Assembly (NCBI RefSeq): GCF_004010195.1
Contig: NC_057758.1
Coordinates: 9,358,623-9,414,107 of the forward strand
Length of the DNA stretch: 55,485 nucleotides
Source of the DNA: Chiloscyllium plagiosum
Taxonomy: Eukaryota
Direction of reading: 5' to 3'
This document shows, one piece after another, positions 1 through 55,485 of the stretch (positions within the stretch are counted from its first letter, which is position 1; each line of letters begins with the position of its first letter). Made by a program: the position numbers and the translations under genes. The notes below the pieces were generated by a model that worked only from the letters and a program-made list of their open reading frames with translations, was not told the origin of the DNA and did not search any database.

Positions 1-751
1 ACGCTTCCGGTTGTCACTTCCAGCTGTCCGCTGCAGTGGCCGGTATATTGGGTCCAGGTCCAAGTCCAGAACACCGAATGGATAATTCACCACAAAGGTG
101 TACAGGAAAGCCACACACACAGACCAAGTCCTAAACCACGAAAGCAACCACCCCAACACACACAAAAGAAGTTGCATCCAGACACTGTTCAAAAGGGCCA
201 CAACACACTGCAGNNNNNNNNNNNNNNNNNNNNNNNNNNNNNNNNNNNNNNNNNNNNNNNNNNNNNNNNNNNNNNNNNNNNNNNNNNNNNNNNNNNNNNN
301 NNNNNNNNNNNNNNNNNNNNNNNNNNNNNNNNNNNNNNNNNNNNNNNNNNNNNNNNNNNNNNNNNNNNNNNNNNNNNNNNNNNNNNNNNNNNNNNNNNNN
401 NNNNNNNNNNNNNNNNNNNNNNNNNNNNNNNNNNNNNNNNNNNNNNNNNNNNNNNNNNNNNNNNNNNNNNNNNNNNNNNNNNNNNNNNTCCACAGATTCA
501 ATCAATAAGCACATCGACCTGGACCCAATATACCGGTCACTGCAGCTGACAGCTGGAACTGACAACCGGAAGCGGCAGAGACAAACCACTATTTATGCCG
601 GAAGAAACATCACAGAAGCGCTTCACAGGAGGCTCCCAAGCACTGAGGGTGTCACCCAGACAGGGGACGAAACGTCTGCAACTCAAATTCCCAGCTCGGC
701 GAACAGAACCACAACAACGAGCACCCGAGCTACAAATCTTCTCCCAAACTT
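1..751 (+). mobile_element. Penelope/Poseidon-like retroelement 3' part, preceded by an inverted piece (1-60)
   Basis: [16 protein letters not shown] and INKHIDLDPIY coding remnants; 1-60 is the reverse complement of about 516-575. Confidence 0.85.
214..488. other. Assembly gap (N run) inside a Penelope-like element
   Basis: Run of Ns; both flanks are colinear with the PLE copy at 21865-22801. Confidence 0.99.
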
Positions 752-2030
752 TGATCTATGTACCTGGACATCGAGATCTCTCTACTTATCTGGACTCCTT
801 AGAATCCATAGCCCAATACTCTGCATTCGTGTTACTTCATCCAAAGTGAATCACCTCACACTTTTTCGCATGAACTTCCGTTTTTCACCTCTTCGCCCAG
901 CTTTTCAGCTTATCTATGTCTCTCTTTAACCTGCAACGTCGTTCGTCATTATCTACAACTCTACCGGCATTAGTGTCATTCTCAAACTTAATAAATCCTT
1001 CTATGCCCTAATCCAGGTCGTTTATATAAATGAAAAACAACAGTGGACCCAAAACAGATACTTGTGGTTCCCTACTAGTAACTGAACTGCAAGATGAATA
1101 TTTCCCATTAACCACCACCTTCTGTCTTCTTTCAACTAGCCAATTTCTGATAGCTCTTCCTCTATTTCCCGTTGGCATCTGGGAGACTGTAATGGAATTC
1201 CAGCTTTCGGAGCGCATCCTTCCTATTACTGAGACTTATCCATAAAACCTCGTTGCAAGATCATTCCTTGGTGTTGTCCCTCAACACACTTGGTATTTGT
1301 TCCTTAAGGCGACGGCCCCACCTATTTCGCTTCCTCTCTTGTCTCATCCGAAACATCCAATTCCCAGAAAGTTAAGCTGTCAGGCCTTTCCCTTTTCAAT
1401 CACGGCTTTGCGACAGCAACATCATAGTTGTGTGAAATAAACTCGACTCTAAGTTCATCCACTTTGCCTGTTATATTTCTCGCAATGAAACAAATAGTTT
1501 ACAAACCTAAATTCCACTTGACCATGGTAAACCTCTCCCTGTCGGCTCTTCATCTTAATTATGTTTGCGTTTGTCTCAAGCTCCTCTCCAGTCTCTCTAC
1601 TTAAATTACCTGTTGCAATGGTTCCCGCACACCCATTCCCGCCAAGCTAGTTCAAATGCTCCAGAATGCTACTATCAAAAGTCTCAGTTGGTATTGTAAT
1701 GTTCACAAAGTTTAGGCGTGAGAAGTTCTTGTTGAAAAGGTCGTGTCTTCCCTTGAAGACAAACCAACGATCCACTTACTTGGAATGAACGCCATCTCAC
1801 GCACAACCAGCCAATTAACCATTTGGTCAATGTAATTGGTCTCCGTTACTCACCTCAGTAACACTTATATGGTGAGTAATTCTGAGATTACTACCCCAGA
1901 GGTCCTGCTTTTTTTAGTCCATTACCAAACTCCCTGCATTGTAGTTCCAGGTCTTCCTACCTACATCATTGCTGCCAATGTTGACACTGAAATCTGTCTA
2001 TCTGTCCTCCCATTTCGAAATGCTCAGAAG
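752..2030 (-). mobile_element. Decayed CR1 LINE fragments
   Basis: Minus-strand PQVSVLGPLLFFIYINDLD RT motif at 1008-1150; further degenerate CR1-like sequence beyond. Confidence 0.7.
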
Positions 2031-2259
2031 CCTAGCGTTTGTTTAAAACTACTACAGCAACTAAGTTCATAGTTAAACATATGATCTATCAATTTGGTTT
2101 CTTTCCAGAAATTGTTTTGTGTTAGAATTAGCAATTGTAACAACAGATTCAAATGTTTTGGTATCAACTAATTCCTTCTGTTACACGTTTAAACACTTCA
2201 ACTACTTTATCTCAATGACTTATCTTTTTCTCGTATAAGCCTGGTCCATAGCATTAGAT

Positions 2260-2386
2260 TCCTGAAGAAGGACTTATGCCCGAAACGTCGATTCTTCTGT
2301 TCCTTGGATGCTGCCTGATCTGCTGCGCTTTTCCAGCAACACATTTTCAGCTCTGATCTCCAGCATCTGCGGTCCTCACTTTCTCC
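2260..2386 (+). mobile_element. Short PLE-derived terminal-repeat insertion with minimal hammerhead motif
   Basis: 14-bp TSD CCATAGCATTAGAT (2246-2259 / 2387-2400); CTGAAGA-A-GGAC-TTAT-GCCC-GAAA-CGTC at 2262-2289. Confidence 0.85.
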
Positions 2387-2450
2387 CCATAGCATTAGAT
2401 GCCATCAGAGTGAAAATGTATTTTTTTAATTAGGACCGTACTAAGTGCAA

Positions 2451-2499
2451 CCAATGATATGAAATAATTGTGTCTCTAGAGGTGAATACCAGATATAAA
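2451..2499 (+). promoter_or_regulatory. Candidate CCAAT (2451-2455) and TATA box (TATAAA 2494-2499) of GPCR gene A
   Basis: Motifs lie about 110 and 65 nt upstream of the exon-1 ATG; motif match only. Confidence 0.45.
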
Positions 2500-2561
2500 T
2501 ACGTGCAGCACAATGCTTACTTCAAAAGCCAGATGGTAATAATTCATTATTCTCACAGAAA

Positions 2562-2631
2562 ATGCATGCTCCTGCAAGAGCGCCGATATTTGTACTTTAT
2601 TACTCAGCCCTTGCTACTTTCGGAGTTCCAG
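2562..2631 (+). CDS. GPR139-like GPCR gene A, coding exon 1 (MHAPARAPIFVLYYSALATFGVP)
   Basis: ATG at 2562, YY..L...G.P TM1 motif, phase-1 donor G|GTAAAT; joins in frame to 4400 giving GVP-A-NLVT. Confidence 0.9.
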
Positions 2632-3144
2632 GTAAATTATGAGAATACAGTATTATTGACATACTGATGTTTAAAAGTGCGTTTGTGGAATAGTTGGGGA
2701 TTGATTATATCCTCAGCTGATTGATAAAGATTTCATTTAATCAGTGAAACATCGTAATACCCTTAACCTTTTTGTTGTTCTTGCTGAAGTAAACGTTAGC
2801 TGACTTTCTGAGTCAGTGAACAATGGCAATCAATGGTGTTCATTCTAGTTTCGAAGGTTTTTTTTTAATATTCCCAATCTGGTTCATTCAGATGTTTATG
2901 ACGGATGTTTTAGCGATCATATCTACTTTATGTAATTTACTTTATTTCTTTATGACCATTTTTTTTTCATTTCTAGTCTTTGTTTTGTACACGTTCGTGG
3001 AAGAAGTGCACCATTGGTTGGGTCAGCACGTATTAGCCAACCCTAGCTTCCCTTCTGAAGATGGTGATTAAATTGTCGTTTTGAACCACTGCAGTTCCCT
3101 TTATGCGATTGTTCCGAAGTGTTGTTCAGGAATACTTAAGGAGT

Positions 3145-3344
3145 CGGAAAATATAGCGTTGGAAAAGCACAGGAGGTGAGGCAGTATCTGAGGAGATGGA
3201 GTATCAGGCATAAGCACATCCTGATGAAGGGCTTATACTCGAAACGTCTACTATCCAGCTCCTGGTATGCTGCCTGATATGCCATGTTTTCCAGTGCCAC
3301 ACTTCAGCACTGGCTGTCCAGCGTCTGCAGCCCTCACTTTCTCC
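3145..3344 (+). mobile_element. Degenerate palindromic PLE-derived short element in the gene A intron
   Basis: Imperfect inverted arms; CTGATGA-A-GGGC-TTAT-ACTC-GAAA-CGTC at 3221-3248; ends in CTCACTTTCTCC like the other copies. Confidence 0.7.
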
Positions 3345-4399
3345 GAGGTAATTACAGGGTACTGAAATGTTGACATTGAAGGAGTGGTAATATGTTTCCA
3401 GGTCGTGGTGAGGAGTAAATTGAAGGAGACCTTGCAGGTGCTGGTATTGCAAATGATCTTCTTTCCTTCCCCCTCTGTCAGCGATTGTCCACGGGTTTAG
3501 CGTGTTCTTTCTTCAGGGTCTTTGTAAATTCGTGCAGCGCATCTTGGAGATGATACAGACAGCCGCGAATTTCACTTACTTCTGAAGGAAGTGAATGTTC
3601 ATTTAGATGTTGACAACCAATAGGGCTACGCATTTTCCTGAGAAACAGTGAAGATTGTTGTTGGAACTATACACGTCCAGTAACCATTACATTGCACACC
3701 TACTGCCATACAGAAGATGTGCAAGTAGTGAAGATTCATTAACTGAAAAACGCAAGCATGTTCTCTGCTATCTTGATTTGCGATGCCAAATGCCTCGCAC
3801 GTGAGTGGCGCGAGTATTTCCTACTTCACAGTCCTACTGCAATTCAACGTGGTCTGTTTCTGAATCTAATGAGCTGTGAATTATATTTTCGTAAGTGAAT
3901 GCCTGAGATCTGTCTGTAACTTGAGGGAAAGATTGTTGATGAAACAATTAAAGTGGATTTCGTCTTGTTGATACAGTTATTGTCATTGTTTACTATGATC
4001 GGATATGATTCAATATGCTTTCCCTCACCATTATAGCATCGCTACTCCAAATTCCGGTTGTGAAATGAAGTTCAATTCATGACATTTATTTATTATAGCA
4101 AGGCACTAAGCAGGAAGATTCTGAAGAAACTTTCTTTCCTGTGTTCAGTTTTTCTTTGGGATCAACATTTTCATTCGTGACCCTTCGGAAATACATGCTC
4201 AAACACTTATTTTCGTTTTGAATCCAACATAACTGTTACAAATTGCATGTTATCCTTTCGCCAAATGAACAATGCCATTTTCCATTTCATCTGTCTATCT
4301 GTAAGTTTCTCTCTCTCTGTCTCTGTCTCTACTTGTCTGTCCGTCTCACTCAATCTCTCCCTCTCACACTCATTTTATCTCGCACTCTGTCTCTTACAG

Positions 4400-5310
4400 C
4401 CAACCTGGTGACAATAGCTATACTCTCCCGAGGAAGATGTGGGCTCTCAGGATGCATCACTCGATATCTAATTTCCATGGCGGCCACAGATCTCCTTGTT
4501 ATTATCGCTGCAGTGATTTTAAGTCGGCTTCTGGCAATTTACTTTCCAGCTAGTTTAATAAACGCCACAACAGGATGTCGTCTCATAATTCTTCTTGTCT
4601 ACGCTTCCCGAAACTGCTCTGTCTGGTTGACTGTCGCTTTCACCTTTGATCGGTTCATAACCATTTGTTACCAGAAGCAGAAAACGAAATACTGTACAGA
4701 GAAAGTAGCATCTTTCGTTATAGCAATCGTCTGCGTGCTGTGCTGTTCAGTAAACATTCCATTTTACTTCATATATGAGCCCTTATATACCATTGATAGC
4801 GTAGGCTGGTACTGCAACATTAAGGAGATCTTTTACACATCTGTTGTTTGGAGAATGCTTGAAACTTTAGACCGTATTCAAACTCCATGTCTACCGTTCG
4901 TCCTTATTTTACTCCTTAATGCACTGACTGTCAGACACATCATAGCTGCTGGTAGATCCCGCAGGAGACTCCGATCCCACAGCAATGAAAATAATAAGCG
5001 TGACACAGAAATGGAGAGCAGGAGAAAGTCCATCATCTTACTCTTTGCAATCTCAGGCAGTTTCCTGCTGTTGTGGTTGACGTACATTGTGTATTTTCTA
5101 TTTGTGAAGATTTCAGGGAACAGATTTTTAATCGGTTCCAATCTCAATGATCCCAAATTTATTCTGCAGGAAAGCGGGTACATGCTGCAACTCTTAAGTT
5201 CATGCACGAACACGTGCATTTATGCAGTGACACAGACAAAATTTCGAGGTCAGTTGAAAGATGCTTTCAACTACTTCTCCAAACTGATGACGAAATGTCA
5301 TAAACAGTGA
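4400..5310 (+). CDS. GPR139-like class A GPCR gene A, coding exon 2 (326 aa spliced)
   Basis: CT-rich tract and CTCTTACAG acceptor (AG 4398-4399); 7TM pattern with MAATDLL, SVWLTVAFTFDRF, LPFVLILLLN, NTCIY, KFR; stop TGA at 5308-5310. The first 52 aa of the ORF-track entry are intronic. Confidence 0.93.
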
Positions 5311-5729
5311 GGCCGACTGAATTGATGTGACTTTTGAAGTTCACAAAGCCCACACATAGCAGTATAAATCTTTAGCTCAGCAATTCTGGCATACGGGTCA
5401 TCATAATGCCCAGGTTTGTTAATTCACGCCAATGGCAGCCAAGTCAACCCCTAATATCGCTTTAGAAATTCATTGCAACCAAATGTCAAGGAGATAGTTT
5501 CTCAAGTTTTCACCTCTTCTGCCAAGTGCAAACGCTTACCAAAAAGCGATTTCCTTTTGAAATGGAGTTGATTGATGCATCTGTGAAATCTGGATGAAAG
5601 GATAACCGTGGTCGTCTTTGTGAAAAGCAGTGAAAAGTAATGAGGTGATTTTGTTTGAAAAAAAAGGTGCATAAATGTAACTTCACGCACTAAGAATGGC
5701 TCTCATGTTAAACGTTAGAAATAAATCAA

Positions 5730-6210
5730 ATATAATTCTCGTTAAGATTGTGACTTGACTTCCTGAGGGCTTCATACCTCTGAATTGTAGAAGACACCAT
5801 CTGGATTGCATTTCAAATGCAACTTTCTGTCAAACATCACAGTCTGAGAGTCATAGAGCTGTGCATCACAGAAACAGACACTTCGGTCAAATTGGGAGAA
5901 AGTGAGGACTGCAGATGCTGAAGAAGGGCTTATGCACGAAACGTCAATTCTCCTGCTCCTTGGATGCTGCCTGACCTGCTGCGCTTTTCCAGCCACACAT
6001 TTTTCAGCTCTGATCTCCAGCATCTGCAGTCCCCACTTTCTCCCAGTTTGACCGAAGTGTCTGTTTCTGTGATGCACAGCTCTATGACTCTCAGACTCTG
6101 TGATGTTTGACAGAAAGTTGCATTTGAAATGCAATCCAGATCGTGTCTTCTACAATTCAGAGGTATGAAGCCCTCAGGAAGTCAAATCACAATCTTAACG
6201 AGAATTATAT
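5730..6210. repeat. Inverted repeat, about 190-bp arms (5730-5920 / 6018-6210)
   Basis: Arms are reverse complements with about 4 substitutions and one 2-bp indel. Confidence 0.95.
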
Positions 6211-6236
6211 GCGCTTTTCCAGCAACACATTTTTCA
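5895..6236 (+). mobile_element. Composite hammerhead-bearing short-element insertion containing an inverted copy of the upstream flank
   Basis: 15-bp TSD ACTTCGGTCAAATTG (5880-5894 / 6237-6251) within a minus-strand CR1 tail; hammerhead motif at 5918-5945. Confidence 0.8.
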
Positions 6237-8744
6237 ACTTCGGTCAAATTGCCCATACTGACCAGACATCCAAAATGAATGTACTCCCGTTTACCAGCAC
6301 TTGGCCCATATCCCTCTACACATTTTCTGTTGAAAATTCCAACCAGATGCCTTTAAAACGTGATTGTACCAGGCTCTGTCACTTCCTCTTGCAGCTCAGC
6401 CCATAAATGCACCATCAGCTCTGTGAAAATGTTGCCCTTTACGCCCCTTCCACTCTCACCCGAAACCTATGTCCTCCATGTCTGGATCCGCCCAATCTAG
6501 GGAAAGGATCTTGTCTATTTATCCTATCCATGCATCTCATGATCTTAAAAACCTCTATAATGTAACCCCTCAGCCAGCGAAACTCCAGGGAAGATAGCCT
6601 CAGTATACTCAGCCTCCCCCTTTTGCTCAAATCCTCAACGCTGACAACAAACTTCTCAAACTTTACTGAGCCCTTTCAAGTTTCTCAACATCTGTCCGAT
6701 GGTTGGGACAACAGAATTGCCTCTAGTGTTCCAAAAGTTGCCTTAGCAATGTCCTGTACAGCCGAAACACGAACTCCCAACTCCAGTTCTCAATGTACTA
6801 ACAAGAAGTGAGCATCCTGAAAAGAAAATGAGCTCGGAAAGGGCTTATGGAGAGTGATAGAGAAACAAGCACACGCAGTACATCAAAATAGGCTCAGCGG
6901 ATAACCAAAAGAGTACAAGGATTAAGGAAAGTAAATGAACAGAAATAATAGAATTGATAGCCGCAATTATAATGACGAATTCCATTAACTCCATGCATTT
7001 ATTCAGTTATCTGTCAAATGATGGAGTAAACAATAAACTTTTGTCTGACATCCTTTCAAAGTTTATATGTTGTCAAGATGACAACCACTTGATTTTTTTC
7101 CCTAAACGATATGAAAAAATTGTTTAAATTGCATCATTATTTACATTTCGTTACCACTCTGAGATAAAATAATTTCGCTTTTTTAATATTGTTGAGCGAA
7201 GCAGCCAAGGTGTCTTAAGATCAATTTTGAAAATTTAAGTAGCCCTAATGTCGTAAATGCTTCTTCATTTGACCGATTCGTCTGTTGATGGGTTTCAATT
7301 CTTTAGAACTTTTGTTCAATGGAATTTTGAAGCTAATATTAATCAGGAGGAAGCTGTAGATGAGACCGATCCAAGTAAAGTCGGTGATTGGAGCTGTATG
7401 TGTGAGTCTATGTAAGGGAGCGTTATGACATTTGTTGTGAACTAGATGTAAATTTTGTTTACACAGTTTTGATTCCAAGTCTCAGGTTCAATTTCGGTCA
7501 AATTGGCCATACTGACCATACATCCAAACTGAATGTACTCCCGTTTACCAGCACTTGGCCCATATCCCTCCACACACTTTCTGTTGAAAATTCCAACCAG
7601 ATGCCTTTAAAACGTGATTGTACCAGGCTCGGTCACTTCCTCTTGCAGCTCAGCCCATAAATGCACCATCAGCACTGTGAAATGTTGCCCTTTACGCCCC
7701 TTCCACTCTCACCCGAAACCTATGTCCTCCATGTCTGGATCCGCCCAATCTATGGAAAGGACTTTGTCTATTTACCCTATCCATGCATCTCATGATCTTA
7801 AAAACCTCTGTAATGTAACCCCTCAGCCAGCGAAACTCCAGGGAAGATAGCCTCAGTCTACTCAGCCTCCCCCTTTTGCTCAAATCCTCCAACGCTGACA
7901 ACAAACTTCTCAATCTTTACTGAGCCCTTTCAAGTTTCTCAACATCCGTCAAATGGTTGGGACCACAGAATTGCCTCTAGTGTTCCAAAAGTTGCCTTAG
8001 CAATGTCCTGTACAGCCGAAACACGAACTCCCAACTCCAGTTCTCAATGTACTAACAAGAAGCGAGCATCCTGAAAAGAAAATGAGCTCGGAAAGGGCTT
8101 ATGGAGAGTAATAGAGAAAAAAGCACATGCAGTACATCAAAATAGGCTCAGCAGATAACCAAAAAAGGGTACAAGGATTAAGGAAAGTAAATGAACAGAA
8201 ATAATAGAATTGATAGCCGCAATTATAATGACTAATTCCATTAACTCCATGCATTTATTCAGTTATCTATCAAATGATGGAGTAAACAATAAACTTTTGT
8301 CTGACATCCTTTCAAAGTTCATATGTTGTCAAGATGACAACCACTTGAATTTTTTCCCTAAACGATATGAAAAAATTGTTTAAATTGCATCATTATTTAC
8401 ATTTCATTGCCACTCTGAGATAAAATAATTTCGCTTTTTTAATATTGTTGAGCGAAGCAGCCAAGGTGTCTGAAGATCAATTTTGAAAATTTAAGTAGCC
8501 CTAATGTCGTAAATGCTTCTTCATTTGACCGATTCGTCTGTTGATGGGTTTCAATTCTTTAGAACTTTTGTTCAATGGAATTTTGAAGCTAATATTAATC
8601 AGGAGGAAGCTGTAGATGAGACCGATCCAAGTAAAGTCGGTGATTGGAGCTGTATGTGTGAGTCTATGTAAGGGAGCGTTATGACATTTGTTGTGAACTA
8701 GATGTAAATTTTGTTTACACAGTTTTGATTCTAAGTCTCAGGTT
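6233..8744. repeat. Tandem duplication, about 1.25-kb unit (6233-7488 / 7487-8744), each with a minus-strand CR1 3' fragment plus unique DNA
   Basis: Near-identical sequence at an offset of about 1254-1256; paired ORFs 6439-6630 and 7692-7913. Confidence 0.95.
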
Positions 8745-8930
8745 GACAAGGACCATTTCCTCGTCATATGTAAAATCTCTTTTTTAAAGTTAATGTTATT
8801 GTTAAATTATAAAGCCTTATTGAATAGTTTAGTGTTTATGTAAAAACAGAGCATGGAAGCATGCTATTCACTTAGTCATGCCTTGGCTCGCATTTGACAC
8901 AAATATCCATGAACACGCTGGATCCATTGT

Positions 8931-9225
8931 CAGCACTGCTACCTCATAGCATCAGGTACCGAGGTTCGAATCCAGCCTCGGGCAACCATACATGTGGAGT
9001 TTGCACATTCTCGCGTGGACTGTGTGGGTTTCGTCCAAGTGCTCAGTTTCCTCCCACAATTCAAAGATGTGCAGCATCGGTGAATTGGCCATGCTACATT
9101 TCCCATAAGTTTCAGGAATGTTTAGTTGCATTAGTCGGGGCTAAATGTAAGGTAGGTGGGTTACACTCTATGGAGGGTCTGTGTGGACTTGTTGGGCTGA
9201 CGAGCCTCTTTCCAAACTGTAGGGA
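8931..9225 (+). mobile_element. Degenerate HE1-like tRNA-derived SINE
   Basis: B box GGTTCGAATCC, body GTGGAGTTTGCACATTCT..CTCCCACA..AAAGATGTGC; colinear with 38956-39254. Confidence 0.8.
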
Positions 9226-10864
9226 GTCCATTACATTATTTCTCCATTTCCGTGTATTTTATTTTCCTTTCATGTCCTATATCCAATTTTTATGCACGTT
9301 GATGCTGAATCATCCTTTGAGTACATTCTGGATCACAATGACAGTGCTCAGGAGAATTGTTTGATGATATCGCTTCTAATTCTTATGTCAATCTCATTAA
9401 ATTTGTGTCCTCTGTCCATGAGCCTTTCGGCCACTGAACGCAGTTGCTCTTTATTTAATTTTTCCTTGCACTTCGCTTCAGATTTCACTGCTGAAAGGAA
9501 ACTTTCGCACATTCACAAATGTAATAAAATGTTGATTATGTAAATCAGAAACAAATTCCTGAATAAACACATCAGTTTGAGCAGCATTTGTGTTGTATCA
9601 TTAGACTTAGAATGAGAACTTTGCTTCGATCTTCACAGCTGCAGCCAGTTCGACCAATTTTCCCCAGTATTTTGTGTTTTTATCCCAAATTATCCACTCT
9701 AGCTCATAGCCCCCATTCTGGAAACCAATCCAATAAATCTCATTTGCATCTACTTCATAACCTTTTATCCTACCTAAAAAAAAACTGCAGCGGCAGCTTC
9801 GCTAATATTTGCATGTTTTTACCATCTCTAGGTCTTTGTCTCAATTTATAACATCTGTTTTCCCACATGCTCTGAACCATGTTATTCTGTTTAAAGATTT
9901 GTGCATGAAGATCTCCAAATCCTGAATATTGTATTATTTTGGGTTATATTCTGATTGAGAAAAACAAGTAACTTCCACTGTACAACTTGTCTGCGTTGAA
10001 TTTCATATCCCAAGTGTATTAATTTCACGAGCTTCTTTGCGTTCCCTTGAATGTATTAGTATTTTCCATTCCTTTTACTACATTTTGAAGTTTCCAAATT
10101 TGCCATGACCGGCACGAGAAATAATCACCACTGTTTCCAGAGTTATCGTAAATGTGAAAATTTGATTAAACTAACTAAGTGCCCTAATTCAGTTGACTGT
10201 CTAATTCAGGCCACACCAAGCTTTTTTTCAATCATTGACGAGAGAAAAAAAACAGTTTATTGTTCGCAGACAGCTTTAACCAATGAAGTAAATATAGAAA
10301 AAGCTGGAGATACTCATTAGTTCTGACGCATCTGTGGAGAGAGAAACAGTTAACATTTCAAATCTGGAATGAAACTTCTTCAGTGTTCTCTGTTCATTTC
10401 AGATTGCTAATATTTGCAGTGTTGTGCCTTCATTTAAGTTTTAACCAAGAGCAAGAAAGAAATATGATTTGCTAACTTATAATTCCTTACTGTGAACTTC
10501 CACTTTCTTAAACAAAAATGTCCCATAGGCAAACAGGCAGATGCACAAGCAAGACACATCTTACAGTCGGGGAAGGAACAAGACAGTCGATGAAAGACGC
10601 ATGATGTCCTGCCTCGATTTGCTTAACTTCTCTTCCAGTTCCTTTTAACTGAGAAGATGTTATTCTGGACTTTACAATTGTCACTTTTCCTTTCGTTGCT
10701 TCAGGCTTCAATCTTGCAACATTTCCTTCTTTGACTTTCAAGAAAACAATTGTCAGAGAGAGAAGGTAGCTTTCAGAAGTATCGTTTTTTTCCTGATTCT
10801 CAGAAGGGAGAGAGAGAAAGGGACAGAGAGCGAGAGAGAGAAAGAGAGATGCATTTCACTTCTC

Positions 10865-11455
10865 CACAGGCCTCCCAACTCCTGTACTCAATGCACTGAC
10901 AAATAAAGACAATTGTACCGTATCCAATTTATCTGTGACTCCACATTCAAGGAATTATCAACATGAATTCCAAGATCTTTGTTCAGCAACATGCCCCAGA
11001 ACTTGGCATTAATTCTGTACTTCCTACTGTGATTTGCCTTTCCAAAATGAAGCAAATCATATGATCTAAATTAAACTCCAAAGAATTTCCACCGTTCTGC
11101 CCTCAACAATACTTTTCGTTGCTTCGTCAAAAAACTCAATTAATGAAACACGATTTGTCACGCACAAAGTCATGTTGACTATCCCTAATCAGTTATTGTC
11201 TTTCCAATCACATGTAAATTCTGCCCCTCCGGATTTCCTCCAAAGATTTACCCACCTCCTCTGTCACGCTCACTGGTTTATCGTTCCCTGGTTTTCGCTT
11301 ACCACCTCATTTAAAAGGTAGCAAAATGTTAACCAACCTCTAGTTTTTCAGTTTGTGGTCATCAATGATGCAAATGTCGCAAAAGGGCCCGAGCAATCAT
11401 TTCCGTGGCTTTCAACAGATGTCTAGGCCAAACCTGATCAGGTCTCGGGTACTTA
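10865..11455 (-). mobile_element. Old CR1 RT fragments
   Basis: Degenerate similarity to the minus-strand CR1 at 12000-12930. Confidence 0.6.
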
Positions 11456-13331
11456 CGAAGAACATAAGAACAAAGATAACATATAGCCTAGGAACAGTCC
11501 CTTCGGCTTTCCAAGCCTGAGCTGATCCAAATCCACTGTCTAAACTATCACTCAGGATCTGTAGCTCTCTGCTCCCACCTACGCATTCAACTGTCCAGAT
11601 GCAACTTAAATTAATCTTCCGTGCCTGCCTCGACTACCTCTGCTGGCAACGTGTTCCAGGTACCGACCTACCTTTGTGTAAAGTACTTTCCGCGTGTATC
11701 CCCCTTAAACCTTTCACCTCTCACCTTGAACGCGTGACCTCTCGTTACTGAGCCCCTCACTCTGTGTAAAAGCGTATGTCTACCGACCTTGTTTGCATCC
11801 TTCATGATTTTGTAGACTTCAATCAGGTCCCCCCTCAATCTCCTTTTTCCGAATGAAAGCAATCCTAACCTACTCAAACTCTCTTCATAGCTAGCACCTT
11901 CCATATCAGGCAACATCCTCGCAAACCTTCTCTGCACCTTCTCCAAAGCATCCACATCCTTTTGGCAATGTGACGACCAGACTGTGCACAGTATTCTAAA
12001 TGTGGACGAAAATACAATTTAACATGTCCCGCCAGCTTTTATACTCAGTACCCCATCCGAAGAATACAAGCCTATCATATGCCTTCTTGACCACTCTATC
12101 CACATGTGCAGTCACCTTCAGGGTACTATGAACCTGAACTCCCAGATCTCTCTGCTCATCAACTGTTCCCAAAGCTCCTCGGTTTACAGTATAGTTTTCA
12201 CCTGAATAAGACTTCCCAAAATGCATCACCACGCAGTTGCCTGGATTAAACTCCGTCTGCCATTTCTCCATGCAACTGTCCAGCTTATCTATGTTCTCTT
12301 GTATTCTTTGATAGTCCGCTATGCTTTCTGCTACTCCACAAATCTTCGTGTGATCTTCAAACTTACTGATCAAACTAGCAATGCCCTCTTCCAGATCATT
12401 TATGTATATCATACACAACAGTGGCCCCAGCACTGATCCATGTGGAACACAACTGGGTACCTTTCTCCATTTCGAGAAATTCCCTTCAACTACCATTCAC
12501 TGCCTCCTGTTGCTCAACCAGTTCTTTATCCACCTAGCTAGAACACGATGCACACCATGTGACTTCGCTTTCTCCATTAATTTACCATGGGGAACCTTAT
12601 CAAACGCCTTACTGAAGTCCATGTATATGACATCTACAGCTCTTCCTTCATCTATCAACTTGGTTACTTCATGCAAGAACTCTATTAAGTTGGTAAGGCA
12701 CTATCTCCCCCGCAAAAAAACCGTGTTGCCTATCATCGATAAGCACATTATTTTCCAAAATAAATCGATATTATCTCTCTGTACGTTTTCCAGAAACTTT
12801 CCCACCACTGACATCAGGCCCACTGGTCTGTAGTTACCTGGAATATCGCTACTACTCTTCTTGTTCAGGGGGACAACTTGAGCAACCCTCTAGTCTTCTG
12901 CCACTTCACCTGTGTTTAAGGATGCTGCAAAGATATCTGTCAGGAGCCCCATGTCTACGAGTATTGTAAAACTTACAAAATTGTGGTCACTATTCCCAAA
13001 GAATCACCCCCACCCCCACACACAACCCACCACCACCCCCTGCAACATCTACCAAGTGGCCTGGCTCATTCCCAAACACCATGTACAATATGGTCCCTTC
13101 CCTCATCGGACTATTGACATACTGCTCTAGAAAACTTTTCTGGATTGCCTTACAAGTTCCGCCCCATCCGATCCTCTGATATGAAGTGTATCCCAGTCAG
13201 TGCTGCGAAAATTAAAATCTCCCATCACAACACCCCTGTTGCCTCTAAAACTTTCCATAATCTGTTTATCTACTTGTTCTTCTACCTCACGCTCACTGGT
13301 GGCATCCCGGTAGTAGAGCCCCAGCTATGTA

Positions 13332-13484
13332 CCCACACCCTTCTTATTTTTCAGCTATACCCATACTGCCTTATTGCTCAATTTAGAACATAGAACATAG
13401 AACATAGAAGAATACAGCGCAGTACAGGCCCCCCACTCCCTTCTTATTTTTCAGGCATACCCATACTGCCTCATTGCTCAATTT
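13332..13484. repeat. 53-bp direct duplication flanking a 47-bp CR1 3'-tail insertion
   Basis: 13332-13384 matches 13432-13484; between them (AGAACAT)3..GTACAGGCC. Confidence 0.9.
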
Positions 13485-14439
13485 CTCGAAAGTATCCTCC
13501 TTTAGCACAGCCTTGATATCATACACGACCAGCAATGCTATTCTTTCCACCGTCCCCCCTTTTACTTCTCGACCTGTCCTGTCTGAAGCGTCTATATCCT
13601 CGAACATTTAGTTTCCAAACATGCTCTTCCTTCAACCAAGACTCTGTGACCTTAATATCGTCATACTCCCAGTGGTAACAGTCGCTGAAGGACCTGAACT
13701 GAAGGGAATTTATATTTGCCAGGAATTGGTGTTGGAGACACTGTTAGGTCTGAAGGCTGATAAGTCCCGAGGGCCTGATAGTCTGCATCCCAGGGTTCTG
13801 AAGGAGGTGGCTCGAGAAATCGTGGATGCTTTGGTGATTATTTTCCAGAGTTCGATAGATTCAGGATCTCCGTATTTTCTGCAGTAGCCTACCATGGGGA
13901 ACCTTATCAAACGCCTTACTAAAATCCATATATACCACATCTACCGCTTTCCCCTCATCAACCTCCTTCGTCACCTTTTCAAAGAATTCAATAAGGTTTG
14001 TGAGGCACGACCTGCCCTTCACAAAACCATGCTGACTATCCTTGATCAAAAATTTCTCGATAGTTTCCTCCTTTAGCACAGCCATGATATCATACACGAC
14101 CAGCAATGCTATTCCTTACACCGTCCCCCCTTTTACTTCTCTACCTGTCCTGTCTGAAGCGTCTATATCTTCGAACATTTAGTTTCCAAACATGCTCTTC
14201 CTTCAACCAAGACTCTGTGACCTCAATATCGTCATACTCCCAGTGGTAACAGTCGCTGAAGGACCTGAACTGAAGGGAATTTATATTTGCCAGGAATTGG
14301 TGTTGGAGACACTGTTAGGTCTGAAGGCTGATAAGTCCCGAGGGCCTGATAGTCTGCATCCCAGGGTTCTGAAGGAGGTGGCTCGAGAAATCGTGGATGC
14401 TTTGGTGATTATTTTCCAGAGTTCGATAGATTCAGGATC
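13480..14439. repeat. 389-bp direct duplication (13480-13868 / 14051-14439) flanking a 182-bp minus-strand CR1 RT fragment
   Basis: ORFs 13621 and 14192 share identical N-termini; offset 571; spacer encodes SQHGFVKGRSCLTNL..DFSKAFDKVPH. Confidence 0.92.
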
Positions 14440-15895
14440 AGTTCCTGTGGATTGGAGGGTGGCTAATGTTGTACCACTTTTTAAGAAAGGAGCGAGAGAG
14501 AAAACAGGAAATTATAGACCAGTTAGTCTAAACTCAGTGGTGGGAAAGATGCTGGAGTGTATTATAAAGGATGAAATTACGACTCATCTGAATAGCAGTA
14601 ACAGGATAGGTCAGAGTCAGCATGGATTTATGAAGGGGGAATCATGCTTGACTAATCTTCTGGAATTGTTTGTGGATGTAACTCTGAAGATGGACAAGGG
14701 AGATCCAGTGGATGTAATGTGCCTGGACTTTCAGAAAGCCTTTGATAAAGTCCCACATAGGAGGTTAGTGAGCAAAATTAGGGCGCACGGTATTGGGGGC
14801 AAACTACTGAATTGGATTGAAAATTGGCTGGCTGACAGGAAACAAAGGGTAGTGATAAACGGCTCCCTTTTGCAATGGCAGGCAGTGACCAGTGGGATAC
14901 CGCAGGGATCAGTGATGGGACCCCAGCTTTTTACAATATATAGTAATAATATAGAAGATGGTATTAATAGCAACATTAGCAAATTTACTGATGATACAAA
15001 GTTGGGTGGCAGGTTGAAATGTGAGGAGGATGTTAGGAGAAAACAGGGTGACCTAAGAGGTTAGGTGAGTGGACAGATGCATGGCAGATGCAGTTTAATG
15101 TGGATAAATGTATGGTTACCCACTTTGGTGGCAAGAACAGGAAGGCAGATTACTACCTCAATGGAATCAATTTAGGTAAAGGGGCAGAACAGAGAGATCT
15201 GGGTATTCTTGTACACCAATCAATGAAGGCAAGCATGCAGGTACAGCAGGTAGTGAAGAAAGCTAATAGCGTGCTGGCCTTCATAACAGGACGAATTGAG
15301 TAGAGAAGCAAAGAGATTTTTCTGCAGCTGGACAGGGCCATGGTGAGACTGCACCTGAAATATTGTGTGCAGTTCTGATTTCCAAATTTGAGGAAAGACA
15401 TTCTGGCTACTGAGGGAGTGCACTAGGTCAATTCCTGGAATGGCGGGACTACCTTACGCTGAAAGACTGGAGCGACTGGGCTTGTATACCCTTGAGTTTA
15501 GAAGACTGAGAGGGGATCTGATTGAGACGTATAAGATTATGAAAGGATTGGACACTCTGGAGGCAGGAAACATGTTTCCGCTGATGGGTGAGTCCTGAAC
15601 CAGAGGACACAGCTTAAACATAAGGGGTAGGCCACTTAGGACAGCGATGAGGAGAAACGTCTTCACCCAGAGAGTGGTGGGTCTTTGGAATGCTCTGCCC
15701 CAGAGGGCAGTGGAGACCCCAGTCTCTGGATTCGTTTAAGAGTGAGTTGGATAGAGCTCTCAAGGATAGTGGAATCAAGGGTTATGGAGATAAGGCAGGA
15801 ACAGGATACGGATTGAGGACGAATATAATGAATGGTGGTGCAGCCTCGAAGGGCAGAATGGCCTACTCCTGCACCTATTGTCTATTGTCTATTGT
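14241..15895 (+). mobile_element. 5'-truncated CR1 LINE (RT to 3' tail)
   Basis: GPDSLHPRVLKE, NYRPVSL, DFQKAFDKVPH, PQGSVMGP, KFTDD; (CTATTGT)3 tail. Confidence 0.93.
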
Positions 15896-18800
15896 CACCA
15901 ATCCAAACCATAAGTTCAACTGTCTTACTCACTGTACTACTTGCATTCAAGTTTATGCATTTCAGGACGCCAGTTCACCTGTTCTCTGCCTACTCTTCTC
16001 CTTGTTCATGCGAACTTCACGATCCTTACTGCCTCTAGTTTCCACCTCACTGCCTTCTCTTCTGGTTTCCAGCCCCCTGCCACATTTGTTCAAAACCTCC
16101 CCAACAGCAGTAGCAAAACTCCCCCATGGACATTAGTTCCAGTCTGGTTCAGGAGTAGACTATCCAATTTGCCCAGAACTGGTCCCAATGTCGCCCAAAT
16201 CGGAACTCCTCCCTCCTATACCACTTCTCAAGCCACGTGTTCATTCTGCCTATCCATTCACTTCTACCCTGGCTAGGACGTGGCACTGGTAGAAATCCTG
16301 AGTTAACTAATTTTGAGGTCCTCATTTTTAAGTTCTCTCCTAACTCCATGAATTCTGCTTTCAGAACCTCAAGTCATTTTTACTTGTATCGCTGGTGCCT
16401 ATATGCACCACGACAACTGGTTGTTCACCCTCCCCTCTCTGAATGCTCAGCAGCCGATTAGTGACAACCGTGAACCGAGAACCTGGGAGGCAACATACCA
16501 TCCGGATGTCTAGTTTCGGCCACAGAACCGCCTATCTACTCCCCTGACAAAAGAATACCCGATGACTATGGCCCAACGCATTTTTCCCGCCCTTCCGAGC
16601 AGCAGTGTTAACCCGGGTGCCATGATCCTGCCAACTGCTGCCCTCCCCTGGTGAGTCATCTCCCCTCACAATATCCAAAATTGTGTCTGTTTTGGAGGGA
16701 AATGACCGCAGGGAACACCTGCACTACCTTCCTACTCATTCTCTGCCTTTTGCCACTCATTCACTGTCTTCAGCAGCAAGTCTAATCTGTGGCGTGAGCA
16801 ATTCATGAAACGTGCTGTCCATGACATCCTCGGCATCGCGAATACTCCACAATGAGTCCAGCCAAAGCTCAAGAGCCGTCATGCAGTCAAACAAAAGCTG
16901 CAACCAGACACACTACTTGCAAGTGTAAGAGCCAGGGACGTCACAATGTTTCTGAGCTCCCACTGCAAGCAAGAGGCACATGTCACGCGTCTGAGACCTC
17001 TGGCCATTGTGAGCCTTCGCATTACATGACCTAAATAAAACCAAGCAATGTACATAAGTATATGAAAGGAGAAAAAAAAAGAAAACCTTACATTAAAGAG
17101 TCCTTTTCTTTTGGTTAGAGGAGAAGGAACTGAGGCGGAGATATGACACGTGTCGTATCTCGGGTTATGCTGCTGTCCAAATATATACTAAGCCCTTACA
17201 TTACGGGAAAGTTCCTGGTGTCCAATGTCACCTCCACTCTGTCTCCGACTGCTCCCGGGCAGTAAAAAGGCCGCAGGCTTCGAAGGTAAGTAGTTATACT
17301 AAGTCTTTACCTTCACAGCAACCTCCTGGCCTCCAACCTCACCTCTGCTCTGTCTACCGCTGCTCCCGGACCTTATGCATTTATTCACCTTTATGCACCT
17401 TAAGACGAACAGCACCCTTTCCTCTGTAATACGGACATGTTTTAAGATGTCATAATTGCGTTACCCATATTCGATATCTTCCCTATCCTTCTTCACAGTA
17501 AACACATGCAAAATACATGTTTAGTATTCGTCCCCGACCCTACAACCATCTCATGTGGTTACACACATAGGCAATATTGCTGAACTTTAAAGGGGTCCTA
17601 TTCTCTACCTAGTTAGCATTTTGTGCTTAGCATTTCTGGAGAATCCCTTTGGATTCACTTTAACCTTAACTGTCAGAATTATCTCATGTTCTGGGGTGCA
17701 GATCTCTGGCACAGCGTCTGTCCTTGCACAGAAGGGAAGCGGAGAACGTGGAGTGTGTTAGTCTTTGGTGACTCAATAGTTAGATAGACAGAGAGAAGAT
17801 TTGTTTGGAACTTAAGAGACTCATCGTTGGTGTATTGCCTCCTAGCTGCCATGGTCTGTGATATCTCGAATTGTGTCTTTGGGACTGAATAATCAGCCCC
17901 ACTTCGTGGTCCACATAGGTACCAACGACGGATGTAGAAAGTGGGATATAGATACAAGGCAGGATTTCAAGGAGTTCGGGTGGAAGCCGAGAGCGAGAAC
18001 TAAAAGAGTTATCTCTGGATTGTTACACGTGCCACATAAATGCGAGGCAAAGAACGAGGAGAGATATCAGCAGAACATGAGGCTGCAGGTATGGTCCAGG
18101 AGGGAGGATTTCAGATTAATGGATAATTGGGGCTCATTCTGGAGAAAGTTGGACCTGTACAATAGGACGGACTTCACTTGAACCAGAGGGGTACTCATAT
18201 CCTGGGTGGGAAATTTGCGGGTTCTATTCGGGTGGGTTTAATCTTGCTCAGCAGCTAGATGGGAAACTGTGTTGTAGTTCCAGTGGACAGGCGGATGAGA
18301 GTAAGGAGGACATGGACAGGATTTCACGATCACAGGAGTGTGTGGCAGGCAGAAAACTGCTTTGAAATGTGTCTATTTCAACGCCAGCAGCATCTAGAAT
18401 ACGTTAGGTGAGCCTGCAGCATGGACAGGTACCTGGGACGTCGATGTTGTGGCCCTTTCTGAACATGGATCGAACATCATCAGGAATGGATGTTGCAGGT
18501 GCCAGGGTTTGGATCGTTCTTTAAGTTCAAGGAATATGGTAAAAAAAAAGAGGAGGTTTCGCTTTGTTAGTCAAGGTTGGTGTAACGGTTGAAGAAATAA
18601 CATTTGATGAGGTCTCGCCAACTGAGGTGGTATGGGCTGAGGTTAGAACCAAGAGGGGAGAGGTCACACTGCTTGGAGGTTTTTTTAGGCCTCTGCAGAG
18701 TTCCAGGGAGGTGGAGGAGACGATTGGAAAAATGATTCTGGGTAAGAGTGAAAGGAACAGAGTGATCATTATGGGAGACTTTAACTTCTACAACATTGAC

Positions 18801-20860
18801 TGGAAACGCTACAAATCGAGTACATCGGATGGATCAGTTTTTGTCCAATGTATGTAGGAGTGTTTCTTGACACAGAATGTCGAAGAGCCGACAAGAGGGG
18901 AGGCTACACAGGATCTGGTACTTGGTGAACACTTTGGAGGGAGTGACCATAAAGTGGTTACTTTTAGTTCAGAGATGGAAAGGAGAGGGACCAGTGTTAT
19001 AGATAGGGAAAGGACAATTATAATGCGTTTAGGCAAGACACAGGAGGCATAGAATGGGACAGCAAAATGAATGGGATGGCGACAATCGAAATGTGCAGCT
19101 GGTTTAAGTTGCAGATATTCAGAGTCTTTGTCAGGTATGTCCCTGTCAGGAAGGGAGGAAGTGGTAATGCAAGGAACCGTGTATTACTAAAGAAATTGCA
19201 ACTCTTGGTAAGCAGGAGAGGGAAGCTTATGTGAAGTTGAGGTGAGATTGCTCAGATGAGGCGAGGTAAGTTACAATGTAGCTGGAAAAGATTTAAGGAG
19301 AGAGTGAGAAGAGCAAGGAGGGGATATGAGCAGTCTTGAACGGGTAGAATGAAGAAGGACACTCAAGCTTTCCATAGCTATGTGAGGAATAAAACTCGGG
19401 TTGCAATCGGCGTGACGAAATGAGAAGTTGTGTGGAGATCCTGTGGAGATCAGAGAGTTGAGAAGCGAATATGTCTCATCTGTTTCCACTCACGAAAAGG
19501 AGAATATTGTAGAGAAGGCTGAGATAAGGGCTATTAGAGTAGGTGTAATCAATTCGAGAAGTTGTGAAAGTAGATAAGACCGCTGTGCCGGTTGGCAGTA
19601 ATCCAAGAATTCTCTGGGAAGATAGGCAGGAGACAGCTGAGACTTTGACATTGATATTTGAGACGCCATTGTCTACAGGTTTAGTACAAGGGGACTGGAG
19701 TCTTGTAAATGTTGTGTCTTTGTTCAAGAAGCGCAGTCGAGGTGACCCAAGTAATTATAGATCAGTGAGCCTAACGTCTGATGAAGGAAAAGGTTTGGAA
19801 AGGATTTTGAGAGATAGGACGTATTCTCATCTAGCAAGCAACGATTTGATTGGAAATGTTTGAGAAGTTGACAAAGCATGTGAATGAGGGTAGGGCAGTT
19901 CACGAGGTGTACGTGGACTTCAGTAAAGTCTTCGATACGATTCCACATGGTACGGTAAAGGAGAAATCTAGCAAGCAACGATTTGAAGGTGATTTCGCAA
20001 TTTCGATTAGAAAGTGGCTTTCTGTGAGAAGGCAACGAGTGGTGATTGATGGAAAATACTTAGCCTGGAGTCTGGTTTCTGTGGTGTGCCACAAGGATTT
20101 GTTTTGGGACCTTTGCTGTTTGTGATTTTTATAAACGACTTGGATGGATGCATAGGTGGCTGGGTCAGTAAGTTTGGAGATGATACTAAAGTCGGTGGAA
20201 CTGTGGACAATGTGGAAGAATGTTATAGGTTGCAGGGAGACTTGGATAAACTGCAGAATTGGGCTGAGAGGTGGCAAATAGAGTTCAGTGCAGCGAAATG
20301 TGAGGTGATTCACTTTGTGAAGAATAACAGGAAGGAAGAATACTGGGTCAATGGAAAGACTTCTGATAGTGTGGATGAGCAGAGGGATGTGGATATCTAT
20401 GCACATTTTTACTGTAAGTTGCCACCCACGTTGACACTGCTGTTAAGAAGGCATACGGTGTGTTAAGCTTTAGTGGAAGAGGGATTGATTTCTGGAGTCA
20501 TGATGTCTGCTGCAACTGTTCAAAACACACTGCGTCCTCACTTGGAGTATTATGTGCAGTTATGCTCCCTATATTAGAGGAAGGATGTGGATGTATTGGA
20601 AAAGGTGCAGAGGAGATTTACTGGACTTTGCCTGGTATGAATCATCTGTCTTATGAGGAAAGGCTCAGGGAATTGGGTCTGTTCTCCTTGGAGAGACGTA
20701 GACTAAGTGGGATTAAATAGAGGCATACAAGATGTTCAGGTGATTCGGTAGGGTGCACATTGAGAATCTTTTTCGCAGATAATGATATCTGCTTGTACGA
20801 GGGAATGCACTGCACGAGGTGATAGTTGTGGTTCTGTTCGCCGAGCTGGGAATTTGTGTT

Positions 20861-20900
20861 GCAAACGTTTCGTCCCCTGTCTAGGTGACATCCTCAGTGC
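20861..20900 (-). ncRNA. Minimal type I hammerhead ribozyme motif (PLE)
   Basis: GCA-CUGAGGA-U-GUCACCU-AGAC-AGGGGAC-GAAA-CGUU-UGC; activity untested. Confidence 0.7.
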
Positions 20901-22689
20901 ATGGGAGCGCTTCTGTGATCTTTCCTCCAGCATTTGCAGTGGTTTGAACCTGCCACTTCCGGTTGTCAGTTCCAGCTGTCCGCTGCAGTGGCCGGTATAT
21001 TGGGTCCAGGTCGATGTGCTTATTGATTGAGCGCCATGCCTCTAGCAATTCCCTGGCTGTTCTCTGTTTGGCTTGTCCTATAATAGTAGTGTTGTCCCAG
21101 TCGAACTCATGTTGCTTGTCATCTGCGTGTGTGGCTACTAAGGATAGCTGGCCATGTCGTTTCGTGGCTAGTTGGTGTTCATGGAAACGGATCGCTAGCT
21201 GTCTTCCTGTTTGTCCAATTTGGCGAATACATTGTATAGGTGTTTTTCTTCCTTTTTTTGCAGTTCTGGTGTACTGCAGTGTGTTGTGGCCCTTTTGAAT
21301 AGTGTCTTGATGCAACTTTTTTGTGTGTGTTGGGGTGGTTGCTTTCGTAGTTCAGGACTTGGTCTGTGTATGTGGCTTTCCTGTATACCTTTGTGGTGAA
21401 TTCTCCATTCAGTGTTCTCTGTACCATCACGTCTAGGAATGGGAGTTGGTATGTAACGGCACTGTTCACCTCTATCGACAAAACCCTAGTCAGAGAAACA
21501 ATAGCCAACCTGCTGGACATACAGAACAGCCAATAAGACCTATGAACAAAGACTGCATATTCAAACTACTGGACCTGTGCGTCAAAACACACTTCACATT
21601 CAACAACCAAATATATGAACAAATCAATGGCACACCCATGGGCTCACCCATCTCTGGATTCATAGCAGAAGCTGTAAGGCAAAGATTAGAACAGTCTTAC
21701 CGCACATTCAACCCAAACTCTGGGTCAGATATGTGGATGACGCCTTTGTAATCATTAAAAACACAGAAATAGAGAACACACACCGGATCATCAACGCCAC
21801 ACTCACAGGAATCCGATTCACTGGAGAGGAAGAAAAGGACAACTAACTCCCATTCCGAGACGTTATGGTACAGAGAACACCGAACGGAGAATTCACCACA
21901 AAAGGTATACAGGAAAGCCACACACACAGACCAAGTCCTGAGCTACGAAAGCAACCACCCCAACACACACAAAAGAAGTTGCATCAAGACATTGTTGAAA
22001 AGGGCCACAACATACTGCAGCACACCAGAACTGCAAAAAGAGGAAGAAGAATACCTGTACAATGTATTCGCCAAAAATGGATACTCCCGCAATTTCATCA
22101 ACAGATGCCTAAGGGAAAGACAACGGAATGAGGACATGCCGCAACCCAAAGGACTAGCCACACTACCATACATCAAGAGCATTTCCGAACTGACAGCCAG
22201 ACTACTGTGACCACTAGGACTCATAACAGCACACAAACCAACAGCCACTGTCAGACAACAACTCACCAGGACGAAGGAGCCGATACCCAGCATGAGCAAA
22301 ACCAATGTAGTGTACAAAATCCCATGCAACGACTGCAACAAAACACTACATAGGACAAATAGGAAGACAGCTAACGATCCGTATCCATGAACACCAACTA
22401 GCCACGAAATGACACGACCAGCTATCCTTAGTAGCCACACACGCAGATGACAAGCAACATGAGTTTGACTGGGACAACACTACAATAATAGGACAAGCCA
22501 AACAGAGAACAGCCAGGAATTCCTAGAGGCATAGCACTCATCCACAGATTCTATCAACAAACACATCGACCTGGACCCAATATACCGACCACTGCAGCAG
22601 ACAGCTGGAACTGACAACCGGAAGCGGCAGAGACAAACCACTATAAATGCCGGAGCAAACATCACAGAAGAGCTTCAGGAGGCTCGCAA

Positions 22690-22729
22690 GCACTGAGGAT
22701 GTCACCAAGACAGGGGACGAAACGTTTGC
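22690..22729 (+). ncRNA. Minimal type I hammerhead ribozyme motif (PLE)
   Basis: GCA-CUGAGGA-U-GUCACC..GGGGAC-GAAA-CGUU-UGC; activity untested. Confidence 0.7.
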
Positions 22730-24189
22730 AACAGAAATTCCCAGCTCGGCGAACAGAAACACAACAACGAGCACCCGAGCTACAAATCGTCTCACAAACT
22801 TGAGGGGTGATAGATTTTAGACAGATATCGCAGATAGTTTCTTTACTCAGAGAGTAAGGGCGTGCAATCCCCTGCCTGATAATGTAATTAACTCTGCCGC
22901 ATTAGGGGCATTTAAACAGTTCTTGAATGAGCTTATGAATGATTTTAATGGGATACTGTAGGGTGATGGGCTTAAATTACACACAACATCAATGACCGAA
23001 GGGCCTGTTCTGCGTTGTATTGTTCTATGTTCCATGTCCCTTTTTGCTCTCCTAATTTCTCTCTTAAGCATACTTCCAGTGTCTTTATAATTTTCGAGAT
23101 ATTCACACGATCTCTGCTGTCGAAACCTGACATATGCTTCCTTCTCTTTCTGTACCAACATTAATTTCTCTATTCATGCCGCATTCCCGACACCAATCAG
23201 TCTTGTCCTTCACATTAACAGAAACGTTTTGTCTCTGGACTCGTGTTAACTCAGTTTTCAAGGTTCGATGGAATATAAAATGGAAGTATTGTTGAGAATA
23301 TGCCTAAATGAACATATCATATCTCTGATTGAATCAGCACTTCCTTGATATTAAAAGTCTGTGCCTTTTCAAACTGATTATACTGCGCATAACATGAAAC
23401 TTTCTCCTTGTGGCAATTCTTAGGTTTTCGAAACTTTGTCTAAAATGGTTTAGATATAGATTTCAATTTACAATCCTCTGAACTGAACTGAAGATTTAGT
23501 GATTAGAAATTGATTATCAATGCACAGTCACTCTTAAGCTTTGTTGCATCGACCTCTCCTCTGGCAAGGTTTGCTTTATTGTACTTTCTTCACCCACAAT
23601 AGGATTCAAACTGAAGATGTGAGAGATGTTTTCTGGGAAAATGTCTGCTGGATTGCTTACACATCAACAACCGCTCGGGAAAATTAGATGGAAATGATAT
23701 TTCGACAGATTGTAGTCTTGCGATTAATACAATTTTGGTGTCAGCTTTTATAATCCTCCGTGAGGATATATCGTCTCGTACTCTGATGTGATTGTTCTTA
23801 TATACCTCTGACATTCCATGCAGTTTAGCCATAAACATCCTCTGACACTGACAATAACACCAACATGCCGGTCTAAAGCTATCAAAAACATTTCTCCAAC
23901 ATGGTTTGATTTTGATCACAAACAAATGGTTATGAAGGCACTTGCCTCCATATGTGCAATTGCAGTTTCTGGAATATGTTCATTGAAGCCAACCTTTGCG
24001 AATATTAACATACTGGGTTTGAATATACATGTCTCCAGGACTGCATTCGTGAGCTTGAGGCTTTTGTTTTAGGAGTCGGTGAGAATATTAAAACAGAGTT
24101 TATGGACTTGTTCAACCTTGAATGAGAAACCTGCCCACATTTCTTTTGACTTGCAATTTTCTCGCCACTGTAGACTTTATTTTCAGAAA

Positions 24190-26210
24190 ATAATAGGTGA
24201 ATGGGCAAAGCAAGAGTGGGTTATTTCAATTCAGACTGAAAAAAAGATCCACAGGTTTGTTGTCGAAGGCACCAAGTTAAATACGGTGAATGAGAAACGA
24301 GATTCGAGGGTTCGTGGAGATATCTTTTGAAACTTTCAAACGCCTAAAATAATCAAGAATGCTCATGGAATTCTTGCCTTCATGCCGAAAGGGTTGGTGT
24401 ATAATGATGCGTAAGTTACATGGCAGTCAGGTTTCACTTGTAGTACTGTGATTAGATTTGGGTACCACACCTCAGGAAAATATTTTCGTTCTGGAACGAG
24501 TTCAACACAGGCTTACAAGAATAATATCAGACCTTCAGGCCTTAATTGAAGAAAAGAATGAGAAACAAAAGACTATTTTTTGTCTCTAGGAGTTATCTAA
24601 TCGACATCTTGCCGATATTAACAGGAAAAGTCACATTTGATGAAGATAAGCAACTTCCATTGGTTTAAGATTATACAATCTGAGGGCAGAATCCGGGTAA
24701 CAAAAACAGAATTTGCTGCAAATTCTCAGCAGGTCTGGAAATATCGGTTGGCAGAAAACTGAATTAACTTTCCGGGTCCAAAGATCCTTCTGTCTTTGTT
24801 TCTAATTCCCAATGTCCGCAGCCATTTTATTTTTTTCACACTATCTAATACTTAGCGCTAGACCATTCAGTAGAGATGCTAGAACGAACTTTGACACATA
24901 TTAAGGCGTGAAGGTTGGGACGTTTAATCCACAAAACGGAGTCGATGTTCATTCAACTGTTAAGTTTAAATCTGAGGTAGAGAGTTCTTTATTCAAGTAC
25001 CACACTGAGGTACTTGTCATGTGTATGGCGTTAGGCCACATGAATGCATTCAATAACGGAAAAGGACCAAGGGACTGAATGGCCTCGTTGTTTTCCAAAG
25101 TTCGTAAAGAAACAGAAAGTCTTCACTATAGGCATTAGTCTGTATATGAAGCCTTAGTCTCTGGATTGGAATTTTAACTCTCGCACTTCTGATTCATTGA
25201 CAAGCTTGTCACTAACGATTTAATGTCAACATCAGGTACACCCGCTTCTCACTTCGCCAATGCAAAGAGATAATACAACAAAAGATAGAATTCGGAAATA
25301 AAATGGAACAATGAACATATTTTCAAGGTTATATTGCACATGTGGGGGCACTTCGTAACTCCAAATCCTTTATCACAGTTTGTGCCAGATGCAGAGAGTA
25401 GCAAGTCTTTTGAAGGATAATTATAACAGAATTATCTGATATTCTTGGTTTGATTTTCATCAATATAAATAATAAATTCTTAGATGGAATTTGAAACAAG
25501 GCAGTACAGCATAACAACACATGTTTCAAATCACTACATGCCTGTAAGAAATCCAGTTCAGTTTTGTGTGATCAGAGTTATACAATTGTATGGTATTCGA
25601 ACATACGCTTTGTTTGAATTGGCCCATGACGAATATGCTCTTAATTTAAACTATTTCCTGACCTTGGCCCATATCCATCCAAACTTCATTTTTCATTAAC
25701 TTATCAAAATATATTTCAAATGTTCCAACTCTAAATGCATCCATCACTTTCTCTGACAGTTCATTCTACACACGAACCCCTCTATGTGTAAAAACACTTT
25801 GCCCTTGTGTCCTTTTAAGTTATATTTTCTCTTCTCATATAAATGATATGCCTCCTAATTTTGAACGGCTCCACCCTGGGAAAGACTCTTGACATTCTTG
25901 TTACTTATGCCCCGAATGATATTAAAAATCTCAATAATTTCACCCTCACCCTCCTGTGATCCAGTGCAAAATGATCTCAGCCTTTCAACTCGGTTTCCTG
26001 TCATAAACCCTTCATTCCTGTGAAATTATGTTTGAACCATTTCTAGTCTACTAATGCCTTTCCTACAACAGGGAAACCAGAACTTTACACCGTGTAACTG
26101 AAGAGGACGCAGCGACGTCCTATAAAACATCAATATGACTTCCCAACTCTTTTTAACAAAGGTCTGAGCAATGCAGGCAAACGTGCTAGACCTTCTTAAG
26201 CACTTATTGT
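24190..26210. mobile_element. Very old CR1 3' fragments (+ about 24190-25110; - about 25600-26210)
   Basis: Weak colinearity with CR1 3' ends elsewhere in the window. Confidence 0.5.
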
Positions 26211-26214
26211 ACTA

Positions 26215-26420
26215 GTGAGTTCTGAGAATATTTGTAGCTCAGGTGGTGGTTCTGGATGTAGGCTTGCTTGCTGAGCTGGAAGATTCGTTTCCAGACGTTT
26301 CATCACCCTACTCGCTAACATCTTCCGTGGGCCTCCGGATGAAGCACTGTTGATAATTCCTGCCTTCTATTTATATGTTTGGATGTCTTCGGGTTGCTGA
26401 TGTCGTTTCCAGCGTTTACA
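26215..26420 (-). mobile_element. 3' end of a second Poseidon-like PLE subfamily with a degenerate hammerhead (26291-26330)
   Basis: TTTGTAGCTCAGGTG..GCTGAGCTGG..CAGACGTTTC parallels 45557-45630. Confidence 0.7.
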
Positions 26421-27030
26421 TTTGATGTAAGTTTTAATAATTCACGTTAAATAGTATCTGTATTCACCTGAACAAATCTTGCATGAGCTGCAGAGAAATT
26501 CATGCCCATGTTTTTGCGATTGGAAAAGAGAAATTGATTTTACTACGGTACTTTGTTATGAGGTGTTCAACAAAATGATTCTTGTTATGTTCTTATATCA
26601 GTGTTCCACATGAGTCGTTATTGCTGTTTCTTTTGTGATATGTCAATGATCTGGATCATAACGTGCTGTGGTAATTTACGATTTTGGAGGTGATATTAAT
26701 TTGGGGAAGTTGTAAATTGTAAACTCCAAAATGATTCTGGTGCTTGTGAAGTGGATGGTTCGGTAAATATGGTCCAACGAGCATAAGTGTGAGGTGATTC
26801 AACAGAAAAACACAAAGTAATGGAAGATCTCCACAGGTCTGACAGCAACTATAGTGAGAAATAAGAGTTCGCAGTAGGAGGATATTCAGCCTCTCTCGGT
26901 CCATCTAACTGTACACTCTGTCTCCCTGTCCTGCTGTGTCTGATTGTGCTCTACCTACATGTTTATCCTTGTCTGACTGCGTGTTCTGTAACTACGCCTT
27001 ACTGCCCGACTGGGCGATGTCTCTACCTGG

Positions 27031-27160
27031 TAAAAACAATGACTGCAGACGCTGGAAACCAGATTCTGGATCAGTGGTGCTGGAAGAGCACAGCAATTCA
27101 GGCAGCATCCGACGAGCAGCAAAAAAGACGTTTCGGGCAAAAGCCCTTCATCAGGAATAA
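27031..27160 (-). mobile_element. Short PLE-derived element with an intact hammerhead core (27127-27154)
   Basis: Minus strand reads CUGAUGA-A-GGGC-UUUU-GCCC-GAAA-CGUC. Confidence 0.8.
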
Positions 27161-27999
27161 AAGCCTGGTCGTCTCTGTCCAACCGTGCTCCCTCTACCTA
27201 TTCATCTCTCTGTCTGTGTGCTTCCTACCCGACAATAGGTTAATTGCTTTTAACGAATTTCATCGACCATTTTATGCCTGAAGGCAAAGATAGTTTAGTC
27301 TCGATGTCATCCAAACCTGCCACATTAGCGACTTTGCTACTCAAGGCTCGCACCTGTGGGCGTTTAGAAGAAGCAGAGATATATCATTTTGTCAGTGCTT
27401 CCAGCTGATGGCTTCGGATTTTTTTTTTTGCATTGATGTGGTAGACTGTCCTATTATCGAGGGTCGAGTTATTAGTAGTGTGTCCTCAATACTCCACCAC
27501 TATTCACGACCGGCATGGTAGCAGTGAAGAGCTCAAATCTGATCTGAGGGTTGTTAGATCTCTAACTTTGCCCATCACATTTTGCTTCTGGGGTTGGCAC
27601 TTAAGTAGTGGTAAGCTAACCACCCTGTCGCCAGGCTCAAGTTTGTCACAGAACGTGTGCGGGAATTTCTTCTGGAGCAGAATCAAAAGACAGAGATTTA
27701 GCCCGATTTCGTGATAATGACATAGGTAGGAAGGGGGATCTGACACATTAAACACATTTCAGGCTGGTGATAAATCAGATTGTAAAGCAACACCTGAAAA
27801 ACCATAATCTCTGAATCACTGAAAGTTCCAAGTATTCGTGAGAATAAAAGCAAATGCCTTTAGTAGTTGAACAGCAGCCTGAACACCTCGTTTAAGTGGG
27901 TGAACATCGTATTTAAATGAACGAAATCAAAGTTAAAATTAAGTTAGTTGAAATAAGTAAATGCTGCAGTGAACGGACGTGTTATATTAAATCACAAAG

Positions 28000-28873
28000 T
28001 CTTAGAATCCGACAGCATGGAAACAGACAATTCAGTCCATCCGTCGATGCTGACCATAATCCCAAACTAAACTAGCCGTTCCTGCCTCCTTTTGGCTCAT
28101 ATCCATGCAAATATTTCTTATTCATGTTTCTATCCAAATGTATTTTAATCACTGCAGTCGTACTCACATTGACCCGTTTTCCTGCACATTCATGGCACAT
28201 ACGATCCATCTCTGTGTACAAAAAATGCCCCCATGTCATTTTTTAAACTTTCTCCTCCCACCTTAAAACTGTGCTGCCTAATCTTCAATCACTCCACCCG
28301 AGGAAATAGCCACATATAATGCACATTAACGACTCTCCTGATCACTTTATTAACGTCTATAAGGTCACCTCTTAGAACATAGAACATAGAACAATACAAC
28401 GCAGAACTGGCCCTTCAGCCCTCGATTTTGCGTCGATCTGTGAACTCTTCTCAGCTCGTCCCCCTACACTATCCCAAAACCATCCATTTGCTTATCTAAG
28501 GACTGTTTAAATCTCCCTAACGTCGCTGAGTTAACTACATTAGCAGGTAGGGCATTCCACGCCCTGAGCACTCTCTGTGTAAAGAAACTGCCTCTGACAT
28601 CTGACTTAAATCTATCACCCCTCAATTTGTAATTATGCCCCCTCGAACAAGCTGACGTCATCATCCTAGGAAAAAGATTTTCACTGTCTCCCTCTTATGC
28701 TTTTACGAATGCGCACAATTTCAAATTGACGGGTGATAGATTTAAGACAGATGTCAGAGGGCAGCTTCTTTGCACAGAGAGTGGTAAGGGCGTGGCGACC
28801 TGCTAATGGATTCAACTCAGCCACATAAGGGATATTTTGACAGTCCTTAGATAAGCACATGGATGATTTTGGG
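28000..28873. mobile_element. CR1 3'-end fragments: minus 28000-28700 (two nested tails), plus 28722-28873
   Basis: (AGAACAT)n tail at 28374; RGHNYKLRGDRFKSDVRGSFFTQRV; the plus piece is inverted relative to 28473-28628. Confidence 0.8.
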
Positions 28874-28984
28874 TTCCCAGTCTTCTCCTTACATCCCTTC
28901 ATAAACAAATGCACAACACTAGCCACTCTCCAGTCATTCAGCAGCTTACTCATATTGATACATGGTACAACTATATCTGCAAGG

Positions 28985-31900
28985 GGTCCCGCAAATTATT
29001 AGAGCATGGATCAGTACTTGGAGCTGCCATGTTGTGGCCATTCTGGAAACGTGCGTACCACAAGGGCAGGAATGGTCGTCGAATGTTCCGCGGTTAGATG
29101 CTTCCAAAACAATACGGAGGGAGATAAACGAGATGGGAGATTGGCATTGCAAATCAGGAATACTAGCACATTTGAAGAAAGGGAGGTTGTCGAGGATGGT
29201 TTATCTACAGAGTCAGTATGAGTGGAATTCAGAAGCATGGAAGTAGCAGTAAATTTGTTGGGAGTCTTCTACTGACCCCGTCCCTCAATAGCAACATATA
29301 CAGAGAGGATTGGGAGACACAATTTGAAAGGATGCAGAAATAACAGGTTGTTATCATGGGTGAAATAAAATTTCCTAATATTGCTTGGAACTTATTTAGT
29401 GTAAATAGTATTAGACAAGAACCGTGGACCATAAATTGGTAACAGATATTCTTAGGGAATTGCATGATAAAAGCGTGGAGGCTATTGAGGGAGCACTTGC
29501 TGTGATTCTTGCATCGGTTTGTCCCACTCGGCCAAGGAAGGGATCATAGGTTAAGAAATCTTGCATGACGACAGTTGTGAAATATCGAGTCAAGAGGAAG
29601 AGGGAATCAGGAGGAAAAGGGAAGGTTACTTCAGGTTAAGGAAACAATGATCAGACAAGGTTCTGGACGGTTACAAGGTAGCCAGGAAGAAACTGAAGAA
29701 CGGACTTACAGAGGTAGAAGGGAGCACAGAAAAACTTTAGCGGGTACGTTAAGAAAATCCTGAAGGTGTTCTACACTTATGTGAGAAACAGAGGATGGCC
29801 AGCCTGAAGTTAGGACCGATCAGGGATAGTAGGGGGAACATGTGGTTGGAGTTGGACGAGGTAGGAAAGATCTTTAACGAATACATTGCTTCACTATTCA
29901 CTAGTGAGAGTGACCTTATCGTTTGCGAGGACAGCATATAAAAGGCAGATATGCTCGAACAGGTTGATGTTAAGAATGACGATGTGTTGACAATTTTGAA
30001 ACGCATGATGATAGATCAGTCCCCTGAGCCAGACAGGATAGAACCAAAGTTATTACGGGAAGTGAGGGAAGTTTTTGCTGCGCTTTCGCCAATGATCTTT
30101 GCAGCCTTATTAGAGTATTACTGGATGATTGAGGGTGACAAACATTATTCACTTGCTCAAGAACAGGAATAGGCACAATCTGGGAATTAACGACAAACCA
30201 GTCATATGTTTGTTGTGGGCAAACTATTGGAGAGGATTCTGAGAGACAGGACTTATTGATTCTTTGAAAATGTGCACACAGGTTATTGAGAGTCGGCATG
30301 GCTTTCTAATGGGCAGATGATGCCTAACAAGTCTTATTGCATTCTTTGAGGATGTGACAAAACACAAAGATGAAGGTAAAGCAGTGGATATACTATATGT
30401 GTAGTTTAACAATGCAATTGATAAGGATCCTCATGGTAGGGTCGTTTAGAAAGTAACACGGCCTGAGATACAGGATATGTTGGCGGTCTGGTTACAGAAT
30501 TAACTGGCCCATAGAAGATCGAGTGTGATAGTAGATGAAACGTTTTCAGCTGGGAGCTTGGTGACCAATGGTGTGCCACAGAGATTTGCTCTGTGACCTC
30601 AGTTATCCGTGATTTTTATAATTGACTTCAATGAGGAAGTGGAAGTGTGGGTTAGTAAGTTTGCTGATGACGGGGATCCAAGATGGCGGTGACCCAGCAA
30701 GTCTGAGTCTACAGTGCTCCTCCCAAGACTTGGGCAAAGTGGGCCACCCACACCCACCACACTCACCAAATCATTTAAAATAGCTGTTTAATTTAATTAG
30801 CTGCTTCGTATTAAATTTAAACAATCTAATCTTCAGTAAAAATGACTAAAGGGAAGGGAGCCCGCAGCTCTCAGCAAGCAGGAACATCTCCCCCACCCTC
30901 TACAGCTGCAGCTGAGGCGTCCACAGCCGATCGGGGGACTTACTTACGGTGGAAAGCCTCTTGGAAATAATCTCCAAACTGGATGCGAAGATCGACGCTT
31001 TTATTGAAGAATCCCGAAGTCGATGGGAATCACTCTCGGCCGCGCTGCAAAAGCACGACCGAGACATTAAGGAAATCGAGCGCAAAGTCGGAGGGGCGGA
31101 GCTCAAGGCCGCGACCTCCGAAACTACAGCGCAATCGGCCGTGGATTGGATCCGGACTCTCGAACAGCGAGTCCGGACCTGAGAGAATCATATTGATGAC
31201 CTCGATATTGTAGGTCGTCGAAAAAATATTCGTTTGCTGGGCCTTCCGAACGGGAAGGGGAAGGCCAGCTTACAGCGTTTCTCGAACAGTGGCTGCCACA
31301 GCTTTTAAATCTGGAGGCTGGATCAGGCCAGGTAAGGGTAGAATCGGCCTACTGGGTTGCAATACGCGGGCCCAGCTTGAACCAGCCTCTCCGCCCGGTC
31401 CTGTTCCGGTTGCAGAGCTCTAAGGAGAGGCAGATACTCCTAGAAGCCTCTAGAAATCTTGGAAAAGATTCCCAAGCCATGATATATAAAGGATCCAAGA
31501 TCATGTTATTCCAGGACTTTTCACCAGATCTGGTCCGAAAAAGGAAGGCATTTGATGGGGCGAAGAAGTGTTTAAGGGACTTAAATATTCAGTACTCCTT
31601 ACGCTACCCAGCGACGCTACGCTTTAACCATGAAAGATCCATGTATAATTTCGGATCGCCGGAAAAGGCTAAAGAATGTTTGGACTCTCTTAGATAAATC
31701 GAAAGAGATAATGGATGTTGGTTTGCCTTCCCCCCCACTCCGGTTTATATCACCCCCCCCCCTTTACTTTTTTTTACCTTACTGTTTAATATTATCTTGG
31801 GGAGTGGTGAGAGGGATTTATTTATTTGTTCTCTATTTAACGATTTTCTCCCCCACCTCGGGTGATTTTTAAAAATAAGTATCGGGAGATATGGACAATC

Positions 31901-33730
31901 TGCTTAAAACATGGGATCAGGATTTGGGACTAGAAATCTCTATAGAAATGTGGAATGACATTTGGGAAAACGCCAGAAGAATCACCATCTGTAACAGAAC
32001 CCAGGCTATCCAGCTGAAGATACTTCATAGGGCCCATATAGCACCGGATCGATTGGCAAATTTAAGGCAGGAGCATCTCCAATGTGTCCCAAATGTAAAA
32101 TAGAGGTGGGCACTCTTGTACGTTGCCTATGGACCTGTCATAAGATCCGTAGATACTGGACTAAAGTAGCAAGTACGCTGACAGAAATTTTAGGAACGGA
32201 AATTAACGTGGACCCTGTATCTCTCCTTTTGGGCTTTTCGAACTTTCCCTCCCTGGACATGTACGGGAAGAGACAATTTTCTATTCTCTCGTTCTGTGCA
32301 TGGAAAAATATTTTGGCAAACTGGGTGGCTGAGGGCCCCCCTGGACTTTCAAATTGGCACAGATTAATTATGGAATGTATGGAATTATTTCATAAAATAT
32401 GGTACCCCTTCTTGAATTATATAAATACAGCTATTTCGGCTATCCTAACAAGGGCTTTTATTTAATTGAGATTAAGCACCCGGCTGGTCCGGGGTCCCTT
32501 GGGAGAGGAATCCCGCACGAATACAGTTTTGTTACATTTGATGTTAACACATTCCGAGCATGTATCTCACTACCCAATTTCTGTGTTATCCGTTGTTTCT
32601 TCTTTCTTTCTCTTATTTGAATAATGTAAGACACTTAAATATACACTCTGGTTAGTTGTAGGTTAGATTAGTAATTAGTTGAGTTTTGTTTTTTTTTCTT
32701 TCTTGGTATTTTTCTTTTGTTAAATTTTGGTTATTATATATTTAAGATTTAATTGTATATCAATGTTTGCACTTGAGATTTTTGTTTATCTTTGTAAACT
32801 TTAAAAATGTTAAGTTTCTAATAAAAATATCTATCAAAAAGTTTGCTGATGACAGAAAGGTTGTTGGAGTTGTGGATAGTGTAGAGAGCTGTTTTAGATT
32901 TCAATGGGACATTGACAGGATACATTCTGGACTGAGAAATGGCAGATGGAGTTCAAACTGGAAACTATGAAGTGCTTCATTTAGGAAAGTCGAATTTGAA
33001 CGCAGATTACAGGGTTATAGGCAGGATTCTTGAAACATGGAGGAGCAGAGGGATCGTGGCATCCACGTCCATCAATCCTTCAAAGTTGCCATTCAGGTTA
33101 ATAGGTTATTGAGAAGGTGAAAAGTGTGCTGGCTTGAATGATGAGGGGGAGCGATTTTAAGAGCCGCAAGGTTATGCTGCAGCTCTATAAAGCCCTGACT
33201 AGACCACACTTGGAATCTTCTGGTCAGTTTTCATGCCGAATTAGTGGAAGGATGTTAAAACCTGAGAGATAGTGCAGAGGAAATTTGTCCAGGATGCTGC
33301 CTGGACTGGAGAGCATGTCTAATGAAGAAAGGTTCAGGGAGCTATGGCTTTTCTTCTTGAAGAGAAAAATGATGAGGAGTGACGTGAGGTATACAGAATG
33401 ATAAGAAGGATAGTTAGAGTGGATAGCCACATACATTTTTCTACTCGGGCGGAAACGGGTATCATGAGGAGGAATAATAGTAATGTGATTGGTAGAAGGT
33501 GTCGGGGCATTGTAAAGTAGGTTCTTTGTATCGAGAGTGTTGGGTGCATGGAATGGATTGCTTGCATGGTAATCAAGTCAGATACATGAGGGATATTTAA
33601 GTGACACGTCGATAGGCAAGAGTAATGAAACGAAGGTAATATAGATTGGTTTGATCTTAGAGTCAGATAAAAGGTCGGTATAACATCGAGGACGGAAGAG
33701 CCTGTACTGTGCTGTGCTGTTCGATACTCA
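28985..33730 (+). mobile_element. Decayed CR1 LINE (APE-RT-3' end) split by an L1 insertion
   Basis: APE and RT remnants; the RT KFADD codons are duplicated either side of 30672-32838. Confidence 0.85.
30672..32838 (+). mobile_element. Internally deleted L1-clade element: 5' UTR, ORF1 (frameshifted), last part of ORF2, 3' UTR
   Basis: 15-bp TSD AAGTTTGCTGATGAC (30657-30671 / 32839-32853); starts GGGGATCCAAGATGGCGG; ORF1 GRRKNIRLLGLP and FQDFSPDLVRKRKAF..YPATL; C-terminal CPKC..LWTC; AATAAA near the 3' end. Confidence 0.92.
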
Positions 33731-34065
33731 TTTTATATATCAAAAGCCTTCCTCAGCACCCCATCCACGTGTGGTCCCATTTTCAAAAAGCTATGAACCT
33801 CTTTACTAAGATTTCTCCAGTGCCTTCACGTTGATGATTGATATTTCAACGACACAACCGACCACAAAATTCCTTGTCAAAACCTTGCTCAAGTGCTTGT
33901 GACCCATGTCTGCCTCTCTGCCCTCTCGACTTTCTTGGTAACCTTTTTTTAAAGAAAATCAATCAATTTCAGAGAGATACGATTTCCCAACCATACAGTA
34001 TGCGGACCATACGAAATGATTCCTTGCCTCTCTATCTGCCTGCAAATACTATCTCTCGGGATCCC

Positions 34066-37000
34066 CAAATTTGTACTGGCCCCCGGCACACCCCTTTAAA
34101 TTTATGACGGAAGCCTTCTCAAAATTGATGGTTCTTGGTGCCCGTCATACAATTAAAAGGGGAGACTTTAATTGTATTATGGATCCGGAAATAGATAGGA
34201 TTCCCAAGAGTACTGCAGGAGTATCTCCCAGATCTAGACAATTGGTGGATCTGAACAAAGAATTAGGATTAGTAGATGTATGGAGATGTCTTCATCCACA
34301 GGGCAGAGATTTTTCTTTTTACTCTAATCCACACAAATGTCATACCAGAATTGATATGATTTTTGCCCCCTCAATTTTTTAAAATTCCATATCATTTTAT
34401 AAAATAGGTAGTATAGCAATTTCCAACCACGCTGCTGTATATATGGAAATCAAGGCGAAGAACAACAGGACATCCCCTCGGCATTGGCGTATGGACCCGT
34501 TCCTGATGAAAGATAGTAAATTTGTAAAGTACTTCTCTCAAGAATTTAAAACTTTTTTAGAAATTAATTTAGGTACGGTTAAATTATGTGGGAGACCATC
34601 AAAGCTTACGCGCAATGTTTGATCATCTCCTACTCAGCGACCCAGAAAAAAGTAAAGGGAGAACAACAGCGTCTGCTCGAAGCTCGCTTAAAAGCAGCTG
34701 AAACAGCATACGCTGGTAGACCTTCTATTATCAAATTGCAAAGGATTACGGACCTTGGGAAATCTCTAAACACCACGCTTACCCAAACGGCTAAGAGGGA
34801 AATATTATTTGCAAAACAAAGGTTATATGAATTTGGCGACAAGCCGGGTAGATACTTAGCATTTCTTGCAAAGAAAAAAAAGGCCCCTCAAACTGTCACG
34901 TCTATCAAAGAAAGTACGGGTATTCTGACTCATGATCATAAAAGGATTAATACAATCTTTTGAAAATTTTATTCTGATTTATATGAATCGCAGGATTGTG
35001 AAGACAGGACTAGGAGGATGCAATCATTTTTAAATAAATTTGACGTTTCCGGGTCTAACTCTGGAACAGGTATCGGTCTTAAATGCTCTCCTAACAGTCC
35101 AAGAAATACTTGACGCAATCAGGCAATTTCAGAGCGGTAAGTCACGTGGCCCAGATGGTTTTCAAGCTGAATTCTATAAAGAATTTACAAAAATATTTGC
35201 TGGCCCACTTATGGACATGTATAACTATGCATAAAGTCAGGGCTGTCTCCCGCCTTTGCTGAAAGAGGCAAATATCTCTCTTATCCTTGAAAAAGGAAAG
35301 GGTCCAGAAGATTGTGCGTCATACAGACCAATATCCTTGCTAAATGTAGATTTTAAAATCCTTTCTAAAACGTTAGCATTGAGACTAGAAAGGGTACTGC
35401 CACAAATCATAAAGGAGGATCAGATGGGGTTTATTAAGGGCCGTAGATCATCCAATAATATTAGAAGGGTTTTGAATATGATTCAAGCCTGCCATCAGGG
35501 AAAGATACCAGGAGTAGTAGTCTCATTAGACGCGGAAAAGGCATTCAATAGGGTTGAATGGTCATATTTGTTTTACACATTGGAAAGGTTTGGCCTTGGA
35601 AAGGTGTTTACCAAATGGGTCTCAACATTGTATAGTGATCCGAAAGCAGTTGTGGTTACCAATGGATTAGGTTCGGATAGCTTCAATCTGGGTAGGGGCT
35701 GCTGTCAGGAATGTTCTCTCTCTCGCCATTGTTATTTACGCTAATAATTGAACCACTAGCAGAAGCTATACGGGCTGATCCTAATATAGTGGCCCCAAGG
35801 ATTGGTACAGGTAAGCATAAAATTACCCTGTATGCAGATGATGTTCTTCTCTTCCTCAGTAATCCTCTGATGGCCGTGCCTCGCTTTATCCAAGTTATTA
35901 ATACATTTACCGCATTCTCAGGCTATATAATTAATTTCTGAAAATCGGAGGCTATGCATACTGACCAGTATTTGGTCAATTATACAAGGCTACATTTATG
36001 CATTTACTAGAAAGGATAAGGCAGGACCTCCAGCGATGGGGAGACCTTCCAATTTCCTGGCTGGGTAGAATAGCACTAATTAAAATGAATGTCCTGCCCC
36101 GTCTCCTATACCCTATGAGAATGCTTCCGGTGATGCTGCCGAGGCTGGCACTACGTAAGTTATATGGCTGGTTGGGTTCCTTTATCTCGAATCATAGACG
36201 GCCCCTCATTAAGCTGAAGAAGCTACAGCTTCCACAGACAAGGGGAGGATTGAACTGCTCAGATTTTAGGAAATGTCAGTTAAGTTCCCCATTAATTTAC
36301 ATAGCTGATTGGGTCTTGTCTGACCCTCAATCAATCTGGCTGAACGTCGAGGCTTCTCAAGTAAAATGCCCACTTATTAACCTTTTATTTTCAGACAAGA
36401 GGAAAGTCATTACAGATTACTGCAAAAACCCTATAATACTAAACAGAATTAAAGCTTGGAATATAATGCGGCAAAATGAGGGCAACTCACATAAAACATC
36501 CCCCTATACGTCGATAGTGGGAGCATGGGGATTCCAACCGGGGTTTACAGATGCCACTTTTAAAGTCTGGAGATCCAGGGGTATCTCATGTCTAGGGGAC
36601 CTATTTAAAGATGGGGTCCTGATGTTTTTTGAACAGCTGCATCAGAAATTCAGATCACCTAATGGAGACCACTTTCGATACTTCCAAATTCGAAATTATA
36701 TACAGAAGAAGAATACGTTATTAGATAGTCTTTATAAATCAAATAGAGAATGTAGAGTACTACTACCAATGGGTGTATCTTCCATCAATACTATTAATCA
36801 TTTACTACATGATGAAGTATCGGGAGATATGGACAATCTGCTTAAAACATGGGATCAGGATCTGGGACTAGAAATCTCTATAGAAACGTGGAATGACATT
36901 TGGGAAAACGCCAGAAGAATCACCATCTGTAACAGAACTCAGGCTATCCAGCTGAAGATACTTCATAGGACCCATATAGCACCGGACGATTGGCAAAATT

Positions 37001-37160
37001 TAAGGCAGGAGCACCTCCAATGTGTCCCAAATGTAAAATAGAGGTGGGCACTCTTGTACATTGCTTATGGACCTGTCATAAGATCTGTAGATATTGGACT
37101 AAAGTAGCAAGTACCCTGACAGAAAGTTTCGGAACGGAAATTAAAGTGGACCCTGTATCT
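34066..37160 (+). mobile_element. L1-clade ORF2 fragment (endonuclease C-terminal half, RT, CCHC region), disrupted
   Basis: GDFNC, TRIDM, GPDGF, SYRPISLLNVDFKIL, SLDAEKAF, LYADD, GRIALIKMNVLP, CPKC..HCLWTC. Confidence 0.93.
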
Positions 37161-38520
37161 ATTTCATCACGTCAAGGTTTTATCTACCTTAATGCATTCT
37201 ATGTCTTCCTACACCTTCTCTTCTGTAATGTGGTCATTTATCCAGAATCGCATTTTATTTCCCCTAGGTCAGTAGCATCCATGCCTTTCTCAACGGTGAA
37301 TAATGATGAGAAATATTCATTTAGGATCGCATCCATCTCTTGTGGATCCACATACGCAGATGACTTTGCTGCTCTTTAAGAGGCCCCAATTCTCTCCCTG
37401 TTTCTCTTTCTGCCTTTCATATACTTGTAGAACCTTTTTCGATTCTCCTTTACCTGACCTGCCAAAACCATCTCGTGACCCTCATTTTAGCACTCCTTAT
37501 TTCTTTCTTAAGTATATCCCACTACCCTGTATCCTCCTCAGGGAATTCACTTGATCCCCGCTGGCTATACCTGTCATGTGTCTCCTTCTTTTTCAAGACC
37601 AAGGCCTTAATAACTCTACTTCATTTTAGCAAGGATATGCTGGACCTGAAGCCTTATTAACTCACTTCGGAATGCTTCCCGCTTACTAGAAGTCCATTTG
37701 TTTGCAACTAGCCTCCCCCAGTCAATTTTTGACAGTTCAATCCGAGGATCATCAAAATCGGCCTTGCCCTAATTTAGAAATTATAACTTGTGAACGAGAC
37801 CTATTATTTTCGATCGCTATTTTAAAACACATCTAATTATGGTCACTTGTCCAAAACTGCTCCCCTACTAAGACGTTTTGACCCTTCTCTTGTCGGTCCA
37901 CCTACATACTGCATGAGAAATTCTACCTGAACGCAGGTAGCAAATGTCTCTCCATCCAAGTCATTAGAACTATGGCAGTCCCAGTCGATGTTAGGAAAGA
38001 TAAAATCCCCGACTATTATAGACATATTATTTTTTCAGCTGCCTGCGATCTCCTTACTTATTTTGTCCTCAATCTCCCACTTACTGTTGGTTGGAGAGTG
38101 GGCGCGGAGGGGGCATTCCAAGTAAAATGCTTTCAAACTAACCACTTGCCAAATTTATTTCTCACATCTATCTGTACAGATTCAGTGAATGACGTCTCAA
38201 AGCGTTATTCTCTCAGTACCGATGTGATGTTCTGCCCAATCAAACACACGACTCCAGCTCCTCTCTCGACTCCCTTTTCATTCTTCCTTTTATATCTTTA
38301 CCTCTGAATATTGTGCTCCCAGTTCTGTCCTTCACTCAGTCATGTTTCTGTATAGGCTGGAATATCCCAGTCGCACATATCCGTCCATGCCCTGAGTTCA
38401 TTTGCTTTGCTTGTCAGGTCTTTTGCAATGAAACGAACCGACCTCCCTTGCTTCCTGCCATGCTCCTACCTGCCCTGTCTCATGTTTGGATTACCAGCAC
38501 TGACTTTAAAATTTTACTTG
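37161..38520 (-). mobile_element. Decayed CR1 APE-region fragment
   Basis: IIVGDFIFPNIDW..QYVGGPTREG on the minus strand. Confidence 0.75.
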
Positions 38521-38810
38521 CAGTCATTAACTCTTGTACGATTCTCAAATTTCTCTTATGGTGCCCTATGCTTTGGATCACAATTCCCTGCCTGACGCTT
38601 TTAAACTCTCCCGAGAGGCTCAAACAAACATCTTGCCAGGATATGTGTCCCTCTCCAGTTCAGTTGCAATCTGTCCGCGTGGTACACGTCACCCCGGGTT
38701 ATGTCAGAATTCCTTCAGGTCCTGTCCTTCCGTGTGTTGCATTGGGAATCTGTTCTCAGTTACGTCTTTGTCTTTGTTAGCTAGTTTATTTCTATTAATT
38801 TAATAATTGG

Positions 38811-39697
38811 TTAAACAAGATTTTTCGCGACAGTATTGATTCGATTTCTGAACTTAGACTGAGTTATGGCATATATAAAAGTGTTTGCGTAACAACTTGC
38901 ATTCGACAACATGAATCCAACTTCTTGAAACATATACAAATAACCATAATTATTTGCACGGCACGGTGGCACAGTGGTTAGCACTGCTGCCTCGCAGCGC
39001 CAGAGACCCGGGTTCAATTCTCGCCTCTAGGCGACTGACTGTGTGGAGTTTGTACGTTCTCCCCGTGTCTGCGTGGGTTTCCTCCCACAGTCCAAAGATG
39101 TGCAGGTCAGGTGAATTGGCCGTGCTAAATTGCCCGTAGTGTTAGGTAAGGGGTAAATGTAGGGGCATGGGTGGGTTGCGCTTCGGCGGGACGGTGTGGA
39201 CTTGTTGGGCCGAAGGGCCTGTTTCCACACTGTAAGTAATCTAATCTAATCTAACCAAGTAATTTGCGACGTTCCAATAAAATAAAACATATGTCAGCTA
39301 TCAGAGTATGAAGCTTCCAGATATGGTGAGGAACAAATTCACAGGCGTCTTCCTGCTCTCCACTTCCGGGTCAGGATGATTCGCTCTTTCGCTTTGAAGC
39401 TTAAGTGCCCGACGGTATGACTAGCTGCTATAATGAATTTGATTGTCAGGGCATTGAACAATACAATGAAAGCGAATGGGAGAAATAGTGTTAAAAGTGT
39501 ATCACACCATTCAAATGCCACCATCCAATCTCTGTATAATAGATCTGAGAACAGAACCACGGCACATCGGAAGGTTCCTGCGTAAAATGGAAAGGCATTT
39601 TGTTTTATTTAAATAGAAGAGAATGCCTATTGTAGCCAGAAGACGTTCTGCACTTCTTAAAGTAAAATATTTTATTTTCAGATTCTCACAACAAATC
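38811..39697 (-). pseudogene. GPR139-like GPCR pseudogene (ICL2 to C-terminus of exon 2)
   Basis: ICCENLKIKYFT, FLPFAFIVLFNALTIKFIIAAS, DPEVESR, ISGSFIL*, QEVGFMLSNASCYANTFIYAITQSKFR in shifting frames; SINE inserted; 5' half cut off by a CR1. Confidence 0.9.
38956..39254 (+). mobile_element. HE1-like tRNA-derived SINE, well preserved
   Basis: A box TGGCACAGTGG, B box GGTTCAATTC, CR1-like 3' end GGGCCGAAGGGCCTGTT, (TAATC)n tail. Confidence 0.9.
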
Positions 39698-41385
39698 ATA
39701 GAACATAGAACATAGAAAAGTACAGCACAGAACAGGGCCTTAGGCCCACAATGTTGTGCTGTGGATTAATCCTAATGTAAGAATAATATAACTTAACCTA
39801 ATCACCTTCCAACTCACTGCAGTCCAAGTTCATGTCCAGCAGTCGCTTAAATGTCCCAATGACTCTGCTTCCACCATCTCTGCTGGCAACGCATTGCATG
39901 CATTCACAACTCTCTGCATAAAGAACCTGCCTCTGATGCCCACTCCATACCTTTCTCCTAATCTCTTAAAACTATGACCCCTCGTGCCAGTCAATCCTGC
40001 CCTGGGGAAAAGTCTCTGGCATTGACAATTTCCATGCCTCTCATTATCTTGTGTAACTCGATCAGGTCACTTCTCTTCTGCCTTCTCTCCAGAGACAAAA
40101 TTCCGAGCTTATTCAAACTCTCTTCATAAGGCAAGTCCTCAAGTCCAGGCAGCATCCTGGTAAACGTTCATTGCAACCTCTCCAAAACCTCAATATCTTT
40201 CCTACAGTCGGGCGACCAGAACTGTACACAATATTCCAAGTGTGGTCTCACCAGACACTTGTAGAGCTGGAACTAAACTTCGCGGCCCTTAAACACGATC
40301 CCCCCGTTAATGAAAAGCCAAAATACCATATGCTTTTTTAACAAACCTATCCACATGGGCGGTAACTTTGAGGGATCTATGTACTTGAACACCAAGATCC
40401 TTCTGCTCCTCCACACTGCCAAGAATCCTGTCTTTAATCCTATATTCCGCATTCGAGTTCGACCTTCCAAAATGCATCACTTCACATTTATCCAGGTTGA
40501 ACTCCATCTGCCATTTCTCAGCCCAGCTCTGCATTCTGTTTATGTCACGCTGCGAGGCAAAAGTGAGGACTCCAGATGCTGGAAACCAGAGTTTAGATCA
40601 GAGTGTGGTGGAAAAGCAAATCATGTCCGGCTGCATCCGTGGAGCAGGAAAATCGACGATTTGAATTCTATCCCTGATGAGGGGCTTTTGCCCGAAACGT
40701 CGATTTTCCTGCTCCTCCGATGCTGTCGGACATGATGTGCTTTTCCAGCACCACTCTGATCTAAACTATGTCGCGCTGCAGCCTGCAGTAGCACTCGATA
40801 CTATCAACGGTTCCTCCAACCGTTGTGTCATCTGCAAATTTACTAACCCATACCTCAAACTCCTCATCCAAGTCATTTATAAAAACTACAAAGAGCAGAA
40901 GCCCAAGAACAGAGCCCACGGGACCCCATTCACCGACCTCCAGGCAGAATACTTTCCATCTACATCCACTCTCTGCCTTCTGTCAGCCAGCCAATTCTGA
41001 ATCCAGACCGTCAAATCTCCCTCTATCTCATACTTCCTGACTTCATGAATGAATCTACCATGGGGAACCTTATCAAATGACTTTCTGAAGTCCATATACA
41101 GCACATCCGCTGCTCGACTTTCGTCGACCTATCTTGTTACCTCCTTAATGAACTCAATAAAATTTGTGAGCCATGACCTGCCCCTCACAAAACCATGCTG
41201 ACTGCCTTTACCCACGCTACGCTTTTCCAAATAGTCATAAATCCTACCGCTCAGAATTCTTCCCAAAATTTTGCTGACCTCAGATGCAAGACTGTCTGGT
41301 CTGTAATTGCCACGGAATTCCCTATTTCCCTTCTTGAAAAGTGGAGCAACATCCACCTCCTTCCAATCCTCTTGGTACGACTCCA
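39698..41385 (-). mobile_element. 5'-truncated CR1 LINE
   Basis: (ATAGAAC)n tail; WAEKWQMEFNLDKC, DFRKSFDKVPHGR, SQHGFVRGRS. Confidence 0.9.
40554..40766 (+). mobile_element. Palindromic PLE-derived short element with an intact hammerhead core (40674-40701)
   Basis: 13-bp TSD TATGTC(A/G)CGCTGC (40541-40553 / 40767-40779); inverted arms; CUGAUGA-G-GGGC-UUUU-GCCC-GAAA-CGUC. Confidence 0.85.
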
Positions 41386-44300
41386 CTATCTGCTCAGTCC
41401 GTTCGAGTAATCCCTAAAATGAGCTTACCACATTGCCGCAGCTGGTCAAAACTGACCACAGATGTCACCTTCTCCGCTGAATGCAAAGTCCACCCTGCCA
41501 TTGACAGTCGATGCTACCATGACTGACTTGGGACTTTCTATGCCCCACCAATGTCAAGGGTGCCCTCGTTTCTTGGTAACATTCGTCGCTGGATCCACAA
41601 ACGCTTCCATCCCAAGTTCCATAAAAGCTTGCACCTTCAATGCTGAGTTCAGTTTCCCAAAGGAAGGGACGCCTGCACCGGCTGTCACACGTGATTTGTT
41701 GGCTGGACCCACACTCGCCTTGCCGAGGACGCAAAAGGCCTAATCTTCAGCCGCCACAGCAGCAGTCACAAGGAGCCACTCTGCTGCTGCAGTCTTCTAG
41801 AAACTCCTTCTGCACTCGAACCCTGAACTAGGTGCTGAACCTGCTGGGACCATTTCAGTAAAGGCCGCCAGGAATCCGAACTCGCCTCCGCAATTGCTGG
41901 AGTAAGCCTATGCAGCTGGTGTTCCTTGTCACCACCGATGCTGATGCTGGGACCCAACTCTTCACCATGAGGTAATTAAAATAACAAAAAATTTGAGAAA
42001 TCCTAACGGCCAGTTGACAGCAGTTGTAGTCTGCTCACTTTGTAAATTAAAAGAAAAATAATAAACAGAATGTAAGAACAGAAATTTACTGGTCAGCCTC
42101 TGATTTAGTTTGGATTACAGGTCAGTCGGTGTCGTCATTTTTCTCACACATGCATATGTCTTTTATTGAAGACAATAGTAATCAATGATCAACCTCCATT
42201 AGCACCTCACACCCAGCATTCTTATTTCGATAATTTCAGTCGTGTGATCGATTAAACCATAACTCGCCTTGCCTATTGAGCTATGACTGCGTGTGCCTGT
42301 CTATTATTCATGGCTCCCTGGAACATGACCAACTGTTGTAATACTGAATCTACAATTAGTCAACATCTTGTTTTCTAAATTGAGCTACATGAGCTGCCCA
42401 GCTTTACTCCTACATGTAGACACAAACTGCACGTGGAGTGTTATTTGATATGTCTGTCCAAACTCTACTACTTTCGAATTTCCACCAACAGAATCATTTT
42501 GGCTGGACTGACTGGTTACCCTAAATTAAAGCAGCTTCCTCCAACAGGAGAAATCGATTTTGCTTCTATGCTGAACCCTCGAGTTCTTCTGTGCTGATAC
42601 CTTGAGGTTTCTGTTCTGAAGTGAACATTAAATGAAAAGCTTTCTTGCCTAATTTAGATTCAACCGTATAAACCTTCACCCATTGACAGAGAGGTTCTGT
42701 CAAACATTTGACTGTCATGTCATATACTTTTGGAATGAATGTGAGCAGTAAATTGACTCAAACTGTTTTCTCATTTTAGCAAGATAAAATTACTTTCAGT
42801 GAACTAGCGCAATAAATCTATTTCAAAACCTAAATCCCCAAATATAACACTTGCACTTTTGAGCACATCTCCCACCTAGGGACACTTTAGTTTACTGTGT
42901 GGCGTTTTATTTTTGTCATCAATATACGAAACTGCATGATGTAATAATTTTAAAAAATACACCAATGAATGTTGACTACACATGTTCGTTTGGTCTCGTC
43001 CTTTGATGAAGTGCCAATGAGAACATTGTCCTTGTGATAAGCAATATTATCTTTTCTGTTGAATGTTTTAATGTTTAAATACAAAGAAACAGTCTTAGGT
43101 TCTTGGAAAACCTAATCAGATCTGAAAGCATCTGTGCAGACAAATCAGAGTTATCGTTTTTGTGTCGAGTGACCCTTCCTCAGAACTCCAGTTCTCAGTA
43201 AGTGTCATTCGACCCTAAACTTTAACTCTGATTTATTTCCAAAAAATGCTGACAAACCTGCTAAGTTTTCAACAGCAATTTATGTTTTTTTTCCTGATAT
43301 ACAGCATTCAAAGTTCTTTCGCTTTTGGTTTTATATTCTTATTTAGTATCTGGAAAAAATGAATAAAGCATAATTCTTTGTCTAATTAACAGTCTCTTCA
43401 GAGTTAGTGGGTATGTGTTTCTAGGGGTATCTGAACTGCGTGTCAGGTTGTACATGGTAACACAGCTGATGACACCTTCCGTCATTTTACTGATGTTTCA
43501 GTACAAACTAACGAGGTGGTAATTGACCCAAGTAGAACTTGAAACAAAGACTAGAATTGCTGTCACAATTCAGCAGGTTTAGCAGTATATGTCAAGAGAA
43601 AGCAGAGTTAAAATTTCGAGTCATGTGACCCTTCTTCAAAAGATTTTTTTTCTTCTGTTCTCAATGTATCGGACATTCCTCGGACATCTTCCACATTATT
43701 GGATAGAAATCAGTGTTCTGGCTCTACTGGAAGAGCTTGGCTATGACTGTGACATTTTCTGCACCATTAGTCTCCAGAATATTTTCGGGCCCGAAAGCTT
43801 GTGCAGAAGCCCAGTACCTCCAACCATTTATTGCTATCACGTAGATTGAAATGAATAGCTGAAGATGGGCTCCCGTGTTGGTAAGGACCTCCAGAAGAGG
43901 CTGTGATGTTGCGAATACCTTTGTACTGTAGCATGAGCAATTTGCGTTTGTAACAGGTTTCTGCAGCTGTTGATTGCCGCTTGAATGTTCAATCTTGAGA
44001 GGCTCGATCTGTTCAGTGTCTTCTGTATTTAGCACAAATCGGTGTAATGGGTCCCCAGCCTGGAGGCGGAATGTCTTCTCCAGCTTGGCCGTCGTGTGGA
44101 CAGTCCGTGTTCATGTTTTTGACAGATGCATCGATGTCAGACAGATTGGCGAAGATGACGTCAAGTATAATTTTCCATCTCTGTTGGTGGCCTCATCACA
44201 TGCTAACATTCAGCAGAAATATCCTTGAGTGCGCAAACAGTCGTGCTGCTGCAGTTCTGCTTGAAAACTTGAATCGCCCACTGACAGCATGTTCTGCACC

Positions 44301-45027
44301 CCTGCGATCGTCTGTGCTTCCCCCAAATGGTTTTCAACATACAGCTGTGTTAATTCATTAGCTGAGGGAGGATATGGCGTGGTCATCAGCAGAAGGCTTC
44401 CTTGCCCATGTTTAAAATGAAAGCATGAGGCATTATGGGATCCAGAATCAATGTTGAGGATTCACAGGGCAAGTCCTTCCTGACTGTAAAGCACTGTGCA
44501 ACCATCTCTGTTGGCTCCTTCCTGCCAGTGGGACAGGGCATATCCAGGGATGGTCATGTTCATGTCTGCAACATTGTACAATATGCTTCCATGAGTACCA
44601 TCATGTCAGAATGTTGCTCGGCTAATCTCTGAGTTCTGCCCTTTTTTTACTCGAGGCCCCACATATTAGTAAGGACGACTTTCAGGGTTAACAGGGCTAT
44701 GTCTTTGCCGCTTTCATCGTTGGTACTTACGTTTTTGCCATTTGGATCAATTTCCTTTTCCAGGCTTGGTTGTGGTTAGTATAACTGATTGATTTGCTTA
44801 GCCATTTCAATAGGCATTTCAGAGTAATCCATATTGCTGTGGTCCAGAGGAACATGTTAGCCAGACCAAGTAGGACAATAAGTAACAGTAGAAGTCTGCG
44901 ACCATTTGGCCCATTATGTTTTCACTGTCCTTCGCCTTTGGACAGAATGTTTCTTAACGCCATTCTCCTGCCTTCTGCCCACAAACCTTTGATCTCCATC
45001 CTCATTAAGAAGGAATCTATTTCATTT

Positions 45028-45537
45028 TAGAACATAGAACATAGAAGAACATAGTACACAACAGGTCGTTCGGCCCTCGATGTTGTCCGAACTGTGAACT
45101 AATTCATGCTCATCCATTGATTCTCTCCCGTCATCATCCATATGCTTATCCAAGGACAGCTTAAATGTCCATAATGTGGCTGAATTCGACGCCCTTACGA
45201 TTCTCTGAATAAACAACCTGCCTCTTGCATCTGACTTAAATCTATCACCCTTCAATTTGCAGCTATGCCCCCTCGTGTAAGCTAGCGTTATCATCCTTGG
45301 GAAATAAAAGACTCTGACTGTCCACCTCTCTCATCCTCTGATCATCTTGTATGTTTCTATTAAATCTCATCTTAACCTTCTTCCCTCCAATGAGAACAGA
45401 TCCAAGTCCCTCCGTCTTTTTTAGAAGACATTCACTCCAGACCAGGCCACATTAAGGTAAATCTCCTCTGCACCTTTTCCAATGTTTCCATATCCTTCCT
45501 GTCATGGGTCCAGTAAAATTGCACACAATATTCTAAG
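45028..45537 (-). mobile_element. CR1 3' fragment
   Basis: (AGAACAT)n tail; RGHSCKLKGDRFKSD. Confidence 0.85.
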
Positions 45538-45542
45538 TGATC

Positions 45543-46080
45543 AAAGTTTGTGAAAAGATTTGTAGCTCGGGTGCTCGTTGTTGTGGTTTTGTTCGCCGAG
45601 CTGGGAATCTGTGTTGCAGACGTTTCGTCCTCTGTCTAGCTGACATCCTCAGTGCTTGGGAGCCTCCTGCGAAGCGCTTCTGTGATGTTTGCTCCGGCAT
45701 TTATAGTGGTTTGAATCTGCCGCTTCCGGTTATCAGTTCCAGCTGTCCGTTGCAGTGGTCGGTATATTGGGTCCAGGTCGATGTGTTTATTCATTGAATC
45801 TGTGGATTAGTGCCATGCCTCGAGGAATTTCCTGGCTGTTCTCTGTTTGGCTTGTCCTATAATAGTAGTGTTGTCCCAGTCGAATTCATGTTGGTTGTCA
45901 TCTGCGTGTGTGGCTAGTAAGGATAGCTGGTCGTGTCATTTCGTGGCTAGTTGGTGTGAATGGATGCGGATCGTTAGCTGTCTTCCTCTTTGTCCTATGC
46001 AGTGTGTTTGTGCAGTCCTTGCATGGGATTTTGTACACTACATTGTTTTTTCTCATGTTGGCTATCGGGTCCTTCCTGAC
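45543..46080 (-). mobile_element. Penelope/Poseidon-like 3' fragment with a hammerhead motif (45616-45655)
   Basis: Reverse complement of about 22270-22801. Confidence 0.88.
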
Positions 46081-46184
46081 CCTGTTCTATCCATGTCTCC
46101 GAAATGGCCAAATCATCGACGTCACACATACCTCTCCATGCTGCAAGTTCGATTACCTTATGCTGGATACTCCCGGTGTTGAAG

Positions 46185-46830
46185 TAGACACGCATCTCCA
46201 GTATTGCATTCCATTCTGGCAAAACATGTGCAGGAAGTATGTGGAGCCTTCGGAGAGTGTGCAGAAGAGATGTACCAGGATATTTCCTGGATTAGACGGT
46301 GTGAGGTATAGGTGTAGTCCAGAAGATCTTGGTAGGAGTAATTTACTGAAGATACTGGGATCTGCACTTGAAACAAAATTGCTGGAGATCACAATGGGCC
46401 AGGGAACATCCATGCATAGAATTAAAGCAAAAGTTTTGATTCCAGATGACTGCAACAGAGTTTTGGAGTGTCCGAAGCTGAGGTGAGAGTTGATAGAAAT
46501 CTATAGCATTAGAAGGTTTATAGAGTGGGTTGACAATCAGATTCTTTCTTCCCGGAGTTGATGCATCTAATACTAGTGGGTATGCATTTAAGGTGGGAGG
46601 GGGATAGTTCAATGGGGATATCGGTGGCAAATGTTTTAGACAGAAGGTGATAGGTGTTTGGAATGTCATTCCAGACGTGGTGGTGGAGGGCTTTTAGATA
46701 AACATTATAATATGCAAGGAATTGAGGTTATGCACCAAGTCCAGACAGAAAGGTTTAGTTTAATTTGGTTTCATGTTCGACATAACATCGTGGGTCGTAG
46801 GGCAGGTTCCTGTGCTGTACGGTTCTCTGG
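46185..46830 (+). mobile_element. Old CR1 3' fragment
   Basis: HLQYCIPFW..ESVQKRCTRI; CR1-type 3' end. Confidence 0.6.
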
Positions 46831-48190
46831 TCTATGGATAACTGAAACTCTCCTTCCCAGGGAACATCCCAGTCAATCCCATCTGCACTACCGCTCCCAT
46901 TTCCCTCAGCATTCTAGAGCTGCACAGTTTATGGCTGAAACAAATCTTATCACAGTTCTAGCTTGATGTTCTGCTCTTAAATTCAATGATTCGCCCAATA
47001 AAGGCAAGTATCCGAGATATTATTTTCAATGCTTCGTCCATCTGTCTTGATAACTTCAGGACGTACAAATCAATATCCCACTAATCTTTGCAGTTTCTCA
47101 AGGTCCTCCACTTCTTCATATTTTCCCTTACACACTTTTTCTTGCTGAAGAACATCTCCTCATATTTTCCAGAATGAGTTTCAGTTGCCATAAATTAGCG
47201 CATTTGAGTAGAAAATCTATAACCTCATGTAATCGAAGATTAACTTCCTCACCATTTATCACCCCACCATGCTTGCATCATTAGTGAACTTGATGCTCAG
47301 CCCATGTATATTCACGAATAAATCATTCATATAAACCGCAACTATCAAACGATCCAACATTGACCAGAGTCGTCCAGTTGGAAAACAACCTCTCAAACAT
47401 AACCCTCCGTTTCCTAAAACTCAGCAAATTGTGGATTCACGTGCCTAAAAACTGGAGTTCTTATTTCATTTTTAGGTGTCTGAATTACGTCATAACTTTA
47501 AACGATTCAAGAAGTGCGTAGAGAAGGTGAATAACAAAGATTTTCACATCCCACCTCACCGGAGTTTTTCAAAGAGCTAAGTTATATTGATTGTCTTTCT
47601 ACAATATGAGTTGCTCCTTAAGGTGAGGTGATGCAGTCGTCGGAGGAGAAGTTTTATTCTAATATGCTGTTTACAATTAAGAAACTGTCACTCGGGATAC
47701 AATATTGTGCACAGGTTCTGAAATTGTTTGATGTGCTCTTTGCATGTCGGGTTTCAATTCATGTACTCCATTCCACTAAGTTCAAGAGCTGGGAAATTTA
47801 AAGGATTCCCAGTTTCTCTTTGAATATTTAGTTGAATGATTATTAGTGATGAAAGAATACCAATCCAGTTGTGTAGTAGAGCAGTAATGGAAGTGCAACA
47901 ATGACTTATATTATTCAATTTTGTGATGGACACAGCAGAGTGAATTCCATAAAGAAAGACCAAGCGATCTATCAATGGAATAATTAATGTTTAAGAGTTA
48001 CGATGTTGCCTAGCAAAGAAGGCCATTCATCTTGTCATTAGGGAATCAATCGTATTTCTTCAGAATCTGATGTTTATGGATTCAGCTGCAGTGTCTAAAC
48101 CTATTCTGTCAACACAGAGACTCATATGACGCACTTGTCATTACGTGTTGATCAAATATATGAAGGATCAGTTATGATCAGAGATAACCC

Positions 48191-48356
48191 ATGGAAATTT
48201 CAATGGAAAGTTCAGTGAATTTACCATCTCGGATTTTACATCCAGGAGATTGTTTGCATCACAAAGTGACATATTATTACGTAGAGAAGATGGAGAAGAT
48301 GTTTGCTTTGATTGACAAAACGGTATACTCGTTGATTGTTGTCATTGGAGTTCCTG
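48191..48356 (+). CDS. Additional GPR139-like coding exon 1 (orphan or alternative first exon)
   Basis: Open frame from ACCCATGG: MEISMESSVNLPSRILHPGDCLHHKVTYYYVEKMEKMFALIDKTVYSLIVVIGVP, then phase-1 donor G|GTAAAT; a shorter start is possible at 48290. Confidence 0.75.
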
Positions 48357-49010
48357 GTAAATAAAAACAACCACTGAAGTTGTGTTCTTCTGCTTCCGAG
48401 CTGATCACTTCTGTTTTTCGTTCCTCTGAAGGATGAATTACATTTATTGTAGTGGTTGGCATTGCACACATACTGGGTCATCGGTGCAGTTTGCTGCAGT
48501 TAAATGTGATAAAGAAATGCATTAGATTTATTCTGGTCAATGTATTTCAAAATAGCCTTTATATCCAGCTCACACACTGCCTGACACGATTGCATTTATG
48601 CTTGAGTAATATTTATGTACTGTTGAATTAAATTTTAGCGCACTTGTATCATTTCAAGACGTTATTTGCAATGTCCATATATGCTATTGTAATCAGCTCA
48701 TGTCACTGATTAGAATAGAATACCTCATACAATACGTTACTCCCACTCCGAATTGCACTGAATGTGAGCCACTGCATGTCAACAATTGAATGCTGCAGTA
48801 ATACATGACTGAGAGTGTCATCCAATGCAGAATTGTACTGATTGTGACTAACCAACTACAATGAGCGACGTATCTCAAGATGCCATACGATACTGAGAGT
48901 CCCAGGCTCTGGAGATTTTAACTGACTGTAATTTAGAAATTGGAGAAAAATGTATGTTATTGTACATTTATCGTTATTGTCAGTAACCCATTTAATATTG
49001 AATCATAGAA

Positions 49011-49920
49011 ACTGAATTCACCACAAAGGTATACGGGAAAGCCACACACACAGACTAATTCCTGAACTACGAAAGCAACCACCCCAACACACACAAAAGA
49101 AGTTGCATCAAGACACTATTCAAAAGGGCCACAACACACTGCAGTACACCACGACTGCAAAAAGAGGAAGAAGAACACCTATACAATGTATTCATCAAAA
49201 ACGGATATCCCTGCAATTTCATCAACAGATGCCTAAGGGAAAGACAACGGAATGAGGGCATGCCACAACCCAAAGGACTAGCCACATTACCATACATCAA
49301 GAGTATTTCTGAACTGACAGCCAGACTACTGCGACCACTAGGACTCATAATAGCACACAAACCAACAGCCACTCTCAGACAACAACTCACCAGGACGAAG
49401 GACCCGAAACCCAGCATGAGCAATACCAATGTAGTGTACAAAATCCCATGCAAGGACTGCACAAAACACGACATAGAACAAACAGGAAGACATCTAACGA
49501 TCCGCATTCATGAACACCAACTAGCCACGAAACGACACGACCTTAGGCAGCCACACACGCAGATGACAATCAACATGAATGCGACTGGGTCAACACTATT
49601 ATTATAGGACAAGCCAAACAGAGAACAGCCAGGGAATTCCTAGAGGCATGGCACTCATCCACAGATTCAATCAATAAGCACATCGATCTGGACCCAATAT
49701 ACCGACCACTACAATGGACAGCTGGAGCTGACAACCGGAAGCGGCAGATTCAAACCACTATAAATGCTGGAGGAAACATCACAGAAGCGCATCACAGGAG
49801 GCTGCCAAGCACTGAGGATGTCAACGAGACGGGGACGAAACGTCTGCAACACAGATTCCCAGCTTGGCGAACAGAACCACAACAATGAGCACCCGAGCTA
49901 CAAATCTTCTCACAAACTTT
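49011..49920 (+). mobile_element. Penelope/Poseidon-like 3' fragment (GIY-YIG) with a hammerhead motif (49809-49847)
   Basis: ATLPYIKSISE, VVYKIPCKDC..QTGR..RIHEH. Confidence 0.9.
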
Positions 49921-49924
49921 ATTA

Positions 49925-51090
49925 TCTGAATACTAACAGTTTCAGGAAAAGTGAGGTGCGACGAGACCTGGCTATTATGGTGGAATGTTGGTTGAACTTT
50001 GGCATGGAGGTGCAGCAGGCAGTGAGTAAAGCAAATTGCACGCTAGCCCTCATAGGAAGAGCGGTGAGTATCGGCGTAACGCTGTCTTGCCGCACTTATA
50101 CAGGGCCTGGGTGAGGCCAGATCTGGAGTACTGCATACAGATTTCATCTCCTCGGCTGAGGACGGATATTCTTCCTCTTGAGGCAGTCAAGCAATTGTTC
50201 GACAGACTGATTCTCAGGATGGCAGTGATGATATGTGTGGAAAGTCGAAAAGTTTGATGATAGAAAAAGCACAGTATGTCAGGCAGCATCCAATGAGCAG
50301 GAGAATTGACGTCTCATATGTGGTTCATCGAGAATTTGCAGGGGCAAGACAGTGAGACATAAATTGGTGAGGAGTGTGCATGAGGGGGCCTTAGGAAGGA
50401 TGATGATATTTGGATATAGGTAGAAAGTGATTTGATACATTGGTGGGAAGAATGGATTGGATGGGTGTGAAGGAAGCTGGGCAGGTTGGTCAAGTCAAAA
50501 GGGCGGTGTCGAGTTGGATGGTTTGACCTGTGATGAGATGGGAAGAGGGGAGATGAGGGAAATGGTGAAATGGACATTGATTCCGTGCGTTTGGACAGTC
50601 CCAAGCAGAAGATGAGATTCCGTTCTTTCAGTTGGCGGGTGGCTTTGCTTTGGCAGTGAATGAAGGACAGAAAAGATTGATTCGACTGGGCTTATATTTA
50701 CTGGAATTGAGAAGAATGATGGGCAGTGTCACAGAAATATATGAGATCCCTATGGAGCTGGATACGTTAGATTCGGGAAAAGTGTTGCTGATGTTAGTGA
50801 TGTTGATGAAGTCTAGAAGTGGGGATCAGAGTCTGATAATAAGGAGTATGCCAGTCAGGGTTGAGATGAGGAAGAATTTCACCATTCAGAGAGTTGTGAA
50901 CTGTTGAATTCTCTCCCGTAGGTTGTTGTTCCGGCCAGTTCATTAGATACATTCAAGTAGATATGAGGAGAGGGTGGTAATGAGATACTGAGGTTTAATG
51001 ATCAGCCATGACTCTATCTTATGATGTTGCGGGCTGGAAGGACTGAATGCTCTACTTCTGCATCCATTATCTAAATTTCTATGTTTCTAA
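49925..51090 (+). mobile_element. Old CR1 3' fragment, interrupted
   Basis: LYRAWVRPDLEYCIQ..LEAV; RLGLYLLELRR. Confidence 0.7.
50240..50650 (-). mobile_element. Neptune-like PLE 3' fragment joined to the short-element sequence
   Basis: Minus strand reads ATRQLKERNLIFCLG / TVQTHGINVHF (frameshifted GIY-YIG C-terminus), then a pyrimidine-rich UTR, then GACGTCAATTCTCCTGCTC..GGATGCTGCCTGAC. Confidence 0.65.
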
Positions 51091-51507
51091 TATTGCGAAT
51101 ATGGTACTGCACTAATAAGGACAGCAATACCCTTCATTTTTGTATATTCAATGGCTATTGTCATCCCAAAGGCATTTGTTAACCCCTTTCTACAATATTA
51201 CTTTCATACTACTTGTGGCAGGAATTGTTTACCCACTCACTCTGCATCTCATTCATGGTCATTCGCATGAAGGTTCAAGCAAATGAGGCTGCTTACGATA
51301 GTGCTGTCAAAATGGACATCCTGACCAACCCAGTCATCCTGAATGTACATGACTTTTTTTTTTAAAATGAACTAACAATATCGATATGAATTTTCATTTG
51401 ATATCTGGTTTGTCACGCAAGTAAATAGAACCCTTGGGCCTGTATTTGTTAAATGAATGCAACTCATGCTAATTATGAATAAACTAATTAATTCCTTTGT
51501 GGATTCA

Positions 51508-51544
51508 TAAGTACATAAATGAGTACATAAATAAGTACATAAAT
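51508..51544 (+). repeat. Three tandem copies of AGTACATAAAT at the expected TATA position of gene B
   Basis: Direct reading; ends about 55 nt upstream of ATG 51600. Confidence 0.8.
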
Positions 51545-51599
51545 AGCTATGTCCACCGCCAGTCAGTGTCTTCCTGTTCCTACATAATTCACTGAGAAA

Positions 51600-51669
51600 A
51601 TGGATAAAACAGTAATAATGCTGGTCAAAGAGTTTTACTACCCGATTATTGCAATCATCGGTATACCTG
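51600..51669 (+). CDS. GPR139-like GPCR gene B, coding exon 1 (MDKTVIMLVKEFYYPIIAIIGIP)
   Basis: AAAATGG start, YYP..A..G.P motif, phase-1 donor G|GTGAGT. Confidence 0.92.
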
Positions 51670-52149
51670 GTGAGTGATTACTGTCTGTTTCTTTATATAT
51701 GCGATGATATGGATGTGTTGGTGTTGAACTGGGATGGAAAAACTCAGAAGTCAAACGACACCAGGATATTTTCAGGTGTCTTCACCTAATTACGAGCAGT
51801 GCTCCAAAAGCTTGTGATTTCAAATAAACCTGTTGAACACTAAACTGATGTCGTCTGACTTATGATTAAGTAATTGGTAATGACTATTGCATTTTTCCTA
51901 CTATAAAACAGAAAGGTCATGGTTTCTGCAGAATAAGGCTTCTAAATCCGCTCGTCAGGTGAGAAAACATTCTTTTCGATCATGCTGCATCTGCCTTAAT
52001 AAAATAACATTACTCCAGTTGCAATATTTTTGAAATTACTGCACAAATGTTTTAGTAGCGTTGCGTATCACTCTGTGCAGTTCAGACTGAGGTTATAATG
52101 GTATTTCAGGTATCTATGGTATTTATAAAATGGTAATGGGATATATAAA

Positions 52150-52580
52150 ATGTGCAGAGGAGATTTACCAGGATGTTGCCTGGAATGGAGAATAGGTCAC
52201 ACGAGGAAAAGTTGAGAGTGCTAGGCCTTTTGTCATTGGAACGGCGAAGGATGAGGGGTGTCTTGATAGAGGTTTATAAGATGATCAGGGAATAGATAGA
52301 GTAGACAGTGAGAGACTTTTCCCTGGGTACAACAGAGTGTTACAAGGGGACATACATTTAAGGTGAAGGGTGGAAGGTATAGGGAGGATGTCATGGGTAG
52401 GTTCTTTCCCCAGAGATTGGTGGGGGCATGGAATGTGCTGCCTGTGGGAGTGGCAGAGTCAGAATCATTGGTGACCTTTAAGTGGCAATTGGATAGGTAC
52501 ATGGATAGATGCTTAAGCTAGCACAACATCGTGGGCCGAAGGGCCTGTTCTGTGCTGTATTGTTCTATGTTGTATATCTA
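52150..52580 (+). mobile_element. CR1 3' fragment in the gene B intron
   Basis: VQRRFTRMLPG coding remnant; GGGCCGAAGGGCCTGTTCTGTGCTGT..TTCTATG tail. Confidence 0.88.
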
Positions 52581-52740
52581 TGTATCACTTTCAGTGCAAT
52601 GTCCAGATAATGACCTTCATTGTTCAATTCTTTTTCATATTGATGCTCAGTAAATGGAATAAATTATTCTCAGCAAGTGCTTCTTAATAAATGGCAATCA
52701 GTTGTTAAAACATGTCTAATCTTGTCTCTCCTCCTTACAG

Positions 52741-53651
52741 CAAATGTGATGACACTTATAATTCTGTCTCGAAGGAACTGTGGTGTTTCTAAATGCATGT
52801 CGGTTTACATGGCAGGCATGGCCTCAGCGGATCTAATGATTATTTTCATTGACGTAATCTTATACCGCATTTTCAGTTTTCATTTTCCATTTTCATTCTT
52901 GTCACATACTCCAGTGTGCAGGACGATTTTATATACAATGATTTCCAGCGTTGACTTATCTGTTTGGTTCACAGTTTCCTTCACATTTGACCGTTTTGCA
53001 GCCATCTTTGATCCGAAATTTAAACGAAGATTCTGCACCCCAAGAAATGCTGGCGTAGTAATAACAACGTTCTCTTTTGTCAGTTTTCTCAAGAATATTC
53101 CGACTTTGTTTGCGTATGAAAACCAACAAATAATTGACGGAGTGCAGTGGGGATGTCAGTCAAGTGCGGATTTTTTTTTCTCACCACCAGGTATAGCTTT
53201 CGTTTGGTTTCACAGCAGCTGGGTCGTTTGGGTTCCTTTCACACTGATTCTCCTGTTTAATTCTTTGACCATACGCTCTATTCTACTGGCCAATAGAATA
53301 CGCCAAGCCCTCAAAAGTTGTAGCAATAAAAATTGCAGTGATCCAGAGATTGAGAACCGGAAGAAATCCATCATTCTATTGTTCTCTGTGTCAGGTTGCT
53401 TCATATTGTTTTGGTTGACAGCTTCCGTGAGCTTTGTGTCAACTAGAATATCAAACACCACTTATTACAAAGGCGACTACAATGATCCAGGATATATCGC
53501 CCATGAAGCAGGGACATTGCTGAAATTTTTGATTTGTTTACAGAACCCATTCATTTATGTAATAACCCAGAGGAAATTCAGAAATGCACTGAAAAATATG
53601 ATGAGATGTCTCTGGCCATTAATGTTGAGACCAGTTGGGAAATGGAACTAA
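52741..53651 (+). CDS. GPR139-like class A GPCR gene B, coding exon 2 (326 aa spliced)
   Basis: CTCCTTACAG acceptor ending at 52740; MASADL, SVWFTVSFTFDRF, VPFTLILLFN, NPFIY, KFR; stop TAA; AATAAA at 53658-53663. Confidence 0.93.
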
Positions 53652-53951
53652 AAGTAAAATAAAAATTCTAACAAATGAATTTCATTTGCATAGCTTTTTT
53701 AAAAAATCATTGCGTGTCTTGCTTTGTTGTGTTTCGTAAAAATGCATGAATTATTTTTCTCATAGTTATTTTATTTTGTAACAGATGTTGTTGTCTTTAT
53801 TAGTTGAATTCCACTTCTCCAACCTGCTTGCAGGTTCATCGTGACAGCAAAAGCAACATCTGCTGAAGTTCGCCATTCAGTCCGTCCATTCTGCTCTGCC
53901 ATTCAAGGAAGTGATGTTTCATATTTCCACAGTCTTGTCATTTCTCCATGA

Positions 53952-54166
53952 GCTGGAAATGTGTTGCTGGAAAAGCGCATCAGGTCAGGCAGCATCCAGG
54001 GAACAGGAGAATCGACGTTTCGGGCATAAGCCCTTCCTGAAGAAGGGCTTATGCCCAAAACGTCGATTCTCCTGTTCCATGGATGCTGCCTGACCTGCTG
54101 CGCTTTTCCAGCAACACATTTCCAGCTCTGATCTCCAGCATCTGCAGACCTCACTTTCTCCTCAAA
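53952..54166 (+). mobile_element. Palindromic PLE-derived short element with back-to-back hammerhead remnants
   Basis: 13-bp TSD CATTTCTCCATGA (53939-53951 / 54167-54179); near-perfect arms about 53950-54035 / 54043-54128. Confidence 0.88.
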
Positions 54167-54369
54167 CATTTCTCCATGACCCCGGCTTTCCGAGAAACAT
54201 CTATTCCAAACGGAGGAGAAAAAAATTACAATAACTTTGGATTGGATATTTGGGCGAGGAAGGAAATCAGTTATATTCTGGATACAGGAGTCCATCAAAT
54301 CAATTTTTTTCTCGTTTATAAATTTATTACTGCAAGTGTTGTAATTTTCAATTTTGTCAGATATATAAA

Positions 54370-54930
54370 ATCAAAAGAACTCGGAGTAGGAATTGGCTGT
54401 CCAGCCCTTCGAGCCTGCTTCGCCACTCAATAAGATTATGGCTTATCTTTTTGTGGACTCATCTCCATTTACCCGCCTTTTCACCATATCCCTTAATTCC
54501 TTTCTTTTTCAAAAACACATCCACATTCTTTTTAATAGCGATTACTGAAGTGGCGGAAACTCCTTACCAGGGCAAGGAATTCCAAAAAATAAAAGCCTTC
54601 TGGGCGAAGAAGTTCCTTCTCAGTTAAATTCTAAGCCTGTTTCCTCGAATCTTGAGGCTATGCCCTCTTGGCCTAGTTTTACCTCCCTATCGAAAGGTCC
54701 TATCTATTTCTATTTTATTGATTCCCTTCATAATTTTATGTGTTTCTATAAGTTTCCCCCTTCATTATGCTGAATTCCAATGAAGATAATCCAAATCTAC
54801 TCAGGCTGTCCTCATAAGCCAACCCCTAAGACTCCGGAATCAACCCAGCGAACCTCCTCTGCACCCCCACCAGTGCCAACCCATCCTTTCTAAACTAAAG
54901 AGACCAAATCTGTAGACAGTACTCAAGGTG
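54370..54930 (-). mobile_element. CR1 3' fragment
   Basis: Similarity to CR1 3' ends (AACCTCCTCTGCACC = reverse complement of VQRR codons). Confidence 0.7.
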
Positions 54931-55485
54931 TGTATCCATGACATTTTGTGTAAATGTTGAAGTAGATTTCAGTAGCGGTCTCATTCCCAAAGAACAAAGA
55001 CCTACGTGATGTGTGTTTAATGGATGAAATCGAGGGAAACCGACAGAATTAACACAGACTTCGAGCATTGGTTTACCTCAGTTGGCTGGATTGTTATTTT
55101 GTGAAACGGCATGTTATCGGCAGCATGTATTCAATTCCATCGCTGATCTGAGATTGCTGTGAAGCTTTCTGTCTCAAGCTCTTACCTTGCATGAGGTCTG
55201 CTGGCCCTCAGGTTAAATCACCACCAGTCGCATACATTTCTAATGAGAAAGCAACACCTATGGTATGGTAACGGAGAAGCAGAATATCAAAATGTTGTCT
55301 GTATTAATTGTCCTTATTGATATCAGGAATTTTATTTTTGTTTGTGCAGAGCGTTGTTGTCGTGTATTTGTCTGTGAAAAACTCTGAAAGTAATCCAAAA
55401 GTTGCAAATATTTTAGGAAAGTGTGATAGATGGTAAACATTGAGGATTAAAATGGTGTAATTTAAGTGTTGTGTCAGATTGGATA

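Follow-up and report, generated by a model that had tools for sequence, protein, structure and literature searches.

Short non-coding repeats built around a predicted hammerhead ribozyme recur in a 55,485-nucleotide stretch of the Chiloscyllium plagiosum genome (hereafter the window), which raises the question of what these repeats are and what sets their ends. A preliminary description of the window proposed either ribozyme-defined, retrozyme-like non-autonomous elements or extreme truncations of Penelope-like elements (PLEs). In our analysis, the six repeats turn out to be stubs of a very abundant Neptune-type PLE, copied from the end that bears its hammerhead. The class is already known and, as an element, ordinary; the novelty lies in a mechanistic clue. 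How PLE pseudo-LTRs (pLTRs), partial tandems and inverted ends form, and what purpose the hammerhead serves, are open questions in the accessible portions of PMC8557442 and PMC11167929, and this genome preserves a very large number of natural insertion products whose ends can be read to the base.

All six units lie where they had been reported. Target-site duplications (TSDs) of 13-15 bp flank four of them, as previously claimed, judged against 150 random intervals of which none scored above 8; at 3145 and 27031 no TSD above this background was found, the candidate at 27031 being just 6 bp, at background level. The first unit (2260..2386, +) is a single arm covering unit positions 1-127 with the tail, between 14-bp TSD copies at 2246..2259 and 2387-2400; the terminal AT of the left copy also matches unit positions -1 and 0. 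At 3145, a decayed inverted arm without tail (3147..3218, -; detected by BLAST over 3147-3194 and by eye over the remainder) adjoins an older forward arm, 1-127 (3219..3344, +), with 77% identity to the 2260 copy. The 5895 insertion, enclosed by a 15-bp TSD (5880..5894 and 6237-6251), consists of an inverted tail alone (5895..5924, -; unit 127 to 98), a forward arm (5918..6043, +; unit 3-127), a 165-bp inverted duplicate (6045..6210, -) of the left flank 5730-5894, which lies within the TSD pair and is read as fold-back copying, and a short unit piece (6210..6236, +; 65 to ~91) that ends at the no-tail site and adjoins the right TSD. A single older arm occupies 27032..27160 (-). The 40554 unit, between 13-bp TSD copies with one mismatch (40541..40553 and 40767-40779), pairs an inverted arm with tail that reaches unit 24 and has no core (40554..40661, -) with a forward arm without tail (40672..40766, +). 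The 53952 unit, with a 13-bp TSD (53939..53951 and 54167-54179), joins an inverted arm without tail (53952..54036, -; unit ~92 to 8) to a forward arm, 1-127, with tail (54035..54161, +). A seventh, partial arm at 50265..50315 (-; unit 23-73) had been overlooked. The arm starts at 2260, 5918 and 54035 are as originally described. Two arms joined head to head make up four of the six units, and this doubling accounts for the earlier size range of 130-215 bp; the 5895 insertion, at 342 bp (5895-6236), falls outside it.

The full hammerhead motif, said to be common to all six units, is not: core and helix II are kept in only two. Helix II is broken in the cores at 2262-2289 (one mismatch), 3221-3248 and 5918-5945, and G12 is changed to A in the core at 54037-54064. 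The two intact combinations, at 27154-27127 (-) and 40674-40701 (+), both have a damaged helix I, the former having lost its 3' strand. The pattern that defines the minimal type I class, CUGANGA and GAAA-C-G-UH with helix II, gave 79 matches in a readable genome sample of 1.54 Mb and 0 in each of five shuffles. A sister family combines a U3-A8 core with altered helix I and helix II pairs (1001 exact copies, control 0), and between the families these pair changes are compensatory. Within the main family, variation is concentrated at N7 and loop II, and conservation is 0.947 in the core versus 0.892 downstream. Clustering of arms on positions 31-83 returned one cluster, and the comparison of core with flank used the sister families instead. 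An Rfam scan of the window (E<=5) placed no hammerhead family among its 8 matches, with sub-threshold hairpin families only, and five unit copies folded no better than shuffles (z -1.2 to 0.3). PLE hammerheads reportedly cleave as dimers, as Lunse et al. are said to have described in 2017; when two copies were co-folded, the ACGU dimer helix III was not the minimum-energy form, a result of little weight for so short a helix. On our preferred reading, the hammerhead is a selected fold that has no role in setting copy ends.

The suggested link to PLE terminal repeats proved right. Copies bearing a reverse transcriptase (RT) carry the unit. At 11 of the 12 best RT-matching loci it lies downstream in the same orientation, the 127-nt unit forming their 3' end; it also directly precedes the ORF, followed by a leader and an ATG ~38 nt past the tail. 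The same repeat thus stands before and after the ORF, which is the pLTR arrangement. The RT ORF matches Pfam RVT_1 with an E value of 1.4e-4, a match below the curated cut-off. A CX2-5CxxC linker between RT and endonuclease (EN) characterizes EN+ PLEs in the accessible text of PMC8557442; here, a CX4CxxC linker separates the RT from the endonuclease region in loci L121 and L137, in L121 upstream of a GIY-YIG-like stretch. In both decayed loci, GIY-YIG-like residues, CxxC and two His, candidates for the C-terminal GIY-YIG endonuclease with CCHH motif of EN+ PLEs, were recognized by eye; a profile search of the region gave no match, nor did Pfam on the endonuclease-like ORF remnants of a second hammerhead-bearing family. 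Judged from its ORF motifs and the attached repeat, the parent element is probably of Neptune type.

By extrapolation, the genome holds roughly 5x10^5 insertions of the unit. Seven of the ten commonest loop-II variants, the five largest included, hold both long and short copies, and the stubs are therefore not a separate non-autonomous family. Long and short copies show no lineage split (p 0.29), nearest neighbours agree in label at 0.58 versus 0.555 when shuffled, and the two classes differ at p<0.01 at just 1 of 71 positions, a CpG site.

The 5' ends of the copies are non-random, as the preliminary description had anticipated: of 250 unmasked arms, 134 begin within -8..+15, with a pile-up at unit -2/-1, and among young copies 40 of 65 begin within this interval. 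Per nucleotide, stops amount to 0.097 at -8..-1 versus 0.003-0.005 further upstream, a 20-30-fold excess. Reading the units as extreme truncations was thus correct as to their origin, but they end at one fixed base, unlike products of ordinary random truncation. From this base it is 4 nt to the core and ~31 nt to the ribozyme cut site downstream, so the copies retain an uncut core. Only 14 of the 250 arms start at 28-33. Near the cut site, stops slightly exceed expectation (14 vs 7.7, p 0.026, post hoc).

Several features mark the boundary. Of 21 junctions at -1, 15 have an extra G in front, against 16 of 66 junctions located elsewhere (p 1.5e-4), although ~6-7 of the extra G's can, by eye, be explained as templated by a neighbouring arm, ORF or TSD. 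Upstream lies a T/A-rich box: of 46 long copies, 38 have TTAT beginning within -32..-26 and 4 have it elsewhere, across a spacer that varies. In the main family the box reads TTTATCT, a weak TATA match; a strict TATA regular expression hit 19 of 53 long copies in a set that was partly motif-selected. The sister family shares its boundary with the main family, and 3 of its long copies carry a TATAAATA/AATAAATA box at -31 to -33. An imperfect palindrome at -5..+12 overlaps the boundary. RNA reads matching the unit (1942, from one poly(A) single-cell run, on both strands) showed no sharp start or end, 93% of them continuing into unlike flanks; in the second of two raw RNA runs no read matched the unit. 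We also considered a splice acceptor at the boundary and rejected it: there is no AG before -1, and an AG near -24 is lost in older subfamilies.

At their other end, the copies stop at two sites ~35 nt apart, one at ~84-98 (no tail) and one at 127 (tail). Among classifiable head-to-head pairs, 46 of 52 join an arm that has the tail to one that lacks it (p 4e-9). TSDs accompany 37 of 60 head-to-head pairs, 28 of them 14-16 bp long, and only 18 of 108 short solo arms. Both an optional 30-40 nt tail and an adjacent inverted copy, which are PLE traits, are therefore present.

Tandem copies carry further information about the 5' end. In none of 20 unit-leader-unit tandems, some scored manually from the ends of BLAST alignments, does the outer 5' end extend beyond 4 nt upstream of the point at which the inner unit restarts (permutation p 8e-5), and in 11 of the 20 the two ends fall within 6 nt of each other, including -88/-88 and -34/-34 (p 1e-5). 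In a second set, picked for its ORF sequence, the ORF is cut at varying points, and of the 18 unmasked units that follow it 15 restart within -5..0; the outer copy starts at -1 or later in 12 of 12, and the permutation test on this set was uninformative (6 of 7, p 1.0). Six of 18 jump junctions start at -2 with C. Junctions vary from copy to copy, that of L082 being unique among 40 scored, and one was found twice. We rejected post-insertion deletion as an origin of the tandems, since it predicts neither restart at one base nor matched outer and inner ends.

We consider it probable that the stubs are cDNAs primed within the RNA whose synthesis ended as a run-off at the RNA 5' end, and that a jump to the RNA 3' end builds the pLTR tandems. 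The common start point of the stubs is likely the front end of the element's RNA. A TATA-like box at ~-30 and an initiator-like TCATTCC would start transcription at the boundary base. The element's enzyme would nick both target strands, 14-16 bp apart, and reverse transcription, primed inside the RNA ~93 or 128 nt from its likely capped 5' end, would then run off. With the tail site used for priming on one side and the no-tail site on the other, single arms or head-to-head double arms would result. The majority of cDNAs would leave the RNA 5' end and be joined to the target as stubs; some would jump across to that RNA's 3' end and go on copying for another round, giving unit-ORF-unit partial tandems, and a jump on a whole RNA would give a full element copy. 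Neither the upstream box nor the sequence past the tail is present in a stub, which makes stubs likely dead ends. According to the accessible text of PMC11167929, an anole element primes internally at two sites in vitro, with uncut RNA as substrate. Several observations count against the run-off reading: the RNA reads reveal no transcript start, some of the extra G's may be templated and some jump junctions start at -2 with C, the main-family box matches TATA only weakly, few short solo arms have a TSD, and stops are slightly enriched near the cut site. More hesitantly, and with chances just short of even, we suggest that PLEs replicate in an LTR-like manner: strong-stop cDNA primed close to the capped 5' end would have to jump to the RNA 3' end, the hundreds of thousands of stubs in this genome would be integrated products whose jump failed, pLTRs and tandems would be jump products, and the tail and no-tail sites would be used one per strand in a single event.

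Other readings of the fixed 5' base have to be weighed. The RNA may extend further 5', with the enzyme stalling or folding back at the hammerhead, whether at helix I, a bound protein or the palindrome at -5..+12. Such stalling fits the position of the boundary, which two families of differing sequence both have at the 5' edge of helix I, the inverted arm beside 83 of 135 short-start arms, and the fold-back copying into its own flank at 5895; palindromes at inverted junctions of rotifer elements are likewise interpreted as self-priming in the accessible text of PMC3846280. We nevertheless regard it as unlikely: the pile-up is absent (1 of 16) in the second family, which bears an equivalent hammerhead, tandems with both ends at -88, -34 or -32 require physical RNA ends, and the extra G at the junction, the conserved box at promoter distance and the failure of the unit to fold better than shuffles all speak against a stall. 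The 5' end might instead arise from RNA processing other than by the hammerhead, for example cleavage after a poly(A)-like signal in a tandem transcript, leaving an uncapped fragment that begins with the unit. The sister-family box can be read as AATAAA or TATAAA, and the main-family boundary follows CA, after which 3'-end cleavage often occurs. However, the main-family TTTATCT is not AATAAA-like, a distance of 31 nt better suits TATA spacing and the G excess is consistent with a cap, which together make processing very improbable.

We give equally little credence to the stubs being a self-propagating non-autonomous family, either retrozyme monomers or SINE-like, that is cut by the hammerhead or driven by its own promoter. 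The very high copy number, the small two-hammerhead tandems in the genome (L082, for instance) and the tandem junction seen twice would suit it, and animal retrozymes are reported as pLTR-derived in the accessible part of bioRxiv 10.64898/2026.07.22.740005. Against this, copy ends differ from the cut site, the commonest loop-II variants mix long and short copies whose nearest neighbours ignore the label, tandem junctions are copy-specific and the window units are not tandems. This reading is largely refuted, and the ribozyme-defined, retrozyme-like alternative of the preliminary description is not supported: the boundary lies upstream of the cut, the units in the window are not arranged as head-to-tail tandems and no separate lineage of short copies is seen. 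Purely random 5' truncation, in which no stop is preferred, is scarcely credible as long as the alignment ends are no artefact. Beyond -30 upstream, long copies do truncate at a flat low rate; the stop excess at -8..-1, however, also holds in young copies, where divergent upstream sequence is no explanation, and tandems restart at one base.

If run-off and jump are indeed how these copies form, the minimal hammerheads that stand alone by the thousand in animal genomes would need no ribozyme cleavage to explain them, retrozyme-like tandems would have a route by which to arise at insertion, and direct predictions would follow for the existing in vitro PLE system.

Compared with EN+ Neptune-clade PLEs, as described in the accessible portions of PMC8557442 and PMC3846280, the parent element shares the RT, Cys linker and minimal-hammerhead terminal repeat, as well as partial tandems, TSDs, an inverted copy alongside and, optionally, a tail of 30-40 nt at one end; its GIY-YIG-like region is a candidate further likeness. 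The same portions note TATA- and Inr-like motifs in the pLTR of a rotifer element. In contrast to what they describe, TSD length here peaks at 14-16 bp, as against 8-10 bp in rotifer examples, fixed-5'-base stubs dominate and randomly cut ORF tandems restart at that base. In the openly accessible literature searched, we found no description of dominant fixed-5'-base stubs, 14-16 bp TSDs or same-base tandem restart. Poseidon of Anolis carolinensis (PAc) resembles our element as we reconstruct its mechanism, in the accessible text of PMC11167929, in having two internal priming sites near the RNA 5' end that define the tail; in vitro, nicking and extension take place on both strands, the RNA serves as substrate uncut and the hammerhead is dispensable for insertion, which we count as a likeness. 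PAc belongs to a different clade, its ORF begins inside the hammerhead rather than ~165 nt past the inferred start, and according to that text the start sites used on the two strands did not differ, while here a pair nearly always has one of each.

The predicted hammerhead agrees with the minimal type I hammerheads of metazoan PLEs, in the accessible part of PMC4209133, in having only a palindromic ACGU as helix III, an unpaired base before helix II, a short helix I, mainly single dispersed motifs with some opposite-strand pairs, and a U3-A8 variant; its helix II has 4 bp, versus 7-8 bp in Schistosoma families. Animal non-LTR retrozymes, in the accessible text of PMC7229834 and bioRxiv 10.64898/2026.07.22.740005, are similarly non-coding, with a type I hammerhead, pLTR kinship and large TSDs, but form head-to-tail tandems whose monomers run from cut site to cut site and circularize. 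The window units, in contrast, are single or head-to-head, ~127 nt long, and start upstream of the cut.

LTR elements make minus-strand strong-stop DNA by priming near the RNA 5' end, running off and undergoing a first strand transfer to the 3' end. The primer here would be nicked target DNA, not tRNA, and the run-off product would itself be integrated; the comparison thus describes a likeness of working, not membership.

The 127-nt unit carrying the minimal hammerhead core was numbered with position 1 at window 2260 and position 127 at window 2386, position -1 being two bases ahead of position 1 (position 0 lies between); the core CUGA starts at position 3, and the predicted hammerhead cut falls between 30 and 31. 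The feature is genuine: all six units of the preliminary description (2260, 3145, 5895, 27031, 40554 and 53952) were found, four of them head-to-head double arms (an arm is one copy of the unit), together with a partial seventh arm at 50265-50315. Target-site duplications (TSDs) of 13-15 bp, claimed for four units, were borne out at 2260 (14 bp), 5895 (15 bp), 40554 (13 bp, one mismatch) and 53952 (13 bp), the top score in 150 random background intervals never exceeding 8; at units 3145 and 27031 the TSD search gave background level only. The proposed size of 130-215 bp failed for unit 5895, whose insertion extends to 6236 and contains an inverted 165-bp copy of its left flank. This copy of host flank lies inside the TSD pair (source flank and insertion together span 5730-6251) and shows that insertion can duplicate adjoining DNA. 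The shared motif stood as a consensus and not copy by copy, core and helix II being kept in two of the six units.

The genome was sampled at fixed coordinates in 160 stretches, each 10 kb long, of which 1.54 Mb could be read and 62 kb stood as N. The motif is not a chance occurrence, with 79 matches in this sample and none in each of five shuffles; an Rfam scan gave no family matching the hammerhead at E ≤ 5. The sample held 304 arms in 230 clusters, which extrapolates to about 5x10^5 insertions in the 3.56-Gb host genome, related subfamilies counted in.

Among the best 30 genomic matches to the unit, several extend upstream through a C-rich region and one into a reverse transcriptase (RT)-like frame, whose RVT_1 match (E = 1.4e-4) is below the cut-off and which has 33,737 first-look candidates genome-wide. 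At 11 of the 12 best RT-frame loci the unit lies downstream in the same orientation. Decayed copies carry a CX4CxxC linker ahead of a GIY-YIG-like region, and a linker of this type before GIY-YIG is described as a mark of Neptune elements (PMC8557442). The unit also occurs upstream of the ORF, where its tail is followed by the leader (the segment between tail and ORF), with the ATG about 38 nt on; because it stands at both ORF ends, it represents the pseudo-LTR (pLTR) end plus tail. The units are almost certainly the ends of a Neptune-type Penelope-like element (PLE). In one near-full-length decayed copy, the N-terminal part of the ORF contains a Thr/Ala/Ser/Pro-rich low-complexity stretch (L121:3900-4700); at another locus (L204), a 42-codon upstream ORF begins within the unit (position 49 onward) and runs across the main ATG in a different frame.

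The 3' ends of the unit are bimodal, at 127 (tail) and about 84-98 (no tail). Head-to-head pairs, 52 of 60 being classifiable, join a tail arm to a no-tail arm in 46 of 52 (p = 4e-9); a TSD is present in 37 of the 60, at 14-16 bp in 28. Of 108 solo arms that are short (starting near the 5' boundary), no more than 18 gave one. A second hammerhead-bearing PLE-like family occupies 489-756, 20825-21351 (minus strand), 21891-22801, 45539-46075 (minus) and 49015-49920, with cores at 22693, 49812, 45652 (minus) and 20897 (minus), a longer helix II, endonuclease-like ORF remnants and likewise bimodal 3' ends (core+73-78 and +105-108). Two intronless rhodopsin-family 7-transmembrane receptor ORFs (4222-5310 and 52644-53651; PF00001, E about 1e-18) each have an insertion, 5895 and 53952, less than 600 bp downstream. 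The window also contains LINE remnants (11996-12833, 14183-15064, 19900-20442, and an element of ~6 kb with ORF1-like and RT ORFs at 31200-37041), among them RT fragments matching PF00078 at 14183 and 35235, and a direct duplication of ~1.25 kb at 96-98% identity (6233-8462).

The 5' ends were tabulated for 250 of 316 arms, those at stretch edges, with masked upstream sequence or with no 3' part being dropped. In line with the preliminary description, they depart from random truncation: 134 of 250 arms, and 40 of 65 young ones, begin at -8..+15; 8 of 51 non-inverted short starts are actually long copies (continuing upstream) of older subfamilies. The stop rate per base at risk is 0.097 at -8..-1, compared with 0.003-0.005 upstream of -30 and roughly 0.006 across 16-47. 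Near the ribozyme cut site there were 14 stops versus 7.7 expected (p = 0.026, post hoc), with 2 of 65 young arms stopping there. It follows that the ends are not random, and that the ribozyme cut does not fix them either. The second hammerhead family has no such pile-up (1 of 16 arms).

The preliminary description offered two readings, a retrozyme-like non-autonomous element or an extreme PLE truncation. The retrozyme reading is not supported, as the window units lack the head-to-tail tandem form and the ends do not match the cut site. Tandem junctions differ from copy to copy; among 40 scored, the L082 junction had one exact match and that of L232 two. The comparison of short with long copies took in 185 arms, 124 of them short and 61 long (nine masked-upstream arms being classed as long). 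Each of the five commonest loop-II variants includes both kinds, a single position out of 71, a CpG, separates them at p < 0.01, and nearest-neighbour label agreement is 0.58 versus 0.555 when shuffled (p = 0.29). One complete small insertion with a 16-bp TSD (L082:2119-2727, minus strand), ordered as an inverted arm followed by two hammerhead units 324 nt apart and joined by 135 nt of leader, is apparently a retrozyme-like dimer produced in a single event.

We propose instead that the RT would run off the 5' end of a linear, capped element RNA, which probably explains the boundary. Thirty leader-found loci, after removal of one duplicate and nine without one unit in range, left 20 distinct loci arranged unit-leader/ORF fragment-unit. 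In hand-read pairs, no outer start preceded its inner restart by over 4 nt (20/20, p = 8e-5), and the two lay within 6 nt of each other in 11/20 (p = 1e-5), matched starts including -88/-88, -34/-34 and -108/-113. In 29 further loci picked by ORF sequence, the downstream unit restarts at -5..0 in 15 of 18 unmasked cases, ORF truncation points lie 267-511 nt beyond the tail and outer starts fall at -1 or later (12/12); the permutation test here (6/7 pairs) was uninformative. Such tandems are the pattern expected if the enzyme leaves the 5' end of a linear RNA and jumps to its 3' end. A complete strong-stop-and-jump cycle, in which the enzyme would transfer to the RNA 3' end after run-off and so generate these tandems, is a more tentative proposal, its probability just short of even. 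Of the 21 junctions at -1, 15 have a G in front of them, versus 16 of 66 others (p = 1.5e-4), an excess such as a copied cap would produce, although a neighbouring template could account for several of them. Cap copying during reverse transcription is known from L1.

Of 46 long copies, 38 have a TTAT beginning at -32..-26 and 4 have it elsewhere, across a spacer of 50% pairwise identity from the unit start, where -3..+3 reads TCATTCC, which we take to be initiator-like from its consensus match. A TATA- and Inr-like pair has been noted in a rotifer PLE pLTR (PMC3846280). One RNA run gave 1942 reads on both strands, most of them reading through dispersed copies, with no sharp start and a depth of 1-15 in the leader versus 300-800 in the unit. 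The ACGT palindrome of the hammerhead (unit 24-31) lies at +28..+31 from the presumed start, and is displaced 3 nt in a sister family.

This sister family (L233-L240; 1001 exact genome copies, control 0) shows covariation of C3-G8 to U3-A8 in the core, a compensated helix I and a re-paired 5-bp helix II; its short copies start mostly 4 nt ahead of the core, and its box, TATAAATA/AATAAATA, stands at -31 to -33 from the pile-up point. Within the main family, variation is focused on N7 and loop II (conservation: core 0.947, loop 0.774, downstream 0.892). Together, covariation and variation pattern show that the hammerhead fold is selected in master elements. U3-A8 covariation is also reported from Schistosoma PLEs (PMC4209133). 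Minimal hammerhead motifs of this kind cleave weakly in vitro, and that of an anole PLE is described as cleaving only with protein and as dispensable for insertion (PMC11167929).

Published accounts already describe pLTRs, the tail and the inverted copy, minimal hammerheads that occur singly, and internal priming. Run-off plus jump in Penelope elements had no description in the literature searched, subscription papers, supplements, Repbase and Dfam lying outside its scope; an earlier description is possible. Drosophila Penelope is reported to use an internal Inr/DPE promoter, whose downstream promoter element, RGACGTGY, shares ACGT with the hammerhead palindrome of the unit (PMC2377424); by this likeness, the palindrome may double as a downstream promoter element.

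Follow-up and report, generated by a model that had tools for sequence, protein, structure and literature searches.

In a 55,485-nt stretch of the Chiloscyllium plagiosum genome (NC_057758.1, hereafter the window), two first exons in the same intron phase precede a single second exon of a class A G-protein coupled receptor (GPCR). We wanted to determine whether this receptor has two alternative starts that change its N-terminus and the outer part of TM1, or whether the upstream first exon (the orphan exon) is the remainder of another gene. Both readings had been offered in the initial annotation. The features are collected in Table 1, where S and T designate the two receptor subfamilies concerned.

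Table 1. Features of the receptor locus, in window coordinates
Feature	Position	Strand	Description
Gene A, complete two-exon 326-aa paralogue of a third subfamily	2562..5310	+	Exons 2562-2631 and 4400-5310
Broken second exon, T subfamily	38790..39699	-	Profile positions 87-299 only; tblastn, HMM, tree
LINE, 3' tail adjoining the broken T exon	39700..41380	-	Sequence matches; presumably CR1-type
Second, inverted copy of the repeat at 49014	45543..46075	-	Flanks are one LINE, colinear
Open-frame stretch 5' of the family start	48191..48289	+	Whole-peptide matches to three T-subfamily models
Orphan first exon, family-type coding part	48290..48356	+	22 codons + 1 nt; T-subfamily profile, start context
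5' intron stub of the orphan exon	48357..49013	+	Single-copy within the window
5'-truncated high-copy repeat	49014..49920	+	Three or four further copies in the window, about 90% identical; taken to be Penelope-like
Old LINE fragment	49921..51090	+	Starts mid-ORF2 at the repeat's 3' end; broken at ~50245-50670; weak matches; presumably CR1-type
Native first exon, intact S-subfamily receptor	51600..51669	+	70 nt, 23 codons + 1 nt; donor CCTG/GTGAGT, phase 1
Second exon, intact 326-aa class A GPCR, S subfamily	52741..53651	+	Acceptor TTACAG/, stop at 53651

Structure of the orphan exon and of the downstream gene

The plus strand from 48191 to 48356 runs for 166 nt without a stop codon and ends in CCTG/GTAAAT. 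The product of its family-type part is a short N-terminal tail followed by the outer part of TM1, with the donor G/GTAAAT in phase 1; an AATAAA at 48360 overlaps the donor region. A first-exon paralogue had been claimed here and proved to be real, since a T-subfamily profile combined with the donor gave a score of 7.2, reached by none of 100 random windows. With an earlier profile made from 23-aa first exons only, the score was 5.9 and 4 of 40 random windows were higher, so that the paralogy is clear only against the right subfamily. That both donors are in phase 1 and fit the acceptor before 52741 was likewise confirmed (CCTG/GTAAAT, CCTG/GTGAGT, TTACAG/). Spliced in silico to exon 2, the ATGs at 48191, 48203, 48290 and 48299 give products of 358, 354, 325 and 322 aa, and the native exon at 51600 gives 326 aa; the lengths of 358, 325 and 326 aa stated at the outset are therefore correct when recomputed from the ATGs at 48191, 48290 and 51600. 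The strong start context holds for the ATG at 48290 (A at -3, G at +4) and fails for that at 48191 (C at -3).

About 25 codons of the stretch ahead of the family start resemble read-through upstream of the start in three T-subfamily gene models, and the whole orphan peptide matches the models P0355 (E 2e-7), P0334 (E 0.001) and P0313 (E 0.002). When the first 33 codons were searched alone, no match under E 6 was obtained, and the initial methionine of most T models lies 21-22 residues ahead of the exon junction. Judged by its sequence, 48191..48289 likely represents 5' UTR and not a conserved N-terminus. A 55-residue extended N-terminus was rejected as a conserved feature, as no longer protein was found (in itself weak evidence) and its first 33 codons are matchless.

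Downstream, 3.2 kb from the orphan exon, an S-subfamily gene occupies 51600-53651, with a 23-codon first exon and an intact seven-transmembrane second exon (Pfam 7tm_1, E 2e-18) that falls inside the S clade (SH-aLRT 98 in a quick tree). Its first exon scores 40.0 with the S profile and 26.9 with the T profile and shares 15-16 of 23 residues with its best relatives; the value of 40.0 lies in the low tail of the S set (5th percentile 46.5). The best relative of exon 2 is at 65%; a close model is XP_067916017.1 (P0001) from Heterodontus. Gene A has its intron at the same position and in the same phase as the other family genes. In total, the window contains three first and three second exons. 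By subfamily they form three pairs: the two exons of gene A, the two of the S gene, and the orphan T exon with a broken T exon on the minus strand.

The orphan exon is a divergent T-type exon

Among 422 collected proteins, the orphan peptide aligned over 48 residues with the Heterodontus model P0355 (XP_067913860.1) at 39.6% (blastp E 2e-7), and the 12 best listed matches (P0355 to P0364) were T-set models or had a T exon-2 start. The exon scores 7.2 with the T profile against -10.4 with the S profile, and it has the layout of a T-type first exon of 21-22 codons with a phase-1 donor at the TM1 position, at a score that is low within the family. Of 59 T first exons, a single one scores below it, and at three core positions the orphan exon carries residues present in none of the 59. 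The closest T-type exon is identical to it at 9 of 20 positions; for 65 of 67 T-type exons, the nearest neighbour is identical at no fewer than 11. The orphan exon is thus more diverged than nearly all sampled T-type first exons. This low score may reflect an unsampled T branch rather than decay, because the species is distant from those in the database (best exon-2 match 65%), the native exon also scores low, and the T sample covers 114 of 1,984 relatives.

Relatives at E<=1e-40 numbered 337 and 1,984, and the profile sets were drawn from 120 listed matches of each. Models with no family-like first exon or no detectable junction were left out before counting, namely 30 of the 106 in the S set and 55 of the 114 in the T set. 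The tree, a quick and unfinished version without bootstrap, held 90 database rows (one protein twice) and three window rows. Leave-one-out classification by first-exon type placed 125 of 128 unique exons in their own subfamily set. Among family-like first exons of the S set, 73 of 76 are 23 aa long and none is T-type. Cross-subfamily pairs may exist, since three Heterodontus models (P0333, P0356, P0382), all unverified predictions, join a 23-aa first exon to a T-clade second exon. No second family-type first exon was seen in the annotated isoform sets examined, in which the N-termini of P0121-P0157 were partly covered. The nearest matches outside the Chondrichthyes were coelacanth, salamander and teleost models labelled GPR139; viral and metagenome scans each gave one weak, irrelevant locus (L001, L002) and no shark loci.

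No T second exon downstream, and a broken one upstream

No exon 2 had been seen between the two first exons, and this was borne out: neither tblastn nor HMM searches with two subfamily profiles (--max) found anything on the plus strand of 48357-51599, and no T-type second exon was found downstream of the orphan exon on the same strand. The sole minus-strand HMM match in that interval (51485-51282, 6.5 bits, E 0.44) is at noise level. A T-subfamily second exon overlooked in the initial annotation was detected 8.5 kb upstream of the orphan exon on the opposite strand. Read from 39699 to 38790, it contains three frame changes, three stops and an insertion of about 300 nt (39255-38955). It falls in the T clade (SH-aLRT 99 in the quick tree, where it forms a long branch), and the T HMM beats the S HMM on three of the four pieces matched by both, a fifth piece being found by the T HMM only. 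The window contains neither its first ~86 codons nor an acceptor or first exon for it, and its 5' part does not resume past the adjoining LINE.

Retroelements and a candidate deletion scar

The intron stub of the orphan exon ends at the repeat 49014..49920, which we take to be Penelope-like, a label that comes partly from the initial annotation; Pfam gave no match for it. No target-site duplication is visible at 49014/49920 and the flanks are unrelated, circumstantial features that make the repeat a candidate scar of a deletion. Where its sister copy sits (45543-46075), one LINE lacks about 2.06 kb, which indicates that such losses happen locally. An inversion through recombination between these two inverted copies is unlikely, because the sequence on both sides of the left copy matches one LINE colinearly and because an older LINE seems to cross it in one orientation, as judged from weak matches. 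A larger inversion may have taken place.

Could the T second exon have been collapsed out of the assembly behind this repeat? A 900-nt repeat is unbridgeable by short-read contigs, and the loss maps to that very junction. However, the window's only N gap (214-488) is nowhere near the locus, contigs of two public runs, X1 and X2, contain both sides of the repeat, and a relic fits the divergence of the orphan exon, so we consider such an artefact very improbable. The orphan exon itself lies within contigs of X1 (47713-48573, 1 difference) and X2 (47221-48457, 5 differences), and a further X2 contig spans 48428-49074; its presence in both makes an assembly error there unlikely, the two runs being from one study possibly related to the source of the assembly. 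In the single-cell RNA run X5, of which about 2 in 100 were read, reads fell essentially on repeats, with 0 on both first exons and 0.14 in one exon-2 bin; X6 had 0 reads at the locus.

A probable relic beside an independent gene

Two first exons, both in phase 1 with no second exon between them, do stand in frame 5' of a shared downstream exon. This is the arrangement expected of a true variable-first-exon design of the UGT1/protocadherin type, in which duplicated first exons, each with its own promoter, are maintained by selection ahead of a constant second exon. When anchored on their donors, however, the two exons are alike at only 30 of 67 nt, no more than the gene A exon is to either (26 and 33 of 67), and they belong to different subfamilies; they are not similar tandem duplicates of one another, and the exon at 51600 was ruled out as a recent tandem duplicate. 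Their 500-nt upstream regions gave a local alignment score of 19, reached by 93 of 100 shuffles, and no shared promoter motif was found in these 500 nt, where a very short motif could escape. The supposedly constant exon is itself multiplied in the family, and no further family-type first exon was seen in the isoform sets examined. The design proposed initially is not supported, and we give it hardly any credence. In all family genes seen, the first exon is short and the intron interrupts TM1 at one position in phase 1. First and second exons of any two members would therefore join in frame, and the match in phase needs no design.

The initial suggestion of an orphan fares better, being supported by a 22-aa T-type exon, an S-clade exon 2 with its own 23-aa first exon, and a broken T exon upstream. 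We consider it quite probable that the orphan exon is a non-functional relic of a T gene beside an independent S gene, produced by retroelement-associated deletion and/or inversion. The second exon of the T gene would have been removed or displaced by retroelement-associated loss of DNA. Either a single T gene would have been split by an inversion, the minus-strand remnant being its exon 2, with the end of the intron and ~86 codons lost, or two head-to-head T genes would each have lost one half; these two versions are indistinguishable here and about equally probable. What speaks against a relic is that ATG, reading frame and GT donor are all preserved in the orphan exon, in contrast to the heavily damaged remnant on the minus strand. 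At ~7 lesions per ~210 codons, a 22-codon exon would, by a rough estimate, have a chance of ~0.3 of looking intact, so this appearance is tolerable, though not expected.

The same intactness would suit a capture, in which the T promoter and exon, once their own second exon had gone, were adopted by the S exon 2, yielding a 325-aa chimera with a T-type outer TM1 beside the native 326-aa form. The acceptor at 52740 is the stronger of only two that pass a crude scan of 48357-52740, the orphan exon is found in both X1 and X2, and exon types are mismatched in the three Heterodontus models. Yet these models are unverified predictions, T-type first exons are absent from all 76 S-set models, conserved positions of the orphan exon hold unusual residues, and AATAAA follows at 48360. 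Furthermore, 4.4 kb of mostly repeats would have to be skipped, and a candidate cryptic acceptor at 50921 (X1 differs at its G) would lead to a stop after ~19 codons. We regard capture as unlikely. Similarly doubtful is the broader idea that deletions in receptor arrays would routinely shuffle promoters and outer TM1 exons between subfamilies, this locus being a swap in progress. If the junction 48356-52741 were used, it would offer a simple route to swapping promoter and TM1 in a very large receptor family. The relic would be ordinary gene birth and death and would matter only as a caution for annotation: a common intron phase makes a stray first exon resemble an alternative start.

Comparison with known systems

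The closest counterparts are shark and ray models to which RefSeq/UniRef gives the name 'probable G-protein coupled receptor 139'. They too are class A GPCRs of about 325 aa, present in many copies per genome, and their first exon comprises 21-23 codons and stops at the identical TM1 position. Unlike in these models, a T-type first exon stands here without a T second exon, upstream of an S-type gene. The 'probable GPR139' names are automatic annotation. No paper on this family was found in the literature searched (supplements and subscription journals outside its scope), in which it seems undescribed. Such a very large family fits oddly with the published view, in the available part of the source, that cartilaginous fishes possess few GPCRs (PMC8455134).

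Human GPR139 and GPR142 are also class A orphan-type receptors, GPR139 having two exons as well according to the accessible text (PMC7318219). Against human GPR139, exon 2 gave E 1.2e-4, below its solved-structure matches to the 5-HT1A, bradykinin B1 and neurotensin receptors, and a solved-structure search at 1e-10 gave no match. GPR139 orthologues are 70-96% conserved across vertebrates in the part of that paper available, and the shark receptors are not so conserved. With human GPR139 not the clear best match, the exon-2 receptor was rejected as its orthologue. The fish and coelacanth orphan receptor clades named GPR210A/B (PMC6504862, available in part) provide a lead to a possible relation.

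The UGT1, GCNT2 and protocadherin clusters also place more than one in-frame first exon ahead of a shared downstream exon and, as far as the available text goes, contain relic exons too (PMC1885805). According to the same partial text, their variable exons are tandem duplicates that resemble one another, a conserved motif is present in the promoter of each, and their constant exons are single and conserved (PMC1885805). Unlike those clusters, the shark locus combines first exons of two subfamilies with no motif in common, and its second exon has been duplicated with each gene.

Two first exons upstream of one receptor exon

Direct reading of the upstream first exon (hereafter the orphan exon) confirmed that it is stop-free and ends in a phase-1 GT donor. 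As the initial annotation had proposed, this donor and that of the first exon of the intact gene (the native exon) are both compatible with the acceptor before exon 2, giving predicted products of 358, 325 or 326 aa, and no second-exon remnant was found between the two in the window. The strong start context claimed for the orphan exon holds at ATG 48290, not at ATG 48191. Contigs from two public runs of one study also contain the orphan exon. By Pfam, exon 2 encodes a class A GPCR (7tm_1, E 2e-18), and three receptor subfamilies lie within 55 kb. A 10-nt A/T-rich word occurs three times in near-tandem at 51512-51545, about 55-90 nt 5' of the native start codon (direct reading), and is a possible promoter element. 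Just 3' of gene A lies a near-perfect inverted duplication (5772-6205), in which two mirrored stretches can be seen; 5730-5800 matches 6210-6140 at 97%.

Receptor features and associated repeats in the window
Feature	Position	Strand	Remark
Gene A	2562-2631 + 4400-5310	+	full two-exon paralogue, 326 aa, third subfamily; intron position and phase identical to those of the native exon/exon 2 gene
Broken second exon	38790-39699	-	three frame changes, three stops, ~300-nt insertion; first ~86 codons missing
Sister Penelope-like copy	45543-46075	-	stands where ~2.06 kb of one LINE is missing
Orphan exon	48191-48356	+	
Penelope-like repeat	49014-49920		
Native exon	51600-51669	+	
Exon 2	52741-53651	+	

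The receptor family and its subfamilies

The relatives of exon 2, 337 of them at E<=1e-40 and the best at 65%, are models from sharks and rays that received the name 'probable GPR139' automatically, and a second search with a query from another branch gave at least 1,984 matches to shark and ray receptor models. The name is loose, since several other receptors match exon 2 better than human GPR139, whose match stands at just E 1.2e-4. Outside the chondrichthyans, the closest matches come from coelacanth, salamander and teleosts and may be the GPR210 orphans of PMC6504862. No paper describing this family was found in literature listings and abstract openings, or in passages of PMC8455134, PMC7318219, PMC6504862 and PMC12208981. 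Over 52882-53138 the summed contig depth is 250-270, against 16-43 on nearby single-copy contigs, which hints at several close exon 2 paralogues elsewhere in the genome.

The branch with exon 2 is termed subfamily S here, and the other subfamily T. Among family-like first exons, 73 of 76 have 23 residues in the S set and 54 of 59 have 21 or 22 in the T set, models without such an exon (30/106 and 55/114, respectively) being excluded. In a leave-one-out test of 128 unique exons, first-exon type and set agreed for 125. As one intron position is used throughout the family, any first exon is expected to be in phase with any second exon, and no design is implied.

The orphan exon is of T type

Counted from ATG 48290, the orphan exon comprises 22 codons. 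Its T-profile score of 7.2 was reached by none of 100 random windows, and its S-profile score is -10.4. A profile built solely from exon 2 relatives of the first search gave it no score above chance, 4 of 40 random windows exceeding it. Among 422 collected proteins, its peptide matched the T model P0355 over 48 residues (E 2e-7), the likeness reaching about 25 codons 5' of the start; as the family start is where most T models begin, we read this stretch as conserved 5' sequence sometimes translated by gene predictors. The native exon is S-type (40.0 on the S profile, 26.9 on the T profile), matching exon 2, which a quick tree places in the S clade (SH-aLRT 98). Only 1 of 59 T exons scores below the orphan exon, and its nearest neighbour is 9/20 identical, where 65 of 67 T exons have a neighbour at 11 or more; it thus appears unusually diverged, within a small T sample from other species and with the native exon also in the low tail of its own set.

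A broken T exon and a probable origin

The initial annotation described the two first exons and exon 2 correctly and overlooked a broken second exon on the minus strand, which falls on a long branch among the T sequences (SH-aLRT 99). Neither its profile positions 1-86 nor a minus-strand first exon was found anywhere in the window, which in total holds three first and three second exons, paired by subfamily, the two T remnants being complementary.

The broken exon stops at a LINE junction (39700-41380), its expected continuation absent. The orphan's intron, likewise lacking its expected continuation, stops at the Penelope-like repeat, which is followed directly by the mid-section of another LINE; no target-site duplication was found at this repeat. 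The sister copy shows that local loss of about 2.06 kb occurs, by deletion linked to insertion or by later recombination. We take the LINEs to be CR1 and both repeats to be Penelope-like; Pfam detected reverse transcriptase and endonuclease in two LINE pieces from other parts of the window; the Penelope-like pieces gave no match. DNA loss at retroelement junctions probably left T gene halves without their continuation, either from a single T gene split by inversion with some loss, or from two head-to-head T genes that each lost one half. The two inverted repeats are unlikely to have recombined with each other, given that colinear sequence flanks the left copy.

Relic or captured exon

The orphan exon is a real feature, probably with an ordinary explanation: it would be a relic of gene birth and death within a receptor array. 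The earlier suggestion of an orphan fits it best, with a T-type exon, an S-type exon 2 downstream and a broken T exon elsewhere. Three points speak against the relic: the orphan exon's ATG, frame and donor are all kept, the acceptor at 52740 scores best downstream (crude scan), and three Heterodontus francisci models (P0333, P0356, P0382) join a 23-aa non-T first exon to a T-clade second exon, mismatches that may be natural first-exon swaps or prediction errors. Capture by the S gene, through splicing to exon 2, is thus a possible though improbable alternative. Over 47221-48573, where the orphan exon lies, contig depth is roughly half that of most single-copy neighbours (8.3 against 16-21 in run X1, one other at 9.7; 16 against 32-43 in run X2, others at 15 and 23), which could reflect presence/absence polymorphism, depth being no measure of copy number.

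Duplication of one first exon from the other was ruled out, as they share 30/67 nt, the level of similarity to the gene A exon (26/67 and 33/67). No common upstream sequence was found for the two. With two first exons before one second exon, the locus superficially resembles a variable-first-exon cluster, the other option proposed; however, the similar duplicated exons and the shared upstream motif that define such clusters (PMC1885805) are both absent here, which argues against that design.
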